A stretch of DNA of 64,000 nucleotides, taken from the sequence record PX880100.1, one strand, 5' to 3'. How positions within the stretch are numbered: position 1 is the stretch's first letter; each line of letters begins with the position of its first letter. Of the stretch, positions 1 to 64,000 are shown one piece after another. This DNA is from a phage. The notes below the pieces were generated by a model that saw nothing but the letters and a program-made list of their open reading frames with translations, searched no databases and was not told where the DNA came from. The position numbers were made by a program, and so were the translations under genes.

Positions 1-1704
1 AATACTGGATTCATCCGGGAACTCATAAGCATGAGCTTTTGACAGCATCTTACGGTGATGATTATAAAATGCTACTGGTTTATCAAACTCAATCAAAGAG
101 CCATATGCTTCAATTGTTTCTGCACTAATATCCCCATCAGATAATATAATAATTTTTGCAGTTGCAAGAATGTCCCGAAGAACCTGAATACATTCACGAC
201 GTTGTTTAACAACCGGGGCGAATAATAGGTCATTCATTACAGCATCACATTCATCGATAAAGATTGCATCAATTTGACCAATAAAACTCTTGAACTTATG
301 CAAAGAGTGAATAGTTGTGGACATACGGTCAATAGCACCACGCTTAAAATTAAGCATATCTACAGACTTATCATATTGTCCTGCACTGAATTTCTTAGCA
401 TTTGAAGACACCAGCGCTCTAGTATTGGTAATTGCTAAGAAATTACCTTTAATAACTCCCGAATCTAACCAACGCACAACCGCCGTAGTTTTACCTGTAC
501 CTAGACTTGCTTTTACAAAAGTCATATAACCTTCTGGTGGCACAGTATTTAATTTCAAGAAGTTATCAGTTTCTAGAGAATTAGTTTCTAGCTTTTTAAG
601 TGGAATACCTTTTAAAACATCTGGTATATCACGTTTAGAATTATTAACAAATGCTTTCAGAGCCTGTTTACGACCATTATTAAAGTAATCTTGAATATTG
701 CGACTATTATCTTTAGTTGCAATATATTCTGATAAGGCTGGACGAATTTCTTTTTCTAGCCATGCAAAATCAACACCATCCTCCAAAGCTCTATGATAGA
801 GTTTAGGGATAATACGTAGATACACCCCATCCTCAGCTTCTTCTAGTTCGCTGATAGTTTCCTCTACTTTATCAGAGGCAGCTTTTTTACCTTTAATTTG
901 ATCGAGTAAAGAGTAAAACTCCTCCTTAAACTCACCTCTAGTTGTTTCATAGTCAACCAGATTATTGGGTAAATTTACTTTAGAACCCTTAACAAATACC
1001 AGACGTGAAGCACCCTCCGCTTTAAACGGATCTACTATACCATCAATAAATAACGGATCTGCAAAATAATGGAGCTGTACGGAAGAGTAATAAGCTAAGT
1101 CGGCAATATCAAAGCCATACTTTTGTCTACTACTTTCGTTGATAGATGTAAATAAGAATTTGATTTGACCCTGAGTTACTTTAACATTAGATTCTAGTAT
1201 TAAGTGCATTCGGATACCTGGTTTTAGCCCAGCCGAAGACGATGCATGAGCAATAAACCCTGCATCAAGAGGAAACATATCCTCACTAATACTATTTAAC
1301 ATTCTAATAATATGTCGAGCCATGCCAACAAGATCAAACTTGTTACAACCACCTGTATCTACAATACCATCCACGTCCATTGCAATTATATGACTTGGGT
1401 TAGATACATTAAAGTTGCCCTTCTTACGTCGCACATTATTTTTAGGTGCAAGACATCGACCTCGTACCGCAACGATATGAGGGTCAGACGTTAAACGTCT
1501 CATAAGAGGAAGCATTTCTACTAGGGTTTGAGGATCAACTTCATCAATTACATCAAACTTGAAGGGCATTGAAGCTGGTTTACCTTCAGGATGCTTTGAG
1601 GAAAATCTTTTAGCAAAAAGATAGTCTTCTGCTTTAACTTCTCGCCAATTGCCTGTGGCTAAATCGCGATGAAATCCTGCATGACCTTGTAGGATTGAGA
1701 ACAC
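1..1704 (-). CDS. DNA replication P-loop ATPase (primase/helicase-like), partial, runs off window start; probable GTG start at 1704
   Basis: Minus-strand frame open to window edge; Walker A GTGKT; AGGAG 7 nt upstream of GTG; absent from ORF track (truncated, non-ATG start). Confidence 0.55.
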   Translation of the reverse strand, partial: MFSILQGHAGFHRDLATGNWREVKAEDYLFAKRFSSKHPEGKPASMPFKFDVIDEVDPQTLVEMLPLMRRLTSDPHIVAVRGRCLAPKNNVRRKKGNFNVSNPSHIIAMDVDGIVDTGGCNKFDLVGMARHIIRMLNSISEDMFPLDAGFIAHASSSAGLKPGIRMHLILESNVKVTQGQIKFLFTSINESSRQKYGFDIADLAYYSSVQLHYFADPLFIDGIVDPFKAEGASRLVFVKGSKVNLPNNLVDYETTRGEFKEEFYSLLDQIKGKKAASDKVEETISELEEAEDGVYLRIIPKLYHRALEDGVDFAWLEKEIRPALSEYIATKDNSRNIQDYFNNGRKQALKAFVNNSKRDIPDVLKGIPLKKLETNSLETDNFLKLNTVPPEGYMTFVKASLGTGKTTAVVRWLDSGVIKGNFLAITNTRALVSSNAKKFSAGQYDKSVDMLNFKRGAIDRMSTTIHSLHKFKSFIGQIDAIFIDECDAVMNDLLFAPVVKQRRECIQVLRDILATAKIIILSDGDISAETIEAYGSLIEFDKPVAFYNHHRKMLSKAHAYEFPDESSI

Positions 1705-2275
1705 AACAATACTCCTGTGTTGGAAATGAAATAAGTTTTCTTTAGGACTATTCAGAAAGAATAGAACAACTGTTACTGTCAATTTCTCAACAAATTAATT
1801 GCAAATACTGAAGTGGGGTGGCAACTTCCACTTTCACGCTACACTGCCGCTTCACTATACCGCACAAATCCTTGAGGATGGCCGCTAAGCCAGATTTGCT
1901 CACCTAATGCTTCATGTACTAGCTCATACTAGATGTAGTATACCTTACGTCATCACTTCTCAGAGTTTTTCACTCTTCCCGTCTCACTTCACAACCACCT
2001 CACACTAGGTTGCTTCGAGGCCTTACCAGGGTTCCTACGGGATGTAGATCGCTAAGTATTCTATTAATTATTTGTTTAAAAACCAACACGTAACAGTTAA
2101 AACAACCCTTAATGGGGCAGCCTAACTGTTCCGTATCGCGGATTGTAAACAAGAAAAATTAGCAAAATCAATTTTTACTAATGTCTCTCGATTCAATATA
2201 AATATTATATCAAGATTTTGGGCATCCTGCAAGTAAAATTTTCCGGATGGTGCTATCATTGGTCTTGAGTACGAG

Positions 2276-2300
2276 TAAAACCGAGCCAAAATGACTCGGT
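2276..2300 (-). terminator. Rho-independent terminator after 2309..2506 gene
   Basis: Minus-strand hairpin AACCGAG-loop-CTCGGTT followed by U-tract. Confidence 0.5.
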
Positions 2301-2308
2301 TATGTAGA

Positions 2309-2506
2309 TTAGACACTTAAAATACTTCTAATCTCTTCTATATACTTATCTACTTTTTTAGCATCTACTTTACTTAGTTTTCCTATGTCAAAATCAGGAT
2401 CAGTAAACATTCTAGCTATCTCTATCTCTAGAGACTTACTAATTTTCCCTGTAGTATTCCACTTAGAAATCTTACCTTTTATCTTCCAAAATTCCTTATT
2501 CATCAT
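2309..2506 (-). CDS. hypothetical small protein
   Basis: ORF track; ATG overlaps stop of restored upstream reading frame (coupling). Confidence 0.4.
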   Translation of the reverse strand: MMNKEFWKIKGKISKWNTTGKISKSLEIEIARMFTDPDFDIGKLSKVDAKKVDKYIEEIRSILSV

Positions 2507-2889
2507 TTAACCCCGGAACATATATCCCAACACGGTTTAATTGTTCTTTAGCTTCTTTGAGAATATCTGGAGTGTACTCCCAAATATCATCTTCCACCTG
2601 TAAAAAAATGGGGCGAACAACCATCATCCGGCACACGACATATGGCCAAACAACGTGGATGGAACAAAGAGAAATTTAGGGCAACAATTAAACCCATAGC
2701 AGACAATTCATTCCAATCCAATTCCCATTCCCCGGCGTATCCAGACAGGAAAACGCCAATGCATGGATCATCTATTTGCTGCTCAGGAAAAGTGAAAGAG
2801 ACTTGTCTTACCCCCAACCAACGTTGTAGCAGCTTCTCCGCACGTTTCACCAAACTAGGATCAATCTGACGCCAATATACTTGTTCCAT
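2496..2889 (-). pseudogene. frameshifted paralogue of 2899..3327 (intact N-terminal ORF 2587..2889; C-terminal part in +1 frame after an A7/T7 run at 2602-2608)
   Basis: N-terminal CIG and W-EL-MGL-ALN-LF motifs shared with neighbour; C-terminal W-Y-P...L-R-G...PGL block is only in the shifted frame. Confidence 0.5.
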
Positions 2890-2898
2890 TCTGCCTCC

Positions 2899-3327
2899 TT
2901 AAGCAGTTAAACCTGGGATCATATACCCGAAACGGCGAAGTTTTTGGATACCATCATTCACTTCTTCTGGTGAGTAAGACCAACCATAACGTTCATTAAC
3001 CTGAAAACCAGGAGATTCACTAGTTTTATAGTTAACAACGAGGCGATGCTTAGCAGACATAAACAGCTTATAGTTTAACGCAAAAACTAAGCCCATTTCA
3101 TCTAACTCTTTCCAGCCGACAATCTCTTCAAGGCCCTCTTCTACCTGAACAATTAAACCAATACAGGGGGCCTCATCAATATCATCTTTAAAAGCAAAGG
3201 AGATTTCGTTATTCTCACACCATATTTTCAAGGAGTTAATAGCCTCATTATACAGGCTAGCCGGGAGAGTACGCCAAAAGTTAACCAAAATTGGGTTAGC
3301 TTCTTTAGAGAAGACATTATTAAACAT
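2899..3327 (-). CDS. hypothetical protein, paralogue of 2496..2889
   Basis: ORF track; shared motifs with adjacent gene. Confidence 0.5.
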   Translation of the reverse strand: MFNNVFSKEANPILVNFWRTLPASLYNEAINSLKIWCENNEISFAFKDDIDEAPCIGLIVQVEEGLEEIVGWKELDEMGLVFALNYKLFMSAKHRLVVNYKTSESPGFQVNERYGWSYSPEEVNDGIQKLRRFGYMIPGLTA

Positions 3328-3329
3328 AT

Positions 3330-3842
3330 TTACACCTTAAATTGTTGTAGGGCTTTACACATTTCAAGATCTGGACTAAATTCTAACATATAGCTAACAG
3401 CTTTTAAATCCTGAAGATTTATCCCGGTCCTACCGTTGACTATAACCGTTGGATACTGATACATCATAGCACCCCCATCATCAAGCACACACCAATGTTT
3501 GAGCTTATGCTTTTCAACGAAGCGAAGAACAGAATTACCCCTAGATAATCCACCCCCAGTAAAATCCGTTGTACCAAGAAAACGATCGATAAGACCTAAT
3601 CCGGTCATAATCTGAACGTTCTCCATCTCATTTCTGACAGAGAACCAAGATGATACTCCAACAATCATTATCGGAGAAGGACGAATAAAGTCCTGAAAAG
3701 CCTTGAGAAGCGGTTTGAAAACCCAGTCACTTCCAAAGAAAATCTTTTCATCATCAGGTGCATGATGGTGGGAGATGCTTGAATTGAGCACCCCATCAAT
3801 GTCCAGAAAAATAATTGGAGTATTACTTATTTCCTGACACAT
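3330..3842 (-). CDS. HAD-superfamily phosphatase/hydrolase
   Basis: N-terminal FLDIDGVL (DxDG[TV]) motif I. Confidence 0.6.
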   Translation of the reverse strand: MCQEISNTPIIFLDIDGVLNSSISHHHAPDDEKIFFGSDWVFKPLLKAFQDFIRPSPIMIVGVSSWFSVRNEMENVQIMTGLGLIDRFLGTTDFTGGGLSRGNSVLRFVEKHKLKHWCVLDDGGAMMYQYPTVIVNGRTGINLQDLKAVSYMLEFSPDLEMCKALQQFKV

Positions 3843-4638
3843 GAGGTCTACCCCCTAAATGAGCTTCTACACGAGCAATAAAATCAGGATCACTGAAAGC
3901 ATCTACCGCACCTTTACTCCAGTAAGGGATACCGCGTTCTTCCAGCTGGTACATCTCACTACGAGTCATACCTTGATAGCCAGGTTCCGCCGCTAGGGCA
4001 CTATCATAGTAGTTAACAACCATTAGCTTGGCAGCAGTCAAATTAAGAACAGGAAATAGTTCCCAGTAGAAGTTAATTACTTGGTTAGAGCAACCAACCA
4101 CAATGATCATATCTTGACTGGTAATACCATCAAAAACATTGTACATTTCCGCATATGCTGGAGCATGCTCTCCAAAGAAGATTACATTAGGTTTAACCCA
4201 TTTATAATCATCTGGATCAATAGAATTGTATCCTACATCAATAATCCGTTTATTGCTACTATTGTAGCTATCAGCTACAACAACCTCTTTTAAATATCCG
4301 TGAATGTGCAGAATGTCACTATGTGGAACGCCAGCACGCTCAATAAGGTCATCAACGTTGGTAGTCAAGTTTACTACTTGACCTGGATATTGTTTATACC
4401 ATTCACCAATACGCAAATGCGCAAGATTGGGTTCAACAGTTTTTAGCTCTTCACGACGCCTGTTGTAAAACATATGGGTTTTATGATAAAAATTACCACG
4501 AAAGGCATGAATATTGCATACCTCTTCTAAGTCATAATCATCCCACAATGCTTTACCACTAGCAGTATCAGTACGGAAGGCTCGTACACCGCTTTCAACA
4601 CTCAAACCTGCACCGCTAATAACAATTAATCTACGCAT
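3823..4638 (-). CDS. Sir2-family (sirtuin-like) NAD-dependent deacylase/ADP-ribosyltransferase, apparently zinc-less
   Basis: GAGLSVESGVRAFR Rossmann motif, NVDDL, HIHG catalytic His; no CxxC zinc pairs. Confidence 0.7.
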   Translation of the reverse strand: MRRLIVISGAGLSVESGVRAFRTDTASGKALWDDYDLEEVCNIHAFRGNFYHKTHMFYNRRREELKTVEPNLAHLRIGEWYKQYPGQVVNLTTNVDDLIERAGVPHSDILHIHGYLKEVVVADSYNSSNKRIIDVGYNSIDPDDYKWVKPNVIFFGEHAPAYAEMYNVFDGITSQDMIIVVGCSNQVINFYWELFPVLNLTAAKLMVVNYYDSALAAEPGYQGMTRSEMYQLEERGIPYWSKGAVDAFSDPDFIARVEAHLGGRPHVSGNK

Positions 4639-4852
4639 TTTTCACCTGTTCTCTGAAGTTTTGCCCAATACTGTCTAATAGCTCAGCTAATTCTTTATTG
4701 CCTTTCTCCATTAAGGTATTAGCAATAACTTCTAGCATAGTAGCGCAGGATTCAATACCATCCTTATAGCCAGTTTCCCAGTGCTGCATTAATGCGTTTT
4801 CCAAAGCGGCGTTTAAACCCTTATCTGGTAGCATCGGCTTCGAGAATGCCAT
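4631..4852 (-). CDS. hypothetical protein
   Basis: ORF track, operon context. Confidence 0.4.
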   Translation of the reverse strand: MAFSKPMLPDKGLNAALENALMQHWETGYKDGIESCATMLEVIANTLMEKGNKELAELLDSIGQNFREQVKNA

Positions 4853-5045
4853 AAAGTTTCTCCTCTAGTTCCATAACACGATTTTCATAAGAGGCACGCA
4901 ACTTTTCAATTGCCAGCGCACGCACTGTAACCTCATTAGAATTAATAGCTAACTGGGCCAGATCTTCTGTTTCCATACGTCCGTTGTAAATTAAGCGATA
5001 TTTAAGGTGCTTCACATTCTTAGTCATTATTAAACTCCACTGCAA
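4821..5045 (-). CDS. hypothetical protein
   Basis: ORF track, operon context. Confidence 0.4.
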   Translation of the reverse strand: MQWSLIMTKNVKHLKYRLIYNGRMETEDLAQLAINSNEVTVRALAIEKLRASYENRVMELEEKLYGILEADATR

Positions 5046-5400
5046 CTGTTTCTAGGTCTTCATCAGAAAAACTAGAGTATATATCTTTAAGATACTGTTT
5101 AATACTCCAAGTAATATCTTCATACCCATTGGGGCTACGTTGGTATACTTTTAACACTCTATTATACACAAATTCAAGATTACATTTTACTTCATCTCTG
5201 TCTTCATCAAACAAGCAATATGGGTTATAAGGCGATACATCTAGATTTGTTCCTACCCAATCGCCAATAATGGTAGGGTATGCAACACCCTCTATACGCG
5301 AGTAATCACCTGTGGCAGCAAAGACAGCCTCCGCAATATCATCCACACCCAGATGGAAACTACCACATGTAGATTCAACTATATAAGGCTTTAATTTCAT
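5020..5400 (-). CDS. hypothetical protein
   Basis: ORF track; first gene downstream of nrdD. Confidence 0.45.
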   Translation of the reverse strand: MKLKPYIVESTCGSFHLGVDDIAEAVFAATGDYSRIEGVAYPTIIGDWVGTNLDVSPYNPYCLFDEDRDEVKCNLEFVYNRVLKVYQRSPNGYEDITWSIKQYLKDIYSSFSDEDLETVAVEFNND

Positions 5401-5499
5401 ATTTTTCTCCTCTCAAATTTATAAATCTATTATATATAAATTTTTGGCTGAAAGCAAATAAAATAAAAGCCAGGTCGACTAGCAACCCGGCTGATTAGC

Positions 5500-7374
5500 T
5501 TATTTAGCTCGAATATCCTGATGTTTCACCCTGCCCATAACCTCGTGCTGTTTGCCGGGGTTAAATGGACGAGCACCCGGATTTCCAAGATACCCACAAA
5601 CTCGACGAGTTACTTCAAGAGTTTCGGGGTCATGATTACCACAGATAGGGCACTTAAATCCATCTTCGGATGCTATTGTTTCACCTAAGAATCCACATTT
5701 ACCACAAGAATCCACTGGAGTATTAATACCGAAGTAATGAACCTTACTAGCCGCATAATTAATAACCCATTCCAGTGCATCTGGGAATCGTTTCATATCC
5801 GGTAGTTCTACATAGGAAATGCACCCACCAGAAGCAATCGGAGTAAAGTTAGACTCATAATCAAATTTCACGTTAGGAGCAACTTTACGTTCCACATCAA
5901 GGTGGTGAGAGTTAGTGTAGTATCCTTTGGACAGAATATCTTCATGCTCCGGGAAATATTCACGGTCTAGACGACAAAAACGGTCGCATAGGGATTCTGA
6001 TGGTGTAGCATACAGACTATAACCTAGTTTAGTTTCTTCCTTCTTCTGATCGACTCTATCCCGCATGTACTGCAATACACGCTGAACAAACTTGATGCAG
6101 GTCTCGGACATTGTGTCTACATCTTTGCCAAACATGAACTGTAGCATTTCATGGCAGCCAATATACCCTAGAGATACAGAAGCACGGTTATAGAAATGAT
6201 CGAATACATATTCCTCAGGCCCCAAGCGTAACCCAAAGGCTCCTGACATATAGAGGATGGGTGCAGCTTTAGCTTGAATGTATTTTAAGCGATCAACTCT
6301 CCACTCCAACGCTTTTAATGCTGTATCCACACGTAGCTCAAGCAAATCAAAGAATAGGTCAATATTTCCCTCAGCTTCGATAGCAATTCTAGGCAAGTTT
6401 ACAGAAACAACACCTAAGTTATTACGACCGGCAGTTTCACCATCTTCTGTAGCAGCTAGGAATGAACGACAGCCCATAGAAACTTTGTAGTCCCCAGTAA
6501 CTTCCACAACCTTATCATAGCTGATATAATCTGGATACATACGTTCAGCAGTACATTTCATAGCTAACTTCTTGATGTCATAATTAACATCTCCTGGTTT
6601 CATGTTAACACCATCACGAAGTACAAATACCAGTTTCGGGAAGATAGCTGTACGTTTATTGATACCTAAACCATCCATGCGTACTTTCAGTATTGCTTTC
6701 TGTACTAGACGTGCTTCCCAAGAAGTTCCTAGACCAAAACCAAAGGTAATAAATGGACTCTGACCGTTAGAGTTGAACATTGTATTGATTTCATACTCTA
6801 GACCCTGACAGGCATCATAGACTTCCTTTTCAGTCATCTCCGTAGCCATTACTGATGCTTTGGCTTCATCCTTAGTCCAACGTTTTGCAAACGCATGATT
6901 TTTGTCATAGGATTTACGAACATAAGGGGCTAATACTTCATCAAGGCGATCTACAGAAGTACCACCATACTGATGGGAGCTAACCTGAGTGATAATCTGA
7001 GCAGTAATAGCCGCCGCAGTAGTAATAGAGTTTGGAGTGCTAATTTCAGCATTACCAACCTTCATACCATTCTTCAACATATCTTCCAGAGCTACCAGAC
7101 AACAGTTAGTCATGCCTAATGCAGCATAATCAGCATCATGGAAATGAATATCCCCAATCATATGAGCATTTCGAATCTGAATTGGCATTTCTTCTAGAAT
7201 CAGATACTTACTCAATTCACCTGCAAGCATATCCCTTTGTGTAGGGAAACGTTCTGAGGGTTTATTAGCATTATTAAACAGCAGCTCTTCATCTGCTGAC
7301 CCTTCGATAATCTCTTTGCAGTTTCTAATTAACGCCTGCATTTCTTTATACTTTAGTTCTTCATTGCGATTCAT
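5500..7374 (-). CDS. nrdD: anaerobic ribonucleoside-triphosphate reductase (class III RNR)
   Basis: 624 aa; C-terminal CPICG...RRVCGYLG zinc ribbon plus glycyl radical motif. Confidence 0.9.
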   Translation of the reverse strand: MNRNEELKYKEMQALIRNCKEIIEGSADEELLFNNANKPSERFPTQRDMLAGELSKYLILEEMPIQIRNAHMIGDIHFHDADYAALGMTNCCLVALEDMLKNGMKVGNAEISTPNSITTAAAITAQIITQVSSHQYGGTSVDRLDEVLAPYVRKSYDKNHAFAKRWTKDEAKASVMATEMTEKEVYDACQGLEYEINTMFNSNGQSPFITFGFGLGTSWEARLVQKAILKVRMDGLGINKRTAIFPKLVFVLRDGVNMKPGDVNYDIKKLAMKCTAERMYPDYISYDKVVEVTGDYKVSMGCRSFLAATEDGETAGRNNLGVVSVNLPRIAIEAEGNIDLFFDLLELRVDTALKALEWRVDRLKYIQAKAAPILYMSGAFGLRLGPEEYVFDHFYNRASVSLGYIGCHEMLQFMFGKDVDTMSETCIKFVQRVLQYMRDRVDQKKEETKLGYSLYATPSESLCDRFCRLDREYFPEHEDILSKGYYTNSHHLDVERKVAPNVKFDYESNFTPIASGGCISYVELPDMKRFPDALEWVINYAASKVHYFGINTPVDSCGKCGFLGETIASEDGFKCPICGNHDPETLEVTRRVCGYLGNPGARPFNPGKQHEVMGRVKHQDIRAK

Positions 7375-7403
7375 TATACTCTCCTTCTCTAACTAAGACT
7401 ACT

Positions 7404-7432
7404 ATTATAACTCATTCGAGGGCGGATGTCAA
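7404..7432 (-). promoter_or_regulatory. sigma70-type promoter for nrdD operon
   Basis: TTGACA-17 bp-TATAAT on minus strand. Confidence 0.6.
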
Positions 7433-7483
7433 CAATATTTTACTATAAAGTTCTGTAACATGATCTGAGTCAAAAAATTTTAT

Positions 7484-7512
7484 TTGCCAATCTCTATTAA
7501 AAATTGTATAAT
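7484..7512 (+). promoter_or_regulatory. sigma70-type promoter (rightward)
   Basis: TTGCCA-17 bp-TATAAT. Confidence 0.5.
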
Positions 7513-7623
7513 CACGCACTCGTGCACGCGATATAAAATGATTATCTAGTATCACACATCTCACGTTAAAAGCAAGCAAATTTTTTATTTAAATGCAATA
7601 TCATAGGCTTATTTAAAATTGTA

Positions 7624-7652
7624 GTTGCTTTTTACTGTATATATTGGTATAA
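7624..7652 (+). promoter_or_regulatory. early promoter upstream of phoH
   Basis: TTGCTT-17 bp-TATAAT. Confidence 0.55.
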
Positions 7653-7717
7653 TATATTTGTAAGTTGATAAACAAGATCTTTTTGTTGATCCTCTGTTAG
7701 CGAAGTACACTATAGGA

Positions 7718-8479
7718 GTGTTATTTATGGGAAAAGCACGTCAAAAAAGAGAGAACCGCAATGGTTCAAGAAAGCGTGGCAACAAGTATGAGAATAACGT
7801 AATTCAGGCTGATTTTTCTAATGATTACGCTAACCCAGTTGCTAAATCCCTAGTAGGTAAAAACCGCGAGCAAAAATCATATATCAATATGATCAAGAAC
7901 AACACAGTGACTGTGGGTATTGGTGAGCCAGGTACAGGTAAAACCTTTATTCCGTCTGTTCTTGCAGCTCAGGAACTTGTAGACATTCACTCAGATATTG
8001 AGCAAGTGATCCTCGTACGTCCTAATGAACCTCTAGGTAAGTCTCTTGGTATGCTTCCTGGTGATCTAGCGGAAAAGCTAGAGCCTTGGTTGGAGCCAAT
8101 AGCTGATGGTATGAAATGGGCCATCGGCGATCATGCATATAAAGGATATGTCGAACGTCAGAAAATTAAATTTTTGGCTATCGAACATGCTCGTGGCAGA
8201 ACTTTCAACAACTCCTATGTAATTGTCGACGAAGCTCAGAATATTTCCGTTGAGGCAATGATTTGTCTCCTAACTCGTGTAGGGCAAGACTGCCGTTTAA
8301 TTATCTGCGGAGATATAGCTCAGAAAGACATTAAAGGTGACTCAGGTCTAGCACTCCTTATGGAAGTCTATGAGAAATACGAAAATGCCCCCTTCTCAAT
8401 GATCGAATTGATTGATAACGTTCGTTCTGTTGAGTCTAAAGCATTCTATGATATTTTTAAAGACATGGGGAAGGTGTAA
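7718..8479 (+). CDS. phoH: PhoH-like ATPase
   Basis: Walker A GEPGTGKTF; Walker B VIVDEAQN. Confidence 0.85.
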   Translation: MLFMGKARQKRENRNGSRKRGNKYENNVIQADFSNDYANPVAKSLVGKNREQKSYINMIKNNTVTVGIGEPGTGKTFIPSVLAAQELVDIHSDIEQVILVRPNEPLGKSLGMLPGDLAEKLEPWLEPIADGMKWAIGDHAYKGYVERQKIKFLAIEHARGRTFNNSYVIVDEAQNISVEAMICLLTRVGQDCRLIICGDIAQKDIKGDSGLALLMEVYEKYENAPFSMIELIDNVRSVESKAFYDIFKDMGKV

Positions 8480-8480
8480 T

Positions 8481-8723
8481 ATGGGAAACGTCGTTCATCT
8501 GAGCCGTAAAACTAAAATACATCGTACTTCACTGAGTGCTGCTAATATGATTACACGTAAGGAAGGGGAAGAAAGTCCTAAGACAACCCTAGCGTGGAAA
8601 ATTGTAACCTCAAATCCAAATAAACCATTCAATTATAACGAGCTAAGCACCTCTATAGATATTCTATTAAAAGAAGTAGCTAGAGCTAAAGTAATTGAAC
8701 AAGCTAAAAAGCTAGACTGGTAA
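8481..8723 (+). CDS. hypothetical protein
   Basis: ATG one nt after phoH stop; track ORF 8412..8723 trimmed to this ATG. Confidence 0.4.
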   Translation: MGNVVHLSRKTKIHRTSLSAANMITRKEGEESPKTTLAWKIVTSNPNKPFNYNELSTSIDILLKEVARAKVIEQAKKLDW

Positions 8724-8844
8724 TATACAGGGCCTGGGTATGAAAATACTCGGGCCTTTTCTATCAGAAAATTTTATTTGCCTAATGACCGATAATAAAG
8801 TAGAATATTCCTTAAATCCTGATAACTATAAAAAGGAAAGCCAA

Positions 8845-11175
8845 ATGAGCCATCGCATTGAAAAAGTAATTAAACGTGACGGTACTGTAGAAGACTTTGC
8901 TCCTGAAAAACTCAATGGTTGGGCAGAGTATGGTTGCAAAACAGTTGATGTAAGTTGGTCAGCCATTACTATGGCTGCTCAAAAAACTCTACCTAAAGGG
9001 GTTGTAGATTCCGATACTCTGATGGACGCATTAATTAAGGCTGCCGAAAGTCTTATCAAAGATAACCCAGCATATGATGTGCCCGCAAAGGAATTACGTC
9101 TTGCGCAAATGCGTAAACGTCTTTATGACTCTTTCGAACCGCCTTCTCTGCGCTTCTTCCACGACCATATGGTTAGCGTAGGTGCATGGGAAGACATGAG
9201 TGCATGGATTACCGATGAGCAATTTGAAGCTCTGAATCAGGTTATCGACCATGATCGTGACCGTCTTTTTACTAGTGGTGGACTGAAGCAGTTCTTTGAT
9301 AAGTATTCCCGGCGTAACATAGCCACTGGTGAAATTTATGAAACTCCGCAGTTTGCCTACATGGGTATGGCAATGGCGATGCTATCTCAACCTAACTGGA
9401 CAATTCTAGATGCAATCGACCTCTACAACGCAATGTCACTCCACAAAATCAACGTTCCTACGCCGCCACTGGTTGGTCTGCGCTCTAGTGACCGTGGATT
9501 TGCTAGTTGCTGCCTCGTGGATTCCACTGACACGTTGGATTCAATCGACACCGCCGAGCACATCGTCTTCAAAATGGTCGCAGCCAGAGCGGGAATCGGG
9601 TATCATCTTGAAAGCCGATCAATTGCTGATCCGGTGCGAAATGGGGCATTCCCGCATTCCGGAAAACTGCCATATTATCGACACATTGACCGCTCAGTAA
9701 AGGCTAATACTCAGCAAACTCGTGGTGGTTCTGCTACAGTGTCTTATCCATACTTCGATCCTGAAATCATTCAATTGATGCAGGTTAAGCAACAACGTGC
9801 TACAGATGAGAATAAAATCGATAAGATGGATTATTCTCTGAGCTTCAACAATCTTTTGTTAAAACGTTATCTGAAAAATGAAGATATTACGCTAATGTCA
9901 TACTTCTATGCTCCAGAAGTTCATGAAGCGTTTTATAGTGATGACGAGGCTAAATTTGAAGAAATCTACGTGGCAGCGGAGAAACGTGTGGCATCTCTTA
10001 CAAAGATCGACCACGAAGGAAAAACAGTTCCAGCAGCTCCTAAAGTCTGTGCAAAAGAAATCCTAGATACTTGGCTACGTATCCGAATGGAAACAGGACG
10101 TATGTATGCTCATCACATCGGGGAATCTAATCGTCACGGTAACTTCCTTGATCCGATCCGTATGACAAACCTTTGTGTTGAAATTACTCAGCCTACACGC
10201 CCGTTCCATCATATCACAGAGCTGTATAAGACAAAAGAGCAGCTTGATCAAATGAAGCCGGAGGATATTGGTGAAGTATCTCTGTGTAACTTAGGTGGTG
10301 TTGTACTTGGACGCATGGAATCTCTGGCTGAGTGGGAAAAAACTTGCTACATCCTTCTGAAATTCGTTGATACAATTATTGAAATTCAGGATTATCCATT
10401 CCCAACTATGGAATATACGGCTAAGAAACGTCGTAATGTTGGTATTGGCCTGATGAACGCAGCAGGTGCAATGGCAGCAGAAGGTCTGGCTTATGAAGGT
10501 ATTGAAGCCCGTAACTGGATTCACCGTGAGGCTGAAAAACTGTCTTACTTTCTGCATAAAGCCTCTGTACGCCTAGCTAAAGAACAGGGTGCATGTGAGT
10601 GGTTTGATCGTACTAAACCATCTAAAGGAATTCTGGTAATCGACACTTACAAGAAAACTGTTGATGAACTGGTATCCGTAGGTCTAGAAATGGATTGGGA
10701 GTCTCTGCGTGCAGATATTCTGAAATATGGTATGCGTAACTCTGTTCTGACTGCTCAGATGCCGGGAGAAAGTTCTTCTGTTCTGTTAGGTGTTACTAAC
10801 TCTATTGAACCGCCTCGTAAGATTGTATCTATCAAAGGTAGTGCAGTGAATAAAGTAATTGCAATTGCTCCGGGTGCAACCGATTGGGAAACGTTAATGA
10901 GCTATAAACTGGCTTATGATGTAGATCGTATTGAGTGGATCAAATGGGTAGCAACTATGCAGAAATTCTTCAGTCAGTCTATCAGTACGAATATGTACTA
11001 TGACTACACCAAGTTTGAGAATGAAATCATTCCTGGCCCAGTAGTAGTTCGTGATTTCATGACTGCTGTTAAGTATGGTTGGAAGACTTTCTATTACGCA
11101 AACTTCAACACCGCTAATGGTGGTGGTGCAGGAGAAGAATCCGCAGGCTGCGCTTCTGGTGGTTGTACCATCTAA
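8845..11175 (+). CDS. nrdA: ribonucleoside-diphosphate reductase large subunit (class Ia)
   Basis: ATP-cone-like N-terminus; NLCVEI active-site region; start trimmed to ATG with upstream AAGGAAAG. Confidence 0.9.
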   Translation: MSHRIEKVIKRDGTVEDFAPEKLNGWAEYGCKTVDVSWSAITMAAQKTLPKGVVDSDTLMDALIKAAESLIKDNPAYDVPAKELRLAQMRKRLYDSFEPPSLRFFHDHMVSVGAWEDMSAWITDEQFEALNQVIDHDRDRLFTSGGLKQFFDKYSRRNIATGEIYETPQFAYMGMAMAMLSQPNWTILDAIDLYNAMSLHKINVPTPPLVGLRSSDRGFASCCLVDSTDTLDSIDTAEHIVFKMVAARAGIGYHLESRSIADPVRNGAFPHSGKLPYYRHIDRSVKANTQQTRGGSATVSYPYFDPEIIQLMQVKQQRATDENKIDKMDYSLSFNNLLLKRYLKNEDITLMSYFYAPEVHEAFYSDDEAKFEEIYVAAEKRVASLTKIDHEGKTVPAAPKVCAKEILDTWLRIRMETGRMYAHHIGESNRHGNFLDPIRMTNLCVEITQPTRPFHHITELYKTKEQLDQMKPEDIGEVSLCNLGGVVLGRMESLAEWEKTCYILLKFVDTIIEIQDYPFPTMEYTAKKRRNVGIGLMNAAGAMAAEGLAYEGIEARNWIHREAEKLSYFLHKASVRLAKEQGACEWFDRTKPSKGILVIDTYKKTVDELVSVGLEMDWESLRADILKYGMRNSVLTAQMPGESSSVLLGVTNSIEPPRKIVSIKGSAVNKVIAIAPGATDWETLMSYKLAYDVDRIEWIKWVATMQKFFSQSISTNMYYDYTKFENEIIPGPVVVRDFMTAVKYGWKTFYYANFNTANGGGAGEESAGCASGGCTI

Positions 11176-11234
11176 TATTAACAAGGGGACGTATGTCCCC
11201 TTTATTAGGCCTTTTATGGCTGTAATTTTAAATT

Positions 11235-11717
11235 ATGGAAGAAAAATACAAAGAAATAGCGGGGTTATTTGATTATAATCCAGAAACAGGGATATTTACC
11301 CATAAAGCTAGAGAAGATAAATCCTTCAATACTAGATTTGCTGGCAAAGAGGCTGGTTCTCTAGAAAAATGCTCTGGATATATTGTAATGCAAGTAAAAG
11401 GCACTAAGTATTACGCGCATATCCTAGCATTCCTTATCGTTAATGGGTATATTCCAAAAGAAGTAGATCACGATAATAGAATACGGCATGATAACCGAGC
11501 TATTAATTTAAAGGCCTCTGACAGACACAGTAATGGTAAAAATGTCGGGGCGCACAAAGATAATAAATTAGGTATTAAAAATATTCACCAAAAAGCTAGT
11601 GGATCTTACCAGGTACAGATAGCCCGTAAAGGTGTAAAATATACTAAAACATTCAAAGAACTTGAGGATGCTATAGAGTGGCGCGATATGAAACTATTGG
11701 AGCTTGATAGTTTATAA
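11235..11717 (+). CDS. HNH homing endonuclease with AP2-like DNA-binding domain
   Basis: HNH_3-like HILAFLIVNGY...DHDNRIRHDNRAINL; AP2-like SGSYQVQIARKGVKYTKTF; sits between nrdA and nrdB. Confidence 0.7.
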   Translation: MEEKYKEIAGLFDYNPETGIFTHKAREDKSFNTRFAGKEAGSLEKCSGYIVMQVKGTKYYAHILAFLIVNGYIPKEVDHDNRIRHDNRAINLKASDRHSNGKNVGAHKDNKLGIKNIHQKASGSYQVQIARKGVKYTKTFKELEDAIEWRDMKLLELDSL

Positions 11718-11783
11718 TTTTACTTGCTAATCGCTACCTGATTTGCTATAATATTCCTGAAATAGTGAGAAAGAGGAAAATCA

Positions 11784-12929
11784 ATGACTACTTTACTAAA
11801 CCTGAATTGGGATCATACTAACGCTGATCTTTTCCTGGGCGATTCTCTAGGTATCGCAGATTATGTACGTGTAGCACATCCAGAACTAGAACGTCTGGCA
11901 CTTCTGCAACGCTCTCAATTTTGGACTGAAACTGAAATCAGTCTGGAAGCAGATAAGAAACAATGGCCCAATCTCCCACGTGAAATCCAGGAAATCACAC
12001 TCCTGAACTTAGCATGGCAGACTCAAACAGATTCCTTTATCAGTCGTGCTCCTGAAGCAGCTATTATGCCGCTTGTAAGCCGTCCAGAATTGGAAGGTAT
12101 GCTCAAGCAGTGGAGCTATTTTGAAGACCTGCATAGTCGTGCTTATAGTAATATTATTCGTAATGTGCTGACTGATCCAGCAGAATTTATTGATTCTGTA
12201 ACCAAAAACCAAGAAGCATTCGCACGTATCGCTGATTCTGTTGAGCTGTTCGATGAACTGTACCAGTTAGGTCAGTATTTCATCGCGGTACGTGATCATC
12301 GTGGTGACAATACATATCCAGAAACTGAGTTCCCTGAAGTTAAGCGTGAAACTCAGGCTAAACTGTTAGATGCTTATTTTGCAATCTACGGTCTGGAAGC
12401 AATGCAGTTCTACGCATCCTTTGCATGTACTTTTGCTCTAGCAGAGAACGATATTCTGCAAGGTATTGCTAAAAATCTGCAATTAATCGCTAAAGATGAG
12501 GCTCTGCACACCCAGATGTCTAAAACAATCATCCAGATTATGTTCCAGCAGTTTGACAAAGATCTGGTAGATGAAGCAGTGGCTAAAGCACCAGCACAGC
12601 TCCTGAAAACTCTAAAAACTGAGATTGAATGGGGTCATTTCATTTTCAAAGGTCGTAGTCTGATTGGTTTGAATGCAGAACTTCTAGAAGAATACTTGTA
12701 CTTTGTGGGGCGTAATGCATTTATGCACATTGGTGTAGAATGGCCTAGTCACTTACCAGTAATCACTAAAAACCCTATTCCGTGGATCATGAACTGGTTG
12801 GATACTACTTCTCTACAGCCTGCTCCACAAGAAATCCAGATTGGTGCAGCCTACCGTGTAGGTCAGGTAACTGAGACCTCTACTGATACTCTGGAAGATC
12901 TGGGCAATGAATTTGGAGATTTCCTATGA
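11784..12929 (+). CDS. nrdB: ribonucleoside-diphosphate reductase small subunit
   Basis: 381 aa, ferritin-like R2 protein with EDEALHT iron-ligand region. Confidence 0.85.
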   Translation: MTTLLNLNWDHTNADLFLGDSLGIADYVRVAHPELERLALLQRSQFWTETEISLEADKKQWPNLPREIQEITLLNLAWQTQTDSFISRAPEAAIMPLVSRPELEGMLKQWSYFEDLHSRAYSNIIRNVLTDPAEFIDSVTKNQEAFARIADSVELFDELYQLGQYFIAVRDHRGDNTYPETEFPEVKRETQAKLLDAYFAIYGLEAMQFYASFACTFALAENDILQGIAKNLQLIAKDEALHTQMSKTIIQIMFQQFDKDLVDEAVAKAPAQLLKTLKTEIEWGHFIFKGRSLIGLNAELLEEYLYFVGRNAFMHIGVEWPSHLPVITKNPIPWIMNWLDTTSLQPAPQEIQIGAAYRVGQVTETSTDTLEDLGNEFGDFL

Positions 12930-13459
12930 TTACAGCAATGTATGCAGTTGGGCCGAATGGGGAGTTCGGCCTCCGAGGTAAGCTTCCCTGGGGTTCTTTT
13001 AAAGAAGAACTAGATGCTTTTTATTCACAATTAGATGTACTAAATCCTGATAATATTATTATTGGGGCAGGTACTTATTTAGCTCTTCCATATGCCGTTA
13101 GGGAACGTATGATTGGAGCTTCTGACCTATTTATTCGTGCTGATCGTCCACTGCCAGATGATATTACACATGATATTTACACTCCCATATCAATGATAGG
13201 TGATACATTACCTACTTTTCTAAAAGATCAGCAAACAGTAGTTCTAGGTGGAGCTAATCTTCTTCTAGAAATGTATCAACATGGGCATATTGAAAGTGCT
13301 TTTGTATCTACAATCTTTAGTGAACAGAAGCTAGAGGCAGATACACACCTAGATAGTATGATACTGGATTATAACTATGAATCCACTCGATTAGTCTATG
13401 CAGTTGGCGCAAACAGTGATAACAGCCTGCGATTTGTACAGGAATTGGTTACTTATTAA
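12926..13459 (+). CDS. dihydrofolate reductase
   Basis: N-terminal MYAVGPNGEFGLRGKLPW; overlaps nrdB stop and thymidylate synthase start. Confidence 0.7.
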   Translation: MITAMYAVGPNGEFGLRGKLPWGSFKEELDAFYSQLDVLNPDNIIIGAGTYLALPYAVRERMIGASDLFIRADRPLPDDITHDIYTPISMIGDTLPTFLKDQQTVVLGGANLLLEMYQHGHIESAFVSTIFSEQKLEADTHLDSMILDYNYESTRLVYAVGANSDNSLRFVQELVTY

Positions 13460-14298
13460 TGCAACAATACTTAAAAATTTTGACAGATGTAATTTTACTA
13501 GGTGAACCCCGTAATGACCGTACAGGAACAGGCACAGTTTCAATTTTTGATTCCTATGCTAAGTTTGACCTACGTGAAGGGTTCCCGGCTGTAACTACTA
13601 AACGCCTGGCCTGGAAATCAGTAGTAGGAGAACTCTTATGGTTCCTATCTGGGTCTACAAATCTCCATGATCTGCGTGTATTCACATTTGGTCGTGACGA
13701 AGGACAGTGGACTATCTGGACCCCAAATTATGAAGACCAAGCTATAAGTATGGGGTATGATAAGGGTAACCTAGGACCAGTATATGGTAAACAGTGGCGT
13801 AACTTTGGTGGGCGAGATCAGATTCTAGAACTTATTGAAGGACTCAAGAATAATCCTCATGGCCGCAGACATCTAGTTTCTGCATGGAACGTAGCTGAAC
13901 TAGACAAAATGGCGTTACCACCATGTCACTACGGCTTCCAGTGTTATGTAAGTAACGATGGATACCTAGATCTTAAATGGACACAACGTTCTGTAGATTG
14001 TTTCCTCGGTTTACCTTTCAATATTGCTAGTTATGCTTTATTAACGCATATATTAGCAAAACTGACAGGATTAAAACCTCGTTATCTTATCTTTAGTGGC
14101 GGTGATACTCATATCTATAATGACCACATGGAACAGGTAGAAGAACAGGTAAAACGTAAACCTCGTGCTTTACCTACTCTAGTAATGCCAGAGTTTGTAG
14201 ATCTTTACGATTTATTAGAAAATAATACGGCAGCTTGGTCATTCCATTTAGAGGGGTATGATCCTCACCCAGCTCTTAAAGCTAAGATGTCTTCTTAA
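13459..14298 (+). CDS. thymidylate synthase
   Basis: RRHLVSAWN and catalytic-Cys PCH motif. Confidence 0.85.
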   Translation: MQQYLKILTDVILLGEPRNDRTGTGTVSIFDSYAKFDLREGFPAVTTKRLAWKSVVGELLWFLSGSTNLHDLRVFTFGRDEGQWTIWTPNYEDQAISMGYDKGNLGPVYGKQWRNFGGRDQILELIEGLKNNPHGRRHLVSAWNVAELDKMALPPCHYGFQCYVSNDGYLDLKWTQRSVDCFLGLPFNIASYALLTHILAKLTGLKPRYLIFSGGDTHIYNDHMEQVEEQVKRKPRALPTLVMPEFVDLYDLLENNTAAWSFHLEGYDPHPALKAKMSS

Positions 14299-14390
14299 CT
14301 CAAATAGCCCTTCGGGGCTATTATATTTAAATTTCATTTGCTTACTGAGTGAAATTTAGATATAATATATTTTATAAATCGGAGACAACT

Positions 14391-14645
14391 ATGGGACTCT
14401 TTAAAAAGAAAGTTTATTTAACACAAAGTCAAGAACGTAGGTTCTTAGCTCTGTCTCAATATTATCACTTACCTTTCGATCATTTTGTAGAACGGGCGTT
14501 AGAACAATTCCTAGAAAAGGAATTAAAGGCAATTAGACCTGAACCGCCAAGAGTACCAAATGATGCACAGAGAGGTCATCCATGTATTCCTCCTATGCCG
14601 CCAATTCCTCCAGCGACTAGGGTAATTATAGAAGGCGAAAACTAA
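14391..14645 (+). CDS. hypothetical proline-rich protein
   Basis: Track ORF trimmed to ATG after GGAG; follows promoter. Confidence 0.4.
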   Translation: MGLFKKKVYLTQSQERRFLALSQYYHLPFDHFVERALEQFLEKELKAIRPEPPRVPNDAQRGHPCIPPMPPIPPATRVIIEGEN

Positions 14646-14914
14646 TGTCTATTCTTTTATCTGCTTTAGAAGCAAAACAAAATACTATTGCTGTTATTAA
14701 ACAGGAAGTACTTAATCTAGAGTCACTTATTGCCGTAGAGATTGATAAAGCAATCAAAGAAAAAGAATTTAACTGCCATATTCAGGGATTAACTGAATAT
14801 TCAGAAAACGCCAGAAACAGCGTTATGCAACGACTCACTAAACTAGGCTATGTCGTAGAAGCTAAGTATGAGCAGCGTGAAGGTTTTTGGCTTGAAATTG
14901 ACTGGAGCAAATAA
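14645..14914 (+). CDS. hypothetical protein
   Basis: ORF track; overlapping start/stop coupling. Confidence 0.4.
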   Translation: MSILLSALEAKQNTIAVIKQEVLNLESLIAVEIDKAIKEKEFNCHIQGLTEYSENARNSVMQRLTKLGYVVEAKYEQREGFWLEIDWSK

Positions 14915-15390
14915 TGTCGGTTTTCCACATTTACACAGATGGTGCTTGTAAGTCTAACCCAGGTCCAGGTGCTTGGGGTTTTATTGTCTATGATGATAAC
15001 GACGATCGTTTAGGTTCTAAATCTGGTTATAATCCTAAAACTACAAATAATGAGATGGAACTCACAGCTATTGTAGAAGCTCTACGTTGGTCTGTTAAAA
15101 AAGATAATAGACCAATTGCTATCTATACTGACTCTGCTTATTGCAAAAATGGCATGGAAAGTTGGATGTTTTCTTGGCAAAAGAAAGGCTGGAAGAAAGC
15201 AGATGGTGAAGTTCCTCTTAATCTAGAACTTTGGCAGGAAGCATTTAAATTAACACAGCAGTATATCAACTTTCATAATACTAATCCTACCTTTATTAAG
15301 GTTAAAGGGCATTCTGGTATTAGTGGTAATGAAGCTGTAGATGCATTGTGTAATACAGTTATTACCGAGCAAGAACTTGCCGATATGTAA
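14914..15390 (+). CDS. rnh: ribonuclease H
   Basis: YTDGAC...ELTAI...YTDS...HSG..NE.D RNase HI motifs. Confidence 0.85.
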   Translation: MSVFHIYTDGACKSNPGPGAWGFIVYDDNDDRLGSKSGYNPKTTNNEMELTAIVEALRWSVKKDNRPIAIYTDSAYCKNGMESWMFSWQKKGWKKADGEVPLNLELWQEAFKLTQQYINFHNTNPTFIKVKGHSGISGNEAVDALCNTVITEQELADM

Positions 15391-15466
15391 TAAATAAATT
15401 AAAAATTTTCTTGCTTAAAGCCCTCTAATTTAGTATAATATTCGTATTGAAAGTGAGGAGGGCTTT

Positions 15467-15745
15467 ATGCGAATTTATAACTCAAATTCACTAGGATTTA
15501 AACCATTGAGAAAACGTGCACAATCACCTCGTCAAATAAGAAAGGCTAATATTGGTGAGCCAGAAACACGTCTTCCACCCCCTCCAGAACAACGTTTAGT
15601 TTATCTGGACGAAGAATTAGCTAAACGCGAAAGAAAAGCTCAAGAAGAGATTGAGCGTAAGAAAATGTGTACTGCTCCGGCGTATAATAAAGGAGCGTAT
15701 CAATATGTCTCAGATGCTGAACAAGCTAAGATGGTTGGTAGATAA
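15467..15745 (+). CDS. hypothetical protein
   Basis: ORF track; promoter and GGAGG upstream. Confidence 0.45.
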   Translation: MRIYNSNSLGFKPLRKRAQSPRQIRKANIGEPETRLPPPPEQRLVYLDEELAKRERKAQEEIERKKMCTAPAYNKGAYQYVSDAEQAKMVGR

Positions 15746-15761
15746 TTTTTAAAAAATTCAT

Positions 15762-15790
15762 TTGCTAAACGCTTCAAATTCTCGTATAAT
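15762..15790 (+). promoter_or_regulatory. N25-like early promoter
   Basis: A-tract, TTGCTA-17 bp-TATAAT, then CATAAATTGAT. Confidence 0.65.
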
Positions 15791-15828
15791 ATACTTCATA
15801 AATTGATAAACAAAAAGGAAAACAAATA

Positions 15829-16344
15829 ATGGCTAAGCAGAAAAACGCAAAAACTCAAGCAGCTCCGGCAGTTAAAACTTTCCCGCAGACTGAGGCTAAT
15901 CGCAAAGCTCGTCTGGAACGTCACCTGCGTAAGCATCCTACCGATGCTCAGGCTGCTCAAGCACTGAATAATCCGGCTCCGATTCGTCAGAAGCCTAAAG
16001 CTAAAAATGCCACCCGTAAATCCTACAAAATGGTTATGTATGTAGAAAATTACGGACACAAATCTGTCCCAGTTTCCCTGAGCTTCAACGCTGGGGCTGA
16101 ATTGTTCTCTCGTAATGGTATGTCTATGAAAGACTATGAGAAGGCAGTTAACCAGAAACGTAAACCAACAGCAGATGTATTGCGTGATACTCGTGGACAG
16201 TTTGGTTCTGTTAAGCCAAATATCTTTGGCGTAGAGTATAGTAAAGATAATGTTCGTGCTCTGTGTTACGGTGTAGGCATTAAGTTCACGGGTGATTCTG
16301 CTCGTAAATCTGCTAAACCAGCTCGCAAGCGTAAAGCGAAGTAA
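15829..16344 (+). CDS. hypothetical highly basic protein
   Basis: K/R-rich termini; host-optimal codons (ctg, cgt, ggt). Confidence 0.5.
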   Translation: MAKQKNAKTQAAPAVKTFPQTEANRKARLERHLRKHPTDAQAAQALNNPAPIRQKPKAKNATRKSYKMVMYVENYGHKSVPVSLSFNAGAELFSRNGMSMKDYEKAVNQKRKPTADVLRDTRGQFGSVKPNIFGVEYSKDNVRALCYGVGIKFTGDSARKSAKPARKRKAK

Positions 16345-16407
16345 TAGATAAATAGGGGCAGAAGCCCCTACAATCTACTAATTCTCTAACTAATCAAGGA
16401 TATTTTT

Positions 16408-16623
16408 ATGTTCTCTAAGAAACCACGCTCCGTTACTGAAATCGTTGCTTCCTTTACCACTATCACTGATGAGCTTCAAGCTCGTATTGAGGCTGATCAA
16501 AAAATTGCTGCGGATATTCAGAAACAGCAGGAAGAACTCGCTTTAAAGTTGGCTGAAACCAACAAGAGTGAAAAATCTGCCCAAACTATTATGGAAAATA
16601 TCCTTAAACTGCTGGGCAAGTGA
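16408..16623 (+). CDS. hypothetical protein
   Basis: ORF track; terminator hairpin downstream. Confidence 0.45.
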   Translation: MFSKKPRSVTEIVASFTTITDELQARIEADQKIAADIQKQQEELALKLAETNKSEKSAQTIMENILKLLGK

Positions 16624-16664
16624 TTTAAATCAGGGGGCGAAAGCCCCTCTTATTTGGAGAAACT

Positions 16665-16901
16665 ATGCGTAATTTTGTAGCAAAGAATGATTTTAACCGT
16701 GCTAGCACTCATAAGTCCGCTAGAGATTATACACGACTTTCTAGTCATGAGGTAATGGATACCTGTTATGAAGAGCTGGAAGGTAGCTGGAATGAGTGGC
16801 CCGACTTCTCTATGGAAGAGAACTGGGATGTCAGTGAGGATATGCTTCCTGGTTTTAAAGACCCCAAGAAGTGGGAGTCTATTAAAGAGACAGCTCTTTA
16901 A
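16665..16901 (+). CDS. hypothetical acidic protein
   Basis: ORF track. Confidence 0.4.
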   Translation: MRNFVAKNDFNRASTHKSARDYTRLSSHEVMDTCYEELEGSWNEWPDFSMEENWDVSEDMLPGFKDPKKWESIKETAL

Positions 16902-16929
16902 TAGTTTTCTACACAATAAAGGATAAGTT

Positions 16930-17631
16930 ATGAAAGTAAAACCATTTGGTATGCTAGATATTGAATCTCTGGGAACTCCAGGAGATTGTGGTACTACTCA
17001 TATCGCAATGCCTTCTTTCGCTTTTGTGGCTATGCATGGAATTGATAAAGACCCTGATCTAATATTTGTTACTTTGGATGTACAAGATCAGCTTAATTCT
17101 GGTGCCAAAGTTACAGCATCTACTCTAGCATTCTGGATGGATCAAGCTAAAAATAGCCCGTCTGCTATCCACATTATGGAAGCTATGAAGGAACGTAATC
17201 CAAAACTGATTGCCTTCCAAAATGGTAAACATCATTGCACTAATAAACTCGGCTCTAACTATGCTGCCTACTCTATGGCTAAAAATATTATGGAGTTGGC
17301 TTTAGGCGAAAATGCTTTGTATTATGGCAACGGTCCAGAGTTTGATATGACTATCTACTCTGCAAACACGTTCCATGCTGGAACCAATGAAGAGGTAGTT
17401 CCGTGGAAATTCTGGAATTTGGGTAATGTTCGATCTCTTCGTAACCTCTGGATGCAAGCTGGATACAGTTATAAAGCTCTAGAGACCGAAGGTATTAGCT
17501 GGGCAATAGCTAAAATGGAGAAGATGGACACCATTCGTTATGGGATCTATCCGGTTAAGCACGACCCAGCATTTGATGCCTTAGTTGAAAGCTATTGTGT
17601 TGCAGCTATGATCGAAAAAATGAAAATTTGA
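16930..17631 (+). CDS. DEDDh-type 3'-5' exonuclease (DnaQ-like)
   Basis: LDIESLG exo motif I; C-terminal H-x4-D (HDPAFDA). Confidence 0.55.
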   Translation: MKVKPFGMLDIESLGTPGDCGTTHIAMPSFAFVAMHGIDKDPDLIFVTLDVQDQLNSGAKVTASTLAFWMDQAKNSPSAIHIMEAMKERNPKLIAFQNGKHHCTNKLGSNYAAYSMAKNIMELALGENALYYGNGPEFDMTIYSANTFHAGTNEEVVPWKFWNLGNVRSLRNLWMQAGYSYKALETEGISWAIAKMEKMDTIRYGIYPVKHDPAFDALVESYCVAAMIEKMKI

Positions 17632-17701
17632 TTTGCTTCCGGCCCCAAAATTCTGTATAATATATTCATAAATTTGAGAAAACAACAAAAGGAAAACAAA
17701 T

Positions 17702-17884
17702 ATGCCAGTATCTAAAAATGTTCGTAAAAATGGTAAGAAAGCTACTCGTAATCTGGGTATCCGTCGTATGGCTGAACGTCAATCAGGTGTCCAGAAAATC
17801 TTTGATCTGCTAAATCGTGCTAATCCTAAAATTGATAACAGTAAAGATACTGTTCTGCGTACCTTACTGGCAATGGGTCTGTAA
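17702..17884 (+). CDS. hypothetical small basic protein
   Basis: Promoter cassette upstream; host-like codon usage. Confidence 0.45.
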   Translation: MPVSKNVRKNGKKATRNLGIRRMAERQSGVQKIFDLLNRANPKIDNSKDTVLRTLLAMGL

Positions 17885-17936
17885 TAGACCAACTTTAAAC
17901 AAATTCAAATCTTAAACTTCATATAAGGAAGAAACA

Positions 17937-18575
17937 ATGACCACTCGTATTTCTAAAACTCGTGCTCTGGCAACCATCAAATCTCTGGAAGCTAAAATCC
18001 GTAAAGCTACTGAACAACAGCTTCTGATCGCTGTTGGTGAAGGTAAGGATAAAAACCAGGTTGTAGTTGGCGCTGCAATCGAAGTAGCTGATCTGTCTAC
18101 TCGTATTAAGACTGATTTCCAGTCTCTGCTGGATATGATGTCCCAGCGCGATCGTATCAAAGCTGCTCTGATTAAAAGCAATGCGGAAACAATCGTTGAG
18201 ATTGGCTCTCGTAAGATGACTGTTGCGGAAGCAATTGAAGCTAAGCGTTCTATGGAACTTAAAGCTCAACTGCTGGCTAACATGCGTAAGCAGTTCCATG
18301 CCGCTACAGTTAAGTTTAATGCGCAGAAAGCACAGTTTGATGCTAAATATGAGCGTTTGCAGGATAGCATGGCTACCCGCGATAAGAAAACTTCCGAAGA
18401 TGAAGTTAAAATGCAGCTCAACCTGCTGGAACTCAAGAATACTCCATTCTTGATTGATCCGCTGGAACTGGAGAAGCTGATTAAGCAGCATGACGAGGAA
18501 TACCAGGACTTTGCAACAAATGTTGACTTTGTTCTGTCCGAGTCTAACGCCTCTACCTTCATTGAAGTAGAGTAA
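17937..18575 (+). CDS. hypothetical coiled-coil protein
   Basis: ORF track; strongly host-optimal codon usage. Confidence 0.5.
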   Translation: MTTRISKTRALATIKSLEAKIRKATEQQLLIAVGEGKDKNQVVVGAAIEVADLSTRIKTDFQSLLDMMSQRDRIKAALIKSNAETIVEIGSRKMTVAEAIEAKRSMELKAQLLANMRKQFHAATVKFNAQKAQFDAKYERLQDSMATRDKKTSEDEVKMQLNLLELKNTPFLIDPLELEKLIKQHDEEYQDFATNVDFVLSESNASTFIEVE

Positions 18576-19017
18576 TAATTTAAAAGCTAGTAAATCGGTA
18601 GACGAAAGCCCAAGCATCTTACCTCGCAGCAGCGGTTGAAATACGAGGTTAAATAAGACCGCTGACCATACTATAAAGTATAATCTATTGGAGATTATGT
18701 TTATTACACCAGCCTTTTAAGCTGACACGTAAGAACAAAGCGTCGTTGATATTACCGACACAACTTCAAAGATCAACATTTAAGTATGAAAGCTGAAAAG
18801 TTTAAAGAACTCAAACTTCTAAACTTCTAAAGCTAAAAGATGCAAAGTATTCGTTGATGATTCAAACCCTAGATCAAAGGTACATGGCTCATAAGATATG
18901 GCCTGTGGCGCCTCTAGGCTGTTTATCGGTTTACTAGTTTCACAATTTAAAAATGTATTTGCTAATTTATTAAGTTATCTGTATAATATATTTTTAAATT
19001 GATGAAACGAGGCTATT

Positions 19018-19335
19018 ATGACTTTTCATATTTTGATTGATGATGTGCGTAATCTTCACGGAATGGACATTATCATTCGAACCCCAGAAGCCGCTGTAGA
19101 GTTTCTGAATAAAACTGATACCACCGGCCATTTCGTTTATATGGATAATGACTTGGCTGTAGATGGTATGGAAGGTTATCAAATTCTTCGTTTACTCTTA
19201 GAATTTGGGCAGAGACCAAAGAAAGTGGTACTAGTAACCTCGAACCCAGTAGCTAAGCAAAATATGCGTAATGATTTGCTTGACTTAGGGTATAAAGAAA
19301 ATCCCAATCGTGTTGAATATGATTGGCAGGAGTAA
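19018..19335 (+). CDS. hypothetical protein
   Basis: ORF track after promoter cassette. Confidence 0.45.
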   Translation: MTFHILIDDVRNLHGMDIIIRTPEAAVEFLNKTDTTGHFVYMDNDLAVDGMEGYQILRLLLEFGQRPKKVVLVTSNPVAKQNMRNDLLDLGYKENPNRVEYDWQE

Positions 19336-19790
19336 AAAGAATGAAGGCAGCTTTGCTTTTAGTAGCTGCCCTTACCTTCAGCTTTAGTAGTCAGGCATCG
19401 CACGATGCAAAAGAAATAGATTGCATTGCTAAAAATATCTATTTCGAAAGTCGTGGTGAGGGCATAAAGGGAATGACGGCGATTGCACATGTTACTAAAA
19501 ACCGTGTAAACTCCGGTAAATTCCCAGATTCCTACTGTAAAGTAGTATATCAGTCTAACCAGTTCTCTTGGGTATCTAAGAGACCAAAAGTTGATAAAAC
19601 TGATGAGGCTTGGCAAACCGCTAAGAATTTAGCTAGAGTGATATACTACGTTGATTTACCACAAGATCCTACATATGGAGCACTTTACTTCCATAGTGGT
19701 AAAGATAAACCTTACTGGACAAAGAAGTTTAAGAAAACAACTAAGATTAAGGGACATACGTTTTATAAACCTGTTGTCACTAAAACTTAA
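19323..19790 (+). CDS. SleB-like cell-wall hydrolase with signal peptide
   Basis: N-terminal signal sequence; Hydrolase_2-like NIYFESRGEG and KFPDSYCKVVYQ..QFSW. Confidence 0.6.
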   Translation: MAGVKRMKAALLLVAALTFSFSSQASHDAKEIDCIAKNIYFESRGEGIKGMTAIAHVTKNRVNSGKFPDSYCKVVYQSNQFSWVSKRPKVDKTDEAWQTAKNLARVIYYVDLPQDPTYGALYFHSGKDKPYWTKKFKKTTKIKGHTFYKPVVTKT

Positions 19791-19858
19791 AAATTTACTT
19801 GCTTAAATACTTAAATTTCCGTATAATACTTCCATAAATTAATGAGAGGAAGCGAAAT

Positions 19859-20029
19859 ATGAAATCAGTTGTAATTATTGGTGTTAACACTCGCGGTATT
19901 CGTACTACGAAAACTGTTAAAACTTCCAACGTTGCTGAGATCACTACGAACCCTAAAAAGTTTGATTTCGCCAAAGTCTCAGCAGTTATGACAGAACAAT
20001 CTTTTAACCAAGCGTTAGGAATGAAATAA
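19859..20029 (+). CDS. hypothetical small protein (56 aa)
   Basis: Hand-translated; below track cutoff; promoter cassette and GAGAGGAAG upstream; stop overlaps next ATG. Confidence 0.45.
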   Translation: MKSVVIIGVNTRGIRTTKTVKTSNVAEITTNPKKFDFAKVSAVMTEQSFNQALGMK

Positions 20030-20472
20030 TGGAAGAGAATATTTTAGATGTTTTGCGTAGAGCTTTGCAGGATTCTAAGTTTAATGGTTCTGATAAAGAA
20101 GTCGCTAAAAGCTATCAGACCATAATCGGGGATCTTCAGCGTATTGATAAAGATTTCATCACTTCTGAACAATTTGTGTCTTATCTCAAAGCTCAACTAA
20201 AAAGCATTAACCAGATGAAAGCTAAACTTCATGGTCAAGATCTTGATAGTTATAGCTTGCAGTCCGCTCAGTATGAATACATTCTAAATAAGTGGTTGCA
20301 GGAGTATCTGCCTCCTCAGTTATCTGATACTGAGATTCGTAAATACTTTGCAGAATTAGTTAAGCTAAACCCTGGAATTACAAAAGGTATGCTGATGAAA
20401 GCGATTAAGGAAGAATTTCCTGGGCGTTATGATGGTGGTACTGCTGCTCAGATTGCTGGCGAATTTAATTAA
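20029..20472 (+). CDS. GatB/YqeY-domain protein
   Basis: C-terminal EYLPPQLSDTEIR...GMLMKAIKEEFPGRYDGG resembles YqeY family. Confidence 0.55.
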   Translation: MEENILDVLRRALQDSKFNGSDKEVAKSYQTIIGDLQRIDKDFITSEQFVSYLKAQLKSINQMKAKLHGQDLDSYSLQSAQYEYILNKWLQEYLPPQLSDTEIRKYFAELVKLNPGITKGMLMKAIKEEFPGRYDGGTAAQIAGEFN

Positions 20473-20480
20473 AAATTTAT

Positions 20481-20509
20481 TTGCTAAATGCTTATAAATT
20501 CTGTATAAT
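20481..20509 (+). promoter_or_regulatory. N25-like early promoter driving an ORF-free RNA region
   Basis: TTGCTA-17 bp-TATAAT; no ORF for about 0.8 kb downstream. Confidence 0.6.
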
Positions 20510-20732
20510 ATATTCATAAATTAGAGAACAGCGAGCCGATTACGCTGAGTGCAGAATCCCAACCGGAGCGCATTGAATAGAGTCGGTGGGTTAGTTGTAA
20601 AACTAGTACACAGGGGGCGGCAATCCCGGTTAGTGGCTAGAACGTGTAAAATGAGGCGTCTGAAACCTCTCCCCTAAACTCTTCTCTAATTTATAAATAG
20701 TGGGGTGTGGAAATCACTTATGTAGTAACACT

Positions 20733-20804
20733 GCCGTCCTAGTATAATTGGTATTATCAAGCCGTAACTGGTGGAAGATGTAGGTTCGAATCCTACGGTC
20801 GGTA
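20733..20804 (+). ncRNA. tRNA-like element (canonical T-arm, anticodon arm unresolved)
   Basis: GTAGG-TTCGAAT-CCTAC T-arm and 6/7 acceptor pairing; no clean anticodon stem. Confidence 0.3.
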
Positions 20805-21306
20805 AGAACTGGATAACTGATGCTTTTAACGTAAAAGCTTCCGAGGTTAGTTGCGCACTGCCTAAACCACGCGGTAGTTGGTTCCAGACTAACCAACCAG
20901 TCTGCTGAATAGTTTTATTACGATTTAACTATGTCCAGGCTAAAGAAGAACTTTAGAAGGTATTCTAGGATAGTGAAGTTCTTTCTCCACATCGGAGTAG
21001 TTTTTCAAGCTATCCACAAAGTGGGAAATGCTGACATGAGAGATGTCACTAATGGTGCACAATAGCACAGGTAATTCGCGATAATTCCTGTTGAGTAGCA
21101 GCAAAAGGCGGGAAGTCATGACCCCAAGCCTAACCGAGTCCTCAATATACCGCAGGACATAACCACTAAGTCACCCTGACTTAAACTGGAAAATAATAGA
21201 CGTTACTGTATTTTGTCTTGAAATACTTAATGAGTGAGACTTATGACTCTCCCGGTATCGTCTGTATTTTTAAGAGTTTTTACGAGAGTTCTTAAAAATA
21301 CTTAAA

Positions 21307-21381
21307 CGGGGTGTAGTCTAAGGGAGAGGCAGGAGTCTTCTAAATTCCTTTATGCAGGTTCGAATCCTGTCACCTCGGCCA
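21307..21381 (+). tRNA. tRNA-Arg (anticodon UCU)
   Basis: Hand-folded cloverleaf; T-loop TTCGAAT; encoded CCA. Confidence 0.65.
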
Positions 21382-21415
21382 ATTTTATTAACTGTAACTA
21401 AAACAAAGGAAATAT

Positions 21416-22363
21416 ATGTTTAATACTAAAAATATGAAAGAACTGACTTCTGAGCAGAAAGTAATTCGTACTATTAAACGTTGGGGGATTGGTGCTGTAG
21501 TTGGTTTAGCAGGTTTAGTTCTAGCTCTTAACTCCTATACCGTTGTTCAAGACGGTACTGTTAAGACCCAGACTTTCTTGGGTAAAGTTGATCCTAATCC
21601 AGTATTACCTGGTTTCCATGTTGTAAATCCTTTTGCTTCTTTTGATACTTTTAGTACTAAAGATATTGCTCTAAAATTAGATAAACTTCAGGTTCCTAGT
21701 CAGGATAAGTTTAAATCCACTGTTGACCTGACTGTTATGTTGCAGTTTGATGGTTCTAAAGCACCGATTAACCGTATTAATGCAGGTAATCAGGATCAAG
21801 CGTTAGACAAATATGTAACTGAAAAATTACTGTCTACTATTCGTGAGTTTGGTAAGTCTGTACCTAAAGCACAAGATTTATTTGATGCTAAAATTCAGGC
21901 TCAATTGCAAACTGCAATTCAACAGGAAGTTGAAGAGTATGCACGCCCATATGGTTACACAGTTAAGCAGGTGTTCCTTCAGGATATTACTTTGCCACCG
22001 GTAATCATGGAACAGGTACAGAATACCAAAGTTCGTGAAGAACAGGTTAATGCTGCTAAAGCTGAATTAGCTCGTGTTGAACAGGAAGCACAGCAAAAAG
22101 TTAAACAAGCAGAAGCAGATCGTGAAGCTCGCAACAACCAAGCTATTGCTAATGAACGTGACGCAGATGCTAAACTGTACGCAGCTAAGAAAGAAGCTGA
22201 AGCTAACGCCGCATTGCAACGTACCATTACTCCTGAGATGATTCGCTGGAAGCAACTGGAAGTTGAAATGATCCGTGCTCAGAAGTATCAAGGTGGTGTA
22301 CCACAGACGGTAGTTGGTACTGGTTATGATGGCCAAATGATCATGGATATGCGTAATAAATAA
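21416..22363 (+). CDS. SPFH/band-7 domain membrane protein (prohibitin/HflC-like)
   Basis: N-terminal TM helix; SPFH-like core; long coiled-coil C-terminus. Confidence 0.6.
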   Translation: MFNTKNMKELTSEQKVIRTIKRWGIGAVVGLAGLVLALNSYTVVQDGTVKTQTFLGKVDPNPVLPGFHVVNPFASFDTFSTKDIALKLDKLQVPSQDKFKSTVDLTVMLQFDGSKAPINRINAGNQDQALDKYVTEKLLSTIREFGKSVPKAQDLFDAKIQAQLQTAIQQEVEEYARPYGYTVKQVFLQDITLPPVIMEQVQNTKVREEQVNAAKAELARVEQEAQQKVKQAEADREARNNQAIANERDADAKLYAAKKEAEANAALQRTITPEMIRWKQLEVEMIRAQKYQGGVPQTVVGTGYDGQMIMDMRNK

Positions 22364-22387
22364 TACCCGCATGTAACATCTGAAGTA

Positions 22388-22421
22388 AGCCCTGCGTTTC
22401 CTGGAGAGCGCAGGGCTTTTC
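22388..22421 (+). terminator. Rho-independent terminator
   Basis: AAGCCCTGCG...CGCAGGGCTT hairpin then TTTT. Confidence 0.6.
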
Positions 22422-22459
22422 TATATAATGTAATTATAAAACTAACTAGGAGATTAAAC

Positions 22460-22978
22460 ATGGGTGTTGATGAATTAACACAGCATCTTCTATCTAGAGG
22501 ATTTGATGCAGATAAATATCATTGCTGGTTAAGTCCGGAAGGATGGCTAACAGTCCCGTTGTATGATTTCTCTGGGATGTTGAGGGGCTATCAAACTTAT
22601 AATCCTTCTGCTCCAAAAGGTCATGGTAAGTATCCCTTTGAAGCTAAATATTTTACCTATTCTACTACCCAGTGTGTATGGGGATTAGAAACTCTCAATG
22701 GAGATGAAAAAGTAGTATTGATCGCTGAATCTGTATTTAAGGCAGTTGCGTTACATAACGCTGGTTATCCAGCCCTAGCAATGTTGGGTTCTTCTCCAGG
22801 AAAAGCGTTATTAAAGCAACTGAAATTATTACCTTTTAAATTGGTAGCTGTCGGGGATAACGATCCTGCGGGTGAAAAATTTGCTAGAAAATTAAACGGC
22901 TTTGTTTCTCCTGTAGATGTGGATGAGATGTCTACCGAAAACTTGAAAAATTTTCTTGCTATGAAGCTAAATTTCTAA
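22460..22978 (+). CDS. hypothetical protein, possible Toprim-like fold
   Basis: IAES and GDNDPAG acidic motifs resemble Toprim. Confidence 0.4.
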   Translation: MGVDELTQHLLSRGFDADKYHCWLSPEGWLTVPLYDFSGMLRGYQTYNPSAPKGHGKYPFEAKYFTYSTTQCVWGLETLNGDEKVVLIAESVFKAVALHNAGYPALAMLGSSPGKALLKQLKLLPFKLVAVGDNDPAGEKFARKLNGFVSPVDVDEMSTENLKNFLAMKLNF

Positions 22979-22999
22979 TATAATATATCTTATAAATTC

Positions 23000-23088
23000 G
23001 GAAGAATAGCATAACGGTATTGCAGCAGATTGCTAATCTGTCGGTTTGAAATATAGCCTTGTGGGTTCGATTCCCACTTCTTCCGCCA
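23000..23088 (+). tRNA. tRNA-Ser (anticodon GCU), long variable arm
   Basis: Perfect acceptor stem; T-arm GTGGG-TTCGATT-CCCAC; encoded CCA. Confidence 0.7.
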
Positions 23089-23094
23089 AATTCT

Positions 23095-23172
23095 GGTTCT
23101 CAAGCTCATATGGTATGAGCACCCAGCTCATAACTGGAAGGTACGTAGGTTCGAATCCTCGGGGAGCCACCA
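23095..23172 (+). tRNA. tRNA with CAU anticodon (Met/fMet/Ile2)
   Basis: Acceptor GGTTCTC/GGGAGCC; anticodon loop CTCATAA; weak T-stem. Confidence 0.5.
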
Positions 23173-23390
23173 ACTTAATTAGGGGATTACAAGTGGAATT
23201 ATACATAGTTTATGTTGTGTTTATTCAAGATAGAGAATACCCTGATGAATATAAAAAAGGATATAGGTTAGCCAGAGCTACCTCTGAAGTCCAAGCTATG
23301 GATAAAGTGGCAGATTATATGATTACGGTAGAAAACGTACACTATATCGACTACCTTGAGGCCTCAAAAGTAATTGACTAAGGAGACTAT

Positions 23391-23576
23391 ATGTCCAAGT
23401 TTCAAGAACTCAAGCAAGAGCTAGAAGAATGTGCCTGCCCTGAGTGTAGGGGAATTGGTGAAAGTTCTGATGCAGAAGCAGGAGATACTTTTTGCAATAT
23501 CTGGGTTTGCCCAAATTGCAATGGTACAGGTATTAATCCTAACTGTGGTATTTCTCTAGATATTGAAAGAGGGTAA
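23391..23576 (+). CDS. small zinc-ribbon protein
   Basis: CPECRG...CPNCNG paired CxxC. Confidence 0.45.
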   Translation: MSKFQELKQELEECACPECRGIGESSDAEAGDTFCNIWVCPNCNGTGINPNCGISLDIERG

Positions 23577-23677
23577 TATCTGTGAAACTAAAAGATTATT
23601 ATATTGGTTGGTTTGTGGGACTAGTAGTAGGATTTTCACTAGGCTATAATATGTATCAACTAATAAACTGATTACAC

Positions 23678-23754
23678 GGGGGTGTAATCGAATTGGCATA
23701 GGTACTGGACTTAAAATTCAGGTTTTGTGGGTTCGAATCCCACCACCCCTACCA
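23678..23754 (+). tRNA. tRNA, anticodon UAA (Leu-type) with short variable arm
   Basis: Acceptor GGGGGTG/CACCCCT; T-arm GTGGG-TTCGAAT-CCCAC; loop CTTAAAA. Confidence 0.5.
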
Positions 23755-23769
23755 AATTAAGGAAATAAG

Positions 23770-23937
23770 ATGTATAGACCTCCACCTCCGCCAACACGTC
23801 GTTCTAGAGAAGTTATCCTCATGGAATTGACTAAAAACTTCAAGGCAACTCTTGAAGATAGAGATTTAGGCACGGATGAAGACATTGATTTTATTTGTAG
23901 ACTATTAAAGATGAAACTGGAGAAACAACATGGCTAA
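23770..23937 (+). CDS. hypothetical small proline-rich protein (55 aa)
   Basis: Hand-translated; AAGGAAA upstream; stop overlaps next ATG. Confidence 0.4.
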   Translation: MYRPPPPPTRRSREVILMELTKNFKATLEDRDLGTDEDIDFICRLLKMKLEKQHG

Positions 23938-24136
23938 TCCTGAAATTACCGCACAACGTTTCATGCTTAAAGGCATGATTGCTGAAGCAGGTATGACTCA
24001 AGAGGTTGCAGACTTTCATAAGCAAATTCTTGATATTATAACTCTAGCTAAAGAGACTGGAGAAAAAGAGCACGCAGCAGCAATTATGGCTATATCTCTT
24101 ATTAGTCTAGACTTGGCTGAAGAATCTGGAGTTTAG
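23930..24136 (+). CDS. hypothetical protein
   Basis: ORF track. Confidence 0.4.
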   Translation: MANPEITAQRFMLKGMIAEAGMTQEVADFHKQILDIITLAKETGEKEHAAAIMAISLISLDLAEESGV

Positions 24137-24226
24137 CTCCTCCAAATAGAATTTTTAAAAATGTACTTGCCTTTTGCTTTAAATTTCTGATATAATAGTT
24201 ATATAAATTGATGAAGGAGTTAACTA

Positions 24227-24502
24227 ATGCAAAATCGTGTTATAGCAACTGGTATTGAAAGTGCAATCTGTAAATCCTGGGAAGGCTGGGAAGGTGAGAT
24301 TGAATGGCTTTATTTCTATGATGTAGAACTTCTGCCGGAAGTTAAAGCTAAATGTGTTGAAGCTGGAATGGCTCCAGATGCAAAAGCTGATATTGATATT
24401 TCAATGTCTGAACTTAAAGGCCGTGTAATTACTGTTAGTGATGAGGGTGAAGAAGTTTTCGAACTTCCATTCTCCTTAACTGTCACTCCTAAGTTCGACT
24501 AA
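24227..24502 (+). CDS. hypothetical protein
   Basis: ORF track; promoter cassette and AAGGAG upstream. Confidence 0.45.
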   Translation: MQNRVIATGIESAICKSWEGWEGEIEWLYFYDVELLPEVKAKCVEAGMAPDAKADIDISMSELKGRVITVSDEGEEVFELPFSLTVTPKFD

Positions 24503-24584
24503 CTAATACAGCACTGAGCAAGTTCTTTAAAATTTGACTTGCTCAGTGCCTTAAAACTTGGTATAATAGTTATCTAATTTGGAA

Positions 24585-24634
24585 ACATATTTAAAAGTGT
24601 TTAAACTAGTATTTGAATACTTTTAAATATGTTG
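24585..24634. repeat. perfect palindrome, 15-bp arms (AACATATTTAAAAGT / ACTTTTAAATATGTT)
   Basis: Read directly; between promoter and tRNA-Tyr. Confidence 0.8.
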
Positions 24635-24735
24635 GATTAGTATCGTAGAGGTAGCGAAGCAGACTGTAAATCTGCCGACTCGGAAGGGTCTCGGGTGGTT
24701 CGACTCCATCATCCATCATCCATCATCCAACACCA
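24631..24735 (+). tRNA. tRNA-Tyr (anticodon GUA) with 14-nt heptamer expansion before the 3' acceptor strand
   Basis: Anticodon stem GCAGA/TCTGC; T-arm GGTGG-TTCGACT-CCATC; ATCCATC x2 inserted before ATCCAAC-A-CCA. Confidence 0.5.
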
Positions 24736-24742
24736 AATTTAA

Positions 24743-24819
24743 GTCCTGTTAGACAAACTGGTAAAGTCACTACCCTTTCAAGGTAGGATTTGCGGGTTCG
24801 ATCCCCGCACAGGACGCCA
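24743..24819 (+). tRNA. tRNA-Glu (anticodon UUC)
   Basis: Perfect acceptor and anticodon stems; T-arm GCGGG-TTCGATC-CCCGC; CCA. Confidence 0.7.
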
Positions 24820-24827
24820 ATTTCTGC

Positions 24828-24904
24828 ATTCCTAGAGTGTTACTGGACAGCATGTCGGTCTCCAAAATCGTACGGTCTAGGTTCGAGTCCTAGTAGGTTT
24901 GCCA
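24828..24904 (+). tRNA. tRNA-Trp (anticodon CCA)
   Basis: T-arm CTAGG-TTCGAGT-CCTAG; loop CTCCAAA; acceptor has two U-U mismatches. Confidence 0.5.
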
Positions 24905-24910
24905 AAATTT

Positions 24911-24985
24911 GCACCTTTAGCTGAGATGGATTAGCGCTTGCCTGAAGAGCTTGAGAGGTTCGTTCGATACGAACAGGGTGCACCA
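24911..24985 (+). tRNA. tRNA-Phe (anticodon GAA)
   Basis: Acceptor GCACCTT/AGGGTGC; T-arm GTTCG-TTCGATA-CGAAC; anticodon stem imperfect. Confidence 0.5.
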
Positions 24986-25002
24986 AATTGAGGGGGCTGC
25001 TG

Positions 25003-25275
25003 ATGCATCCTGAAAACTTCTTTATTTACTGCGCTGATAAGTCGCTGAAACGTAGAATTAACAAAGTCTATCATTATCGTGCTAGTCAACAGCCTTATGT
25101 ATATGCTTTTGACGGTGATCACATTCCATTAGAACAATTATCTTGTGATTACATGATATTGAAGAACTTTGACGAGACAAAGATCTCAAGCGTTCATAAT
25201 CGACAGAATCCCTTAACGTGGAAATATAAGAAGAAAAAGAAAGGCATCAAATTCTTAAAAAATGTAGTTGCTTAG
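25003..25275 (+). CDS. hypothetical protein
   Basis: Track ORF trimmed to first ATG after GAGGGGG, clear of tRNA-Phe. Confidence 0.4.
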   Translation: MHPENFFIYCADKSLKRRINKVYHYRASQQPYVYAFDGDHIPLEQLSCDYMILKNFDETKISSVHNRQNPLTWKYKKKKKGIKFLKNVVA

Positions 25276-25307
25276 TTTCCAAAAGTTCTGTATAATAATT
25301 ACATAAA

Positions 25308-25550
25308 TTGAACTGGAGAAGCAACATGACAGAACAAGAATTGAATGAACGTAAGCTGGTAATGCTCCGCTTACTAAACATTTTCTCTGGTATGGATGGG
25401 GGTATTGACTTTGTTCATCTACGTTCTTTTGTAGAAGAAGCAGAAGGTGAATCTATCACTAAAATCCTTAAACATATGGGTTTACTATTAGATGCTGCTG
25501 GTGTAGCAACGGAATATAACCTCGAAGATCTACCGGAGCGTATTAAATGA
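25308..25550 (+). CDS. hypothetical protein
   Basis: ORF track; promoter cassette and GGAGAAG upstream. Confidence 0.45.
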   Translation: MNWRSNMTEQELNERKLVMLRLLNIFSGMDGGIDFVHLRSFVEEAEGESITKILKHMGLLLDAAGVATEYNLEDLPERIK

Positions 25551-25735
25551 AGAAGCCAAAAGCTAAATTAGTTAAGTTCGACTGTTGTGACACAGAAATC
25601 TTATTCACTAAGTTTGGTGAATTTAAGATGTGTGAATGTGGAACATGTGGTTATGATCATGGTGATGGATATTATTGCAGGACTCTTGGACCAGCAAATC
25701 TAATCCACTTTTCATGGCCGGAAGATAAAGAATAA
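25547..25735 (+). CDS. small Cys-rich protein
   Basis: CC..., CECGTCGYDHGDGYYC; overlapping start. Confidence 0.4.
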   Translation: MKKPKAKLVKFDCCDTEILFTKFGEFKMCECGTCGYDHGDGYYCRTLGPANLIHFSWPEDKE

Positions 25736-25737
25736 TT

Positions 25738-25812
25738 GCATCCTTGTCCGAGTGGCTTAGGTGACGGTCTGCAAAATCGTCTAGGTTGGTTCAATTCCAG
25801 CAGGGTGCTCCA
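25738..25812 (+). tRNA. tRNA-Cys (anticodon GCA)
   Basis: Acceptor GCATCCT/AGGGTGC; loop CTGCAAA; T-arm GTTGG-TTCAATT-CCAGC; weak D-stem. Confidence 0.55.
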
Positions 25813-25818
25813 AATTCA

Positions 25819-25901
25819 GGGTCGTTAGCCAAGCGGTTTGGCGGTGGACTGTTAATCCATGTCGAAAGACAACGTAGGTTCGAATCCTACACGGCCCGCC
25901 A
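25819..25901 (+). tRNA. tRNA, anticodon GUU (Asn-type) with 13-nt variable arm
   Basis: Good D-stem and anticodon stem; T-arm GTAGG-TTCGAAT-CCTAC; CCA. Confidence 0.55.
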
Positions 25902-26003
25902 AATTCTGTGTAGAGTTAAGTAAACCGGTAGCCAACCAGCTATCATTGCTGACATCGAATTCAGCCACAGATACCATTTTCATTAATAACTGAGGAAACA
26001 AGC

Positions 26004-26189
26004 ATGTCCAAGAATGTAATTGCGCAGCTAGAAGTTCATCGTGATAGCACTATCAACAATATTGAAGTTGAGAAGAAATACATCGAAGAACTTAAACATG
26101 ATATACTAGTAAGTCTCAACCGTCTTAATGTACGAAAAGAGTTTCTTAAAGAACTTAATGCAGCTATTGAAAAACTCAAAGCTGAGTAA
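26004..26189 (+). CDS. hypothetical protein
   Basis: ORF track; GAGGAAA upstream. Confidence 0.4.
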   Translation: MSKNVIAQLEVHRDSTINNIEVEKKYIEELKHDILVSLNRLNVRKEFLKELNAAIEKLKAE

Positions 26190-26198
26190 ATGAATTAT

Positions 26199-26275
26199 GC
26201 GACCGGGGCTGGCTTGGTAATGGTACTCCCCTGTCACGGGAGGGAATGTGGGTTCAAATCCCATCGGTCGCGCCA
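26199..26275 (+). tRNA. tRNA-Asp (anticodon GUC)
   Basis: Perfect acceptor and anticodon stems; T-loop TTCAAAT; CCA. Confidence 0.7.
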
Positions 26276-26292
26276 AATAAGGTAGGTTAGCT

Positions 26293-26451
26293 ATGGAACG
26301 TAGAGAGTTTACTCCAGAAGAGATAGAGCAGATAAAAGAATCTGCTACGAAAAATGCTAGAATATCTCTGTCACTAGAAGGTATCATTATTAGTGATGTA
26401 AACTTTGAAAAAATCAAAGCCATAGCTGATGAACTGGAAAAAGTAATTTAA
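26293..26451 (+). CDS. hypothetical small protein (52 aa)
   Basis: Hand-translated between tRNA-Asp and tRNA-Lys. Confidence 0.35.
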   Translation: MERREFTPEEIEQIKESATKNARISLSLEGIIISDVNFEKIKAIADELEKVI

Positions 26452-26452
26452 T

Positions 26453-26528
26453 ACATCCATAGCTCAATGGTTAGAGCTACCGCCTCTTAAGCGGAGGGTT
26501 CTAGGTTCAAGTCCTAGTGGGTGTACCA
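26453..26528 (+). tRNA. tRNA-Lys (anticodon CUU)
   Basis: Canonical D-arm TAGCTCAATGGTTAGAGC; T-arm CTAGG-TTCAAGT-CCTAG; CCA. Confidence 0.7.
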
Positions 26529-26554
26529 AACTAAACTAGCACGAGAAATATACT

Positions 26555-26902
26555 ATGCGTAATGCTAAAGAAGAGTTGTTACTTGCCTTAAAAAATACTA
26601 ATTCTGAAGTTAAGTGTATTAAAATAGAATTCGGGTATTATGGGGACAAAAAAGTTTGGGTATTACCTCTGGGGTATACAGAAGAAGATATTGGGGATTT
26701 TCTTAATAACCTAGACTTTGAGTATGATTCTGGTTATGGTGGACAACTACTTTATGGTAATGTATGGTTTGCCGATGGAACCTGGCTAGAACGTGGGGAA
26801 TATGATGGAGCTGAGTGGTGGGAATACAAGGCTACTCCAGCAATTCCAGAGGAATGCCGAACAATTAATGGTGAAGTAGATAATACTTTAAGGTTAAACT
26901 AA
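26555..26902 (+). CDS. hypothetical protein
   Basis: ORF track. Confidence 0.45.
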   Translation: MRNAKEELLLALKNTNSEVKCIKIEFGYYGDKKVWVLPLGYTEEDIGDFLNNLDFEYDSGYGGQLLYGNVWFADGTWLERGEYDGAEWWEYKATPAIPEECRTINGEVDNTLRLN

Positions 26903-27295
26903 TAAAATTTCAGTGCAGAACACGGAGCTAGCAATTCGGAAGTGCTGACTCATGATAAGCTGCCTATGTACTTGCAAAGCGGTCGTGTCCAAGACTCGGA
27001 CTCTTGCACTGAAAACAATCAAACATTCTAGCGTGGTTGATGGGGAAACCAGCTTGGCTAGGGCAGAAGCTCGTTCGATTCGAGTGAAAGAATGGTTCTC
27101 GTAAGTCCGCACAAGTGATAATAGGTTCGAGTCCTGTCTAGAATGACACTATAAAGTTTACTTATTATGTAGGTTCCGATAGATCGGCGGGTCTATTCTG
27201 GCATTTAAGAGAGGTCTCGCAAACTTCTTTGTCAGCCGTGGGGTTGGTAGCCTCCAGGTGGCCTACACAATAAGTAAATTTATTAAAAATTCATT

Positions 27296-27324
27296 TGCTA
27301 TTTCTCTTAATTATCTGTATAATA
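27296..27324 (+). promoter_or_regulatory. N25-like early promoter driving tRNA-Pro/tRNA-CAU
   Basis: TTGCTA-17 bp-TATAAT; followed by SD plus ATG with only 3 codons, then tRNAs. Confidence 0.6.
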
Positions 27325-27518
27325 TATTTTATAAAGTGAAGAGAAGGAAAGCAAAATGAAACACAAGATAGCTCAAGTTTTTATGGCATTATGGTGTATG
27401 CCAATAGCTATAACAGCATTTAATCTAGATACTTTTACTATAGAAGAAAAATGTATCGGATTAGTTAGTGGCTTTAGTATGCTTGGCTTATCTTTGTTGT
27501 GGTTGAAGAAATAATATT

Positions 27519-27596
27519 CTCCGTGTAGCTCAGTTTGGCCAGAGCGTTTCGTTTGGGGCGATAGGGTCGGGGGTTCAAATCCTCCCACGGAGACCA
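27519..27596 (+). tRNA. tRNA-Pro (anticodon UGG)
   Basis: Acceptor CTCCGTG/CACGGAG; D-arm GCTC...GAGC; T-loop TTCAAAT; CCA. Confidence 0.6.
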
Positions 27597-27602
27597 AACA
27601 AT

Positions 27603-27680
27603 TGCGGGTTAGATCTCTGGTAGAGATCGCTAGTCTCATAAGCTAGAAAGAGGTAGGTTCGATTCCTGCACCCGCTTCCA
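27603..27680 (+). tRNA. tRNA with CAU anticodon (Met/fMet/Ile2)
   Basis: D-stem GATC/GATC; anticodon stem CTAGT/GCTAG; T-loop TTCGATT; CCA. Confidence 0.6.
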
Positions 27681-27700
27681 TTTTAATAGAGGATTTCGAA

Positions 27701-27868
27701 ATGAAAGTATTTCGATTAGTAGTAAGTGACAAACGCTTAGGTAAGAATACATCAAAATCCTTACTTGCTCATTATGGTAGAAATTGGGATGAAGTAATGG
27801 CAGAGTTTAGTACTAATCACTCTTACTTGAAAGTTCACTCTATTAAAGAAGTATACAATGGTTACTAA
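27701..27868 (+). CDS. hypothetical small protein (55 aa)
   Basis: Hand-translated; SD-like upstream; ends 2 nt before tRNA-Lys. Confidence 0.4.
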   Translation: MKVFRLVVSDKRLGKNTSKSLLAHYGRNWDEVMAEFSTNHSYLKVHSIKEVYNGY

Positions 27869-27869
27869 T

Positions 27870-27948
27870 AGATCGCTAGCTCAATAGGTTTAGTAGCATC
27901 CGACTTTTAATCGGAAGGTTCTGGGTTCAAGTCCCAGGCGATCTACCA
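27870..27948 (+). tRNA. tRNA-Lys (anticodon UUU)
   Basis: Perfect acceptor AGATCGC/GCGATCT; anticodon stem TCCGA/TCGGA; T-loop TTCAAGT; CCA. Confidence 0.7.
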
Positions 27949-27952
27949 ATTT

Positions 27953-28026
27953 GCTCGGTTAGTTTAATGGGAGAACCCCGTCTTTACATGGCGGTTGAGA
28001 TAGTTCGATTCTATCACCGGGTACCA
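27953..28026 (+). tRNA. tRNA-Val (anticodon UAC)
   Basis: T-arm GATAG-TTCGATT-CTATC; anticodon stem CCGTC/GGCGG; CCA. Confidence 0.65.
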
Positions 28027-28045
28027 ATTAACTCAAAATAAGGAA

Positions 28046-28405
28046 TTGCAAATGCAATTATCAAGCAAGATTCAAGGTTATTTCGGTCATGTGACAATGG
28101 AGTTCGCTATCTCTAAAGGTTGGGACTTCGAACAAGATTTAGCTGAGTTCTACAAAGATATTGATCTGAACGTACCGTACATGGGACTTTCTACTGGTCA
28201 GGAGATCACAGAAGCCGATGTATTCAAGGCAAGTCAAGGTGAGGTAACACCTAGTTTTGCCGAGTTCTGGTTAGGCATTACGTTAAAAGAAGATGCACCA
28301 GATAGTGGTGTACTAATGTCTAGTATGCACTCTGGAAGTTCCGATTACCTTTTCATTAGCGATGTTAAGGAAATACAAGAAGTCTGCAAAAATGTACTTG
28401 CTTGA
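28046..28405 (+). CDS. hypothetical protein
   Basis: ORF track; AAGGAAT upstream. Confidence 0.45.
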   Translation: MQMQLSSKIQGYFGHVTMEFAISKGWDFEQDLAEFYKDIDLNVPYMGLSTGQEITEADVFKASQGEVTPSFAEFWLGITLKEDAPDSGVLMSSMHSGSSDYLFISDVKEIQEVCKNVLA

Positions 28406-28664
28406 TGCTTAATTTCTTGTTATAATATTTATATAAATTGATGAGGAGAAATCCTCATCATAGTTCACTAAGGTATTAGCTCGACCTAGGACTGGCTGCC
28501 AAAAAGCACGATCCCTACGATTCGGGAGAAGTTCTAGATTGGTCCACTAGATTCAGCGGCAACTGAATAGTGTATTGGGTTTGCGAGATGACGTAGTTCC
28601 TTCCGCTCTAAGCGAAGGTGCTGTAGTTACGCCGAGCTAATAGCCTTAGTAAACTAAAGAATTT

Positions 28665-28743
28665 GGGGAATGGGTCTGCATGGAGTGGACACCTCGCTTG
28701 CACCGAGGACATCAGAACGGTTCGATTCCGTTATTCTCCACCA
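28665..28743 (+). tRNA. tRNA-Ala (anticodon UGC)
   Basis: Anticodon stem CCTCG/CGAGG; T-arm AACGG-TTCGATT-CCGTT; CCA. Confidence 0.65.
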
Positions 28744-28748
28744 AATAC

Positions 28749-28825
28749 GCGTGATTGATGGAATTGGCATACATACCGTCCTTAGAAGTCGGGTTTTGAG
28801 GGTTCGAATCCCTTGTCACGCACCA
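28749..28825 (+). tRNA. tRNA, anticodon UAG (Leu-type) with short variable arm
   Basis: Perfect acceptor GCGTGAT/GTCACGC; T-loop TTCGAAT; loop CTTAGAA. Confidence 0.5.
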
Positions 28826-28937
28826 AATTTGATGGTCAGAGTAAATTAAACCTACTATCTCGGTTGAGCTGTTTTAATGGGTTCGAATCCCAGCGAGGCG
28901 TAACTGCCTGGTGTGATAGAGGCATCATCTTATTATT

Positions 28938-29028
28938 GGAAGAGCAAATCGAATTGGCGACGAAAACCGCTTGGAAAGTGGCTGACTGGTAAAACGGCTT
29001 GAGAGTTCAAATCTCTCCTCTTCCGCCA
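28938..29028 (+). tRNA. tRNA-Ser (anticodon GGA), class II
   Basis: Perfect acceptor GGAAGAG/CTCTTCC; T-arm GAGAG-TTCAAAT-CTCTC; long variable arm; CCA. Confidence 0.6.
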
Positions 29029-29040
29029 AACAATTTATAT

Positions 29041-29135
29041 GGTAGGTCAATCCAATGGCTGGCGTGGGACTCCGACTTGAAATCGGTTGATCGTAGTGAT
29101 ACGGTGTAAGGGTTCGATCCCCTTACCTACCTCCA
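29041..29135 (+). tRNA. tRNA-Ser (anticodon UGA), class II
   Basis: Perfect acceptor GGTAGGT/ACCTACC; T-arm AAGGG-TTCGATC-CCCTT; 20-nt variable arm; CCA. Confidence 0.6.
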
Positions 29136-29501
29136 AATCTTGAAGTATGCCGGAATCGGTAGACGGGGCTGCCTAAAAGGTTTATAGGGAACATCCACTC
29201 CCTGCAACATACCCCATAAAGCGGCTGAGATAAATGGTCTATCTCGTGAAGGTTCAAGTCCTTCTGCTTCTTGATACATCAATGGCTCAAAGTGTAACGG
29301 CGCTATTTGATGCGCTTAGTAAGACTTCCCCGACATGCGTTCGGGAGTAAGCTGCTAAGGCTAGAGTAGAAGAGTTTCTGAGAGCCGCCACAATTGAAGA
29401 TTCGTACTCGTCTTGAGCTGCGTGCAATAGGAGATAACTTGATTAGTATTCTAGAACATGCTAATTGAGGAAGGTTTCGCTAACCCTGCGAGTTTTCAAT
29501 T

Positions 29502-29578
29502 GTGGCTATATCATAATTGGTTAATGATCCTGATTGTGAATCAGGCCTATGTGGATTCGAATTCCACTAGCCACCCCA
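29502..29578 (+). tRNA. tRNA-His (anticodon GUG)
   Basis: Perfect acceptor and anticodon stems; T-arm GTGGA-TTCGAAT-TCCAC; CCA. Confidence 0.7.
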
Positions 29579-29603
29579 AATTAACTTAAATAGGAAATAA
29601 AAT

Positions 29604-29798
29604 ATGGCTGATTTCTGCAAACAATGCTCCATTGATATGTGGGGCAGAGATACTGGTGATCTTTCTGGTTTGATTACAGAAGCTGAAGTTAAAGAAGGCT
29701 ACGGTGCTGTTGTGATTTGCGAGGGATGCGGAGTTATTCGAGTAGATCATGAAGGCAAACGTTTGGAAGAATCTGAGCCAACAACAATTTTTCCGTAG
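29604..29798 (+). CDS. small zinc-ribbon protein
   Basis: CKQC...CEGC; AGGAAAT upstream. Confidence 0.45.
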   Translation: MADFCKQCSIDMWGRDTGDLSGLITEAEVKEGYGAVVICEGCGVIRVDHEGKRLEESEPTTIFP

Positions 29799-29810
29799 AA
29801 TAAAAATTAT

Positions 29811-29886
29811 TGGGATGTAGATCAATTGGCAGATCGTCGGCCTCTGACTCCGAAGGCTCCACGTTCGATCCGTGGCATCCCAGCCA
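29811..29886 (+). tRNA. tRNA-Gln (anticodon CUG)
   Basis: Perfect acceptor TGGGATG/CATCCCA; D-stem GATC/GATC; T-arm CCACG-TTCGATC-CGTGG; CCA. Confidence 0.65.
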
Positions 29887-29892
29887 AATAAT

Positions 29893-29968
29893 TGGAGAGT
29901 AGTGTAACGGTTAGCACAACGGCCTTTGACTCCGTTAATGGTAGGTTCGATTCCTCCTTCTCCAGCCA
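29893..29968 (+). tRNA. tRNA-Gln (anticodon UUG)
   Basis: Paralogous anticodon arm to previous tRNA; T-loop TTCGATT; CCA. Confidence 0.6.
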
Positions 29969-29976
29969 AATAATAA

Positions 29977-30052
29977 GCGGTTAAGCACACGGGTTGTGTC
30001 GCAGGCCTTCCAAGCCTCGCTGAGTAGGGTTCGATTCCCTCTAGCCGCTCCA
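29977..30052 (+). tRNA. tRNA-Gly (anticodon UCC)
   Basis: Acceptor GCGGTTA/TAGCCGC; loop CTTCCAA; T-loop TTCGATT; CCA. Confidence 0.55.
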
Positions 30053-30068
30053 ACTTTAAGGGGACATT

Positions 30069-30290
30069 ATGCACGTTTTTGAGTTTCGTAATAAAAGTAC
30101 CGATAAACGAGTTATTGTTATCGGGGAAACATACCGAGCATACGAACAAACTGACGGCTCTGTTATCCTGAATGACGAAAAAGGAGGTTTTAGCTTTTAT
30201 CCCAAAGAAACTTACGAAGAATTTCGTACAAAGTTTCTTCTACCAGACTGGCTAGAAGTAGCGCAGCAACGAGAACCCGAAGATGGCTGA
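30069..30290 (+). CDS. hypothetical protein
   Basis: ORF track; SD-like AAGGGGA upstream. Confidence 0.45.
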   Translation: MHVFEFRNKSTDKRVIVIGETYRAYEQTDGSVILNDEKGGFSFYPKETYEEFRTKFLLPDWLEVAQQREPEDG

Positions 30291-30447
30291 TAACCTAAAA
30301 GTCAAGATCGATAAACAAAAGAAACGTGTCGAAGTAGAGATTGGTGAAGAACGTGTAGCCTTCACCTTTGAATTTCTACAACAAATGGCAATGACAGTTA
30401 TGACTGATAAGTCTCCTGTTATTGAAAAAGAAATCCCGTTGAAATAA
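30283..30447 (+). CDS. hypothetical small protein (54 aa)
   Basis: Hand-translated; ATG overlaps upstream stop (ATGGCTGA). Confidence 0.35.
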   Translation: MADNLKVKIDKQKKRVEVEIGEERVAFTFEFLQQMAMTVMTDKSPVIEKEIPLK

Positions 30448-30456
30448 CGGGCTATC

Positions 30457-30531
30457 GCTCCTAAAGCATTGTTGGCGATGCAGTTGCCTTGTAAGCATCT
30501 GAACCGGGTTCGATTCCTGGTGGGAGCACCA
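30457..30531 (+). tRNA. tRNA-Thr (anticodon UGU)
   Basis: D-stem GCAT/ATGC; T-arm CCGGG-TTCGATT-CCTGG; CCA. Confidence 0.6.
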
Positions 30532-30546
30532 AATTTAAAAATTCAT

Positions 30547-30575
30547 TTGCTTTCTCTCTTATTTCTTGTTATAAT
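30547..30575 (+). promoter_or_regulatory. N25-like early promoter
   Basis: TTGCTT-17 bp-TATAAT, then ATAAATTAATGAGAGGG. Confidence 0.65.
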
Positions 30576-30605
30576 ATTTATATAAATTAATGAGAGGGAA
30601 GCCAA

Positions 30606-30899
30606 ATGAAACGTTATCTTTCTGTTGTGTTCCAAACTGGTGGTCAGCGCTATACTTACGAATTTCCTGGCTCTTGGAAAGTCAAAGAAGGTGATCAAGT
30701 AGTTGTATTAACACCGCGTGACGGGTATAAGGTAGTAACGGTTAAGCAAGTATTTTCAAAAGACTATGAACCGTCTAAGTCTATTAACTATAAGATGATT
30801 CATGGTGTAGTTCGTCAAGTACCACGAGCGGAAGTCGAAATCAAAGTAGATAAAGATGATAAACTTAAATATACCTCTTGCATAGACGAGTTGCTATAA
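30606..30899 (+). CDS. hypothetical protein
   Basis: ORF track; promoter and SD upstream. Confidence 0.5.
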   Translation: MKRYLSVVFQTGGQRYTYEFPGSWKVKEGDQVVVLTPRDGYKVVTVKQVFSKDYEPSKSINYKMIHGVVRQVPRAEVEIKVDKDDKLKYTSCIDELL

Positions 30900-31105
30900 T
30901 GAGGATTACTTTTACAGAAAAGATTATGAGTAATGGTGTTATGATCATTACCGCATGGGACAGTAATCAGTGGTGTAGTGTTTCAGGTATTAAGCCTGAA
31001 GAACAAACACTAGAAAATATCTCAAAGATTAAGCGAAGAATGGCAGAACGTGCACGACTTCCAGGTGCACCTAGAAATGGCAAACGTTCTGCTGTGAAAT
31101 GTTAA
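30878..31105 (+). CDS. hypothetical protein
   Basis: ORF track; start uncertain. Confidence 0.35.
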   Translation: MHRRVAIMRITFTEKIMSNGVMIITAWDSNQWCSVSGIKPEEQTLENISKIKRRMAERARLPGAPRNGKRSAVKC

Positions 31106-31106
31106 T

Positions 31107-31183
31107 GCTTCGGTAGCTTAGCGATCTAAAGCACTCGGCTGATAACCGAGAGATCGGGGGTTTAAATCCCTCCCGGAGTACCA
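31107..31183 (+). tRNA. tRNA-Ile (anticodon GAU)
   Basis: Perfect anticodon stem CTCGG/CCGAG; T-loop TTTAAAT; CCA. Confidence 0.6.
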
Positions 31184-31279
31184 AATTTAGGAATTAAGAC
31201 TATGCGTCCAGGAAAGTTTAGAAAAGCTAATTGGTCTAAAGAGTATAAAGAATACTTACTTAGTCTAGTAAAACATAAC

Positions 31280-31355
31280 AGTTAGTTGGCAGAGTGGTTA
31301 TGCACCTCCTTCATACGGAGCGACTACAGTGGTTCAAATCCACTACTAACTACCA
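31280..31355 (+). tRNA. tRNA with CAU anticodon (Met/fMet/Ile2)
   Basis: Perfect acceptor AGTTAGT/ACTAACT; T-arm AGTGG-TTCAAAT-CCACT; CCA. Confidence 0.6.
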
Positions 31356-31392
31356 TTAAAACAGCTAGAGATAGCTAAATATAGGAGCAATT

Positions 31393-31587
31393 ATGTTAAC
31401 AGTTAAAATAATGTCCACTGATGGTGGTGAGCAGATTCATGTTGGTAAAAGCGTAGGGTTTAACCCCAGAAATAAAAGCATAGCTATTTCTGGAATAGAT
31501 CAAGCAATCTTCTTAAAAGAAGATGAAGTAGCATACGTTATGAACCAAACCGGTAAGACAGTTTCTGTATATCGTGGTAAACTATAG
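31393..31587 (+). CDS. hypothetical protein
   Basis: ORF track; AGGAGCAA upstream. Confidence 0.45.
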   Translation: MLTVKIMSTDGGEQIHVGKSVGFNPRNKSIAISGIDQAIFLKEDEVAYVMNQTGKTVSVYRGKL

Positions 31588-31629
31588 AGAATAAAGAGCT
31601 GAGCCAATTTCTAACATCAGGGAGATCTA

Positions 31630-31998
31630 ATGAAAGCATATCAAAATCTTAAATCTGGAGTAATCAACCTCGTTCATGAAAATCAGATCATTCAACTATA
31701 CTCCGATAACGGTGAACTTAAACAGAAAGTTCTAGTTGAAGACCTAGAAGGTATCACACCACAATTCGATCCCGAAGCCTTCCGTGAGGTCAAAGTGGAA
31801 GTCGCCCCTCAAATCGAAGGTGGTCAACACCTAAACGTCAATGTGTTAAGCCGTGATCAGCTTTTGGATGCGCAGAAACATCCTGAAAAATACCCTCAAT
31901 TAACTATCCGTGTTTCAGGGTACGCTGTACGTTTTAACGCACTGACGCGTGAACAACAGAACGACGTTATTAGTCGTACATTTACTCAGGCGATGTAA
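31630..31998 (+). CDS. grcA: autonomous glycyl radical cofactor (GrcA/YfiD-like)
   Basis: C-terminus [10 protein letters not shown]...[20 protein letters not shown] matches the glycyl-radical domain signature RVSGY. Confidence 0.75.
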
Positions 31999-32079
31999 TG
32001 GGGTTTGGATACGGTTTCTCCGAACTACGCAAGGTAGTCGAGCAAACTCCATTTATCTCTCAAGTTTTAGGAGAAATGT

Positions 32080-32394
32080 GTGGATCGAGCATTAAGACGT
32101 CATCACCGCCAACGTGTGAAGAACAACCGCAAGAAGTATTGGACAGTCTTTCCACATGAAGAAAGCCCTAAGCGGTTAGGTATTATCACTACTACTCCTT
32201 GCATCTGTTCTTGTTGGATGTGTGGGGACCCTCGCAAATACTATAAGAATAGTAAAGCAGGCATGAAAATTTCGGAGATTAGAAAAATGGAAGCAATGAT
32301 TATGGGCATCTCAAATGATGAATTTGATGGCTTTGTAGGATTCGGAGAAGGAATTAGCTCAGGCTGTTTCGAAGATGAACGCCCCGATCTGTAA
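32080..32394 (+). CDS. hypothetical basic Cys-rich protein
   Basis: ORF track; terminator immediately downstream. Confidence 0.4.
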   Translation: MDRALRRHHRQRVKNNRKKYWTVFPHEESPKRLGIITTTPCICSCWMCGDPRKYYKNSKAGMKISEIRKMEAMIMGISNDEFDGFVGFGEGISSGCFEDERPDL

Positions 32395-32403
32395 TTAATA
32401 ACA

Positions 32404-32440
32404 AACCCCAGCTATTGAATAAGTAGTCTGGGGTTTTTCT
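32404..32440 (+). terminator. Rho-independent terminator
   Basis: AACCCCAG...CTGGGGTT hairpin then TTTTT. Confidence 0.6.
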
Positions 32441-32515
32441 GTATACAGGTAAATAATCTATGTATAATAAAATTCATCCACATTAGGTTAATTTAAAAGA
32501 CTTAATGGAGGTAAT

Positions 32516-32863
32516 ATGAGCCGTACTTATCGTAAACAATCTGGTGATCAGTGGTGGAAGTCTAAAGAACACTTCTCTCAAGAATATTCTTTCTTCAAAG
32601 AAAATGGCTACTGGATTCGTGTTATTTATGCCAAATCCTGGGACGACATCAAAAAAGAAATGAAGGAAGCAACCATTCGTAATGAGAAAAAGGATGGTTA
32701 TAACTGGAATTCCATTAGTAAGAATGTTAAGTGGCACTCTAATAAAATGGTTCGTCAAGGGAATCGTCAAGAACTCCACCGCGTGATGAAAGATCCAGAA
32801 AATTACGATTATAATCGCGATCATGACATGCGTAAGCGTGGGTTATGGTGGTGCTATGACTAA
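32516..32863 (+). CDS. hypothetical Trp-rich protein
   Basis: ORF track; GGAGG upstream. Confidence 0.45.
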   Translation: MSRTYRKQSGDQWWKSKEHFSQEYSFFKENGYWIRVIYAKSWDDIKKEMKEATIRNEKKDGYNWNSISKNVKWHSNKMVRQGNRQELHRVMKDPENYDYNRDHDMRKRGLWWCYD

Positions 32864-32939
32864 ATTCTGAAATAATTCATTTGCTAAACCTCTCTTTTCT
32901 TGCTATAATATATTTATAAATTGATGAGAGAGGTTTGAA

Positions 32940-33221
32940 ATGAAAAATCGCCTAGACTGTGCCATTCATGTTCTTGAACATGATGTTACTGGAACCTGTA
33001 TGTCCTACCATGAAGCAGGTCGTTTAATTAAAGAACGTGTGGCAGATGTGTGCGGATTGAAGATTACTGCTGAGGAAGCTGATGATCTTTTAGGTCAAGC
33101 ACTGGAGAAAACCGAAATGTTCCTCTGCGATTCTTGTTCTTGGTGGTGTGAAGCTCACGAACGTTCTTTCAACGATTATGATGTATGTCGTGATTGTAGT
33201 GGGGAGGATGAAGATGAATAA
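32940..33221 (+). CDS. hypothetical Cys-rich acidic protein
   Basis: ORF track; promoter cassette upstream. Confidence 0.45.
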   Translation: MKNRLDCAIHVLEHDVTGTCMSYHEAGRLIKERVADVCGLKITAEEADDLLGQALEKTEMFLCDSCSWWCEAHERSFNDYDVCRDCSGEDEDE

Positions 33222-33513
33222 GTTTATTATTGCACTGATGATCTCCGCAGTTAGTTTCGGTTCTCTGGCGTCTACCAAAGTTTCTATGAAAAATGGTAAT
33301 GTTAAAGTCCAACAGAGCGGCATTATTACCGAGTATGGTAAAGTTCGTGATGTTAAAGAACGTAATGGTAAGGTAGAAATCTATACTAATAAAAACTTCT
33401 CTACTCCAGCCGTTACTATTAGCAAACGCGGTGAAATAACCACTCAACGTACTAATAGCTCCAGTTCTTTTACTTGTCGTTATGATTGCGACTTTGAAGG
33501 TGAAGATGAATAA
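33214..33513 (+). CDS. secreted protein with signal peptide
   Basis: MNKFIIALMISAVSFGSLAS signal sequence; start trimmed to ATG 6 nt after GGAGG. Confidence 0.45.
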   Translation: MNKFIIALMISAVSFGSLASTKVSMKNGNVKVQQSGIITEYGKVRDVKERNGKVEIYTNKNFSTPAVTISKRGEITTQRTNSSSSFTCRYDCDFEGEDE

Positions 33514-33901
33514 TTTAGACCCTAGAATTAAATTTGCAATTACAGAAATCCAAGATCAAATTGATGAGGACTTCACTGTTTGGTCAAGGTCTGGTAATGG
33601 AGAATATTGCCAGCTTTATAGCATGAAAATGGGTATCTCAATTGAGCTTAATATCAACTCTGAAGGCAGAGTAGAAGCCCAACCCATGTTCAGTGTTCCA
33701 GGCTTCTCTGGATTTGTTGCAGGTATAAAATTGTGTCTACCAAATAACCATCTTCATCGAGTTATTTGTCAGCTAGAGACTATTAAGCATTTCTTGCCAG
33801 AAGATAACATTAATGACTACTACCACGAAGTTGTAGCAGCTCATATGATGAAAGAATCTAAACGTCGGAGAGAAGAACGTGAAAAGACTAAACATCAATA
33901 G
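33506..33901 (+). CDS. hypothetical protein
   Basis: Track ORF 33482..33901 trimmed to ATG overlapping upstream stop. Confidence 0.4.
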   Translation: MNNLDPRIKFAITEIQDQIDEDFTVWSRSGNGEYCQLYSMKMGISIELNINSEGRVEAQPMFSVPGFSGFVAGIKLCLPNNHLHRVICQLETIKHFLPEDNINDYYHEVVAAHMMKESKRRREEREKTKHQ

Positions 33902-34175
33902 CACAGTGCAGATTCCAGCAACTAAGGATGTTTTAACATTCCTACGGAGTGAAAACGCTCAGTTTTGGCATGATCATGTTGTAAAGAACGGTAGTACTCC
34001 AGATGTAGTTGCCTTTGCTAAAAAACGTATCGAAGAATATAAAGATCCAGAGATTAAAGATGGGATGATTACTATGCAATTGTGGGTAGCCATGAATACG
34101 TTTGGACCTACTATGAGTCTAGGAGTTACTCCACTGTTTACTAATATTCTAATTAATGAAAAGGATCTGAAATGA
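33879..34175 (+). CDS. hypothetical protein
   Basis: ORF track. Confidence 0.4.
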   Translation: MKRLNINSTVQIPATKDVLTFLRSENAQFWHDHVVKNGSTPDVVAFAKKRIEEYKDPEIKDGMITMQLWVAMNTFGPTMSLGVTPLFTNILINEKDLK

Positions 34176-34456
34176 TTATCTCTCCATTTGCTCTTTGGTT
34201 CGTCATTGGATCTATAGTAGCTATTTACAGCTTGGTTGATGATCTGTATATTTCTAAGAATAAAGATGTAATATTATACGTTATACATAAAACTCGACCG
34301 TTAGATCTGCCTCCTCTTGATGATAAAACATTACTCAGATGTGCTAGATCTATGATATTTATTGTGGATATTCTTCTAGGCCCAACATCTGTATTTTTCT
34401 TTTATAGAAAGACTCGTAATATGAAAAAATTTAAAGCTGAAATGCAGAATACCTAA
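34172..34456 (+). CDS. hypothetical membrane protein
   Basis: Two hydrophobic segments. Confidence 0.4.
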   Translation: MIISPFALWFVIGSIVAIYSLVDDLYISKNKDVILYVIHKTRPLDLPPLDDKTLLRCARSMIFIVDILLGPTSVFFFYRKTRNMKKFKAEMQNT

Positions 34457-34566
34457 AGAACTCGCGTAGGACCGAGTTGCGTCACCTGCAGCTGTTACGG
34501 ATAAGGGAGTCGTGCCCCTTAGTGCGGTAAGTGGTGAGGTGGCTGCTAGCCATAACTGGAGATAAT

Positions 34567-34911
34567 ATGACTACATTACTAATTCTTGTTACAACTTGGT
34601 TTTTAATCGGTGCTGGATATGCGATAGCTATTATTAGACATCTGGACGAATATTCTGCTGAATGGTTTGTTAAGTATCTACGTATTGATGATCAAGAACA
34701 GAAGTTTAAAGATGAAAAGCAGAAAAAAGCAGTAAATAATATGACAGCCAAAGAATGCTTGTTCTACATGCGTATTGTAGGGTTCTTTGGACTATTAGTT
34801 GCTGGCCCAATTGGTTCTACCATTGCCCCGTATAAAGAAACAGTTGCTGACATCAAATTGTGGAGAAATGCAGGGGTACTACGCAAAGCTAGAGAAACTA
34901 ATATTACATAA
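34567..34911 (+). CDS. hypothetical membrane protein
   Basis: Track ORF trimmed to ATG after GGAG; two predicted TM helices. Confidence 0.4.
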   Translation: MTTLLILVTTWFLIGAGYAIAIIRHLDEYSAEWFVKYLRIDDQEQKFKDEKQKKAVNNMTAKECLFYMRIVGFFGLLVAGPIGSTIAPYKETVADIKLWRNAGVLRKARETNIT

Positions 34912-35066
34912 GATTGATATTAAAATCAACTTACTAGCAAAAGCAAATAATGACAAAGCCCAGCCTGCAAAGTTGCGACTGGGCTATTTTTATAATAAAA
35001 TTTTAGTTGCTTAGATGCCCAAACTTTTGTATAATATGTTTATAGATTGAGGCAAGAGGATTAAAT

Positions 35067-35765
35067 ATGAGGATTATTTCTAAGTTCGCCGATGTGTATG
35101 ATTTGCAGAACAGTTTGTTAGACCCAGATCGTGTTTGGGAACGTAAAACTGAAGAGTTGCTGGTTAAAGTAACCGATGATGCAGAAAAGAACATTGTGCA
35201 CACTCGCCAGGTATTTCGTGATGGTTCGCTATCTTTCCGTGGTGATTTCGAATATTTTGTAAACCCACTATTTGTTGCAGGTGAAGTTTACTGGTTACAC
35301 GAGCTATACTGCTGGCATCCAGCATTTAGCTTCAAAACGTTTAATCTCGACACTATGTTCGATAAAATGGAAGAGATGGGATTGCATGCTCGTTCTTACT
35401 TAATGGATAAGAGTCGCGGAGATGTTCGTGAAACAATGCGTGATTTGCTCGCTGAAGCAAAACCTAAAGCAGAACGTATCTTATCCGAACTGCGTGTACC
35501 GATTGCATATGTGAAAGGTATTAAAAAGAACGATAACGATGATGTTCGTAACTTCGTGATTCAGACTAACATTCGTTTCCATCAGTCAGGTATTCCGTGG
35601 CAGGAAATTGAAAGTAACTTATACCGTTTACACCAAGTTCTCGAACAGTATATCTTTGGAGTACTAGGAACTGGTGAGCCTGATATGATTAAAGTATCAG
35701 ATAAAGACAGGTTAGCAGCGCATGGATTTGATACAAAAACTTCTTTCAGGAATATGGCACGGTAA
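35067..35765 (+). CDS. hypothetical protein
   Basis: ORF track; promoter cassette and AGAGGA upstream. Confidence 0.5.
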   Translation: MRIISKFADVYDLQNSLLDPDRVWERKTEELLVKVTDDAEKNIVHTRQVFRDGSLSFRGDFEYFVNPLFVAGEVYWLHELYCWHPAFSFKTFNLDTMFDKMEEMGLHARSYLMDKSRGDVRETMRDLLAEAKPKAERILSELRVPIAYVKGIKKNDNDDVRNFVIQTNIRFHQSGIPWQEIESNLYRLHQVLEQYIFGVLGTGEPDMIKVSDKDRLAAHGFDTKTSFRNMAR

Positions 35766-36171
35766 GTGGTATATCCTGGGAGCAGGTCTAGCGATAGGCA
35801 TCGGGTTTGGTACTTATCACTTAGTAGATAAAGTGGAGACTCTAGCAGGTGATCTTGCAGTAGCTACTAAAAAGATCTCTTCTCTAGAGACTTCGCTTAA
35901 TAAGGTGAAAGCTGAAAGCGAACTTCGTGAGACTAGAATGAATCAGTATTTCACGATGAATAACATTTCGCAAACAGATCTAGACAAAAAGATTAAGCAG
36001 TTAGATAAAGCTCTTAGTCGACAAGATATTATAGCTGCAAAGCCTGGATTGGTAACATTAATTGCTAAAAAGCAGAGTAAAGAGTTCGAGGAAAGATTAG
36101 CGTGTTTAACTGGAAACTTGGAATACTGCTCGCAGCCGCAATCACAATCACAGGCTGTGCAGAAGAAATAA
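35722..36171 (+). CDS. membrane-anchored coiled-coil protein (possible i-spanin)
   Basis: N-terminal TM helix then coiled-coil; overlaps downstream lipoprotein gene. Confidence 0.4.
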   Translation: MDLIQKLLSGIWHGKWYILGAGLAIGIGFGTYHLVDKVETLAGDLAVATKKISSLETSLNKVKAESELRETRMNQYFTMNNISQTDLDKKIKQLDKALSRQDIIAAKPGLVTLIAKKQSKEFEERLACLTGNLEYCSQPQSQSQAVQKK

Positions 36172-36455
36172 AACCAGAGCCATCTCATGAGTTAAAGCAA
36201 GCTCATGTAGACTGGCCTAAAGGACTTCAACCGTGTAGCTTTGACTTTAAGTTTGAAAAGAAATTAGCTACAAATGGAGAAGATGGCGTAGTAGTTGTTG
36301 TACCATATAAAGATTGGAATATGTTGGCAAAATGCCGTGAGGCAGAATATTCATATATTTCACGACTGACTGGTATGGTTTGCTTCTATCGCCAAGATTT
36401 ACAAGAAAAACGTTGCTTAGTTTACTATCCACCAATTAACAATAGGAAAGATTAA
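36102..36455 (+). CDS. lipoprotein (possible o-spanin)
   Basis: Signal peptide with lipobox ITGC; overlaps upstream gene by about 70 nt. Confidence 0.4.
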   Translation: MFNWKLGILLAAAITITGCAEEIKPEPSHELKQAHVDWPKGLQPCSFDFKFEKKLATNGEDGVVVVVPYKDWNMLAKCREAEYSYISRLTGMVCFYRQDLQEKRCLVYYPPINNRKD

Positions 36456-37207
36456 TGTCAGTATTAGTCGGTTTACATGGTGAAGCTGGTTCGGGAAAAG
36501 ATACCGTTGCAAAATTAATTATCGATTGGTGTAATGACACGTATCCAACGTGTTTATCCCGTCGTTATAGTTTTGCTAAGCCCGTTTATGAACTTGCATC
36601 CGTAATCCTCGGTGTAACTCCAGAGTTTCTAGGAGAGCGCAGGGGAAAAGAGATTGACCAATGGTTTACGGTCACACAATCTCAGTTGGAGCGAGCCAGG
36701 GATGTATGGTTTAAGTACGGTATCGATAAGTTCGAAGATTTCTCGTACGTTTGGCCTATTTTTGAGGAAAAATATCTTAATCCTCAACAACTTATATCAG
36801 AGAATAAAGAAGACGGTCTTTATAGTTTATTTATTTCTCCGAGAAAAATGTTACAGCTCGTAGGAACAGAGCTAGGAAGGCAGCTGGTGCATGAACGCAT
36901 TTGGCTCATAATTCTGGAGCAATCCATCTCTAAAGACGACCCAGATGTCGCCGTAATAACAGATGTTAGATTCCCCAATGAAGGAGAGCTACTCAGAGAA
37001 ACAAACCATTTAGATATGGATTCTTTGATAGTAAATGTAGTACCAGCTGAGCAGAAGTTCACTATTAAATCAGATCATCCATCTGAAAGTGGTATTCCTG
37101 CAAAATATATTACTCACGAATTAGTTAATAAATTCGATGGTATCAATAACCTTAAACTAGAAGTTTATAACTTCTGTGACTTAGAGCTAGAACCACTAGT
37201 TGGATAA
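36455..37207 (+). CDS. deoxynucleoside monophosphate kinase
   Basis: N-terminal P-loop GEAGSGKDT, as in phage dNMP kinases. Confidence 0.7.
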   Translation: MSVLVGLHGEAGSGKDTVAKLIIDWCNDTYPTCLSRRYSFAKPVYELASVILGVTPEFLGERRGKEIDQWFTVTQSQLERARDVWFKYGIDKFEDFSYVWPIFEEKYLNPQQLISENKEDGLYSLFISPRKMLQLVGTELGRQLVHERIWLIILEQSISKDDPDVAVITDVRFPNEGELLRETNHLDMDSLIVNVVPAEQKFTIKSDHPSESGIPAKYITHELVNKFDGINNLKLEVYNFCDLELEPLVG

Positions 37208-37219
37208 TCAAGGATCGCT

Positions 37220-37819
37220 ATGACTAATAAAAAAGAAGAAAAGACTAACCTGTTTCACTCCATTCGCCAATCTAATGAGTATACCTTTTTCTTTGATGAA
37301 GAATTAGGCCCGCCGGATGAATACCGTGATTTATCAATGGTACTTATGCAGGCAAATGAGGACGACGAAATTAATCTGATGATTAATGGCCCAGGTGGTT
37401 ATGTTGATACTGCTGCACAGTTATCTAACTTAATTGCTAATTGCCGTGGAACAGTTATAGGGCATCTGGTTGGTCCTAGTGCTTCTGCTTACTGTACAAT
37501 TTTCCTATCCTGTCATGGATGGGTAGTACATCCACATGCTACGCTAATGGGACACACGTTCTCTGGCGGATTCTGTGAGAAGGGTCAAGAAATCAAGAAA
37601 GCCTATGAATCTTACAACAAGTTCGTAGAAGATATGATGCTAGATGTCTACTATCCGTTCTTCTCAATAGACGAAATCGACGAGATGGTAAAAGACAACA
37701 AAAATATCTATCTAGATAGCAAAGAAATCCATAAGCGTATTGAAATCTTGGCGAAATATCGATCTGAGCAGTATAATAAAGCCCAGTTACCTCAATCCGA
37801 GGAGTATAACGAAGAGTAA
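37220..37819 (+). CDS. ClpP-like serine peptidase (S14 family)
   Basis: INGPGG, GPSASA (Ser) and H motifs resembling the ClpP triad region. Confidence 0.5.
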   Translation: MTNKKEEKTNLFHSIRQSNEYTFFFDEELGPPDEYRDLSMVLMQANEDDEINLMINGPGGYVDTAAQLSNLIANCRGTVIGHLVGPSASAYCTIFLSCHGWVVHPHATLMGHTFSGGFCEKGQEIKKAYESYNKFVEDMMLDVYYPFFSIDEIDEMVKDNKNIYLDSKEIHKRIEILAKYRSEQYNKAQLPQSEEYNEE

Positions 37820-37826
37820 GTAGTTT

Positions 37827-37859
37827 TAAGCCAGGGTTTAACGACCCTGGCTTTTCTTT
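37827..37859 (+). terminator. Rho-independent terminator
   Basis: AGCCAGGG...CCCTGGCT hairpin then TTTT. Confidence 0.7.
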
Positions 37860-37975
37860 TATCTAAAATTCTTCTTGACAACGACAAAATTTTGTGCTCC
37901 AAAGAAAATCTTTAAAAACACATTGTAATTTTCCTCCAAAATTAGTATAATGGTACTGGTTAGAGGAGGTTACAA

Positions 37976-38632
37976 TTGGAAAAGTTCTTACAATTATTAA
38001 CGGTACTGCTCCAAGAAGCGAAAGATCCAGCATCGCTTCTTAAACGTCTGCTAACTATCTTAGTTGCTGTCATTATTTTCTTATTTGTTAGTAATACTAG
38101 CGAGGTGATGTCATTCTTAAAGACTTTCTCCACGTCTGCGGTTCTACAGGATGTTCAAACTCAAAGGATAGATAACTTTCCTAATGTAGCTAGAGAAAAG
38201 AGCATGGTACTCTTTTCTCAAACGGGTGCGGATGCTGTTTTTGTAGTCAAGTATAAACCCGATGCCATTAATGATTATTCTAACATTATTGCATGGGAAA
38301 GCAATGCGCAATTAGATAGGGCTGACTTGGCCGATAAAGCAGTAAATAAAACGTCTGAGCTATACAGACGTCACTTAGAGGGCTTTAACTACGCATCGGA
38401 TTTAAGTGTAAGAGTAAATAAATATACGGGGTTAAATATACCTGCGTTTAAGAATGTTACTTTTAATTACATATACACTTGTCCATATTTCAATCTAAAC
38501 AATATCTATGCTGGATATATTGGTATTGCTTGGAAAGATAATCCTGTAGATGCAGCCGATTCTGAGAAATTCAAGGAATATTTAACAAAGCTCTGTTCCC
38601 CACAACAGAGATCTTTAGGTAGATCAATATGA
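37976..38632 (+). CDS. hol: putative holin (TTG start)
   Basis: Hydrophobic N-terminal segment; immediately upstream of endolysin with overlapping stop/start; GAGGAGG SD. Confidence 0.45.
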   Translation: MEKFLQLLTVLLQEAKDPASLLKRLLTILVAVIIFLFVSNTSEVMSFLKTFSTSAVLQDVQTQRIDNFPNVAREKSMVLFSQTGADAVFVVKYKPDAINDYSNIIAWESNAQLDRADLADKAVNKTSELYRRHLEGFNYASDLSVRVNKYTGLNIPAFKNVTFNYIYTCPYFNLNNIYAGYIGIAWKDNPVDAADSEKFKEYLTKLCSPQQRSLGRSI

Positions 38633-39042
38633 GTTTTAAATTTGGTAAAAACAGCGAAAAACAATTAGCTACCGTTAAGCCAGAGCTACAAAAAGTAGCT
38701 CGTAGAGCTTTAGAATTATCTCCATATGATTTCACGATCGTACAGGGTATTCGTACAGTAGCACAAAGTGCCCAGAATATTGCTAATGGTACCTCATTTT
38801 TAAAAGATCCTAGTAAAAGCAAGCATATTACTGGGGATGCGCTTGATTTTGCTCCATATATTAATGGCAAAATTGATTGGAATGACTTAGAAGCATTTTG
38901 GGCGGTTAAAAAGGCTTTTGAACAAGCGGGTAAAGAACTAGGTATTAAACTTCGTTTTGGTGCTGATTGGAATAACTCCGGAGACTATCACGATGAAATA
39001 AAACGTGGTACCTATGACGGCGGTCATGTCGAACTAGTTTAA
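38629..39042 (+). CDS. lys: endolysin, L-alanyl-D-glutamate peptidase (M15-like)
   Basis: 137 aa; H..D and DGGH metal-ligand pattern; lysis-cassette context. Confidence 0.7.
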   Translation: MSFKFGKNSEKQLATVKPELQKVARRALELSPYDFTIVQGIRTVAQSAQNIANGTSFLKDPSKSKHITGDALDFAPYINGKIDWNDLEAFWAVKKAFEQAGKELGIKLRFGADWNNSGDYHDEIKRGTYDGGHVELV

Positions 39043-39051
39043 TTAATAACT

Positions 39052-39077
39052 GAGGCGGGAATATTCCCGCCTTTTTA
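39052..39077 (+). terminator. Rho-independent terminator
   Basis: GGCGGGA...TCCCGCC hairpin then TTTTT. Confidence 0.7.
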
Positions 39078-39119
39078 GGCAAAGGGGGCTTTAATAATTT
39101 TTGAAGATAGGAGAAAGCC

Positions 39120-39536
39120 ATGTTTGCAGAACTATTCACTATGATGCTGCTAGGTATCTGGAAAATAAGTCTAGTAGTATTCGTTTTAATGATAGTCTTC
39201 ACTATCATTGCATTAACTACCCGAAATAGCTTATTAATAAAGGTTATTCACGGACTAGAGTATATAATTATGGGTTCATTCGGCGTTTGTAAATGCAATT
39301 GCCATAGAGATACGAAATATTGTTGGTTATGGATGGAACTAGAGAATCCTATATCCATAGCTTTGGCTGTTTCATTCGGTATGATTCTTATGGCCCTTAC
39401 TCTAGCATTAATACCTTTGATGTTAGCTGGGGGAGTTACAGCGTATTTCACCCTTTTCTCCCCGATACTTATGTACTCAATTTACCCAGTAACTATGTAT
39501 CTAGTTAGGAAAAAATTTATACATGCAGTAGATTAA
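39120..39536 (+). CDS. hypothetical polytopic membrane protein
   Basis: Three or four hydrophobic helices. Confidence 0.4.
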   Translation: MFAELFTMMLLGIWKISLVVFVLMIVFTIIALTTRNSLLIKVIHGLEYIIMGSFGVCKCNCHRDTKYCWLWMELENPISIALAVSFGMILMALTLALIPLMLAGGVTAYFTLFSPILMYSIYPVTMYLVRKKFIHAVD

Positions 39537-39611
39537 GATAAAAAAGTAGTTGACTTTTAGCCCTAGTTATTATATAATATATACATAAATTAGTTAAGAG
39601 AGGTATATATT

Positions 39612-40043
39612 ATGTCTGATCGTTTCTATACTCAAATGGCGGAGCATTTTCGTATACCACATTACGAGCTAAACATTGCACTCCGTGATCATGACTCTCC
39701 TGAGTACAAAAAGCTCGAAAAGAAAGCGGAAAAATCTATTGATACAAAGGTAGGTGCATCTATGTCTAAGGGCAAAAAGTTAACTCGTCTTGATCTTAAT
39801 AAAATTTTAACTGAACTTTTGGGTACTGATATTGAGGGTGCTAAATTACCGCTTATTGTACTAGAGACTATGATTAAAAAGGTCAAAAATAAAGAATATA
39901 AGAAGGTAGAAGTCCCAGAAGGCAGATTAAAGGCTCCTTATCAGGAAGCATTAACCGAGTGTTTGGGTGTAAATCTTGATCTGAGCACCGCAACCGTAAA
40001 AACTATGAAAAACTTCTTAGAGGCCATTAATAACTATGAGTAA
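39612..40043 (+). CDS. hypothetical protein
   Basis: ORF track; promoter TTGACT-17-TATAAT and GAGAGG upstream. Confidence 0.5.
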   Translation: MSDRFYTQMAEHFRIPHYELNIALRDHDSPEYKKLEKKAEKSIDTKVGASMSKGKKLTRLDLNKILTELLGTDIEGAKLPLIVLETMIKKVKNKEYKKVEVPEGRLKAPYQEALTECLGVNLDLSTATVKTMKNFLEAINNYE

Positions 40044-40326
40044 ATTAGTATATCTATTGAAAGGTTCCACCTGCAATCCTTGCAAGATGTTTGAGCCAGT
40101 ATTTGATAAAGTAGTCAGTGACTATAATTTGGAAATCCATAAAGAGACTGATAATACAGAATTAATGCAGAAATTTGGTGTGCGCCAAGTTCCTGTAGTA
40201 GTTCTAGCAGATCGCTTACCTAATGGTCGAGTAGAAGCCAATCATATTTTGATTGGACGTCAGCTTCGTAAAGAAACTATGCACGAAGCTATTAAAAATT
40301 TCCTGGATGATAATCCAGAGGACTAA
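40036..40326 (+). CDS. thioredoxin/glutaredoxin-like protein
   Basis: CNPC redox motif in a small alpha/beta protein. Confidence 0.55.
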   Translation: MSKLVYLLKGSTCNPCKMFEPVFDKVVSDYNLEIHKETDNTELMQKFGVRQVPVVVLADRLPNGRVEANHILIGRQLRKETMHEAIKNFLDDNPED

Positions 40327-40423
40327 TAAACAAAGCCTGATCTTAGCGGATCAGGCTTTTATTTTACTTGCTTTTTGCTAAAAATTTTGGTATAATACTT
40401 ATATAAATTGATTGGAGGATTAA

Positions 40424-40669
40424 ATGTTAGCGGAACAGGCAAAACGTTTAGCCAGGATAAATAGAGCTGCCCTTCTTAAGAGCAGAAAGAAACCATATAA
40501 ATATGTTAAAAAGAGAATAGTTTCTTCTGTGGGGATTGGAGGTTCTTTTGTACAGTTTAATCGTGATGAAATCAGTTATGAGGCTATAAAAGCCCTCTAT
40601 AAAGAGGGTTATACTCTACAACTATCTAATGATTATGGCACAACTATTTTAACTGTTATTTGGGAATAA
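40424..40669 (+). CDS. hypothetical protein
   Basis: ORF track; promoter cassette upstream. Confidence 0.45.
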   Translation: MLAEQAKRLARINRAALLKSRKKPYKYVKKRIVSSVGIGGSFVQFNRDEISYEAIKALYKEGYTLQLSNDYGTTILTVIWE

Positions 40670-41535
40670 TTATGAAAAAAGAATTTAATGTACATAAAAC
40701 TCTAGTAGTGCCAGATGACGCCAACTTGTTTTTCGTCGGTGATATTCATGGATGCAATGATTTGCTAGAAGATGCACTGAAATTAGCTGGGTATAATAGC
40801 AAAAAAGATTGCTTAGTATGTGTTGGTGACTTAATTGACCGAGGCACACAAAACCTACAAGTTTTAGCCAAATTCCTGTATAATCCACATTTTGTCAGTG
40901 TCCGTGGTAATCACGACCAGTTTATGATTGCAGGAGATTGGGCTAATTGGATGTATAACGGTGGTATATGGGCTATGGAAGAGCTGGATGCAGACACCAT
41001 TAAAAATATCGCCGAAGATATGGCTGAAAAAATGCCAGTATTCCTAACTGTTAGACATCGTGGTAAGAAGTATGGTGTTGTTCATGGTGGTGTACCTTTT
41101 ACATACAAAGAATGCGGTAATGAGGTAGAAACCCCAGTATGGGATAATCTTATTGCACAAGTAGAAGCAGCTAAGGAAGACCCACATGACCATCCTGGAT
41201 ACCATATTGAACCATATTTATGGGATCGAGATGTAATCCAAGAAATAGGCTTCTACTTGTCCAAAAACGGTGAGGAACATCCGTATTTTCAGCGTTATGC
41301 AGGATTTAAAGAAAAATACATGGTAGAAGTGCCCGAAGTTAAAGGGGTAGATTTCGTGTTTCATGGACATACTGGAGTACCTTACCCACTTCTTTATAAA
41401 AACCGTGTTTACCTTGATACTGGCGGTGTTTTCAACGGGCAGTTGACGGTTGCGCAAGTTAACGATGAAACTGGCAAAATCACCACATTTACCACAGACA
41501 AAAATAATAGCTGCGGTGTACAGAGGATTCTTTAA
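40660..41535 (+). CDS. Ser/Thr protein phosphatase (calcineurin-like metallophosphatase)
   Basis: GDIHG, GDLIDRG and GNHD metallophosphatase motifs. Confidence 0.75.
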   Translation: MGIIMKKEFNVHKTLVVPDDANLFFVGDIHGCNDLLEDALKLAGYNSKKDCLVCVGDLIDRGTQNLQVLAKFLYNPHFVSVRGNHDQFMIAGDWANWMYNGGIWAMEELDADTIKNIAEDMAEKMPVFLTVRHRGKKYGVVHGGVPFTYKECGNEVETPVWDNLIAQVEAAKEDPHDHPGYHIEPYLWDRDVIQEIGFYLSKNGEEHPYFQRYAGFKEKYMVEVPEVKGVDFVFHGHTGVPYPLLYKNRVYLDTGGVFNGQLTVAQVNDETGKITTFTTDKNNSCGVQRIL

Positions 41536-41834
41536 TGAATGATAGAATGAAAGAGGTACGAGAAGAATTACAAGCCATGCATATTGATGCCCTTCGTTGG
41601 AGGGCATTAGTTAATGCTTTCGTCAAAGGAGATACCGGAGTAATATATTCTGGAATAGCAGTCAATTTTTGTTTTAATTCTCCTGCTGAAATAGAGATAG
41701 AGACAAGGCTTACTACCTATCTTAATGAGGTAGACCTTAAGGAAGGAGAGACTCCTGAGGAGTTTAAAACCAAAGTGTTAACCTCTTGGGTTGATAGTTT
41801 AATACAGAATAAGGAAAAGAGTAATGAAAGTTAA
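41535..41834 (+). CDS. hypothetical protein
   Basis: ORF track. Confidence 0.4.
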   Translation: MNDRMKEVREELQAMHIDALRWRALVNAFVKGDTGVIYSGIAVNFCFNSPAEIEIETRLTTYLNEVDLKEGETPEEFKTKVLTSWVDSLIQNKEKSNES

Positions 41835-42414
41835 ATTCTGGTCAGACTTGCACTTAGACCACCCTGGAGCGTTACGTTTCCGTCCGTGGTTTAAGAACAT
41901 GAAAGAGCACGATGAGTATATTCTAGATACTTTGTCCAAGCATATTGGTAAGCGAACAAAACTTATTTTGCTAGGGGATATTGCAGTAGGTCGTGAAGGT
42001 CTGGCCAAATTAAAGTCGGTTATCCACAATGTTCCTAACCAACTCATTATGGGTAATCATGATGCGGAACGTCAAGGACTGAGCATTAGGGACTTAGCAG
42101 AAGTTTATGATGATATTCAGGCTCTAGGTAAACAGACTGGAGGTGGCAAAAAGTTTTGGCTATCTCACTGCCCTTTACATCCTAATGAACTTCGTGGCAA
42201 ACTAAATATTCACGGACATGTACATACTATTTCTTTACGTGACCCACGTTATATTAATGTCTCATTTGAAATGAGTAAAACTCCAGTTCCACTAGAGGAT
42301 ATTGTGTCTGGTAAGTTTACTAGCTATGACAGAGTAGTTAATTGTACTACCGGTGAAGTATTACAAATAGGGGAAGATGTAGCTGCTGTATTACGTGGTG
42401 ATATAAATGTCTGA
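41824..42414 (+). CDS. metallophosphoesterase
   Basis: DLHLDHP, GDIAVGR, GNHD and HGHVH motifs. Confidence 0.65.
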   Translation: MKVKFWSDLHLDHPGALRFRPWFKNMKEHDEYILDTLSKHIGKRTKLILLGDIAVGREGLAKLKSVIHNVPNQLIMGNHDAERQGLSIRDLAEVYDDIQALGKQTGGGKKFWLSHCPLHPNELRGKLNIHGHVHTISLRDPRYINVSFEMSKTPVPLEDIVSGKFTSYDRVVNCTTGEVLQIGEDVAAVLRGDINV

Positions 42415-42581
42415 GTATATAGCTGAGGCTATTATTAAACGAATCATACAAGCGATAGCAATACTTATAATCCTTTGTATTGCTATTGGTACGGGATTAG
42501 GCATTTTAATTAAAAGTTTTATTTGCTAAAATGCTTAAGTTTCTGTATAATTACTTTATAAATTGATGAGAAGGAATCAAA

Positions 42582-43013
42582 ATGAACAAAGTTGATAAAG
42601 CTCTAGTTTTCGCAGCAGCAGATAAGTTTGAACAAGTTAAGGCAACTTTCCGAACCCTGTTCCAGTCTTACGTTCAGGATAAGTCTAATCCTATTTCTGA
42701 ACGTTTGATGGTCTGGGAATGCCATGCCTGCAATGCCCTATTAATTGCGGATTATCGTAGCGATATAGATAAAGATCTGTGCGAAATCCTTATCCCTGAG
42801 GAGGCAGAACGTTATCAGTTAATCTCTTTCCAAGATTTGGCGGAACATATCATTCCTGATGATCTTTGGGATAAATACTACGGTGATCCTGAGGACGAAG
42901 GAATGACTCCAGAAGCCTGTATTGAGCTGATCTGCAAAGATCATCCTGAAATTGCAGAGAAATTTGAAAAAGTTTTTGCTTCTGAGTTCTCCGGCGTTGT
43001 TAACGATTGGTAA
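42582..43013 (+). CDS. hypothetical protein
   Basis: ORF track; promoter cassette upstream. Confidence 0.45.
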   Translation: MNKVDKALVFAAADKFEQVKATFRTLFQSYVQDKSNPISERLMVWECHACNALLIADYRSDIDKDLCEILIPEEAERYQLISFQDLAEHIIPDDLWDKYYGDPEDEGMTPEACIELICKDHPEIAEKFEKVFASEFSGVVNDW

Positions 43014-43091
43014 GTAATTAAAAAATTCAGTTGCTTTAAGCCTTAAAATTCTGTATAATAAGTTCATAAATTAATGAGAGAGGAAATTCTA

Positions 43092-43343
43092 ATGGAAAAC
43101 ATGACTAAAAACGAAATGGCTAACGTTCTGGCAATTCTCCTCGACATGCAGGGTTTTGAGGGTCAGCTCATGAAGATGTCTATTCCGGCAATGAAAAAGA
43201 TGTATGATTCTCTGAATAAGAATGCTATGGCGTTCAACCTCGCAAAACAGGAAGCACGTTTTGCGAAAGAGCATCAAGCGACTGCCGAACGTCGTGCAGC
43301 ATCTTTTGAGCGTGAAGTTAAGCAACTGAAAGGTAAGAAATAA
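43092..43343 (+). CDS. hypothetical protein
   Basis: Track ORF trimmed to ATG after GAGAGG. Confidence 0.45.
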   Translation: MENMTKNEMANVLAILLDMQGFEGQLMKMSIPAMKKMYDSLNKNAMAFNLAKQEARFAKEHQATAERRAASFEREVKQLKGKK

Positions 43344-43506
43344 TGGAAAGGGTATCAATTGCACTCCTATCATTACTTATAGGAATACTAGTATATAATA
43401 TGGTTGCTCTTAACATACACTTAACCGAAGTAGACAAGTCTCTCCATGAGCTAAATGTAGAGATTTGCAAAGTAACTCCAAATAACGAAAAATGTAAGGG
43501 TATTTA

Positions 43507-43788
43507 ATGTTAATTGAAATTCTTATTGGATTGTTAGTGCTTATGACACTAGCAGCGATTGGTGGGATTATTGGTATTGTAAGCATACGAAAAAATATGG
43601 AGAGTATGCTTATTACTAATAGTGGACTCCACTGTCGCTTAATAGAACAAGAACAAGATATTGAACTAGCACAAAGACGCTCAGATATTCTAAAAGAAAA
43701 ACTAAACAATATTGAAGCAATAGTTGGGAATACAAAATTACCTAATAAAGTGATGCGTGCACAGATAATTACGGAGATTAAAAAATGA
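43507..43788 (+). CDS. hypothetical membrane protein
   Basis: N-terminal TM helix. Confidence 0.4.
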   Translation: MLIEILIGLLVLMTLAAIGGIIGIVSIRKNMESMLITNSGLHCRLIEQEQDIELAQRRSDILKEKLNNIEAIVGNTKLPNKVMRAQIITEIKK

Positions 43789-44030
43789 TGATGTTTATTC
43801 TAGCGTTTTATCTAATTGTGGTTGGTGTACTGGTTACTAAATACCACACATGGACGCCAAAGAATGTTGTTAAGGTAGCCTTATTTGTTATCCCAGTTCC
43901 ACTTATTATCTTTTCTATGTTACTGGTGATGTTAGTTGGTAAAGTAACAAAAACCGATATTAAACGTATTGCTGATGAATTACAACAGTCTTGTGATATG
44001 GTAGAGGATATTCTCAAAGATGAAGCTTAA
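43785..44030 (+). CDS. hypothetical membrane protein
   Basis: Two hydrophobic helices. Confidence 0.4.
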   Translation: MMMFILAFYLIVVGVLVTKYHTWTPKNVVKVALFVIPVPLIIFSMLLVMLVGKVTKTDIKRIADELQQSCDMVEDILKDEA

Positions 44031-44346
44031 TTTTAATGAATTAAATACCTTACATGAGATACTACAGTTTGTAAATAATAATATTAGTATTCCAGATGAT
44101 ACATTAGAAGTTCTCACGTTAATCGAGAAAAAGGTAGGAATTGAGATTGAGGACTCTTGGAAACCACTCTCTGTATTAACACCACTTAATATGAAAGTGA
44201 TAGTTAAAAATATTGATACTGGTGAAGAGTGTGAAATGATTCGTAAAGAACTAGCTGATAGCTATTCACCAAAGTCTGTAGTAATGTACCATGATGATAC
44301 CGCTAAGACTCTACAGACAGCTAATTACGTATGGCGTCTCCCATGA
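44020..44346 (+). CDS. hypothetical protein
   Basis: ORF track. Confidence 0.4.
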   Translation: MKLNFNELNTLHEILQFVNNNISIPDDTLEVLTLIEKKVGIEIEDSWKPLSVLTPLNMKVIVKNIDTGEECEMIRKELADSYSPKSVVMYHDDTAKTLQTANYVWRLP

Positions 44347-44445
44347 TTGATTTAGTACCAATTACTGCGGGGCTACTAGCACTATTAGTGCTCGCAGTTT
44401 TTATTATTGTGGAGCAGGCCAAAGTAATAAGGAGACTTAAAAACA

Positions 44446-44646
44446 ATGATAAAACGTCTTGTTTATCAGGCACCAAAGATTGTAACTGAGTATTTTGTAT
44501 TACTGCCTCAGATTGTATTTCTAACAGCGTTATTTAATATACTTTTTCAACATCTAGGAATAACGGAAAATATCTTCTACACTTCTGAACTACTTCCTTT
44601 TATGTACGAAGGCATCATCGTGGCAATTAACGGAGTTCGTAAATGA
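44446..44646 (+). CDS. hypothetical protein
   Basis: ORF track. Confidence 0.35.
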   Translation: MIKRLVYQAPKIVTEYFVLLPQIVFLTALFNILFQHLGITENIFYTSELLPFMYEGIIVAINGVRK

Positions 44647-45104
44647 CAGCACTACAACAACTACAGAATTACTGGTTTGATAACCAATTTAACGATCTCT
44701 TTATCCAGTTATTTGTCGAAACGAACGGACGCTTCAACTACCGATTCTTTAATAAGTTTCACGAAACAAAATTCTCGCATACAGAAATTAATGCAGCGAT
44801 CCAAGACCTAACTGGTTCTAAAGTAATCCAGTATCGTGAAGTCTACTTCACACCAGATTGTTTTGGGTTTGAATTGTTTAAGAAAGCATATAAATTTGGT
44901 AAGTTTGAAGATGCTCGTCAATGGGTTTACGATTTCTGGTACAACACTGATATTGTTCCTAGTCGTGTGCTGATTCTTAACTGGATTGCTAAGCAACATC
45001 CACCTAAAGCTCAATCGTCCTTCTTACCAACTGACACAGGAAATCTCTACCATGACAGAAAAGAAAAATCCATTGCTGGAGCAGATGAAGGAATGGGAGA
45101 GTAA
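44643..45104 (+). CDS. hypothetical protein
   Basis: ORF track. Confidence 0.4.
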   Translation: MTALQQLQNYWFDNQFNDLFIQLFVETNGRFNYRFFNKFHETKFSHTEINAAIQDLTGSKVIQYREVYFTPDCFGFELFKKAYKFGKFEDARQWVYDFWYNTDIVPSRVLILNWIAKQHPPKAQSSFLPTDTGNLYHDRKEKSIAGADEGMGE

Positions 45105-45423
45105 TATTGAATCTGGTCTAGTAGACGGAGAAGATATTGTTAACTCTATGTTAGAAGTAACAATAGATAATATTAACCCTATTTTGGCCAGTGAAACCTC
45201 AGATCTTATAGGACTTTCTAGTACTTTCGATTCTTTAGCTAAATTAGCTTTAGATGATGAAGAGATAACCAAAGAAGATCTCGCCTCAGCTATGAATATG
45301 GCTATTAACGCTTACATTGGCAAACGTACCGATGAACTTGACAAACAAATCAAAAAGCGTGATACAACGTTAAATCTTATGGAAACGGCCACTATTTTAA
45401 GAAGTGGTAAACAACTTCATTAA
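45052..45423 (+). CDS. hypothetical acidic protein
   Basis: Track ORF trimmed to ATG after AGGA; terminator downstream. Confidence 0.4.
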   Translation: MTEKKNPLLEQMKEWESNIESGLVDGEDIVNSMLEVTIDNINPILASETSDLIGLSSTFDSLAKLALDDEEITKEDLASAMNMAINAYIGKRTDELDKQIKKRDTTLNLMETATILRSGKQLH

Positions 45424-45430
45424 TTCTAGA

Positions 45431-45458
45431 GGCCAGGACTTAATTGTTCTGGCCTTTT
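45431..45458 (+). terminator. Rho-independent terminator
   Basis: GGCCAG...CTGGCC hairpin then TTTT. Confidence 0.65.
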
Positions 45459-45681
45459 GTGTTTCAAGGAACTTCAAATGCAAGTATATGTCCTTACTAG
45501 AGATATAAATGAGTATAATCAGGATGGAGAGTATTTTGTAAAAGTATTCGCTGAAAAGCCAAGTAAACAACAATTATTAGATGCTGGAGTACCAGAAGAC
45601 CAGGCTAAGTGTATACTACAAGATAAAGAGTTTACTGGTGATGCTTACGAATGTTTCTACCTTAGCTGTGAGAATATCTAA
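45457..45681 (+). CDS. hypothetical protein
   Basis: ORF track. Confidence 0.4.
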   Translation: MCFKELQMQVYVLTRDINEYNQDGEYFVKVFAEKPSKQQLLDAGVPEDQAKCILQDKEFTGDAYECFYLSCENI

Positions 45682-45682
45682 T

Positions 45683-46129
45683 ATGAGAGAAAAAGTAAAT
45701 GAATTATTAATCGAGGAAGCTAACAACTTCCCAATAAATAGGTTTATCAAATCGGATGGATCTATTAATAGAACTAAGATTAAGCAGCTACATCCCGACT
45801 TTCAACAAGAAGCGCTAAACCTTATATTTATCAAGAAAGCTGTTGCAGCTCATGGAGTTTTCTTTGGGTATGAACGTGTAAATTATAAGACAATGCAACA
45901 GCAAGTAGAGATCTATTGTCCAGATCATGATGGTTATTACTGGCAAACTGCTAGATCTCATTTAGAAGGGCATGGTTGTCGACTGTGTGCACACAAGGTT
46001 GTGCAGCGTGTCACGGATTATGGAACTTATACAGTACCAGCATGTTATCATAAATTTGTAATTGACGATAATCATATAGTTTGGTATAATAAGTTTTCAA
46101 AGTTAAGAATGGAGATAAATAGTGAGTAG
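45683..46129 (+). CDS. hypothetical Cys/His-rich protein
   Basis: CPDHDGYYW...HGCRLCAH; start trimmed to internal ATG. Confidence 0.35.
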   Translation: MREKVNELLIEEANNFPINRFIKSDGSINRTKIKQLHPDFQQEALNLIFIKKAVAAHGVFFGYERVNYKTMQQQVEIYCPDHDGYYWQTARSHLEGHGCRLCAHKVVQRVTDYGTYTVPACYHKFVIDDNHIVWYNKFSKLRMEINSE

Positions 46130-46412
46130 CTATATTATATGGTCAAACCCATTAGCAGCACTTAGTAACAAACTATTTAAAACAACGTGGGGATATAATG
46201 AAATAGACTTAAGCAGTCGCCCAATATCAAATACATGCTCTCTAGTCCCAGATCTGTATAAAGTAGTAATAAATAGCGTAGAATATTTGGTTGACGAATT
46301 TGATAGAAGACATATACTAGAGGGCATTTATGATAACAATACATCAATGAATGAATTGATAGAACATGCCCAAATGTGTGATAAAAGCTGGATGTTAATA
46401 TGGAAGTCATAG
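46122..46412 (+). CDS. hypothetical protein
   Basis: ORF track. Confidence 0.4.
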   Translation: MSSYIIWSNPLAALSNKLFKTTWGYNEIDLSSRPISNTCSLVPDLYKVVINSVEYLVDEFDRRHILEGIYDNNTSMNELIEHAQMCDKSWMLIWKS

Positions 46413-46633
46413 CAATTATTTTAGTAATTATGTTATTCATCGTAATACTTGTATCTTTTGCTATTATGCATAGAGCCAGAGAATTAGCAGAAGATGTAGT
46501 AAAATTACGGGGTGAGTTGGCCGCTCTCAAACTACAACGTGAAGCTCTCAAGCTATTCGTAGCTCAAGGTAGCGTGGAGCATACAGCGGAAGACTTCATC
46601 ATATATCTCAAACGTTACATGGGAATCAAATAA
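46400..46633 (+). CDS. hypothetical membrane protein
   Basis: N-terminal TM helix. Confidence 0.4.
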   Translation: MEVIAIILVIMLFIVILVSFAIMHRARELAEDVVKLRGELAALKLQREALKLFVAQGSVEHTAEDFIIYLKRYMGIK

Positions 46634-46818
46634 TGGAAACTCTTTTTCTTTTAATGCTCGTAGGTTCACTGCTATTAATACTAGCACTTCTGCTAATCTG
46701 CAACATTCTTAATAATAAGAATCTAGAGTTAAAGTGTGAGAACCAAATCCTTAACCGTGAACTTAAACAATATAATCTAGCAGCCCATAAACTGTTAGAC
46801 AAACTGGAGAATAAATAA
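46633..46818 (+). CDS. hypothetical membrane protein
   Basis: N-terminal TM helix. Confidence 0.35.
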   Translation: METLFLLMLVGSLLLILALLLICNILNNKNLELKCENQILNRELKQYNLAAHKLLDKLENK

Positions 46819-47432
46819 TGTTTACACAACAACCTATTCAAGTAGTACCAGACCATGAACTGAACACATGGGATTATAGCTTTAAAGATTTAACTGCTAC
46901 TGTACAATTCAAATCTATGAAGCTAACATTTGCACACACTGACCTTAGAGCCTGTAAAGATCTTGAAAGTAAGCTCGAAGATGCTCGTAAGATTTTTGGC
47001 ACGGCTCGCATCCCGGCTGATAACCTGATTAATGCACTGATCGATGCAGGGTACAAACTTGTGAAGACTGAGGTAAATCGTCCCAGTACCCCAGTGACTA
47101 TTAGAGATCCGTGGCAATCAGGGCCAATCGCAATGCTAAATAACTCCGATAAAAGATTAATGTCGGATATGCACAATGTTCCTTGTGGGGGTGTGATAAG
47201 TAGTACGCAGTCATATAAGTTTGCGGAAGATTACGGCCCATCTGTGCAGTTAAAACATACTCAAGAAGCTTTTGAATCTGATATACGAAGCGCAGCACCT
47301 GCGGATGCTGGAGTTTCTAGGAGTTCTGTTTGTACTACTCATTTTAATAATCCTAGTAAACATGGAAGTTTAGAGGATGCTATTATGGAGGCGTTAGGAG
47401 CTGCTCTTAATGAAGATAAGAGAGGTAATTAA
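46818..47432 (+). CDS. hypothetical protein
   Basis: ORF track. Confidence 0.45.
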   Translation: MFTQQPIQVVPDHELNTWDYSFKDLTATVQFKSMKLTFAHTDLRACKDLESKLEDARKIFGTARIPADNLINALIDAGYKLVKTEVNRPSTPVTIRDPWQSGPIAMLNNSDKRLMSDMHNVPCGGVISSTQSYKFAEDYGPSVQLKHTQEAFESDIRSAAPADAGVSRSSVCTTHFNNPSKHGSLEDAIMEALGAALNEDKRGN

Positions 47433-48322
47433 TGGGATTTTATAGTAATAGAAAACCAAAAGGTGTAACTGGTAAATTCGCAGTTGAAGAAAGACCTTTT
47501 CCACCAGTAGATGTAGAGAAACTACGTGAACTTCTAGAAATGCTAGAAGGTTGCCATGAACGTTGTTATTCTGAACTCTCTTTAAATGAGAAACGTGTTG
47601 TTGAGATGTTCTGTATTCGTTCAGCTAGAACAGCTAAAGGTACTTCTCCAAAAGATGAAGTAAAAGAATACAGAGTTCTAGTGATGCATGCTTGGGCACA
47701 ACGTTTTGCAGTTCATTCACTTCAGGAATGGTTTAATCTTCCAGCATATAAAGATTTCCATGTTTATGAAGATGAAGTTATGAATTATAATGAGTTGTAT
47801 GGTTTGTCTTTCAAAAAGACAGGCTCACCGATGCATGATGCACTCAATTCATTCCCTGATCATTACCTTCCAGTTCGTGAATACAGAGATCGTGAAGGAA
47901 ATAAACCCTGCTTCACTATTTGGAACAAGTCTAAGACGATATCTGATCTAGATAATTATTGGTTCCGCACAAAAGAAGGATTCCTAGGAACAGAGCCTTT
48001 ACCTAAGGATCTCAAACCTATCCTTCCGCCTGCGAAACCTAAGCATGAAGTAACGATTGCTATTAATAGAATAATTCTAGGAGCAGATGATCTTACTAAA
48101 CAAATCGCCGCAGTTATCGCAGTTCTATTTGATGGTACAAATTCTTCTGCACGTTATGAGAAGCTAACAGGTAACAAATTGCAGATACCTAACGAGTTAT
48201 ATGAGAGTTCGTGCAAGATCTATGATAATTTTAGTAAAGTAGATTACCCCGTGAGGTCCATCAAAGAACTCATGGAGTATGCGGAGATGGGGATGAAAGG
48301 AAATCTCATGTTCGATGAATAA
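47432..48322 (+). CDS. hypothetical protein
   Basis: ORF track; last early-type gene before repeat region. Confidence 0.45.
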   Translation: MGFYSNRKPKGVTGKFAVEERPFPPVDVEKLRELLEMLEGCHERCYSELSLNEKRVVEMFCIRSARTAKGTSPKDEVKEYRVLVMHAWAQRFAVHSLQEWFNLPAYKDFHVYEDEVMNYNELYGLSFKKTGSPMHDALNSFPDHYLPVREYRDREGNKPCFTIWNKSKTISDLDNYWFRTKEGFLGTEPLPKDLKPILPPAKPKHEVTIAINRIILGADDLTKQIAAVIAVLFDGTNSSARYEKLTGNKLQIPNELYESSCKIYDNFSKVDYPVRSIKELMEYAEMGMKGNLMFDE

Positions 48323-48659
48323 ACTCTACTTGACGTTATGATTTCTGCATGTTATAATAACTCTATGAAATAACATAGAATAAAGAGATCCACCCGGATA
48401 CGGATAGTGGATGGGAAACTTCTATTTCCCCCGTAGCTTGTCGGAGGGCTAGGGAAATCTTAAGAAGTTTTGTACCATCTCACGCAATTCGTATCCCAGG
48501 GGTGGAGCATCTCTTCCAATCTTTGGGGGATCTTATATTTAAATTAAAGGTAAAACTTTTGACCACATAATTTACATTCAAGATGATACACTTGTTGCCA
48601 CCGCTCTTCCTAGGATGGCACGACACTTTCTAGTAGACTCCTAAGTTTCTAGGAAAATC

Positions 48660-49398
48660 CTGTCGTATTTGCACATATTATAGGGCAGTTTCTCTCCTGC
48701 TATAAATATCCTAGGCCGGTTTTCCTACACAGGGCGGTTATTGGGAGGGCGGTTATTTCTAGAAGACATTTTTCCAAAACACATTTCCAGAATTCATTGT
48801 CGGATTCGCACATTGTGTTTCTAGAAATTTATGGTCGGATTTGCACAATCGCCTAAGTTTTTAGGAACATATAATCTCCTGAAAATGGCAGCATTATTTC
48901 GGGCCGAAGGCCCATGATTGCCTGAGTTTTTAGAGCCACAAGAATTTTCGCTTGTCAAGCTATTTTGCCCCATTTAGCTAATAAAATTTTACCTTTTCTG
49001 CACTTATCTCAAATTAACCCAAATCTTCTCAACTCTTCCCCAAAATCCCCGCAAATCAGGTGCTCCGCACCAAACATGCACCTCTCTCACAGTTCTCTCA
49101 AATTTTTCTCGCTCTCTCAACTTCTCCCCGAACTCATACAATCACACACCCTCTAATCGAAGTCACAAAAATCTTGTCGGATTCGCACAAATAAACCCAT
49201 GTCGGATCTGCACATACTCTAGCTAATTCCACAGGATTGATGCGCAGCATCGGATTGCTGGAGTTTTTGGGAAAATTCATTGTCGGATTTGCACACTATA
49301 AAAATTTTTCGGGTCGGATTTGCACACTACCAAAAATTGTCGGATTTGCACATACACGCCCACGCGTAATCCATGGGGGCAAATGTCGGATTTGCACA
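48660..49398 (+). repeat. nine direct copies of the 15-bp motif TGTCGGATTTGCACA at irregular spacing (injection-stop-like region)
   Basis: Copies near 48660, 48798, 48834, 49175, 49199, 49280, 49312, 49338, 49384, all same orientation. Confidence 0.85.
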
Positions 49399-49441
49399 AA
49401 AGCGCAGGGCAATTGCCCTGCTCGCCTGAATGCGAATAAAA

Positions 49442-49612
49442 ATGAGAATGATTCTCATTTAAAAAGCGGAATGCGAATGATAATGATTCGTATTTAAGAA
49501 TGGAAATGAGAATTATTCAGGAAGTGAAACGATTCTCATTTAAAAAGTGGAATGATTATTAGTTACATAGTAAAACGCGAATGATAATGATTCGTATTTA
49601 AGAATGGAAGAG
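49442..49612. repeat. tandem repeats with embedded palindromes (AATGAGAATGATTCTCATT; CGAATGATAATGATTCG...)
   Basis: Two copies of each ~40-bp unit; related palindrome at 49939-49957; 18-bp palindrome GCAGGGCAATTGCCCTGC at 49404-49421. Confidence 0.8.
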
Positions 49613-49620
49613 AGAAACAC

Positions 49621-49810
49621 TATTATTTAAGTTATCCACAGACTTATTAACAGCACGATTTGACTTGACAGAATCCTAGCCATTTTGAGGCGTTATTAAC
49701 AGACTTATCCACAGCTTATCCTACTGTATAAATATACAGTATTCCTACGCAGTGAATAATTCTAATATAGCGTTAAAACGTCCTAGATCGCATTCTAACG
49801 CGTTTAATTT
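49621..49810. repeat. left ~180-bp inverted repeat with two consensus DnaA boxes (49632-49640, 49705-49713)
   Basis: TTATCCACA x2; imperfect reverse-complement match to 53280-53460. Confidence 0.75.
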
Positions 49811-50107
49811 TGTTGGGGATACTAAAACAAGGGCAAAATTGGAGGAGGCTTAGAAATTAGTTAGCTCGCTAACGATCACACAAGGCGACACGTAACACCC
49901 TAACCATTAGCAGGCTAACCATCGCGGGCGCGGTCAAATGAGAATCATTCTCATTTGAGAATTGGGGGCACTTCCCGATAGTTGCGCCCCGTGATTATTA
50001 CAGTAGTGGGCAACCGTTACGTTTTGCCCACTCCCGCCACTCATCTTGATACCTAGACTTGCGACGGCGTACTAAAAACCGTTTATACCAGTGATTAAAC
50101 CATTGTT

Positions 50108-50341
50108 TCATAAATCCTCCTCCGGTAGTCGATGCGTGATTTTTTCCTCCTCCCCGTAGGAATCCGCCAAATGCTGATAATAACCATCGTGATCATAAAT
50201 CACTTTATCATACTCGCCACGCTCGACCGCTTGCCGATTCTCCGGCGTATCGGGCACATAAAAAACATCAACCATTGTACTAGTTTTGGTCACAATAATT
50301 TTATTGCTCATAATAACTCCTAGTAAATATATTTTTGCCAA
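50108..50341 (-). CDS. hypothetical protein
   Basis: ORF track; GC-richer module. Confidence 0.4.
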   Translation of the reverse strand: MAKIYLLGVIMSNKIIVTKTSTMVDVFYVPDTPENRQAVERGEYDKVIYDHDGYYQHLADSYGEEEKITHRLPEEDL

Positions 50342-50411
50342 TAGTGGCGAACGTTATCGCCACCAGCGGAATCATTAGCTGCCTCAACATTACCAACGAA
50401 AATATATAATT

Positions 50412-50795
50412 TCATTGCGCCACCTTTCGAAACGCTGTTTCAATACTATCAGCGGTGGATTGAATATACGCGCCTTTCATTATCAGGCGCTCGGTGCACA
50501 CCTTGCGGAAAATATTAATAAAATCATCTTCATTTTCTGCAATTAACGCTTCACCCATAACCTGAACATCACAAGATGCAAAGGTCAAAAATTGAAACGC
50601 TAGTTCACGGGCAACGACCGCATTGATTTTATAATGCGCCTTGCCCTCATAAATATTAATAACGCCCTTATAAGCGGGTGAAAGCTGATTCAAATAGTTT
50701 GCTAGTAATGCCGGACGGCAATTAGCAACAAAACGATTGCCTTCATAAATAACCATTTTATAACACCCCACGAAACGCAGCGTAAAAGGTGGCAA
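50412..50795 (-). CDS. hypothetical protein
   Basis: ORF track; start uncertain. Confidence 0.4.
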   Translation of the reverse strand: MPPFTLRFVGCYKMVIYEGNRFVANCRPALLANYLNQLSPAYKGVINIYEGKAHYKINAVVARELAFQFLTFASCDVQVMGEALIAENEDDFINIFRKVCTERLIMKGAYIQSTADSIETAFRKVAQ

Positions 50796-50970
50796 AGTGT
50801 TTAACCGTTTCAGCGATCACGTTGCCGCGCTTGTCGAATTTTTTCTCAGTAACACGAAAGGCATTTTTATTACGTGCTACATATTCGATTTTACAGTCTT
50901 CACGCTCGAACGTGTTAACGTCCACCAGCTTAAAGCCTTTCGAACGTGCAAGGGAAACGTTACGAATCAT
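50758..50970 (-). CDS. hypothetical protein
   Basis: ORF track. Confidence 0.35.
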   Translation of the reverse strand: MIRNVSLARSKGFKLVDVNTFEREDCKIEYVARNKNAFRVTEKKFDKRGNVIAETVKHFATFYAAFRGVL

Positions 50971-51168
50971 TTTTATTCTCCTTTACCAGTCATGCAGCCC
51001 AGCAGATAAGAAAACGCAGCAATTACCGCGCCAATAATAACGGCGTGAACACCGAAAGCTATTGCAAACAACGATAAAATAGCGCCCAAGATACCCGCCA
51101 GAATAGCTCGAAAAATAATCATTTTTATTCTCCTAGTCAGTGGGGGATATAATATCCCCCGTTACTAA

Positions 51169-51399
51169 TTACATTAAAACAATTTTTGCAGCTTGTTTTT
51201 TAGTACAGTGTTCCGCTTTCAGCGTGTCCAGCAAAAAGCCCGCCGTTTGCTGATCGATTTTATCGGCGTTGTATAGTTCTTGGATGGTGTTATAAGTTTT
51301 AGCAATGCCGAACTCCTGCACCATTTCATGAATGATTACGCGATTAGACACCCAACCTTGAGCGGTGAACAGATGACTAGCAGAAGAGTATGCAACCAT
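51169..51399 (-). CDS. hypothetical protein
   Basis: ORF track. Confidence 0.4.
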   Translation of the reverse strand: MVAYSSASHLFTAQGWVSNRVIIHEMVQEFGIAKTYNTIQELYNADKIDQQTAGFLLDTLKAEHCTKKQAAKIVLM

Positions 51400-51503
51400 T
51401 TTAAGCCTCCAAATTTTTGGGAAATTTTCAATCCACCGTTTTGGTGTAAAGGCATTATAACAAAAAAGGCCACCATAAAAGGCGACCTTTACAAAACTTT
51501 ACA

Positions 51504-51998
51504 TTAGACTACCTGCAAGGATTCAATATTGAAACATCGTTTCAATTCGTCATGCAAGACAGCATATTCCTCCCATCGGGTACTATCAGGAATATAAACA
51601 AGCTGTTTTAGTCGATTTGCGTATATTACCGCTTTGTTACCAACTATCTCGACGCCACCATATTTAATAATTAATTTCATGACGGAATTAATAGGATCGC
51701 CGCCGTTTACATATGTGCCGGATTTACTTAACTGATAATGATAAAGACTTGCGTATACGTTTTCATTCTCATACCATTCGCCCGTTTCCTCATCCTCATA
51801 TCCATCGCTACCAAAACGAGAAGCATTATCAATAGCCATTTCGTGAGCTAAAGCGTCCAGATCCGTACCAGCAGGAACAAAATATTCCTCGGTATTCCCT
51901 TCCCCGCAATAGCCAGTATGACAATCGACTAAAATGATCATATCATGTTTAGCCGTGCTCACTTCTCCTAGCGAGAAGCCGTATTTTTCCTCAGCCAT
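51504..51998 (-). CDS. hypothetical protein
   Basis: ORF track; SD-like sequence upstream. Confidence 0.5.
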   Translation of the reverse strand: MAEEKYGFSLGEVSTAKHDMIILVDCHTGYCGEGNTEEYFVPAGTDLDALAHEMAIDNASRFGSDGYEDEETGEWYENENVYASLYHYQLSKSGTYVNGGDPINSVMKLIIKYGGVEIVGNKAVIYANRLKQLVYIPDSTRWEEYAVLHDELKRCFNIESLQVV

Positions 51999-52063
51999 TT
52001 ATTAGTCTCCTATTAGTTAACAAGGGAATAGTAAAGCGGGGAAATAATCCCCACTAGATATTA

Positions 52064-53074
52064 TTACTCGCTTTCGGTGTTAGTGGTAAAAGTAGAAATA
52101 TCGATACCTTTTACCATTTCATCAATCATTTCAGCGATGTTAAAACTTTGCACCATTTCCAGCATTGCCGCTTCCATAGCTGCGCCTGCTACCGCTTTCG
52201 CCTTTTGGTTACTCGGTGCGTACTGGTCAACCGCTACACTCAGCAGGTTGGCAATCACTACTCGACCAATAGGCGTATCGATATAACCTTTGATCATGAA
52301 CGGTGCTTTTTTAGCCGCTACTTTCGTAATTTGAGTCAGTGCAATTTTACCCGCTTCCAGTTTTGCAGCATTTACAACAGCGGATTTATTAGCGGCAACG
52401 ATGTTAGCAATCTTGGTCATGGTATTTTTTCCTTTGTTTTCAGTAGTTTGAGTATTAACATTTTGAGTGTTAGAATTTACAGCATGGTTTTCTACGCTGT
52501 CAATAATCTGATCTTCATCTTTCCAGAAAGAAAAACCAGCGCTTTCTATATCCCCATCATAAATATACGGGTATAACTCCCGTGGTAACAAAAAATTACC
52601 ATCGCCATCAAAAGCCATTATACCAGTATATTGAGATCCGTCGTTATCCGGCTTATGCCATCCAGCGGGTAAATACTTCCAGATAACATCTAAAAATCCC
52701 TCAATGCTAGAAAGTCCATTTATCAGATCAAGCCCAATAAGCTCGAAACCATTTATATTAAATGATTGACGGCCTGAATTGCTATGATACGCAACAATAT
52801 TATTACCCTGCGCAATAATAAAATCGGCATCCGGCCCCGCTCCCCTGCCTGTAAAGATATGGCAATCCCGATTATATAAAACTAGCGTTGCCCCTTGTTT
52901 ATATAACGGCAAAAAACCATCCATATCATAAGCGTCATAATCATCAAAAAAGTTTTGATGAATAGTCTCAATCTTGTTAATAAAATGTTTAATGCTGGTT
53001 GACTTGCTACCGTCCAGCAGGTTGCGCAGCGCCCCCTTTAATACGGTAGCATTATCAGGTTGATACAGCCTCAT
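52064..53074 (-). CDS. hypothetical protein (about 336 aa)
   Basis: Track ORF 52064..53242 trimmed to ATG 9 nt after GAGGGAGG. Confidence 0.5.
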   Translation of the reverse strand: MRLYQPDNATVLKGALRNLLDGSKSTSIKHFINKIETIHQNFFDDYDAYDMDGFLPLYKQGATLVLYNRDCHIFTGRGAGPDADFIIAQGNNIVAYHSNSGRQSFNINGFELIGLDLINGLSSIEGFLDVIWKYLPAGWHKPDNDGSQYTGIMAFDGDGNFLLPRELYPYIYDGDIESAGFSFWKDEDQIIDSVENHAVNSNTQNVNTQTTENKGKNTMTKIANIVAANKSAVVNAAKLEAGKIALTQITKVAAKKAPFMIKGYIDTPIGRVVIANLLSVAVDQYAPSNQKAKAVAGAAMEAAMLEMVQSFNIAEMIDEMVKGIDISTFTTNTESE

Positions 53075-53279
53075 TTGTTCGGCCTCCCTCGTTAATCGGT
53101 GAGTGAATGATATAGATATTTGTCCACTAGGGGCAAGAAAAAAGAAAATGTTTTTTATTCCTTGCCTAGCGCCTATTTTTATGCTAACCGCGCAGCGGTG
53201 CAATAAAGAGCAAACCACGGCGAAGCCACCAGGGCGACGCATTAAGGCTTTACTTTAATATTACCCCGCAGCGTTTAGC

Positions 53280-53460
53280 TCGTTAGAATGCGTTTTAAGC
53301 CGCTTAAAATTGATTGCAGTTGTTAACACTACCTTTTTACCCTGTATATTTATACAGTAGAATAACCTGTGGATAAGTCTGTGCAAAAGTCCTTATATCG
53401 CCGCCTATCGTGTCAAATTATTTTGTGCTGTGGATAACGTTGTGGATAACTTAAATGATA
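53280..53460. repeat. right ~180-bp inverted repeat with three consensus DnaA boxes on minus strand
   Basis: TGTGGATAA at 53368, 53429, 53441; reverse-complement partner of 49621-49810. Confidence 0.75.
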
Positions 53461-54180
53461 GTGGTTCTCACTTAGCTAGATGATTTCTTATAGTTATTAT
53501 TTCTCATTAATTTATATGTATATTATATATCATGAAATAATTAGTTAGCTAATGAGATTTTCCGTGATTAATAGTCAGCTAATAGTTTAGGCTGTTACAA
53601 TCCACCAGCATGATTATCATCCTAGCAATTATTAGCCTGCTATCTTTCTGATGCATACTAACAAATAAAAGTCAATTAATTTATTTCATAAAATAAGTAG
53701 TTATCCACTGGAAAATAAAAGTCAAGTGGATAACTAGGAAAATTTCATTTTTGCTTTTGGGGATAAGTTATCAACAGGGCTAGAATGCGCCTAAAACGCC
53801 CTAGAACGTGATGAAGTTTTTAGCCATCCCATCATAAGGGGATAAGCCGTTTATCGCTGCCACGAGCTTTTTAGATTTTGTCAAGTAGGGGAAAGCAAAT
53901 ATAAATGAAAAAATTACTTGCCTATTTGCTTTATTTTGTGGTATTCACGCGCCCGTTTCTTTTAATTTTAGGCCATCGCCGCACGGTGTCCGGTGAGTTT
54001 TGTCTTTACGTTTCTTTACAAAAATAAGGTTGCGCCATTTTTGGGAATCCCCTATTATTTATCACGTAGGGCGGCAATGACGAACTACACGGCGGGAAGT
54101 TTACCGCCACGCTCTTTAAAAATTGGGTACATCTTAAAGCCTATCGGCGGTAAACTTATTCATTATAAGGAATCGACGAT

Positions 54181-54384
54181 ATGAAACAAACTCTTTTGAT
54201 CACTGGTAAGCCTATTAAGGCACTAGATAGCAAAACAAAAAATTTGTTGACAGTAGCGCAAAGATCGGTAAAATATCGATTTAAGCAGTACAAGAAAGGT
54301 CGCCAGCAAGGTCTGGAAATGATCTGGCGAAATATTATGATTGACCTGAAAGAAAATCATAAAAAACTGCAAAAAATTGTTTGA
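54181..54384 (+). CDS. hypothetical basic protein (pre-early block)
   Basis: ORF track; AAGGAAT upstream. Confidence 0.4.
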   Translation: MKQTLLITGKPIKALDSKTKNLLTVAQRSVKYRFKQYKKGRQQGLEMIWRNIMIDLKENHKKLQKIV

Positions 54385-54610
54385 CAACCTAGCCGATAGG
54401 TTTTAAGATGTACCCAGTTCGATAAGAGCGATAACTTGATAAAATTTGACGGTCGGTGCTTACCATAATGCACCCCGCCCCCTAACGGGATATAGCGGCC
54501 TACGTGGAGTTCTTTAAATTGATTATAGCGGCGGGAGGATTGTTACTTATTACCTGCTACCTTCTAGCAGGTAATGCGGAACAATCCATCAAATAACTGG
54601 AGTTTATACT

Positions 54611-54862
54611 ATGCAAAACGTTATTACCGCGCCAAAAATTGGTCAATCCGTCTTTATTCCTTTCGTTACTAAAACGGATGAATTAACCGGAAAAGCCGAA
54701 CGCATTAAAGGTGCGGCGCTTATGCCGTTCGATACAATCGACGCGGTATACGCTGAAAATGAACGCAGTAACAACGGCAAGCCCGTTTTTAGCGTTCGCG
54801 TTAAATCCGGCGATGTTGTAAAGGTTGTTCAACGCAACGAAAAATGGGAAGCTGTTTTGTAA
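54611..54862 (+). CDS. hypothetical protein (pre-early block)
   Basis: ORF track; GGAG upstream; terminator hairpin downstream. Confidence 0.45.
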   Translation: MQNVITAPKIGQSVFIPFVTKTDELTGKAERIKGAALMPFDTIDAVYAENERSNNGKPVFSVRVKSGDVVKVVQRNEKWEAVL

Positions 54863-54963
54863 TTTAGTGTTAACTTTATATTCCCCTGAAATATGGGGAA
54901 TATAACGATTAACATTAAGTTAATCATTAAATCCCTTAAATTAAACTAATAGGAGTTTTTACC

Positions 54964-55371
54964 ATGACTAACGCAAAAACCGCAAAATTCGCATGGAATG
55001 AAGAAAACACTCAGAAAGCTGTTACCATGTACCAGCAGTTAATCAACGAAAACGGTTTAGATTTTGCAAATAGCGACGGCCTGAAAGAGATTGCAAAAGC
55101 AGTAGGCGCGGCCTCCCCCGTATCCGTTCGGTCAAAATTGACCAGTGCAAAAGCCTATCAAAAAAGCGATAAGCCGCGTAAAGTTGGCGGCGGTAGCTCT
55201 GTGCGTAAAGCTCACTATGTGCGAGTAATTGCAAAACACGCTATCGATTCCGGTATTATCAAAGACGCCGATGATCTGGCAAGCCTTGAAAGTGCTAAAC
55301 TGGAAACGCTGGACGCGGTGGCGCAACTGTTAGGCGTTGCCGATGAAGTAAAACAAGCCGCAGGCGAATAA
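54964..55371 (+). CDS. A2: A2-like pre-early protein
   Basis: 135 aa, upstream of A1-like gene, matching T5 pre-early layout; identity from size and context only. Confidence 0.5.
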   Translation: MTNAKTAKFAWNEENTQKAVTMYQQLINENGLDFANSDGLKEIAKAVGAASPVSVRSKLTSAKAYQKSDKPRKVGGGSSVRKAHYVRVIAKHAIDSGIIKDADDLASLESAKLETLDAVAQLLGVADEVKQAAGE

Positions 55372-55461
55372 TAGTTATACCTTGCCCCCTTCTAGTAAGG
55401 GGGCAATAATATAACTGTTTAGCGATAGTTATTTTCTTCCCTTAAATCAGGAGTTTTAAAA

Positions 55462-55659
55462 ATGGTTTTCTTTCCTACTGAATCTTTAATTCTAGGCTTA
55501 TTTATTATGGCGGCCTCGTTATTGTTCGCTTATTTTCAAAATGATTTAGATTCATATTATTTTAAGCGTAAGTCTAAATTGGCAAAGCGTTTAGGTCTGA
55601 TTTGTTTTATTGCCGCCGTTGCTTGTGGTGTTAGTTCTAGCCTTATGCCTTTAAATTAA
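55462..55659 (+). CDS. hypothetical small membrane protein
   Basis: Two hydrophobic helices. Confidence 0.4.
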   Translation: MVFFPTESLILGLFIMAASLLFAYFQNDLDSYYFKRKSKLAKRLGLICFIAAVACGVSSSLMPLN

Positions 55660-55749
55660 TGTTGCAAATTATAACGCCTATTGTTCGAGGCGTTATATTT
55701 GGCAATATTGCCATTATTAATCTAATCCCTTTAATGGAGTTTTATTACT

Positions 55750-57414
55750 ATGATTATTTCCGCAGAAAAACAAACCGTTATCCTGAAAATGGCCGCTGAC
55801 TTTAATTTCTATGGTAAACGTCTGCGCGCTACTAAACTGGAAGTCTGCGACGATATTTCGAAAGCGGTATACGATACTACTAAACACTCCACCGCCATTT
55901 GTGATTGGTTGGAAGCAAATAAGCCAGCGAAACCAAAAGCGGCAAAAGTAGCAAAAGCCATTAAAAACGATGAGCGCCCAGAAGCGGCTGGGATTGTTTC
56001 TAGCACGGTTGAGCAATGGGAAGTAAAACAAGGTAAACGCTTTATTATTACGTCGATTCAGAATAATACTTTCCCGCATAAAAACTTTTTAGCCTCACTG
56101 GAGCAATTTGCTAAATATATCGGTGCTGATTTGCTTGTTTCTAAGTATATTTATAATAAAAACGGCTTCCAGAATGGAGAAGGTGCGGATGGAATCAAAT
56201 ATGATTCCGCTTTTGATAAATATATTTGCAGCAAAAACGTGTTTTTAAATAACCGCCGTTTCGCTTTCATGGCTGAAATTAATGTTTTGCCAACCGCAGA
56301 TTATCCGCTTTCTGGATTCGCAGAAACTGCAACGGCTTTAAATATTGAAGGTCTGGCAATTGGTCACGCTAAAATTACCGCTGAAAGTGTGCCAGCTTTG
56401 AAAGGTGAAGTAGTGCGCCGCATGTATTCAACCGGAACGGCAACGCTCAAAAACTACATTCAGCAGAAAGCAGGACAGAAAGCGGAAGCACTTCATAACT
56501 TCGGTGCGCTGATTGTTGAGTTCGACGACGACGGGGAATTTTTTGTTCGCCAGCTTGAAACAATGGACGAAAGCGGGGTGTTTTATGATCTGAATGTTTG
56601 CGCTACTCCTGCCGGATGCTATGAAACATCGGGGCATGTTTTAGGCTTGCAATACGGCGATATTCACGCCGAAAAATTAGATGACGATTGCGCCGCTGCG
56701 TCATGGGCTGGCGAAAATAGCTTGCTTGATATTCTTAAACCAAAATATCAGTTTGTGCACGACGTTCACGATTTTACATCGCGCAATCATCATAACCGCG
56801 CGTCGGGTGTATTCCTAGCAAAACAGTACGCCGCCGGACGTGATAAAGTTCTGGATGATCTTATCGATACCGGTCGCGTGCTGGAGTCGATGGAACGTGA
56901 TTTTAGTCAAACGATCATCGTAGAATCTAATCACGATTTGGCGCTATCCCGTTGGCTTGATGATCGTAATGCTAACATCAAAGACGATCCCGCGAACGCG
57001 GAACTGTATCACCGCCTGAATGCTGCAATCTATGCGGCAATCGGTGAACACGACGAAACGTTTAACGTGCTAGATTATGCGTTGCGCAAGGTTGCAGGTT
57101 GCGAGTTTAACGCCATTTTTCTGACCACTGACCAATCTTTCAAGATTGCAGGCATTGAATGCGGCGTACACGGTCACAACGGCATTAACGGCAGCCGTGG
57201 CAATCCTAAGCAGTTTAAGAAATTGGGCAAGTTAAACACCGGACACACTCACACTGCCAGCATTTACGGCGGCGTATATACCGCTGGCGTTGCTGGTAGT
57301 CTGGATATGGGTTACAACGTGGGCGCGTCAAGCTGGACGCAAACGCATTTAATTACCTATGCAAACGGTCAGCGCACTTTGATTGACTTTAAGAATGGTA
57401 AATTCTTTGCGTAA
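55750..57414 (+). CDS. A1: A1-like pre-early protein (metallophosphatase-like)
   Basis: 554 aa; GDIH and ESNHD metallophosphatase-like motifs; context with A2 and dmp. Confidence 0.6.
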   Translation: MIISAEKQTVILKMAADFNFYGKRLRATKLEVCDDISKAVYDTTKHSTAICDWLEANKPAKPKAAKVAKAIKNDERPEAAGIVSSTVEQWEVKQGKRFIITSIQNNTFPHKNFLASLEQFAKYIGADLLVSKYIYNKNGFQNGEGADGIKYDSAFDKYICSKNVFLNNRRFAFMAEINVLPTADYPLSGFAETATALNIEGLAIGHAKITAESVPALKGEVVRRMYSTGTATLKNYIQQKAGQKAEALHNFGALIVEFDDDGEFFVRQLETMDESGVFYDLNVCATPAGCYETSGHVLGLQYGDIHAEKLDDDCAAASWAGENSLLDILKPKYQFVHDVHDFTSRNHHNRASGVFLAKQYAAGRDKVLDDLIDTGRVLESMERDFSQTIIVESNHDLALSRWLDDRNANIKDDPANAELYHRLNAAIYAAIGEHDETFNVLDYALRKVAGCEFNAIFLTTDQSFKIAGIECGVHGHNGINGSRGNPKQFKKLGKLNTGHTHTASIYGGVYTAGVAGSLDMGYNVGASSWTQTHLITYANGQRTLIDFKNGKFFA

Positions 57415-57470
57415 TTAAATTATTTCCCTAGCGGCTTGAAATAAAGCCGCTATTATAGGAGTCACAAAAA

Positions 57471-57728
57471 ATGAAAGTTACATTACCCAAAACATTGGAC
57501 GAAAAAGTATTCATTTCACCGGATGAAATGGAATCCGATAAAGTTTACAGCTTCGGGCCTATCCTAGCCTCCAAAACTGATACTGATGGTATTATTTCCG
57601 TCGATTCCCGTGATAATGATATTGTTCCTTTTGATGACGATGGCGCTTTTTATGAGTGGTTAAGCGATAATAATTTACCCGTAAACGGTGAATTAACGCC
57701 GTACCAGATGCAGATTATTATCAAATAA
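57471..57728 (+). CDS. hypothetical acidic protein
   Basis: ORF track; GGAG upstream. Confidence 0.4.
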   Translation: MKVTLPKTLDEKVFISPDEMESDKVYSFGPILASKTDTDGIISVDSRDNDIVPFDDDGAFYEWLSDNNLPVNGELTPYQMQIIIK

Positions 57729-57766
57729 ATTAAATCCATTATTAAACTAATTGGGGTTTTATAAAT

Positions 57767-58159
57767 ATGAAAAAGCAAAATATTCCATTCGATCGCGCTC
57801 AATCTTCCATTGTTCTGGTTTATTCTAATGGTGAACGTTACCACGTCGAGGCGGGGCACGTTATTGATGATCTGTTAGATTTCAATGACGCTTTGCAGGT
57901 TACTACGTTTGCCTATACGCAGGGCAAACTAACCAGCCATATTAAAGCAAAAGGTGTTTATGTTGACACGGTGAAACAAGAAACGATTATCATCGACGCC
58001 GTAAAATCCGGTCTAGCCTTTGCAGTTGTCGCGCCTTGCCTCGCTTGCCTCGATGATCAATTGATCAGCGCAAAAGTATATACTTGTGCGGGGATTCGTT
58101 CCAGCGTATCCGGTGAAGATGTTAGTTTTATTGCCGATGCGTTGGCTTATGGTCTTTAA
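57767..58159 (+). CDS. hypothetical protein
   Basis: ORF track. Confidence 0.4.
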   Translation: MKKQNIPFDRAQSSIVLVYSNGERYHVEAGHVIDDLLDFNDALQVTTFAYTQGKLTSHIKAKGVYVDTVKQETIIIDAVKSGLAFAVVAPCLACLDDQLISAKVYTCAGIRSSVSGEDVSFIADALAYGL

Positions 58160-58239
58160 TAGTTAATTTATTATTACCCGCTATCTACAAGCGGGTAATG
58201 CTGAATTAATCTAATCCCTTAAATGGAGAACGTAACAAA

Positions 58240-58974
58240 ATGAATAAAGCTATTATGAATATTTCCCGCAGCTTCCCGCATATTTCCCGCGTTATGATTT
58301 GGGATTTAGACGGCACTATCGTTAATTCTTTCCATCGTGTAGCGCCTTGCTTTGATAGTGAGGGCAATTTAGATTTAAATAAGTATAAAAATGAAGCGTG
58401 TAAACATCATTTAATAATGCAGGATTCTTTATTGCCATTGGTTGAATACATGCGCCAATGTATGAATGACGCAAATACTTTAAACATTATTTGTACCGCT
58501 CGACTAATGAGCAAATCAGATTATTACTTCCTGCGTAAACAAGGTCTGCGCGGTCGTGGTAATAGTAATATCCGCGTGTTTTCCCGTGATACACTACACA
58601 AATATTTTGAAGCTGATAAAGTTAGCGAGATATACCACAGTAAGGACGCAGTTTATAAATCTTATTATTTTGAATTATTTAAACAGTTATATCCGAACGC
58701 TGATTTTACAATGATTGATGATCATAAAGGTGTATTATCAGCGGCGGCATCATACGGATTTAAAACGCTGGACGCACAAGCCGTTAATGATATTCTATCA
58801 ATCGGCGTGGCATTGATAGGTGAAACCTTTATTGATGAATCTCTCGACGATGATAATGATTATCAGTTCCTAGCTGATCGTTTGAAATTATGCTGGGAAG
58901 GTATGACCGAGGAAGAACGCGCAGAATATAGTTGCAGCCCGCAACAATATATTGAGAAATTAAAAGTTGCGTAA
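58240..58974 (+). CDS. dmp: 5'-deoxyribonucleotidase (HAD-like)
   Basis: 244 aa; N-terminal MIWDLDGTIVNSF (DxDGT); pre-early context. Confidence 0.65.
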   Translation: MNKAIMNISRSFPHISRVMIWDLDGTIVNSFHRVAPCFDSEGNLDLNKYKNEACKHHLIMQDSLLPLVEYMRQCMNDANTLNIICTARLMSKSDYYFLRKQGLRGRGNSNIRVFSRDTLHKYFEADKVSEIYHSKDAVYKSYYFELFKQLYPNADFTMIDDHKGVLSAAASYGFKTLDAQAVNDILSIGVALIGETFIDESLDDDNDYQFLADRLKLCWEGMTEEERAEYSCSPQQYIEKLKVA

Positions 58975-59125
58975 TAATTAAAGTTGAAATAGTCACGGTG
59001 TGTAATGATAACATGCCGTGACTATTAGCTTGCTAAGTACCGGGCGGTAATGAGACTCATTCTCATCTGGGAGGCCACTGGACACACCTCCATGTGTAAT
59101 CTTATGAAATTTGGCAAAAGTCAAA

Positions 59126-59371
59126 TTAGCGCATAGAAGGGTCATCAAACCTGTGTTCTGGTCTGAACTCACGGAATCTCTTCCGCGACGCCCGAGATCC
59201 ATCTGACCACTCCCGCTCAAACTCCGCACGTTTCTCGTCAAACTTCCGCTCCCTTTCCGCAATCTCCCGAGACACTCCCGCAATATATTTACGATGCTTG
59301 TTAATTGCCGCAGTTGTCCCGAAAACTCCCGCGAGTATCCCGATAATAAAAGCAATTACAATACTAAACAT
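59126..59371 (-). CDS. hypothetical membrane-anchored protein
   Basis: N-terminal TM helix then charged tail. Confidence 0.4.
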   Translation of the reverse strand: MFSIVIAFIIGILAGVFGTTAAINKHRKYIAGVSREIAERERKFDEKRAEFEREWSDGSRASRKRFREFRPEHRFDDPSMR

Positions 59372-59558
59372 CTAATTCCCTCTCAATTTGCAGAATACGG
59401 GTGCTATCACAACGTTGGAGTAATACTAGCTTTTCTAGAGCAACTTGTTGTTGTTTTACCTGAGCTTCTAGAGTTTTTAGGCGAATGTACACAATACGAG
59501 AGGCAATAAAGATTATCCAGACTAATATTACCATTAGTGTAATTGCTACTTCCATCAT
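59364..59558 (-). CDS. hypothetical membrane-anchored coiled-coil protein
   Basis: N-terminal TM helix. Confidence 0.4.
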   Translation of the reverse strand: MMEVAITLMVILVWIIFIASRIVYIRLKTLEAQVKQQQVALEKLVLLQRCDSTRILQIERELDV

Positions 59559-59967
59559 TTACGTTTCCCCGATAGTAAGGTTTCGATTCTAGCTAAATGA
59601 TTATCTAAAATACACTGCCCAATAATCACAATCCCTAGTAGTGCAATAATTACCCATTCCATTAGATCCACCCCGCCATAGCTGCTAACCAAAAACCTAT
59701 GAAGATTAGGAATAATACAAAACCAAATCCGTAAATATTAACCCACGCTTCGTATACTTCTCCGCGTCTGTTCTTTCTTTTATTTGACATATCTTTCGTA
59801 CTCCCGTAAATGTGGTATTTTAAATTATTTTATAATTTGTGCATAACCAACCATGCTTGTGACTTCCTAGAAGGACTTCTACTTTTCTTACATAGTGGTT
59901 TCTGCCAATACACCATCCAAAAAATAAAAAATTTAGTTTACTTGGATGTCTTTTTGCTTTATACTAA

Positions 59968-60234
59968 TTACAGGTAGTTAGATTGCTCTAGTTTAAATTT
60001 ACAATCCCCGTATTTAAGATCAAACTGACTGAGATCCCACCACCCAAATTTAGTACGGAGTTGTACTACTGGAAAGCGATCTCCCTTAATACGAACTTTT
60101 TGAACCTTGAGGCCATAATGTTCTTCTCCCGCACCACCAAAAGATTTTACAAATCCAGTACAAAATGGTTTGGGAGCAGGTGCACAACCAGATAACATAA
60201 CTGCGGCAACTAGTGCAATCACAAACTTTTTCAT
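59968..60234 (-). CDS. llp: Llp-like lipoprotein (receptor-blocking, superinfection exclusion)
   Basis: Signal peptide with lipobox LSGC; divergent from adjacent RBP gene as in T5 llp/oad. Confidence 0.65.
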   Translation of the reverse strand: MKKFVIALVAAVMLSGCAPAPKPFCTGFVKSFGGAGEEHYGLKVQKVRIKGDRFPVVQLRTKFGWWDLSQFDLKYGDCKFKLEQSNYL

Positions 60235-60265
60235 ATTTATCTCTCCATTTCTAATTTATGAGTAT

Positions 60266-60294
60266 ATTATAGCAAAATAGAGAGATAAAAGCAA
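60266..60294 (-). promoter_or_regulatory. early-type promoter for llp
   Basis: Minus strand TTGCTT-17 bp-TATAAT then CATAAATTAG. Confidence 0.55.
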
Positions 60295-60319
60295 ATACAT
60301 TTTTATAATAGGAGATTAT

Positions 60320-62077
60320 ATGGGTTTTTTCGCTGGTAAATATAGCGATGGTAAGACCGTACTATCTTTAAATACTGAATCTGGTGGTGACATTAATCGT
60401 CACTATAGTCCAAATGCCAATAGTATTTTTCATAGTGATATGCCATTTGTCCTAGTTGATGGTACTTATGAGTCTGGGTTAGGTGATGCCGGTAATGGGT
60501 TTTTTGTATGTCAAATGCCCGCTGACATAATAAATATTAAATCTAACGATCCTGGTAGAGTTATACTAACTGCTATTGAGATAAATGGTACTCACAGAGC
60601 CTTTCTTAATGGTACTCAGAGTAAGGTAGGTCAAACTATAGTTGCTACTCAGGCAGATCCTTTTAGATCTTTTGCTAGCGTTTCCCAGACTAGTGGGTTC
60701 GCTTTTGGTAATAGCCTGGCATCTGGCACATATAACTATAATCCATCTATAGGGCATGAAGAATCTATCTCTAGAAATGGTACTGGTGGAACCACCCTAC
60801 ATAGTACGTACCATGGTATAGTTAGGCCAGGTGCAGGGGCTCCAGTAGGGGTTACTGTTGCAGAAGCTTTTGCACAGTTGGGTTTTCCTACTAATAGTAG
60901 TACAGTACCTATAGATGGGAATAACCAAAATTACTGGGATCCAGGATGGATGTCTCCTTTAGGATCAGCACACAGAGGGCACGATTGGTTCTATGTTTGT
61001 AACTCTAACATACGGGGGTATGGTGGGGTAAGACAAGGTCTTCCTGGTAGTGTAAATACTATGTATCATGATGGGGGTAATAGATTTGTTTGTAGGGGTT
61101 CTACAACTAATTTAGCTAATCAATCTGGTGATTCTACAATACTACAAGATTGGTATAACATAACTCCTACTAAGGTTATTTGGTACGTTTTGAATTTAAG
61201 ATACTCAAATGGTGGTATGAGTATCTCTGGTAATCCTTTTACTGGTTCAGATATTCTTATATCTCCTTCTAATTTCATAATTAAAGGGGTTAGTCTTCCC
61301 AATACTGGATACAAGTTTATTAACCAGAACGCTTTCGGTAACTTAGGTTATAGACCAGATATGGAATATATTGGAAATAATGCAGCGTACACTGGGGCCT
61401 TTGGGGATACCACCGCAAGGTGTGAACTTGTAGGTTCTAGTAACGGGAGTTTATGGTCTCCTGTGGACTATGGGGGGGCTAAGTCTCAAATTAGTATTTA
61501 CAAATTCGGAGCTGGTAAGCAATGGTATGTAAACTCCAATGATAATACTATCGGTAATGAACACGGGGTTGTTTGGGGACCATCAGCAGTTCCATTACGA
61601 CTTTTTGGTGGAAATGTAGGTAGTTCTTATATGGGAGATGATATTACTCCCAGCTACCCGGGAACAGGAGATAGATACGTTGGTTTATCAACTATTGGGC
61701 TAGGTATACCGGGTGGCAATGCTACAGTAATTCTTACCACTGAAGTTATATCAGGTAATCTTAACTGTGCAGGTGTTCCTGCTAATACATGGAATAACGG
61801 TGTGTTTCAAGTGCAGGGAAGAAGAGCATATAGTTATAGTAATGGAGACGCGATATTCCACCAGATTTTAACACTACCAGTAGGGTATTTAGTACCTTTT
61901 CATACTACATCTGCTTTTAGATACACACCTAACAATGCCCTAAGTAGAAATAGTTTTATATACACTGCTAAAAATCTGGGGAACGGAAATGTAGAGTTAG
62001 GGGTAGTTATGCACGTAAGTTTAGGTAGTGCAGTTTTTCTACCTAGATTAAGAGTAACAGTTCAACGCCTTACCTAA
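60320..62077 (+). CDS. receptor-binding tail protein (pb5/Oad-like)
   Basis: 585 aa, Gly/Asn/Ser/Thr-rich; MGFFAGK start and QRLT end recalled as pb5-like; adjacent llp. Confidence 0.7.
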
Positions 62078-62087
62078 AGGAGGAAAT

Positions 62088-62570
62088 ATGGCAAATGATG
62101 TATTAGTACCAGATCTTATGTCCCCTGAAGGGATGGATGTGATTGAAGCTTATTTACAGTGCGGAAGTGATGTGCCTTCTGCCGCACGTAGTCTTGGAAT
62201 GTCCGAAATTGCTTTCCGAGATATTATGAATCGTAGCGAAGTTAAGAACTACTTAAACGATATTTTTATGGAAAGTGGATTCCGTAACAGAGATCGTTTG
62301 TTCGGTGTTCTAGATGAAGTTATTAAACGTAAGCTAGAGGAACTAGAAGAAACTGGCATGGGTTCTGACCAGGATATTATGGATATTCTCTGGAAGGCAC
62401 ATAAAATGAAGATGGAAGAGATGAAAATGATGGTGGAACTAGAAAAAGCTAAAGCTGCCGTACGAGCTCCAGCTAACCAGACCAATATCCAGAATAACAT
62501 TATTGCTGGAGCTGGGGATCAAAACTACATGGACTTAATTACTTCCCTAGCTACTGGAGGTAAGAAGTAA
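62088..62570 (+). CDS. putative terminase small subunit (HTH)
   Basis: HTH-like [17 protein letters not shown]; immediately upstream of terminase large subunit. Confidence 0.45.
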
Positions 62571-63886
62571 TGGAAGTATCAAGACCCTACGTTAACACAG
62601 TAGATGTTATTGATTTCGGAATAGATAAACGTTTCTTTCGTCTACCTGTTTCGGGAATACTAGCACAAGAAGGTATTACACCTAATGGTCCTCAAATAGC
62701 AATCATCAATGCTTTAGAAGATCCTAGACATCGTTTTGTAACGGCGTGTGTGTCACGCCGTGTAGGCAAATCCTTTATAGCATATACACTTGGGTTCCTA
62801 AAATTGTTGGAACCTAATGTGAAAGTGTTAGTAGTTGCTCCCAACTACTCACTGGCCAACATCGGATGGTCTCAGATTCGTGGTCTTATTAAGAAGTATG
62901 GCCTACAAACCGAACGTGAAAACGCTAAAGATAAAGAAATAGAGTTGGCTAATGGTTCTTTGTTTAAACTAGCTTCTGCGGCGCAGGCTGACTCCGCAGT
63001 TGGACGTTCATATGACTTTATCATCTTTGATGAGGCGGCAATTTCCGATGTAGGTGGTGATGCCTTTAGAGTTCAGTTGCGTCCTACCCTAGATAAACCA
63101 AACTCTAAGGCTCTATTTATCTCTACTCCTCGCGGTGGTAACTGGTTTAAAGAGTTTTATGCCTATGGATTTGATGATACATTGCCTAACTGGGTATCTA
63201 TTCATGGTACATATCGTGATAACCCACGTGCTGACCTGAATGACATCGAAGAAGCACGTCGCACAGTTAGTAAAAACTACTTCCGCCAAGAATACGAGGC
63301 TGACTTCTCTGTATTCGAAGGTCAGATCTTTGATACCTTTAATGCTATCGATCATGTTAAAGATCTCAAAGGTATGCGTCACTTCTTTAAAGATGATGAA
63401 GCATTCGAAACGTTGCTTGGTATTGACGTTGGCTATCGTGATCCTACAGCAGTTCTTACTATTAAGTACCACTATGATACAGATACCTACTATGTATTAG
63501 AAGAGTACCAGCAGGCGGAGAAAACCACAGCTCAGCATGCTGCGTATATTCAGCACTGTATAGATCGTTATAAAGTTGATCGTGTTTTTGTTGACTCTGC
63601 AGCAGCTCAGTTCCGCCAGGACTTAGCTTATGAACATGAAATTGCATCAGCTCCAGCTAAAAAATCTGTCCTAGATGGTCTAGCGTGTTTGCAAGCATTA
63701 TTCCAACAGGGTAAAATTATTGTAGATGCCTCATGTTCCTCATTAATTCATGCATTGCAGAACTATAAGTGGGACTTCCAAGAAGGTGAAGAGAAATTAT
63801 CACGTGAAAAACCACGTCATGATGCTAACTCTCACCTTTGTGATGCGCTCCGCTATGGAATTTACTCTATTTCCCGTGGTAAATAA
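62570..63886 (+). CDS. terL: terminase large subunit
   Basis: 438 aa; Walker A-like RRVGKS, Walker B IIFDEAA, C-terminal nuclease-like acidic residues. Confidence 0.8.
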   Translation: MEVSRPYVNTVDVIDFGIDKRFFRLPVSGILAQEGITPNGPQIAIINALEDPRHRFVTACVSRRVGKSFIAYTLGFLKLLEPNVKVLVVAPNYSLANIGWSQIRGLIKKYGLQTERENAKDKEIELANGSLFKLASAAQADSAVGRSYDFIIFDEAAISDVGGDAFRVQLRPTLDKPNSKALFISTPRGGNWFKEFYAYGFDDTLPNWVSIHGTYRDNPRADLNDIEEARRTVSKNYFRQEYEADFSVFEGQIFDTFNAIDHVKDLKGMRHFFKDDEAFETLLGIDVGYRDPTAVLTIKYHYDTDTYYVLEEYQQAEKTTAQHAAYIQHCIDRYKVDRVFVDSAAAQFRQDLAYEHEIASAPAKKSVLDGLACLQALFQQGKIIVDASCSSLIHALQNYKWDFQEGEEKLSREKPRHDANSHLCDALRYGIYSISRGK

Positions 63887-64000
63887 ATAAGTATAGGATG
63901 GGATACTACTCAGTTGGTATCCCATTCCTGTATTTTAAAATCCCCTTTACAAATTCGATACGATTATGTATACTATATTCATACAGTTGAGGAGAACACT

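Follow-up and report, generated by a model that had tools for sequence, protein, structure and literature searches.

GOLLD and ROOL, two of the RNAs closest in kind to the one described here, are often found in prophages, and their function is not deducible from sequence. Phage operators such as those of T4 gene 32 and gene 43, RegA, MS2 and PP7 are 20-40 nt long and overlap the ribosome binding site, and the RNase III sites of T7 are single short hairpins with internal loops. Among replication elements, T4 oriF and oriG consist of a promoter with a downstream unwinding element and use an R-loop primer, and in ColE1 RNA II the fold matters for function. In ssoA-type origins, the folded single strand carries an RSB site and has CS-6 (TAGCGT) in a terminal loop. 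Here we analyse a leader RNA in a relative of T5, a classic model phage, and compare it with these systems.

The window, i.e. the whole stretch of 64,000 nucleotides that was analysed (record PX880100.1), comes from a T5-like phage (Tequintavirus), and the terminator, promoter, leader and D2 features described below lie on its minus strand. Positions 1-1704 hold the 5' part of D2, a 'replication origin binding protein' gene for an SF2 UL9-like helicase, which continues past the window edge and was identified by Pfam Herpes_ori_bp, PHROG 3712 and the T5.108 annotation. D2 is an essential replication-initiation helicase (PMC3632103). For its N-terminal domain, the homologue search gave 2 matches, the PDB profile search gave no significant match and the single-sequence AlphaFold model had a pLDDT of 33. 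The DxD and SxGxxxGxRxH motifs of the N-terminus are therefore no more than a candidate primase-like lead. The GTG start codon (1704-1702) lies 7 nt past the Shine-Dalgarno sequence AGGAG (1716-1712), there is no ATG in the D2 frame back to the TAA at 1797-1795, and the N-terminus MFSIL is kept in homologues from other genera, which have ATG at the same position. The GTG start proposed in the sequence-only reading is thus borne out, and an upstream in-frame exon starting with ATG, which that reading had named as contrary evidence, was looked for and is absent. Its failure to recognise a group I intron core also holds, with no Rfam match to one down to E = 10; such an intron was rejected, as the D2 N-terminus starts at the GTG, is complete in every homologue and is preceded by the in-frame stop.

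Upstream of D2, an inverted repeat at 2301-2275 (AACCGAGUCAUUUUGGCUCGG followed by UUUU) is an intrinsic terminator that closes the upstream gene cluster, and the T5 and HASG4 records show an annotated terminator at the homologous site. An early sigma-70 promoter follows, with the -35 element TTGCAG at 2232-2227, a 17-nt spacer and an extended -10 element, TGaTATAAT, at 2212-2204 (TG at 2212-2211, TATAAT at 2209-2204). The TTGCAG-17-TATAAT promoter of the sequence-only reading is therefore real, but it is located at 2232-2204 and not near 2150-2190, about 40 nt away. Since its -35 element matches TTGACA at only 3/6 positions, a consensus scan does not list it. In the T5 record AY543070 a promoter is annotated at the homologous site, again with a terminator before it, and all enterobacterial groups compared have a TTGC(A/C)-17-TATAAT promoter that is equally far from the first hairpin. 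Transcription of the D2 leader would start at about 2197. Although mar003J3 has a different promoter in this place, its sequence is conserved again from GAGAGACAUUAG on, directly past the transcription start. Among Markadamsvirinae the first 57 nt of the transcript do not vary, and 75% of them are A+T. No terminator-like sites were listed at 1400-2600 on either strand; as there is none ahead of the D2 start, the leader would make up the 5' portion of the D2 mRNA, and from its sequence it appears to lie between the promoter and the ribosome binding site of one transcription unit.

The leader thus delimited comprises about 493 nt (2197-1705), in good agreement with the untranslated stretch of about 480 nt claimed before, and contains no conserved ORF. 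On the sense strand the longest ORFs measure 50, 38 and 26 aa, and each of them starts with TTG or GTG. Small proteins were rejected as the explanation of the leader, because these ORFs differ in position and length between the alleles described below and none occurs in other groups. Some genome records carry 3-4 small 'hypothetical proteins' annotated across the leader. The GC content is 0.41-0.42 compared with 0.34-0.38 in the immediate flanks, so that 'GC-richer' is correct, but the difference is modest and some coding stretches are similar.

The minimum free energy of the leader is -135 kcal/mol (z = -2.5), and for the 333-nt core z reaches -3.2, with 0/100 shuffles folding equally well. 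The region was earlier called hairpin-prone, and this is indeed so beyond chance. The first helix, P1, is a long 5'-proximal hairpin at 2195-2146 (GAGAGAC-AUUAGUAAAA ... UUUUGCUAAU-UUUUCUU). It is followed by P1c at 2137-2111, a nearly invariant bulged hairpin (GAU-AC-GG-AA-CAGU-UAG-GCUG-CC-CC-AUU). In Sugarlandvirus, P1c reads GCAU-AC-AG-AA-CAGU-CCG-GCUG-CU-AC-AUGC, where GG/CC has become AG/CU by compensatory change. The closing helix P2/P2b is formed by a 5' strand at 2099-2055 and a 3' strand at 1809-1767, with 39 predicted pairs, 6 of which have double changes; it is a near-continuous flanking duplex longer than the 20 bp or so expected of an RNase III precursor stem. The multi-helix domain P3-P9 (2054-1810) lies inside it, and the core covariation is located in P3, P4, P5, P7, P8 and P9. 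P7 (1899-1864) presents an invariant hexaloop at 1888-1883 (GGC-UUAGCG-GCC), and P9 (1835-1810; GAAAGUGG-AAGUUGCCACC-CCACUUC) has a conserved GUUGCCA loop and 4 double-change pairs, with a change from UA to GC among type-A phages. P10 (1764-1748; CUAUUC-UUUCU-GAAUAG) separates the closing helix from the ribosome binding site and is not a terminator, as no U tract follows it. The Shine-Dalgarno sequence is weakly sequestered, by 3-6 bp, and this pairing is independent of the core; a small anti-Shine-Dalgarno/Shine-Dalgarno hairpin recurs in other groups as UCC/GGA, UUCUUC/GGAGAA and CCU/AGG. Several further candidates were rejected. A long-range pairing near the start codon, GCGAUAC/GUAUUGU, is broken in DU_PP_V and thus has no covariation support. 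The alternative pairing ACGGAACAGUUA/UAACUGUUACGU is conserved neither in type B nor in other genera. A riboswitch or attenuator was discarded, since there is no terminator and this sole strong alternative pairing is lost there. A C/D-box or K-loop in CUGA-GAAG-UGAUGA was only a weak sR17 match and is not conserved even within type A.

When the leaders of related phages are compared, the first 135 nt or so and the last 75 nt or so are almost invariant, and the central part of about 290 nt exists as two alleles, type A in the window and type B in T5. The two differ strongly in sequence, and they are equal in length and share the same architecture. L010 is a recombinant within the leader. Against the window, D2 is 99-100% identical in type-A phages and 91% or less in type-B phages, and the leader diversity within an allele is 0.02-0.07, not above that of the D2 coding sequence. 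The check by RNA folding and covariation that had been proposed was applied to both alleles. For type A with DU_PP_V, 152 pairs were evaluated, with 97% of the cells paired and 26 double-change pairs, compared with 5.4 +/- 1.5 in shuffles (0/500 reach the observed value) and 2-7 in slid controls. For type B, the values are 153 pairs, 99.6% paired and 12 double-change pairs, compared with 5.4 +/- 1.1 (0/500) and 0-1. G-U accounts for 15-16% of the paired cells. The consensus energies of the two alleles are -111 and -126 kcal/mol for the sense strand versus -81 and -94 kcal/mol for the antisense strand. There is therefore strong support for a conserved RNA structure in the leader that is formed by the sense strand and kept by compensatory substitutions. 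The family-wide, allelic and ornate nature of this RNA was missed in the sequence-only reading.

The same layout recurs in Sugarlandvirus, Eos, Priunavirus, Hongcheonvirus and Myunavirus with unrelated helix sequences: the P1 hairpin, the P1c bulged hairpin, a closing helix of about 20-40 bp around a core of about 330 nt, the UUAGCG hexaloop and a hairpin before the Shine-Dalgarno sequence. As MAFFT failed to align helices that are unrelated in sequence between groups, a covariance model was abandoned and the helices were compared across groups by local folding of 13 representatives. A 5' hairpin of 16-19 bp corresponding to P1 was found in 13/13 with differing sequences, and so was a closing duplex of -25 to -42 kcal/mol with unrelated sequences. 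In this helix, Sepoy has AACUAUUAC/GUAAUAGUU where the window has AACUGUUAC/GUAACAGUU. The distance of the UUAGCG hexaloop from the start is 304-310 nt in most groups and 328 nt in Priunavirus. The stem sequence of P7 is different in each group, with GAC-UUAGCG-GUC of My1 being compensatory, and the segment from P7 to P9 is 94-99 nt long in all of them. Counterparts of P10 are CUAUC/GAUAG, CCAUC/GAUGG, CCUG/CAGG and CUUUCC/GGAAAG. The fold is thus maintained by compensatory change in two alleles and across at least 6 genera. A UUAGC(G/U) hexaloop over covarying stems is also kept in a terminator elsewhere in the genome, which is compatible with a single factor recognising the loop.

The leader is present in every enterobacterial T5-like lineage examined, in one copy per genome and always directly upstream of D2. 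No copies were found in the bacterial genomes scanned, the metagenome matches were T5-like contigs only, and the metagenome and genome scans gave no further lineages. Aeromonas T5-like phages have a 1.3-kb covarying leader at the same position, with 87 double-change pairs and GNRA-type tetraloops on covarying stems, and the leaders of Vibrio Thalassavirus are mutually too similar for a covariation test. The nhmmer sequence-profile search detected neither the Vibrio nor the Aeromonas leaders, and therefore homology of these long leaders is unproven. The leader region of Vibrio phi3 contains an unannotated antisense ORF of 102 aa. Rfam 15 at gathering thresholds found only 24 tRNAs in the full window; in region 1500-2500 at E<=10 the matches were snoRNA-like and at chance level (<=17.6 bits), and the other alleles and genera gave nothing relevant. 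ARAGORN reported the tRNA cluster at 20.7-31.4 kb and no tmRNA. The literature searches turned up no account of the D2 leader element.

For the role of this RNA, the reading that we favour, tentatively and at a confidence somewhat short of an even balance, is that of a cis-acting, protein-bound leader serving the regulation and processing of the replication operon. Host RNA polymerase would transcribe the leader from the early promoter at 2232-2204, and the folded leader would act in cis as a platform for protein binding. The invariant P1c and UUAGCG loops may serve a factor of the phage or the host, possibly D2 itself, as operator-like sites, and through this platform the amount, timing and stability of D2 and replication-operon expression would be controlled. 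The long closing helix is a probable site of processing by a double-strand-specific enzyme of the RNase III type, with the 5' hairpin acting as a putative stabiliser. The cis-regulatory leader suggested in the sequence-only reading is upheld insofar as covariation, strand specificity and cross-genus conservation point to a functional RNA leader, but a regulatory effect in cis is putative: the Shine-Dalgarno sequence is only weakly paired, and no riboswitch, T-box or attenuator feature was found. The alternative 'small RNA' has to be given up, as the molecule is a multi-helix RNA of about 490 nt with no terminator before D2. The size of the core, about 330 nt with 10 helices, is far larger than that of known translational operators or riboswitches and counts against the favoured reading.

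That size counts in favour of a rather unlikely rival, in which cleavage of P2, e.g. by RNase III, frees the core, of about 330 nt here and about 1.2 kb in Aeromonas phages, to form a stable ornate noncoding RNA or RNP that acts in trans in host takeover, in anti-defence or as a replication cofactor, with D2 merely sharing its promoter. The large, complex core and the closing duplex present in all groups are reminiscent of the precursor stems from which stable RNAs are processed, the isolated core folds better than its shuffles, and the swapping of divergent alleles between similar phages is typical of diversifying selection. Two sharply different alleles in near-identical phages and the long Aeromonas form, with its many double changes and GNRA-type loops, agree with an autonomous RNA or with a determinant of specificity no less well than with a simple operator. 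On the other hand, there is no terminator, both the processing site and the target or partner in trans are putative, and the element always sits in single copy next to D2 and is missing from the bacterial genomes scanned. Nor is there any similarity to the ROOL, GOLLD, OLE, 6S, tmRNA or RNase P models. At the other extreme, the leader might have no specific function, being a long spacer, a decayed gene remnant or a region of small proteins. The 'hypothetical proteins' of some records and the modest z of the whole leader would suit this, but we regard it as highly improbable: in each of two independent alleles the double compensatory changes far outnumber those of both controls, genera whose sequences are unrelated keep one architecture, the diversity is no higher than that of D2, and the TTG/GTG small ORFs vary between alleles and are absent in other groups.

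Replication itself offers the remaining explanation, which we consider quite improbable. Here, transcription through the AT-rich first 57 nt or so would give an R-loop or a primer RNA, or the exposed sense-strand hairpins would be recognised for priming or D2 loading in the manner of single-strand initiation signals. The presumed initiator helicase is encoded immediately downstream of the element, and, as in T4 oriF and oriG, a strong promoter is directly followed by a candidate unwinding element, whose DNA sequence does not vary here. It is the sense strand that folds, and an R-loop would displace this same strand; the allele pairs, given the D2 identities, could mirror initiator/origin specificity. 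To date the T5 origin has not been placed on the sequence, and more than one internal origin has been reported (PMC3632103). However, there are no iterons or multi-copy direct repeats; in 1650-2350 only two 2-copy imperfect direct repeats were found, and a threefold ATTTTGCTA repeat in oselot is lineage-specific. AT-rich downstream regions are a general trait of T5 promoters, so that this feature is weak evidence for an R-loop origin. There is also no GC-skew inflection at the leader, the switch being near 7400, and conservation from the transcription start to the ribosome binding site is what would be expected for an mRNA leader. The GNRA-type tetraloops over covarying stems in Aeromonas phages favour folding as RNA, and the suspected primase-like motifs of D2 were not confirmed by the profile and structure runs. 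The invariant hexaloop UUAGCG contains TAGCG, and this hairpin loop may recall the CS-6 loop of ssoA single-strand origins; the present element is found in a dsDNA phage, directly downstream of a promoter.

Beyond the favoured cis-acting leader, it is possible, though we think it doubtful, that the D2 leader is a new class of large ornate RNA, either an active component of replication initiation or an RNP recognised by its loops, in which the core alleles are specificity determinants. If so, it could be an origin transcript, a primer or a helicase-loading scaffold, or, as an RNP, be recognised through the invariant UUAGCG and bulged-hairpin loops. If the 1.3-kb Aeromonas leader is homologous, the class would reach further into the T5 family. 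Placed where the replication operon begins, the leader offers a mutable handle on the T5 origin and on D2 control, and it is a candidate for the short list of very large structured RNAs of bacteria and phages. The two interchangeable core alleles represent a natural swap experiment, and the Aeromonas version is big enough for cryo-EM.

When compared with known systems, the leader resembles riboswitches and T-box leaders in being structured and 5', in its covarying stems and in unpaired nucleotides that do not vary, but it has no Rfam aptamer match and no terminator/antiterminator pair, and its size is well above that of known aptamers. With T4 oriF/oriG and ColE1 RNA II it shares a strong promoter, an AT-rich segment and a structured non-coding transcript of about 500 nt near replication functions; unlike them, its transcript runs into a translated gene, and there is no similarity in sequence or model. 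Like the T4 gene 32 and gene 43 operators, the RegA sites and the MS2/PP7 hairpins, it is a 5'-UTR element ahead of a replication gene, with invariant bulged hairpins. The AA bulge of P1c, four pairs below the loop, is in the style of PP7 and MS2, and by this analogy autogenous control may be possible; in contrast to these operators, however, the leader is about 490 nt long, its Shine-Dalgarno sequence is largely accessible, and 150-400 nt separate this sequence from the conserved hairpins upstream. The predicted long imperfect flanking duplex in an early phage transcript is similar to the RNase III stems of rRNA precursors, T7 early mRNA and the lambda N leader, except that, unlike the T7 sites, the P2 stem encloses a 250-nt domain. 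Finally, the leader differs from GOLLD, ROOL and OLE in that it matches none of their Rfam models even at permissive thresholds, is fixed before D2 without a terminator of its own and occurs in T5-like phages only, and it is like them in its length of several hundred nt or more, its many helices, invariant loops and covarying stems, and its association with phages.

The window comes from a T5-like phage, and its leader region matches many Tequintavirus genomes at 98-99% identity, among them those of E. coli phage KS_S14 and Salmonella phage SaI_NFG_5581. All elements of the locus lie on the minus strand. An intrinsic terminator (2301-2275) ends the upstream small-gene cluster and is followed by a promoter consisting of a -35 TTGCAG (2232-2227), a 17-nt spacer and an extended -10 TGaTATAAT (2212-2204); the T5 record annotates a terminator and a promoter at the homologous site. 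The sequence-only reading had named this TTGCAG-17-TATAAT promoter correctly but placed it at 2150-2190, about 40 nt off. Because its -35 matches TTGACA at just 3/6 positions, a consensus promoter scan did not report it. The leader (2197-1705) comes next, with a Shine-Dalgarno AGGAG at 1716-1712 and the GTG start codon of the replication helicase gene D2 at 1704-1702. The GTG start, also proposed earlier, is upheld by the MFSIL N-terminus, which is kept in the homologues of other genera starting with ATG at the equivalent position, and no in-frame upstream ATG was found back to the stop at 1797-1795. The leader was likewise rightly called untranslated, since its ~493 nt hold no credible ORF: sense ORFs are at most 50 aa, TTG/GTG-initiated and different between alleles, and no small ORF is conserved. 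The claimed GC enrichment is real but modest (0.41-0.42 vs 0.34-0.38). A second promoter-like site, TTGATT-18-TACAAT, lies at 2142-2171 (-) in the invariant 5' part, overlapping helix P1, and its conservation outside Markadamsvirinae is not obvious. A sequence like the -10 region of the leader is present near 28415 (+) as well; 24 tRNA genes are clustered at 20733-31355 (+), the replication genes being on the other strand.

The D2 gene, which starts at 1704 and continues past the window's end at position 1, encodes a homologue of T5.108 (annotated as 'replication origin binding protein'), with Pfam Herpes_ori_bp and PHROG 3712 matches. The T5 protein, D2, is a bipolar helicase of the SF2 group and a relative of herpesvirus UL9; D2 amber mutants make no DNA and D2 was proposed as the replication initiator, while the T5 replication origin itself is undefined (PMC3632103). 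Across 11 phages of Enterobacteria, Vibrio and Aeromonas, the N-terminal domain (residues ~100-220) has invariant D110xD112, S155xSxGxxxGIRxH167 and D202. We take these to resemble archaeo-eukaryotic primase motifs I-III, a resemblance that found no support in Pfam or PDB sequence searches or in a single-sequence AlphaFold model. Upstream, at ~2600-2612 (-), the DUF7415 gene has a T run 1 nt longer in the window (CCCCATTTTTTTA) than in SaI_NFG_5581 (CCCCATCTTTTA), which cuts the gene (393 nt in relatives) into two overlapping ORFs, 2587-2889 and 2496-2636; the gene may be frameshifted or a pseudogene here, or else the extra T is a homopolymer sequencing error.

Within the leader, the hairpin P1 (2195-2173/2167-2146) is 5'-proximal and is followed by P1c (GAU-AC-GG-AA-CAGU-UAG-GCUG-CC-CC-AUU, 2137-2111). 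The core is a multi-helix domain of ~330 nt inside the 39-pair closing helix P2/P2b (2099-2055/1809-1767). It contains P3 with an AU bulge (2052-2042/1844-1836), P4 with arms P4a and P4b (2041-2037/1982-1978), P5 (AGAGU-GAAAA-ACUCU, 1976-1962), the hairpin P6 (1935-1901), P7 (1899-1864; GGC-UUAGCG-GCC, loop 1888-1883), the hairpin P8 (1863-1846) and P9 (1835-1810, loop AAGUUGCCACC). P10 (1764-1748) has no U tract behind it, and no terminator-like site was found between the core and D2. The Shine-Dalgarno is contacted by a 3-bp UCC/GGA hairpin. As the earlier description of a hairpin-prone leader implied, folding beats shuffled sequences (z = -2.5), more clearly for the core alone (z = -3.2, 0/100 shuffles as good).

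Comparison with homologous regions supports the fold in both alleles of the leader's central part, type A (that of the window) and type B (that of T5), with pairs changed on both sides exceeding shuffled and slid controls. The type-A consensus, derived with RNAalifold from 10 type-A leaders and Pectobacterium phage DU_PP_V, has 152 pairs, with standard pairs in 97% of cells. Both sides change in 26 pairs, against 5.4 +/- 1.5 in column shuffles (0/500) and 2-7 with partners slid by 1-3 columns. Several of these changes distinguish phages otherwise ~97% identical; compensatory examples are CUACAU...GUGUAG vs CUGCGU...GCGCAG, CCCGU/ACGGG vs CCCAU/AUGGG, AGAGU/ACUCU vs GGAGU/ACUCC, and AAGUGG/CCACUU vs AAGGGG/CCCCUU. 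For type B (12 leaders), the consensus has 153 pairs (99.6% paired) and 12 double-change pairs, against 5.4 +/- 1.1 in shuffles (0/500) and 0-1 when slid. The fold is strand-specific: consensus energies are -111 and -126 kcal/mol for the sense strand vs -81 and -94 kcal/mol for the antisense, and G-U makes up 15-16% of paired cells. The G-U pairs and the weaker antisense folding indicate that the selected object is the sense strand as a single strand, therefore RNA or, less simply, a displaced sense DNA strand, and duplex DNA is excluded. Sequence comparison establishes a promoter-proximal, ORF-free, sense-strand-specific and covariation-supported fold, with predicted read-through into D2.

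A set of 27 distinct leaders, taken from IMG/VR and several GenBank phages, was compared for conservation. Hardly any variation is seen in the first ~135 transcribed nt or in the last ~75 nt, and the central ~290 nt occur as the two very different alleles of equal length, with little in common beyond GAUCU, GGCUUAGCGGCC and CAGC. Type A covers at least 80% of the query in ~164/533 matching records; type B occurs in T5 and in Epseptimavirus, and the genus Tequintavirus contains both. A B core joined to an A-type 3' tail in one phage (L010) indicates recombination inside the leader. In Escherichia phage mar003J3 (L071:16-468), a putative homing endonuclease gene lies directly upstream and the promoter sequence is different, with the transcribed leader unchanged; conservation restarts at GAGAGACAUUAG, just past the inferred transcription start, the pattern expected of a transcribed element. 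Three IMG/VR leaders (L011:197-789, L018:483-1072, L032:247-838) carry between P1 and P1c an insert of ~89 nt flanked by the direct repeat TTTTTCTT, which resembles a small insertion that duplicated its target site, in a linker able to tolerate it; in phage oselot this position instead holds three copies of ATTTTGCTA.

Terminator, TTGC(A/C)-17-TATAAT promoter, leader (470-620 nt) and D2 follow one another in the same layout in Klebsiella Sugarlandvirus and phage Eos, Providencia PR1 and PSTCR5 (Priunavirus), and Pectobacterium DU_PP_V (Hongcheonvirus) and My1 (Myunavirus). The helix sequences are unrelated across these lineages, and automatic alignment did not bring them into register, yet several features recur: a 16-19 bp 5' hairpin, P1c (Sugarland has AG/CU at the window's GG/CC position), a closing duplex with energies between -25 and -42 kcal/mol, and a P10-like hairpin. 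The P7 stem differs in every group, as in the compensatory GAC-UUAGCG-GUC of My1, while its UUAGCG loop is constant and lies 304-310 nt after the start, or 328 nt in Priunavirus, and the P7-to-P9 segment spans 94-99 nt. In Aeromonas T5-like phages the leader is 1.3 kb long, its ORFs do not exceed 55 aa, and it has 392 predicted pairs (95.7% paired), of which 87 are double-change pairs vs 5-16 in slid controls; it includes GNRA-type loops on fully covaried stems and two UUAGCG-loop hairpins. Vibrio phages have 650-1100-nt gene-poor regions at the corresponding place, too similar in sequence for structure to be assessed, and that of phi3 holds an unannotated antisense ORF. A sequence profile of the enterobacterial leaders detected neither the Vibrio nor the Aeromonas regions, so homology beyond the enterobacterial groups is at most suggested. 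The leader is single-copy in the window, a two-motif pattern search did not find it in 185,579 bacterial and archaeal genomes, and its metagenome occurrences are in T5-like contigs only. In Proteus phage PM135 (L070:1480-2300), a similar T5-type promoter precedes ~800 nt without annotation, which contain degenerate tRNA-like T-arm sequences and sit in the tRNA region, not upstream of the D2 gene (obp).

No Rfam 15 family matched any allele or genus tested at gathering or permissive thresholds. Group I introns, as noted before, and group II introns, RNase P, tmRNA, 6S, T-box, riboswitches, GOLLD, ROOL and OLE are thereby ruled out. No conserved terminator/antiterminator alternative was found in the leader, and literature searches found no publication describing the element. 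The P7 hexaloop UUAGCG also caps two intrinsic terminators of the window, at 40333-40366 (+) and 55409-55440 (+), with stems AAAGCCUGAUC-UUAGCG-GAUCAGGCUUUUAUUUU and AAUAUAACUGU-UUAGCG-AUAGUUAUUUUCUUC. The first of them retains UUAGC(G/U) in relatives, over a stem that covaries (GAUC/GAUC to AGUC/GACU or AGAUC/GAUCU). This recurrence is compatible with a shared loop-recognising phage or host factor, or with an unusually stable loop.

Any role in expression control, processing, binding or replication we infer from these patterns. A chance or coding explanation of the leader is essentially excluded. Our favoured reading, held tentatively, is that the leader acts in cis. Its invariant loops, namely the bulged P1c hairpin and the UUAGCG hexaloop, would be protein-recognition sites tuning expression of D2 and the replication operon, P1 may be a stabiliser at the 5' end, and the long P2 duplex could be an RNase III-type processing site. 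The recurrent weak anti-SD/SD hairpin and the GTG start are consistent with translational damping. Two points count against a cis-acting leader: the Shine-Dalgarno is largely free, and no known operator comes near the size of the core.

That the core is instead excised and acts in trans seems unlikely; its size, its closing stem, the exchange of alleles and the 1.3-kb Aeromonas form speak for this, whereas the leader's position is fixed and the core has no terminator of its own. A role as an origin transcript, or as an initiation signal for D2 on the displaced strand, is improbable. The promoter and an invariant segment of 75% A+T could follow a logic like that of T4 oriF/oriG, and the TAGCG loop may recall the CS-6 loop of ssoA origins; neither iterons nor a GC-skew inflection were found at the locus. 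Whichever its role, the leader represents a new RNA family, though its general type, a structured leader or large ncRNA, is a familiar one. It belongs to a classic model phage and adjoins the gene that is most likely to control the initiation of replication.

What the first reader, a model, noticed from the sequence alone, without database searches (positions are those of the whole stretch)
2496..4638. Zinc-less Sir2 + HAD phosphatase + duplicated small-protein pair, one copy frameshifted in a 7-nt homopolymer
A Sir2-like gene without CxxC zinc pairs (as in ADP-ribosylating sirtuins) overlaps a HAD-family hydrolase, followed by two paralogous small proteins. The second paralogue is split by a +1 shift exactly at an A7 run (2602-2608); removing one base restores a full-length protein aligning with its neighbour to the C-terminus. 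The block could act in NAD/ADP-ribose-based host takeover or counter-defence. The shift may be sequencing error, slippage, or decay of a redundant copy.
Basis: partly seen in the sequence, partly recalled or inferred. Interest (0 to 1): 0.6.

Follow-up and report, generated by a model that had tools for sequence, protein, structure and literature searches.

The report
T5-phage Sir2 operon, one broken paralogue
This is the already-annotated early accessory operon of T5-like phages (zinc-less sirtuin, HAD phosphatase, two small DUF7415 proteins), in which the second small gene carries a lineage-specific one-base insertion, not a designed frameshift, so the finding is real but ordinary.

Summary
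All sequence observations are confirmed. On the minus strand lie a 271-aa Sir2 (3823-4638) with no zinc-binding cysteines, a 170-aa HAD_SAK_2 phosphatase overlapping it by 20 nt (3330-3842), and two DUF7415 paralogues (32% identical). The second paralogue is split at the A7 run at 2602-2608.

The window is a T5-like phage, and the block equals T5 genes T5.102 and T5.105-T5.107. The sirtuin plus "Swiss-army-knife" HAD pairing was published in 2022 with a predicted KptA-like RNA-repair role. Zinc-less phage sirtuins were noted in 2016.

In relatives the second paralogue is an intact 393-nt gene under purifying selection. Most relatives have an interrupted tract (TCTTTT), four phages have T6, and only this window and Citrobacter phage Cit2 have T7. 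The window copy also has Gly80Cys at a near-invariant family glycine. I therefore read the shift as a non-programmed, probably genuine early pseudogenisation of a duplicated gene. A homopolymer sequencing error remains possible at about 30%.

The remark "as in ADP-ribosylating sirtuins" is wrong: SirTM enzymes bind zinc. DUF7415 has no recognisable fold relative and no known function. Phage DT57C lacks most of Sir2 and HAD, so the module is accessory. Interest is low.

The parts
3823..4638 (-). Sir2-family protein, 271 aa, from the zinc-less phage clade. Orthologue of T5.102.
   Evidence: PF02146, E 8.5e-25. Best solved relative is E. coli CobB 1S5P, E 1e-17. G9-A10-G11-x-S13, F21-R22, N94, D96 and H113-G114 are invariant in the clade. 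No cysteine lies in 115-150. None of 120 homologues has any CxxC. The AF2 model has pLDDT 89.5, with confident beta strands 114-122 and 131-134 where the zinc ribbon would sit.
3330..3842 (-). HAD-superfamily phosphatase of the 'Swiss Army Knife RNA repair' type, 170 aa. Orthologue of T5.105. Overlaps the Sir2 3' end by 20 nt.
   Evidence: PF18143 HAD_SAK_2, E 8.8e-20. Motif I FLDIDGVLN (D14, D16) is read directly. No PDB relative by sequence.
2899..3327 (-). DUF7415 paralogue A, 142 aa. Orthologue of T5.106. Intact.
   Evidence: PF24187, E 2.5e-35, two stretches. AF2 pLDDT 86.5, pTM 0.81. No fold match in PDB. It has lost the family HPxGLA signature.
2587..2889 (-). DUF7415 paralogue B, N-terminal 100-codon fragment ending at a premature TGA (2587-2589). 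Orthologue of T5.107.
   Evidence: Relatives have an intact 393-nt ORF.
2602..2608 (.). A7 on the plus strand, which is T7 on the coding strand (His94 CAT, Phe95 TTT, Phe96 TTT). This is the site of the one-base insertion.
   Evidence: Tract states in 26 sequences: TCTTTT 22, CCTTTT 1, T6 1, T7 2 (window and Cit2). In INPHARED, 1 of 163 records has T7 and 4 phages have T6. In IMG/VR, 18 contigs are in frame and 0 have the 7-nt tract.
2496..2601 (-). Out-of-frame C-terminal 35 codons of paralogue B (LQVEDDIWEYTPDILKEAKEQLNRVGIYVPGLNDE plus stop). Still free of further lesions.
   Evidence: It carries 6 of the 18 family-invariant residues.
2650..2652 (-). Codon 80 of paralogue B. TGT (Cys) replaces GGT (Gly) in the HPxGLA signature. 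A window-specific second lesion.
   Evidence: Mismatch at 2652 against all compared relatives, including Cit2. This position is Gly in 90 of 91 non-A family members.
2309..2506 (-). 65-aa ORF (phrog_29527) whose start overlaps the normal stop of paralogue B.
   Evidence: Present in SaI_NFG_5581, LmqsSP1 and Cit2. Absent in T5 and Lindwurm, where a terminator follows T5.107.
4631..5400 (-). Three small upstream ORFs of the same operon (73, 74 and 126 aa; T5.100/T5.101 region). The first overlaps the Sir2 start by 8 nt.
5468..7432 (-). Upstream neighbour nrdD (5500-7374), with a perfect sigma-70 consensus promoter (7432-7404) and a terminator (5492-5468).

Best explanation
The region is the conserved early accessory operon of a T5-like (Markadamsvirinae) phage. 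It matches T5.100-T5.107 but lacks the T5.103/T5.104 insert. It lies downstream of nrdD and its genes abut or overlap as in a single transcription unit.

It encodes three kinds of protein:
- A canonical-family sirtuin related to CobB. It keeps all NAD-binding and catalytic residues. It keeps the small beta module but has lost the zinc ligands, which is a clade-wide trait.
- A SAK-type HAD phosphatase.
- Two DUF7415 proteins. They arose by a duplication seen in Markadamsvirinae and Sugarland-like Klebsiella phages; more distant Demerecviridae (My1, Slocum) have one copy.

History of paralogue B (inferred):
1. A CTT to TTT change turned the interrupted tract TCTTTT into a T6 homopolymer.
2. Replication slippage then added one T, giving T7.
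3. Translation now stops five codons later, removing the last 35 residues, including 6 of the 18 family-invariant positions.
4. The window copy then acquired Gly80Cys in the family's signature motif.

This is a non-programmed, lineage-specific inactivation of one of two duplicated accessory genes, shared with Citrobacter phage Cit2.

Most likely biochemistry of the block (inference, about 0.4): NAD+-dependent processing of damaged RNA ends. The sirtuin would transfer ADP-ribose to a 2'-phosphate, as KptA does, and the HAD would remove terminal phosphates or dephosphorylate the ADP-ribose-phosphate by-product. The DUF7415 proteins would be accessory factors of unknown role.
For: Identity with T5:
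- 443 phage records match, all Demerecviridae-type. T5.102, T5.105, T5.106 and T5.107 sit in the same order, with a promoter before T5.100 and a terminator after T5.107.

Sirtuin:
- PF02146 hit and CobB as best solved relative.
- Invariant GAGxS, FR, N94, D96 and H113.
- 0 of 120 clade members with any CxxC.
- Beta module modelled confidently.

Duplication:
- A and B align at E 1e-20 and share a fold (TM 0.86-0.93 to B orthologues).
- My1 and Slocum have a single DUF7415 gene after Sir2.

Lesion not programmed:
- B is intact in T5, SaI_NFG_5581, Lindwurm, LmqsSP1, STyj5-1 and DT57C.
- The intact protein cluster has 503 members.
- 22 of 26 sequences have the non-slippery tract TCTTTT.

Purifying selection:
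- pN/pS is 0.04-0.13 for B against more distant relatives.

Lesion probably real:
- The same T7 occurs in an independent GenBank record that is 5% diverged, with 66 mismatches and no gaps.
- There is a second, window-specific lesion at a near-invariant Gly.
- It is the only isolated one-base indel inside a conserved coding sequence in about 45 kb compared with the closest genome.

RNA-repair reading:
- Published context analysis (PMC9503650).
- A 60%-identical Sir2 in Klebsiella phage KpS8 sits in a Metallophos, Rnl1, cREC, AAA_33 kinase, Sir2 operon.
- The HAD belongs to the SAK RNA-repair HAD family.
Against: - Reads cannot be inspected, so a homopolymer consensus error is not excluded.
- The C-terminal 35 codons carry no further damage. 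The event is therefore either very recent or not real.
- pN/pS of B against its two closest relatives is only mildly raised (0.27-0.34, from 4-5 changes).
- For the biochemistry, no RNA ligase, cREC or polynucleotide kinase homologue exists in the 64-kb window.
- The Aeh1 HAD homologue lies beside thymidylate synthase. DUF7415 domains are fused to dTMP kinase and to a dATP/dGTP pyrophosphohydrolase, or lie between nrdD and nrdG. This points equally to nucleotide metabolism.
- No enzyme of this clade has been assayed, as far as the paper searches show.
Confidence: 0.7

Rival explanations
1. The extra A is a homopolymer sequencing or assembly error. The real phage has A6 and an intact paralogue B.
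For: - The lesion sits in a 6-7 nt homopolymer, the classic error site.
- The downstream 35 codons are undamaged and identical to those of relatives.
- The nearest allele (STyj5-1 and three other phages) is T6 and in frame.
Against: - The same T7 is in an independently deposited genome from another host and country, 5% diverged.
- If both are errors, 2 of the 6 genomes in the T6 lineage carry the same error.
- No other isolated coding indel appears in about 45 kb of comparison.
- A second damaging change, Gly80Cys, is in the same gene.
Confidence: 0.28
2. The T7 run is used functionally. Transcriptional slippage by host RNA polymerase, or a +1 ribosomal slip (tRNA-Phe re-pairing from UUU to UUU), yields some full-length B alongside a truncated form. 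That would make expression of B tunable or phase-variable.
For: - A +1 slip on CAU-UUU-UUU-A re-pairs perfectly and regenerates exactly the T6 protein (read from the sequence).
- Runs of about 7 or more A or T are known from my own knowledge to give low-level RNA polymerase slippage in E. coli.
- The allele persists in two diverged phages.
Against: - The run is not conserved. 23 of 26 sequences have an interrupted tract and a continuous ORF.
- No stimulatory element is evident, such as a rare or stop codon in the A site.
- The window copy has an additional damaging substitution.
Confidence: 0.05
3. The sirtuin is an NADase or a protein or nucleic-acid ADP-ribosyltransferase, used for host takeover or to counter NAD-based defence. 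The HAD would process an ADP-ribose-phosphate product.
For: - The catalytic core is intact.
- The genes are early ones in T5.
- The module is accessory, which is typical of conflict genes. It is deleted in DT57C, and HAD is absent in Slocum.
- The related Mydovirus operon lies near NadV, PRPP synthetase and NADAR genes.
Against: - There is no macrodomain, ARG or NADAR partner in the operon.
- No PADLOC or SIR2_2-type similarity was found.
- The zinc-less argument does not hold, because SirTM binds zinc.
- A NAD-consuming enzyme would work against the phage's own NAD-dependent DNA ligase (T5 ligA and ligB).
Confidence: 0.2
4. The sirtuin is a CobB-like protein lysine deacylase that re-tunes host or phage enzymes. 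The HAD and DUF7415 genes would be unrelated neighbours tied to nucleotide metabolism.
For: - CobB is the best solved relative, and the best NCBIfam models are CobB types.
- This role was proposed for the homologous Vibrio-phage sirtuin (PMC5107563).
- The operon lies next to nrdD, and DUF7415 is elsewhere linked to nucleotide enzymes.
Against: - All CobB equivalog models score far below cut-off (90-100 bits against 243-320).
- The zinc module is reported as required for canonical deacetylase activity (PMC12700824).
- The conserved TQNID glutamine is Thr throughout the clade.
- Similarity to CobB ends just before the substrate-binding VYP segment.
Confidence: 0.15

Closest known systems
Bacteriophage T5 genes T5.102 (Sir2), T5.105, T5.106 and T5.107 (NC_005859)
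   Same: Same genes, order, strand relation to nrdD and operon layout. Nucleotide identity in close relatives is 92-97%.
   Different: The window lacks the two small inserted ORFs T5.103 and T5.104, so Sir2 and HAD overlap by 20 nt. It has an extra 65-aa ORF after paralogue B. Its T5.107 orthologue is frameshifted and carries Gly80Cys.
Sirtuin plus 'Swiss-army-knife-like' HAD neighbourhood of Escherichia phage SP15-type phages (Iyer, Burroughs, Anantharaman and Aravind 2022, PMC9503650, section 3.7.3)
   Same: This is the same neighbourhood in the same phage group, and SP15 proteins are among the hits. The predicted role is KptA-like removal of RNA 2'-phosphate plus end healing.
   Different: The text passages retrieved from that paper do not mention the DUF7415 genes. 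Here they are shown to be the more persistent neighbours: Slocum has Sir2 and DUF7415 without HAD, and DT57C has DUF7415 without Sir2 or HAD.
E. coli CobB (PDB 1S5P), a canonical class III sirtuin deacylase
   Same: Rossmann core, GAGxS, FR, N, D and catalytic His. The small-domain segment has the same length.
   Different: No zinc ligands. TQNID is TTNVD. The C-terminal third is not alignable by sequence. Scores are far below the CobB equivalog cut-offs.
SirTM, the macrodomain-linked protein ADP-ribosylating sirtuins (Rack et al. 2015)
   Same: Sirtuin fold and microbial conflict context.
   Different: SirTM has a zinc-coordinating domain and an operonic macrodomain. Neither is present here.
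Antiphage SIR2 NADases (ThsA, DSR, SIR2-HerA; Pfam SIR2_2)
   Same: They also lack the zinc module.
   Different: This protein matches PF02146, not the defence models. It has no PADLOC hit, is phage-encoded and has no sensor domain.
Zinc-less Sir2/CobB of KVP40-like Vibrio phages (Skliros et al. 2016, PMC5107563)
   Same: The absence of a zinc site in a phage CobB-like sirtuin was already described, and the family was stated to occur in T5 and My1.
   Different: A different phage family and different neighbours. A deacetylase role was proposed there from modelling only.

Membership tests
Sirtuin (Pfam SIR2, PF02146) | Domain match above the gathering score | tested here: met
   88.2 bits against a cut-off of 24; residues 9-187 cover profile positions 1-178 of 180.
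Sirtuin (Pfam SIR2, PF02146) | NAD-binding and catalytic residues: GAGxS, FR, Asn and Asp of TQNID, and His of HG | tested here: met
   G9-A10-G11-L-S13, F21-R22, N94, D96 and H113-G114 are all invariant in 29 clade members. The Gln of TQNID is Thr.
Sirtuin (canonical classes I-IV, U, M) | Cys4 zinc ribbon in the small domain | tested here: not met
   No Cys lies between H113 and F154. The protein has only C41 and C183. None of 120 homologues has any CxxC. The beta module itself is retained in the model.
CobB-type protein deacylase (NCBIfam equivalogs) | Score above the curated equivalog cut-off | tested here: not met
   Best scores are 100.6 and 90.3 bits against cut-offs of 243 and 320.
SirTM ADP-ribosylating sirtuins | Operonic macrodomain partner and zinc-coordinating domain | tested here: not met
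   No macrodomain is found among the neighbours. No zinc ligands are present. SirTM has a zinc domain.
Antiphage defence SIR2 (PADLOC models) | Match to any defence-system SIR2 model | tested here: not met
   No PADLOC family matches at E <= 0.01.
HAD superfamily, HAD_SAK_2 (PF18143) | Domain match above the gathering score, and the motif I DxD nucleophile | tested here: met
   71.9 bits against 27.5, covering profile positions 1-138 of 139. FLDIDGVLN has D14 and D16.
HAD superfamily | Phosphatase activity and substrate | not testable with these tools
   No solved relative by sequence. Needs an enzyme assay.
DUF7415 (PF24187) | Domain match above the gathering score | tested here: met
   Paralogue A scores 120.9 bits and restored B scores 108.9 bits, against a cut-off of 27. 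Each has two stretches.
Sirtuin plus SAK-HAD phage neighbourhood (Iyer et al. 2022, type 3) | Phage-clade sirtuin adjacent to a SAK-like HAD in a T5/SP15-type phage | tested here: met
   SP15 orthologues appear.
KptA/Tpt1-like RNA 2'-phosphate removal pathway (functional analogy) | Cognate healing and sealing partners (RNA ligase, kinase, cREC or 2H) encoded nearby | tested here: not met
   tblastn of KpS8 Rnl1, cREC, AAA_33 kinase, Metallophos and NADAR against the 64-kb window finds only the Sir2. These partners are present in Mydovirus.
KptA/Tpt1-like RNA 2'-phosphate removal pathway (functional analogy) | NAD-dependent transfer of ADP-ribose to an RNA 2'-phosphate | not testable with these tools
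   Needs biochemistry.
Programmed frameshift or slippage site | Slippery run and two-frame architecture conserved among relatives | tested here: not met
   23 of 26 sequences have an interrupted tract and a single continuous ORF. T7 occurs in 2 of 26, in 1 of 163 INPHARED records and in 0 of 18 IMG/VR contigs.

The most novel reading that the evidence does not exclude
DUF7415 proteins could be a structurally new, phage-specific accessory module. They would partner the zinc-less phage sirtuin and other nucleotide-handling enzymes: NrdD and NrdG neighbours, and fusions to dTMP kinase and to a MazZ-like dATP/dGTP pyrophosphohydrolase. Under this reading, the T7 run shared by two diverged phages would be a heritable, slippage-dependent low-expression or on/off state of the canonical paralogue, rather than simple decay.
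Probability: 0.08. Interest if true: 0.5.

Novelty: already known. Interest (0 to 1): 0.22.

Why it matters
It matters little for this window. The operon has been annotated in T5 since 2005. Its sirtuin-HAD pairing and its lack of zinc are already in the literature. The frameshift is a private lesion in a duplicated accessory gene.

Three things are of some use:
- A clear mutational path for the lesion: TCTTTT, then T6, then T7, then a further missense change.
- Evidence that the module is dispensable and modular. DT57C lacks Sir2 and HAD. Slocum lacks HAD. My1 and Slocum have one DUF7415 gene.
- DUF7415 is a widespread domain (896 phage records) with no recognisable fold relative, and it repeatedly sits with nucleotide or NAD enzymes. 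No member of the sirtuin clade, the HAD family or DUF7415 appears to have been assayed, so the biochemical question stays open and is testable in T5.

Tried and rejected
- PADLOC gave nothing for any of the four proteins. NCBIfam gave nothing for HAD or DUF7415.
- HAD against PDB sequences gave no hit at E <= 1.
- Exact-sequence look-up of the truncated B (window and Cit2 versions), A and Sir2 found none of them in the 15-billion-protein collection, so the source assembly was not found.
- IMG/VR scans for the T7 allele, both exact and degenerate, gave 0 hits.
- Paper searches found no paper on DUF7415 and no experimental paper on the T5 sirtuin. The Kongming preprint mentions T5-like phages only for Dmp.
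- Programmed frameshifting was considered and rejected, because the run is not conserved.
- A SirTM-like toxin-antitoxin pair was considered and rejected, because there is no macrodomain and no zinc domain.
- A defence-type NADase was considered and rejected as a family assignment. It is still kept as a functional rival.
- The promoter and terminator scan of 1500-7800 gave counts at shuffle level. Only the perfect consensus promoter before nrdD and the nrdD terminator are noteworthy.
Full report
**What is there**

All genes of interest lie on the minus strand:
- A 73-aa ORF (4631-4852).
- Sir2 (3823-4638, 271 aa).
- A HAD protein (3330-3842, 170 aa), overlapping Sir2 by 20 nt.
- Small protein A (2899-3327, 142 aa).
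- After a 9-nt spacer that carries AGGAGG, a 100-codon ORF (2587-2889), followed out of frame by a 46-codon ORF (2496-2636).

The plus strand has A7 at 2602-2608. Removing one A fuses the two ORFs into a 130-aa protein. Adding one A does not restore the frame. The restored protein aligns with protein A across the junction to the C-terminal PGL motif (32% identity over 124 residues, E 1e-20).

Pfam assigns SIR2 (E 8.5e-25), HAD_SAK_2 (E 8.8e-20) and DUF7415 (E 2.5e-35 and 1.3e-31).

**Origin**

The 2.6-kb block matches 443 phage records. The best matches are Tequintavirus and Epseptimavirus genomes at 92-97% identity. In phage T5 the same genes are:
- T5.102: Sir2.
- T5.105: the HAD, wrongly labelled "Sir2".
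- T5.106: paralogue A.
- T5.107: paralogue B, 393 nt and intact.

In T5 a promoter is annotated before T5.100 and a terminator after T5.107, downstream of nrdD. T5 and about half of the relatives carry two extra small ORFs (T5.103 and T5.104) between Sir2 and HAD. The window lacks them, which is why the two genes overlap here.

**The sirtuin**

- The best solved relative is E. coli CobB (1S5P, E 1e-17). The alignment covers GAGxS, FR, the Asn and Asp of TQNID, and the catalytic His of HG.
- In an alignment of 29 clade members, G9, A10, G11, S13, F21, R22, N94, D96, H113 and G114 are invariant.
- The protein has only two cysteines (C41, C183), and neither lies in the segment that forms the zinc ribbon in CobB. 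The segment has the same length as in CobB.
- None of 120 homologues has a single CxxC anywhere. TTNVD replaces TQNID throughout the clade.
- An AlphaFold2 model (pLDDT 89.5, pTM 0.88) places confident beta strands at 114-122 and 131-134. The small beta module is therefore retained without metal ligands.
- No PADLOC defence model matches. CobB equivalog models score far below their cut-offs.

The characterised SirTM class has a zinc-coordinating domain and a macrodomain partner (PMC4518038). Zinc modules are missing in SIR2_2 antiphage NADases and FAM118 proteins (PMC12700824).

The lack of a zinc site in phage CobB-like sirtuins was already reported for KVP40-type Vibrio phages. That paper states that the family also occurs in T5 and My1 (PMC5107563).

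**What is published about the pairing**

Iyer, Burroughs, Anantharaman and Aravind (2022) describe a distinct phage sirtuin clade in three neighbourhood types. [quoted passage not shown] They propose a KptA-like removal of RNA 2'-phosphates plus end clean-up (PMC9503650, section 3.7.3).

I could check part of that context. A Sir2 that is 60% identical to the window's, in Klebsiella phage KpS8 (Mydovirus), sits in a Metallophos, Rnl1, cREC, AAA_33 kinase, Sir2, DNA-ligase operon, with NadV, PRPP synthetase and NADAR nearby. That is good guilt by association for RNA end healing.

However, none of those partners has a homologue in the 64-kb window. In T5-like phages the pathway would therefore have to rely on host enzymes. 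I found no experimental work on any member.

**The DUF7415 pair**

- A and B orthologues form two separate families, about 29% identical to each other.
- A model of A (pLDDT 86.5, pTM 0.81) shows a repeated helix-plus-hairpin unit, about two and a half copies.
- A profile search found 155 relatives. Most share only a central module of about 55 residues, with the signature DWNELSxxGLIxxINxEILHPxGLAxxRDxxTGxS.
- That module occurs alone, or fused to thymidylate kinase, or fused to a PF04447 dATP/dGTP pyrophosphohydrolase.
- tblastn finds the domain in 896 phage records.

Where the domain sits in other phages:

| Phage or group | DUF7415 arrangement |
|---|---|
| T5-like and Sugarland-like | Two copies |
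| Jiaodavirus (T4-like) | One small copy between nrdD and nrdG |
| Aeromonas phage Aeh1 | One copy right after rnlA |
| Pectobacterium phage My1 | Sir2, HAD, then a single DUF7415 |
| Serratia phage Slocum | Sir2 abutting a single DUF7415, no HAD |
| Escherichia phage DT57C | Natural deletion fuses the Sir2 N-terminus to the HAD C-terminus (90-aa "defective" ORF); both DUF7415 genes intact |

From this I draw three conclusions:
- The A/B duplication is seen in Markadamsvirinae and Sugarland-like phages but not in the more distant Demerecviridae, My1 and Slocum.
- Sir2 and HAD are dispensable for a viable phage.
- DUF7415 does not strictly depend on either.

B keeps the family signature. A has lost the HPxGLA motif.

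**The frameshift**

On the coding strand the window reads CCC CAT TTT TTT ACA GGT GGA AGA TGA.

Tract states among relatives:
- Close relatives read CAT CTT TTA, an interrupted TCTTTT tract.
- Among 26 sequences in hand: TCTTTT 22, CCTTTT 1, T6 1, T7 2.
- In INPHARED, 163 records match the 71-nt surround. Four phages have T6 in frame (STyj5-1, ABTNLsp4, S124, Kenya-K18). Only Citrobacter phage vB_CfrD-Cit2 has T7.
- IMG/VR has 18 contigs with the in-frame tract and none with a 7-nt tract.
- The intact B protein cluster has 503 members.

All four genes are under purifying selection, with pN/pS 0.03-0.14. The run is therefore not a conserved slippery site, and the two-ORF state is not a designed architecture.

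The likely path is a CTT to TTT change (Leu to Phe) creating T6, followed by a one-base expansion.

Three points favour a real mutation over a consensus error:
1. Cit2 carries the identical split (100 aa plus 52 aa). Over 2486-3834 it differs from the window at 66 positions with no gaps. Its HAD, Sir2 and paralogue A are intact.
2. The window's B has a second, private change, Gly80Cys (nt 2652), in HPxGLA. That position is Gly in 90 of 91 non-A family members.
3. Against the closest genome, this is the only isolated one-base indel inside a conserved coding sequence in about 45 kb.

Against this, the 35 out-of-frame codons are still perfect, and reads cannot be inspected. I put real against error at roughly 70:30.

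The truncation removes part of the last beta strand and the C-terminal helix, with 6 of the 18 family-invariant residues. It should therefore inactivate the protein. It also ends translation about 80 nt before the start of the next ORF (2309-2506), which normally overlaps B's stop.

A +1 ribosomal slip or RNA polymerase slippage could in principle regenerate the T6 protein at low level. This is inference only.

**Function**

Shown:
- Domain identities.
- An intact catalytic core in the sirtuin.
- An operon-like gene layout matching the annotated T5 operon.
- Accessory status.
- A duplication seen only in part of the Demerecviridae.

Inferred, with my estimates:

| Reading | Estimate |
|---|---|
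| NAD-dependent RNA end processing with the HAD as phosphatase | about 0.4 |
| NAD or ADP-ribose-based takeover or counter-defence | about 0.2 |
| CobB-like deacylation | about 0.15 |
| Other nucleotide-metabolic role | the remainder |

The last reading is suggested by several links: the nrdD linkage, the Aeh1 HAD lying beside thymidylate synthase, and the DUF7415 fusions.

**Verdict**

The system is already known, and the frameshift is a private, non-programmed lesion or an error in a redundant accessory gene. Interest is low. The only mildly novel thread is DUF7415, which has no recognisable fold relative and recurs with the phage sirtuin and with nucleotide enzymes.

Noticed in passing
L035 (Escherichia phage DT57C, KM979354) 2854-3126: A natural deletion fuses the first ~49 codons of Sir2 to the last ~41 codons of the HAD, giving a 90-aa ORF annotated 'defective'. 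Both DUF7415 genes downstream are intact. Sir2 and HAD are therefore dispensable in a viable T5-like phage.
   Followed up: partly
window 3834-3838; L003 3027-3382; L006 7244-7602; L004 4754-4963: There is an indel polymorphism between Sir2 and HAD. T5 and LmqsSP1 carry two small ORFs there (T5.103 and T5.104). Cit2 carries a different 69-aa ORF. The window and about half of the relatives carry nothing, so the two genes overlap by 20 nt.
   Followed up: partly
window 2650-2652: Paralogue B also has Gly80Cys in the HPxGLA signature, where Gly occurs in 90 of 91 non-A family members. The change is private to the window and absent from Cit2 and all other compared relatives.
   Followed up: yes
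P0095, P0148, P0152; L008 4974-5207; L011 7296-7529; L009 5001-5294: The ~55-aa DUF7415 core is fused to thymidylate kinase and to PF04447 dATP/dGTP pyrophosphohydrolase. In T4-like phages it sits between nrdD and nrdG, after rnlA (Aeh1), or next to a NudE Nudix gene (Maroon). This is a recurrent link to nucleotide-handling enzymes.
   Followed up: partly
window 2899-3327 compared with 2496-2889: Of the two paralogues, A is the divergent one: its second repeat has FMSAKHR in place of FHPRGLA. B keeps the family signature. The copy that is broken here is therefore the more canonical one.
   Followed up: partly
L010 (Serratia phage Slocum) 3129-4408; L012 (Pectobacterium phage My1) 3122-5203: More distant Demerecviridae have one DUF7415 gene. 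In Slocum it abuts Sir2 and there is no HAD. In My1 the order is Sir2, a 62-aa ORF, HAD, a 90-aa ORF, then DUF7415.
   Followed up: partly
window 7404-7432 and 5468-5492: A perfect TTGACA-17-TATAAT promoter lies upstream of nrdD on the minus strand. A 10-bp-stem terminator lies right after nrdD, so transcription of the Sir2 operon needs read-through or a separate, non-consensus promoter.
   Followed up: no
window 2309-2506: A 65-aa ORF (phrog_29527) starts inside the normal stop region of paralogue B (ATGATGAATAA). It is present in some relatives but absent in T5 and Lindwurm, where a terminator follows T5.107. Premature termination of B at 2587 would uncouple its translation.
   Followed up: no
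hits H100, H155, H36 and H37; proteins P0019 and P0026: T5-like sequences are deposited under unlikely names: Listeria phage LM 4-11-1, Campylobacter phage C13, Klebsiella phage KPP2018, and Enterococcus faecalis contigs. These are probably contamination or host mislabelling in public records.
   Followed up: no
annotations in L001, L003, and hits H16 and H31: Annotation errors have propagated. The HAD is labelled 'Sir2 NAD-dependent deacetylase' (phrog_18062 is built from HAD C-termini). The DUF7415 proteins are labelled 'tail tube protein' or 'exonuclease'.
   Followed up: partly
L032 and L033 (Klebsiella phage KpS8-type) 1-12777: The Mydovirus orthologue of this Sir2 lies in an Rnl1, cREC, kinase operon flanked by NadV, PRPP synthetase and NADAR genes. 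This is a combined RNA-repair and NAD-salvage island.
   Followed up: partly

Follow-up and report, generated by a model that had tools for sequence, protein, structure and literature searches.

The stretch analysed here, a 64,000-nt window of record PX880100.1, comes from a T5-like virulent phage (Tequintavirus) and shares 95-98% nucleotide identity with Tequintavirus genomes; some 45 kb of the phage genome lie outside it. Around the first of its two genes for glycyl-radical proteins, nrdD, lie the following features.

5020..5400, minus strand: ORF of 126 aa immediately downstream of nrdD, function not assigned (phrog_11748 only)
5500..7374, minus strand: nrdD, class III (anaerobic) ribonucleoside-triphosphate reductase, 624 aa (Pfam NRDD, NCBIfam NF006732)
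5590..5604, minus strand: RVCGY glycyl-radical motif, NrdD residues 591-595, with Gly594 aligned to E. coli Gly681 and the T4 radical glycine
5641..5706, minus strand: NrdD Zn-ribbon Cys557, Cys560, Cys575 and Cys578, aligned with E. coli Cys644/647/662/665
6469..6477, minus strand: NrdD finger loop Met300-Gly-Cys302, aligned with E. coli Met382/Cys384
8740..11175, plus strand: nrdA, aerobic class Ia ribonucleotide reductase (RNR; ORF scan and annotation of collinear relatives)
11784..12929, plus strand: nrdB, aerobic class Ia RNR (ORF scan and annotation of collinear relatives)
8740..12929, plus strand: span of nrdA plus nrdB, context for nrdD

The preliminary description had called nrdD at 5500-7374, with a class III product carrying an RVCGY motif. 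The reading frame is present there, on the minus strand, and the class assignment holds: all of the catalytic residues are in place, the motif included, and the family cut-offs are passed. The product matched Pfam NRDD with an E value of 4e-172, the enterobacterial NrdD equivalog NF006732 at 842 bits (cut-off, 657; profile positions 87-706 of 712) and TIGR02487 at 587 bits (cut-off, 326). Aligned with E. coli NrdD and T4 NrdD, it is 53% and 50% identical, respectively, and shares with both the catalytic cysteine, the Met-x-Cys loop, the Zn ribbon and RVCGY; the second active-site cysteine is Cys91, and the Asn pair is also present. The N-terminal ATP-cone is absent, as in T4 NrdD. In the finger loop, Cys302 is the thiyl-radical cysteine and the methionine is typical of formate-using NrdDs. 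The Zn-ribbon of NrdD has been conjectured to contact NrdG (PMC4493059), and by analogy that of the phage enzyme is presumed to be an activase-contact module. The phage NrdD is intact and belongs to the formate-using E. coli/T4 type; it is predicted to be functional and would supply dNTPs once oxygen becomes too low for the phage class Ia NrdAB.

The second gene, for a small GrcA-like protein, lies in a separate run of genes.

31280..31355, plus strand: tRNA-Met (CAU), the last of 24 tRNAs, upstream of the spare-part gene (ARAGORN)
31393..31587, plus strand: ORF of 64 aa that follows the last tRNA and precedes the spare-part gene, function not assigned (phrog_3909, E=2e-36)
31620..31624, plus strand: Shine-Dalgarno GGGAG, ending 5 nt ahead of the spare-part ATG (sequence)
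31630..31998, plus strand: GrcA/YfiD-type autonomous glycyl-radical "spare part" protein, 122 aa, orthologue of T5.056 and homologue of T4 vs.6 (Y06I) (Pfam Gly_radical, phrog_1209)
31909..31923, plus strand: RVSGY motif, residues 94-98, with the radical Gly97 at 31918-31920 (direct sequence reading; invariant in 29 homologues)
32080..32394, plus strand: ORF of 104 aa with a Cys motif (CICSCWMCGDPRK), T5.055 orthologue, directly downstream of the spare-part gene (motif scan)
32406..32438, plus strand: terminator-like hairpin CCCCAG...CTGGGG followed by TTTTT, at the end of the gene run (sequence)

The 122-aa reading frame is present at 31630-31998, as first described, but it is not inside the tRNA array, where it had been placed; it lies about 275 nt beyond the last tRNA, though in the same run of same-strand genes. 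The claim that it encodes a spare glycyl-radical domain, with RVSGY in near-identical flanks, is well supported. A block of 19 residues around the motif is identical in the phage protein, E. coli PflB, E. coli GrcA and T4 vs.6, and the solved structure closest to the protein is that of YfiD (6OWR), both by sequence (E=1.4e-30) and by fold. The description had allowed that the conserved glycine might prove to be missing on alignment; Gly97 is invariant among the 29 aligned homologues, as are 40 columns in all, the whole radical loop among them. Matches were found to Pfam Gly_radical (E=4e-18) and, over the full length, to phrog_1209 (E=8e-48; residues 1-122 on profile positions 1-121 of 121). 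The C-terminal 61 residues are identical to PflB 700-760 at 49 positions and to GrcA at 48; by BLASTP, identity was 80% to PflB 700-760 and 74% to residues 54-127 of GrcA/YfiD (P68066; NMR structure 6OWR), over residues 51-122 of the phage protein.

This likeness to GrcA and pyruvate formate-lyase (PFL) is confined in HMM searches to the C-terminal ~70 residues. The score against the NCBIfam GrcA model TIGR04365 (InterPro IPR011140; 121 bits, residues 50-122 only) is below the equivalog cut-off of 170, and those against GrcA3 (117 bits; cut-off, 158) and GrcA2 (90.7 bits; cut-off, 145) also fall short. The protein nevertheless has what marks a GrcA/YfiD, a small stand-alone size (~120-130 aa in the family) and a C-terminal PFL-type radical domain of ~60 residues with an RVSGYAV loop, and it is a diverged phage branch of GrcA rather than a strict equivalog. 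Neither pairwise nor HMM searches matched its N-terminal half (~50 residues) to GrcA. In a multiple alignment with GrcAs a few positions are weakly shared, and some Vibrio GrcAs cover 86% of the query. The structure model of this half is unreliable (weak beta-strand prediction; pLDDT, 60-79). Both halves are under purifying selection, with omega of 0.07-0.16 for the N-terminal half, about 0.01-0.04 for the C-terminal half and 0.06-0.10 for the whole gene.

The orthologue in T5 is T5.056 (YP_006884.1, "putative acetyltransferase-related protein", IPR001150), with 95% amino acid identity to the 122-aa protein (L033). There too the gene follows the last tRNA-Met and is followed by the Cys-motif ORF T5.055 and a terminator, annotated as rho-independent at the place equivalent to 32406..32438; the unit equivalent to the gene run spans promoter P11 to this terminator. 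In T5 the tRNA-Met abuts T5.056 with no CDS annotated between them, whereas the window has the extra 64-aa ORF. In the literature, we found no experimental test of T5.056 or the 122-aa protein.

The T4 homologue, vs.6/Y06I (NP_049730.1, ~120 aa), is annotated GrcA in T4. It has the same MKAYQ N terminus, with the first 24 nt 92% identical, and the same PFL-type radical domain; its N-terminal half is weakly similar to that of the 122-aa protein (29%, E=3e-4), and tblastn against vs.6 genes of T4-like phages gave a full-length alignment at ~53%. At the DNA level, the C-terminal half of T4 vs.6 (nt 179-363) matches E. coli grcA with 97.8% identity and is thus a recent host-derived segment. In contrast, the T5-like gene has just 73-75% DNA identity to grcA, pflB or vs.6 and thus belongs to an older, separately evolving lineage. 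Homologues of the spare part are found in ~1,600 phage records, many of them already named GrcA, and a 2013 survey had already described phages with nrdD and without nrdG, naming T5 among them. The combination of nrdD and a GrcA-like gene is therefore not new; phages of the T5 and T4 types were known to have it.

The E. coli and T4 NrdD-NrdG systems differ from that of the window phage, which has no adjacent cognate nrdG and, in the position that nrdG takes in E. coli, the unrelated 126-aa ORF. A cognate NrdG encoded alongside NrdD defines the two-gene system and not the NrdD family. The signature sought for an activase was a CxxxCxxC cluster inside a Radical_SAM/Fer4_12 domain at least about 150 aa long. 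In tblastn searches of the window, the queries E. coli NrdG, E. coli PflA and T4 NrdG gave no E value better than about 2. The whole-genome search used the complete genome of a single collinear relative, SP15, where nothing similar to NrdG or PflA was found at E<=0.1 (one T4 NrdG noise match stood at 0.13) and the annotation holds no activase. Among the sizeable window ORFs, CxxxCxxC occurs once only, as CICSCWMC in the 104-aa ORF. The preliminary statement that no CxxxCxxC activase was present therefore needs amending as to the motif, which does occur, and stands as to the enzyme, no radical-SAM enzyme being found in the window; nor did an nrdG elsewhere, which had been named as a possible refutation, appear in the window or in the complete SP15 genome.

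Because no activase was found in the window or the SP15 genome, dependence on host NrdG and PflA, as originally suggested, is the most economical reading; use of host NrdG is inferred, as are PflB as the target of this particular protein and the formate link described below. An activase acts catalytically, so it is feasible that pre-existing host NrdG suffices for the phage NrdD. That T4, which is likewise virulent and has nrdD, keeps its own nrdG where the window phage has none is an argument against host NrdG sufficing in every case. For the spare part, host dependence is also backed by the activation of T4 Y06I (PMC8683613).

It is unlikely that the phage instead has a non-canonical or unrecognised activase, in a small conserved ORF or outside the window, and has no need of host NrdG or PflA. 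The 104-aa ORF would be the obvious candidate, beside the spare-part gene and with a conserved Cys4 cluster that literally fits CxxxCxxC. It starts with GTG, 7 nt after an AGGAG, its N-terminal ~70 aa and cysteines are conserved in T5-like phages, and it matches phrog_4499/6828, of no assigned function. However, it had no Pfam match, did not match Radical_SAM, Fer4_12 or Fer4_14 even at E<=1, and at its length cannot accommodate a radical-SAM core (NrdG has 154-156 aa); we ruled it out. The 126-aa ORF is also conserved and occupies the nrdG position, with 24 clusters of homologues, all of which, where they carry a source name or sit on a long contig, are from T5-like phages. It was ruled out as an activase as well, since it matched no Pfam family and its sole invariant cysteine is Cys12. 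As for the ~45 kb outside the window, SP15 has no NrdG/PflA similarity, and its only other CxxxCxxC, among stop-free segments of at least 60 aa, is in a segment of 76 aa.

We consider it probable, then, that this T5-like virulent phage encodes a pair of glycyl-radical proteins but no activase, with NrdD working through host NrdG and the spare part rescuing host PflB. The glycyl radical of NrdD would be installed by pre-existing host NrdG. The 122-aa protein is expected, by analogy, to share both activase (PflA) and target (oxygen-cleaved PflB) with GrcA: host PflA would place a radical on Gly97, and the radicalised module would dock on PflB cut by oxygen at Gly734 and so restore PFL activity. 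A phage copy of GrcA may be useful because a host whose DNA is destroyed and whose gene expression is shut off, as happens with T5 and T4, would be unable to induce its own grcA. PFL spare parts have been validated in two cases, T4 Y06I and YfiD, both with PFL-AE as the activating enzyme (PMC8683613); Wagner et al. (2001, as cited in PMC8683613) observed that Y06I is activated by E. coli PFL-AE and rescues oxygen-cleaved PFL. The C-terminal half of Y06I is identical to host GrcA at 59 of 61 positions, whereas the T5-like protein differs at 12-13 of the 61. In YfiD, the N-terminal half is disordered and is required to bind cleaved PFL (PMC8683613), and the diverged N-terminal half of the phage protein probably aids binding to damaged PflB likewise. 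An adaptation to anaerobic or oxygen-fluctuating infection, as was first suggested, may be a reasonable interpretation of this gene content.

The target of the spare part appears to be host PflB and not NrdD, since the module is of the PFL type and has no detectable similarity to NrdD. NrdD too is a glycyl-radical enzyme, some jumbo phages have a GrcA-like gene that begins 10 bp past nrdD and lies ahead of nrdG, and spare parts for other glycyl-radical enzymes have been speculated upon (PMC8683613). Yet it is very unlikely that the 122-aa protein serves as a spare module for phage or host NrdD cleaved by oxygen: BLASTP detected no similarity to the phage or E. coli NrdD, the best solved relatives were YfiD 6OWR and PFL with no NrdD chain among 34 PDB matches, and the protein lacks the Zn-ribbon found ahead of the radical loop in NrdD. 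Moreover, its 19-residue loop is that of PflB and stays invariant in phage lineages that vary among themselves in the NrdD loop, and the T4 homologue rescues PFL (PMC8683613).

Slighter still is the likelihood of an anti-host role for the spare part, in which it would act as a decoy, titrating PflA or occupying PflB, and so redirect pyruvate or SAM. Inhibitory mimics are often carried by phages, and the spare part keeps the PflA recognition loop exactly, so that it has to compete for this activase with PflB. However, the entire docking domain is conserved (the 40 invariant columns) and the C-terminal half is as constrained as a catalytically competent module needs, and the T4 homologue restores PFL activity rather than blocking it (PMC8683613). 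That nrdD is a decaying, non-working relic left after loss of the activase might be suggested by the lack of nrdG in the window and SP15, but is effectively refuted by its selection signature (dN/dS = 0.009 against SP15, with 56 synonymous and 2 non-synonymous differences), its intact catalytic residues and the presence of the region in ~460 related phage records.

With PflB as the target of the spare part, the two phage genes might also be connected through formate. Live PFL would yield formate besides acetyl-CoA and ATP, and formate is the reductant for an NrdD of the Met type, so that the two genes would cooperate. PFL is not the sole cellular source of formate. Most characterised NrdDs take reducing equivalents from formate (PMC4493059). 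A bolder proposal, which may well prove wrong, is that phage GrcA-like spare parts are not stray metabolic morons but belong to a module for anaerobic dNTP supply, in which host PFL would be kept active and formate available after host shut-off. If true, this would explain why T4- and T5-type phages have both nrdD and a spare part, and why insertions of GrcA-like genes directly into nrdD-nrdG or nrdAB operons are seen in three or more arrangements. In the searchable literature, we found no statement linking phage GrcA-like genes, PFL formate and NrdD. The spare-part gene lies roughly 17-24 kb from nrdD in the window phage and T4, so operon linkage in other phages is indirect evidence for the window phage. 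In those phages the order is nrdD-grc-nrdG (loci L009, L010, L013 and L042-44), nrdA-nrdB-nrdD-nrdG-grc (L072 and L093) or nrdA-nrdB-grc (L011), and all of the NrdDs checked from such loci (L009, L013, L072 and L093) have the Met-Gly-Cys finger loop.

The glycyl-radical genes of the window are already described, through annotation, through comparative genomics and, in the case of one protein with a homologue in T4, through biochemistry on that homologue. The window is 95-98% identical in nucleotide sequence to Escherichia and Salmonella Tequintavirus (T5-like) phages, its gene order is collinear with that of Escherichia phage SP15 (NC_048627.1), and its 24 tRNA genes (21307-31355) all lie on the plus strand. 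The arrangement of genes around nrdD, which encodes the class III (anaerobic) ribonucleotide reductase (RNR), is that reported for T5, SPC35 and EPS7: a Sir2-like gene (3823-4638, minus strand) and a PhoH-like gene (7718-8479, plus strand) lie on either side, and nrdA/nrdB come next (8740-12929). Dwivedi et al. (2013) noted that many phages with nrdAB carry nrdD only. Tblastn detected homologues of the 122-aa glycyl-radical protein, referred to here as the spare part, in 1,586 phage records, many of them named 'autonomous glycyl radical cofactor', with scores of 90-100% for T5-like phages and about 53% over the full length for T4-like phages. In the reference record of T5, the orthologue T5.056 is annotated with a glycine-radical domain via InterPro IPR001150, and T4 vs.6, which is annotated as GrcA, is the Y06I protein. 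According to the account of Wagner et al. (2001) given in PMC8683613, Y06I and E. coli YfiD are radicalised by the activase of pyruvate formate-lyase (PFL-AE) and restore oxygen-cleaved PFL; Andorfer et al. (PMC8683613) describe these as still the only two validated spare parts. The preliminary description of these genes, whose observation we confirm with minor corrections and whose interpretation is supported, thus restates known T5-like gene content and by itself matters little. The only fresh element is an association of phage spare-part genes with RNR operons and the formate-supply hypothesis that it suggests. Four reading frames of the window are concerned:

5020-5400, minus strand: ORF for an acidic 126-aa protein (phrog_11748), adjoining nrdD on its 3' side, in the place expected for nrdG
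5500-7374, minus strand: nrdD, ORF present; Pfam NRDD, E=4e-172; NCBIfam NF006732, 842 bits (cut-off 657 bits)
31630-31998, plus strand: spare-part gene, ORF present; a Shine-Dalgarno sequence, GGGAG, ends 5 nt before the ATG
32080-32394, plus strand: ORF for a 104-aa protein, orthologue of T5.055, directly following the spare-part gene in the same orientation

An nrdD gene with an RVCGY motif had been claimed, and both the profile matches and an alignment with the E. coli and T4 proteins (53 and 50% identity, respectively) confirm an intact NrdD. All of the functional elements are present, namely Cys91, Met300-Gly-Cys302, the Asn pair and Gly594 in RVCGY, and the four Zn-ribbon cysteines are residues 557, 560, 575 and 578. 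The protein covers positions 87-706 of the NF006732 profile and lacks the ATP-cone found at the N-terminus of the E. coli enzyme; without it, the phage enzyme would escape dATP/ATP control of overall activity, as T4 NrdD does. Comparison with SP15 nrdD revealed 56 synonymous and 2 non-synonymous differences (dN/dS 0.009). Such very strong purifying selection implies that the gene is in use, in which case a host enzyme would have to activate NrdD.

This reading depends on there being no phage activase. The preliminary description reported no CxxxCxxC motif and missed one instance: in a six-frame scan of the window, the sole occurrence in a sizeable ORF is CICSCWMC in the 104-aa protein. We rejected this ORF as a hidden activase because it has no match to Radical_SAM, Fer4_12 or Fer4_14 even at E≤1 and its only matches are to PHROG families without an assigned function; it is also much shorter than NrdG (154-156 aa). 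This small protein of unassigned function, whose N-terminus is basic and whose Cys4 cluster reads CICSCWMCG(D/N)PRK, probably binds zinc. Translations of the ORFs that follow the spare-part gene show that T5-like phages keep its first ~70 residues and the cysteines and that its C-terminal tail is variable; the SP15 annotation splits this region into two smaller ORFs. The 126-aa protein, whose homologues form only 24 clusters, apparently from T5-like phages, and have no known domain, was rejected as a non-canonical Fe-S activase on account of its single invariant cysteine.

With the NrdG proteins of E. coli and T4 and with E. coli PflA as queries, tblastn of the window gave nothing better than E about 2. 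As the window covers part of the phage genome, the complete SP15 genome (110,964 bp) was rebuilt and scanned; it contains no annotated activase and no similarity to NrdG or PflA at E≤0.1 (a single noise hit reached 0.13), and, apart from the motif described above, CxxxCxxC occurs in just one stop-free segment of at least 60 aa, which is 76 aa long. The claim that the window holds no activase therefore stands, and this absence from the window and the SP15 genome makes a dependence of both NrdD and the spare part on host activases the likely reading, which for NrdD is also backed by the purifying selection on its gene and for the spare part by the published activation of T4 Y06I by E. coli PFL-AE. 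We also considered whether the activase contact of the window NrdD is adapted to the host. In a test of host-likeness, the Zn-ribbon/Gly-loop module scored 64% versus 53% for the catalytic core (p=0.12), and the same or a stronger bias was present in NrdDs of jumbo phages with their own nrdG (ratios 1.23-1.36), T4 alone being lower (0.81). As phages that carry nrdG show the same bias, the test is non-discriminating. Virulent enterobacterial phages would appear to commit genes to oxygen-labile radical enzymes and to rely on activases borrowed from the host, which is relevant to the replication of phages, including therapeutic T5-like phages, in the low-oxygen gut.

The spare part had been described as a GrcA/YfiD-like RVSGY protein with near-identical flanks, and this was borne out by a 19-residue block around the radical glycine that is the same in the spare part, PflB, GrcA and T4 vs.6. 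Its C-terminal 61 residues share 80% identity with the C-terminal 61 of E. coli PflB, and identity to GrcA over its residues 51-122 is 74%. Conservation of the glycine had been named beforehand as a test capable of refuting the assignment; an alignment of 29 phage and bacterial homologues has 40 invariant columns, Gly97 among them. The closest solved structures are YfiD (6OWR, E=1.4e-30) and PFL (E=5e-27), also the top fold matches of an AlphaFold model (mean pLDDT 69.6, pTM 0.37) in which meaningful matches come from the C-terminal domain only; the predicted N-terminal beta-strands had no fold match and are untrustworthy. A promoter scan around the gene was uninformative (6 sites versus 7.9 expected from shuffles). 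A 64-aa ORF (phrog_3909; 31393-31587, plus strand) separates the spare-part gene from the last tRNA-Met, whereas in T5 the tRNA-Met directly abuts T5.056, which looks like a small indel in the tRNA region.

Which enzyme does the spare part serve? In sequence it does not detectably resemble the NrdD of the phage or of the host, it has no Zn-ribbon, and its radical loop is that of PflB and stays the same across phage lineages with differing NrdD loops. From these features we infer that it serves host PflB and would be activated by host PflA; by the same sequence comparisons, it is not a module for the phage NrdD.

Nor, judging by its profile matches, is the spare part a strict GrcA equivalog: it scores 121 bits against TIGR04365 (cut-off 170) with only residues 50-122 aligned, and phrog_1209 matches end to end. 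The N-terminal half weakly resembles that of T4 vs.6 (29%, E=3e-4) and is under purifying selection (omega 0.07-0.16, versus 0-0.04 for the C-terminal half). In T4 vs.6 (L008 858-1220), a segment of nucleotides 179-363, the end of which coincides with the stop codon, shares 97.8% identity with positions 200-384 of E. coli grcA (L003 2067-2450), with no similarity to grcA in the N-terminal half or flanks outside this segment. This pattern indicates a mosaic gene whose radical domain alone would have come from a recent host-to-phage (or reciprocal) exchange. The T5-like gene, unlike the near-grcA C-terminal half of the T4 gene, has only 73-75% DNA identity to grcA, pflB or vs.6, which points to an older, independent lineage. 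Derivation of its C-terminus from PflB rather than GrcA, raised by the LLDA and TQAM motifs, was dropped, as identities were 49/61 versus 48/61 and the nucleotide values (75% versus 69-73%) were method-dependent, with no meaningful difference.

The spare-part gene (grc) of K64-1-like jumbo phages and of a related contig of 43.6 kb (L009, L010 and L013) starts 10 bp after nrdD and is followed by an nrdG-type radical-SAM gene, and the order nrdD-grc-nrdG recurs in L042-L044. Two phage contigs of 225-235 kb (L072 and L093) have a gapless nrdA-nrdB-nrdD-nrdG-grc array, and Vibrio phage D479 (L011) has nrdA-nrdB-grc. Three different arrangements argue for repeated origins of the association. Genes had to be immediate neighbours to be counted; an RNR gene merely within 10 kb is present at about 16 of 43 non-T5 phage loci, roughly the chance level in T4-like genomes. 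A Met-Gly-Cys finger loop is present in all of the NrdDs checked at the loci with adjacent genes (L009, L013, L072 and L093). Fermenting cells obtain formate mainly through PFL. The reducing equivalents of most characterised NrdDs come from formate (PMC4493059). Given these links, we propose that the spare part maintains PFL activity when oxygen is encountered and that NrdD would in this way continue to be supplied with ATP and formate. In the window, the spare-part gene and nrdD are about 24 kb apart, and the operon evidence applies by analogy. Our literature search found no paper linking a phage spare part to formate supply for NrdD. If correct, this idea would tie central fermentation to viral DNA precursor synthesis and offer a simple testable phenotype for a gene family to which no in vivo role in phages has been assigned.

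Infection by T5 or T4 leads to degradation of the host DNA and shut-off of host gene expression. An infected host could then no longer induce grcA or replace damaged PflB, a gap that a phage copy would fill. Activases act catalytically, and pre-existing host PflA and NrdG could for this reason suffice, with no need for a phage nrdG. Several IMG/VR 'viral' contigs found with the GrcA-like query (L068-L070, L075, L077, L078, L080 and L081) carry a full-length PflB and are likely to be bacterial or prophage-flanking sequence, not phage spare parts. In the K64-1-like jumbo-phage NrdDs (8185-9990 in both L009 and L013), a PFL-style RVSGY replaces the usual RVCGY, and the PFL-type GrcA-like gene directly adjoins them.
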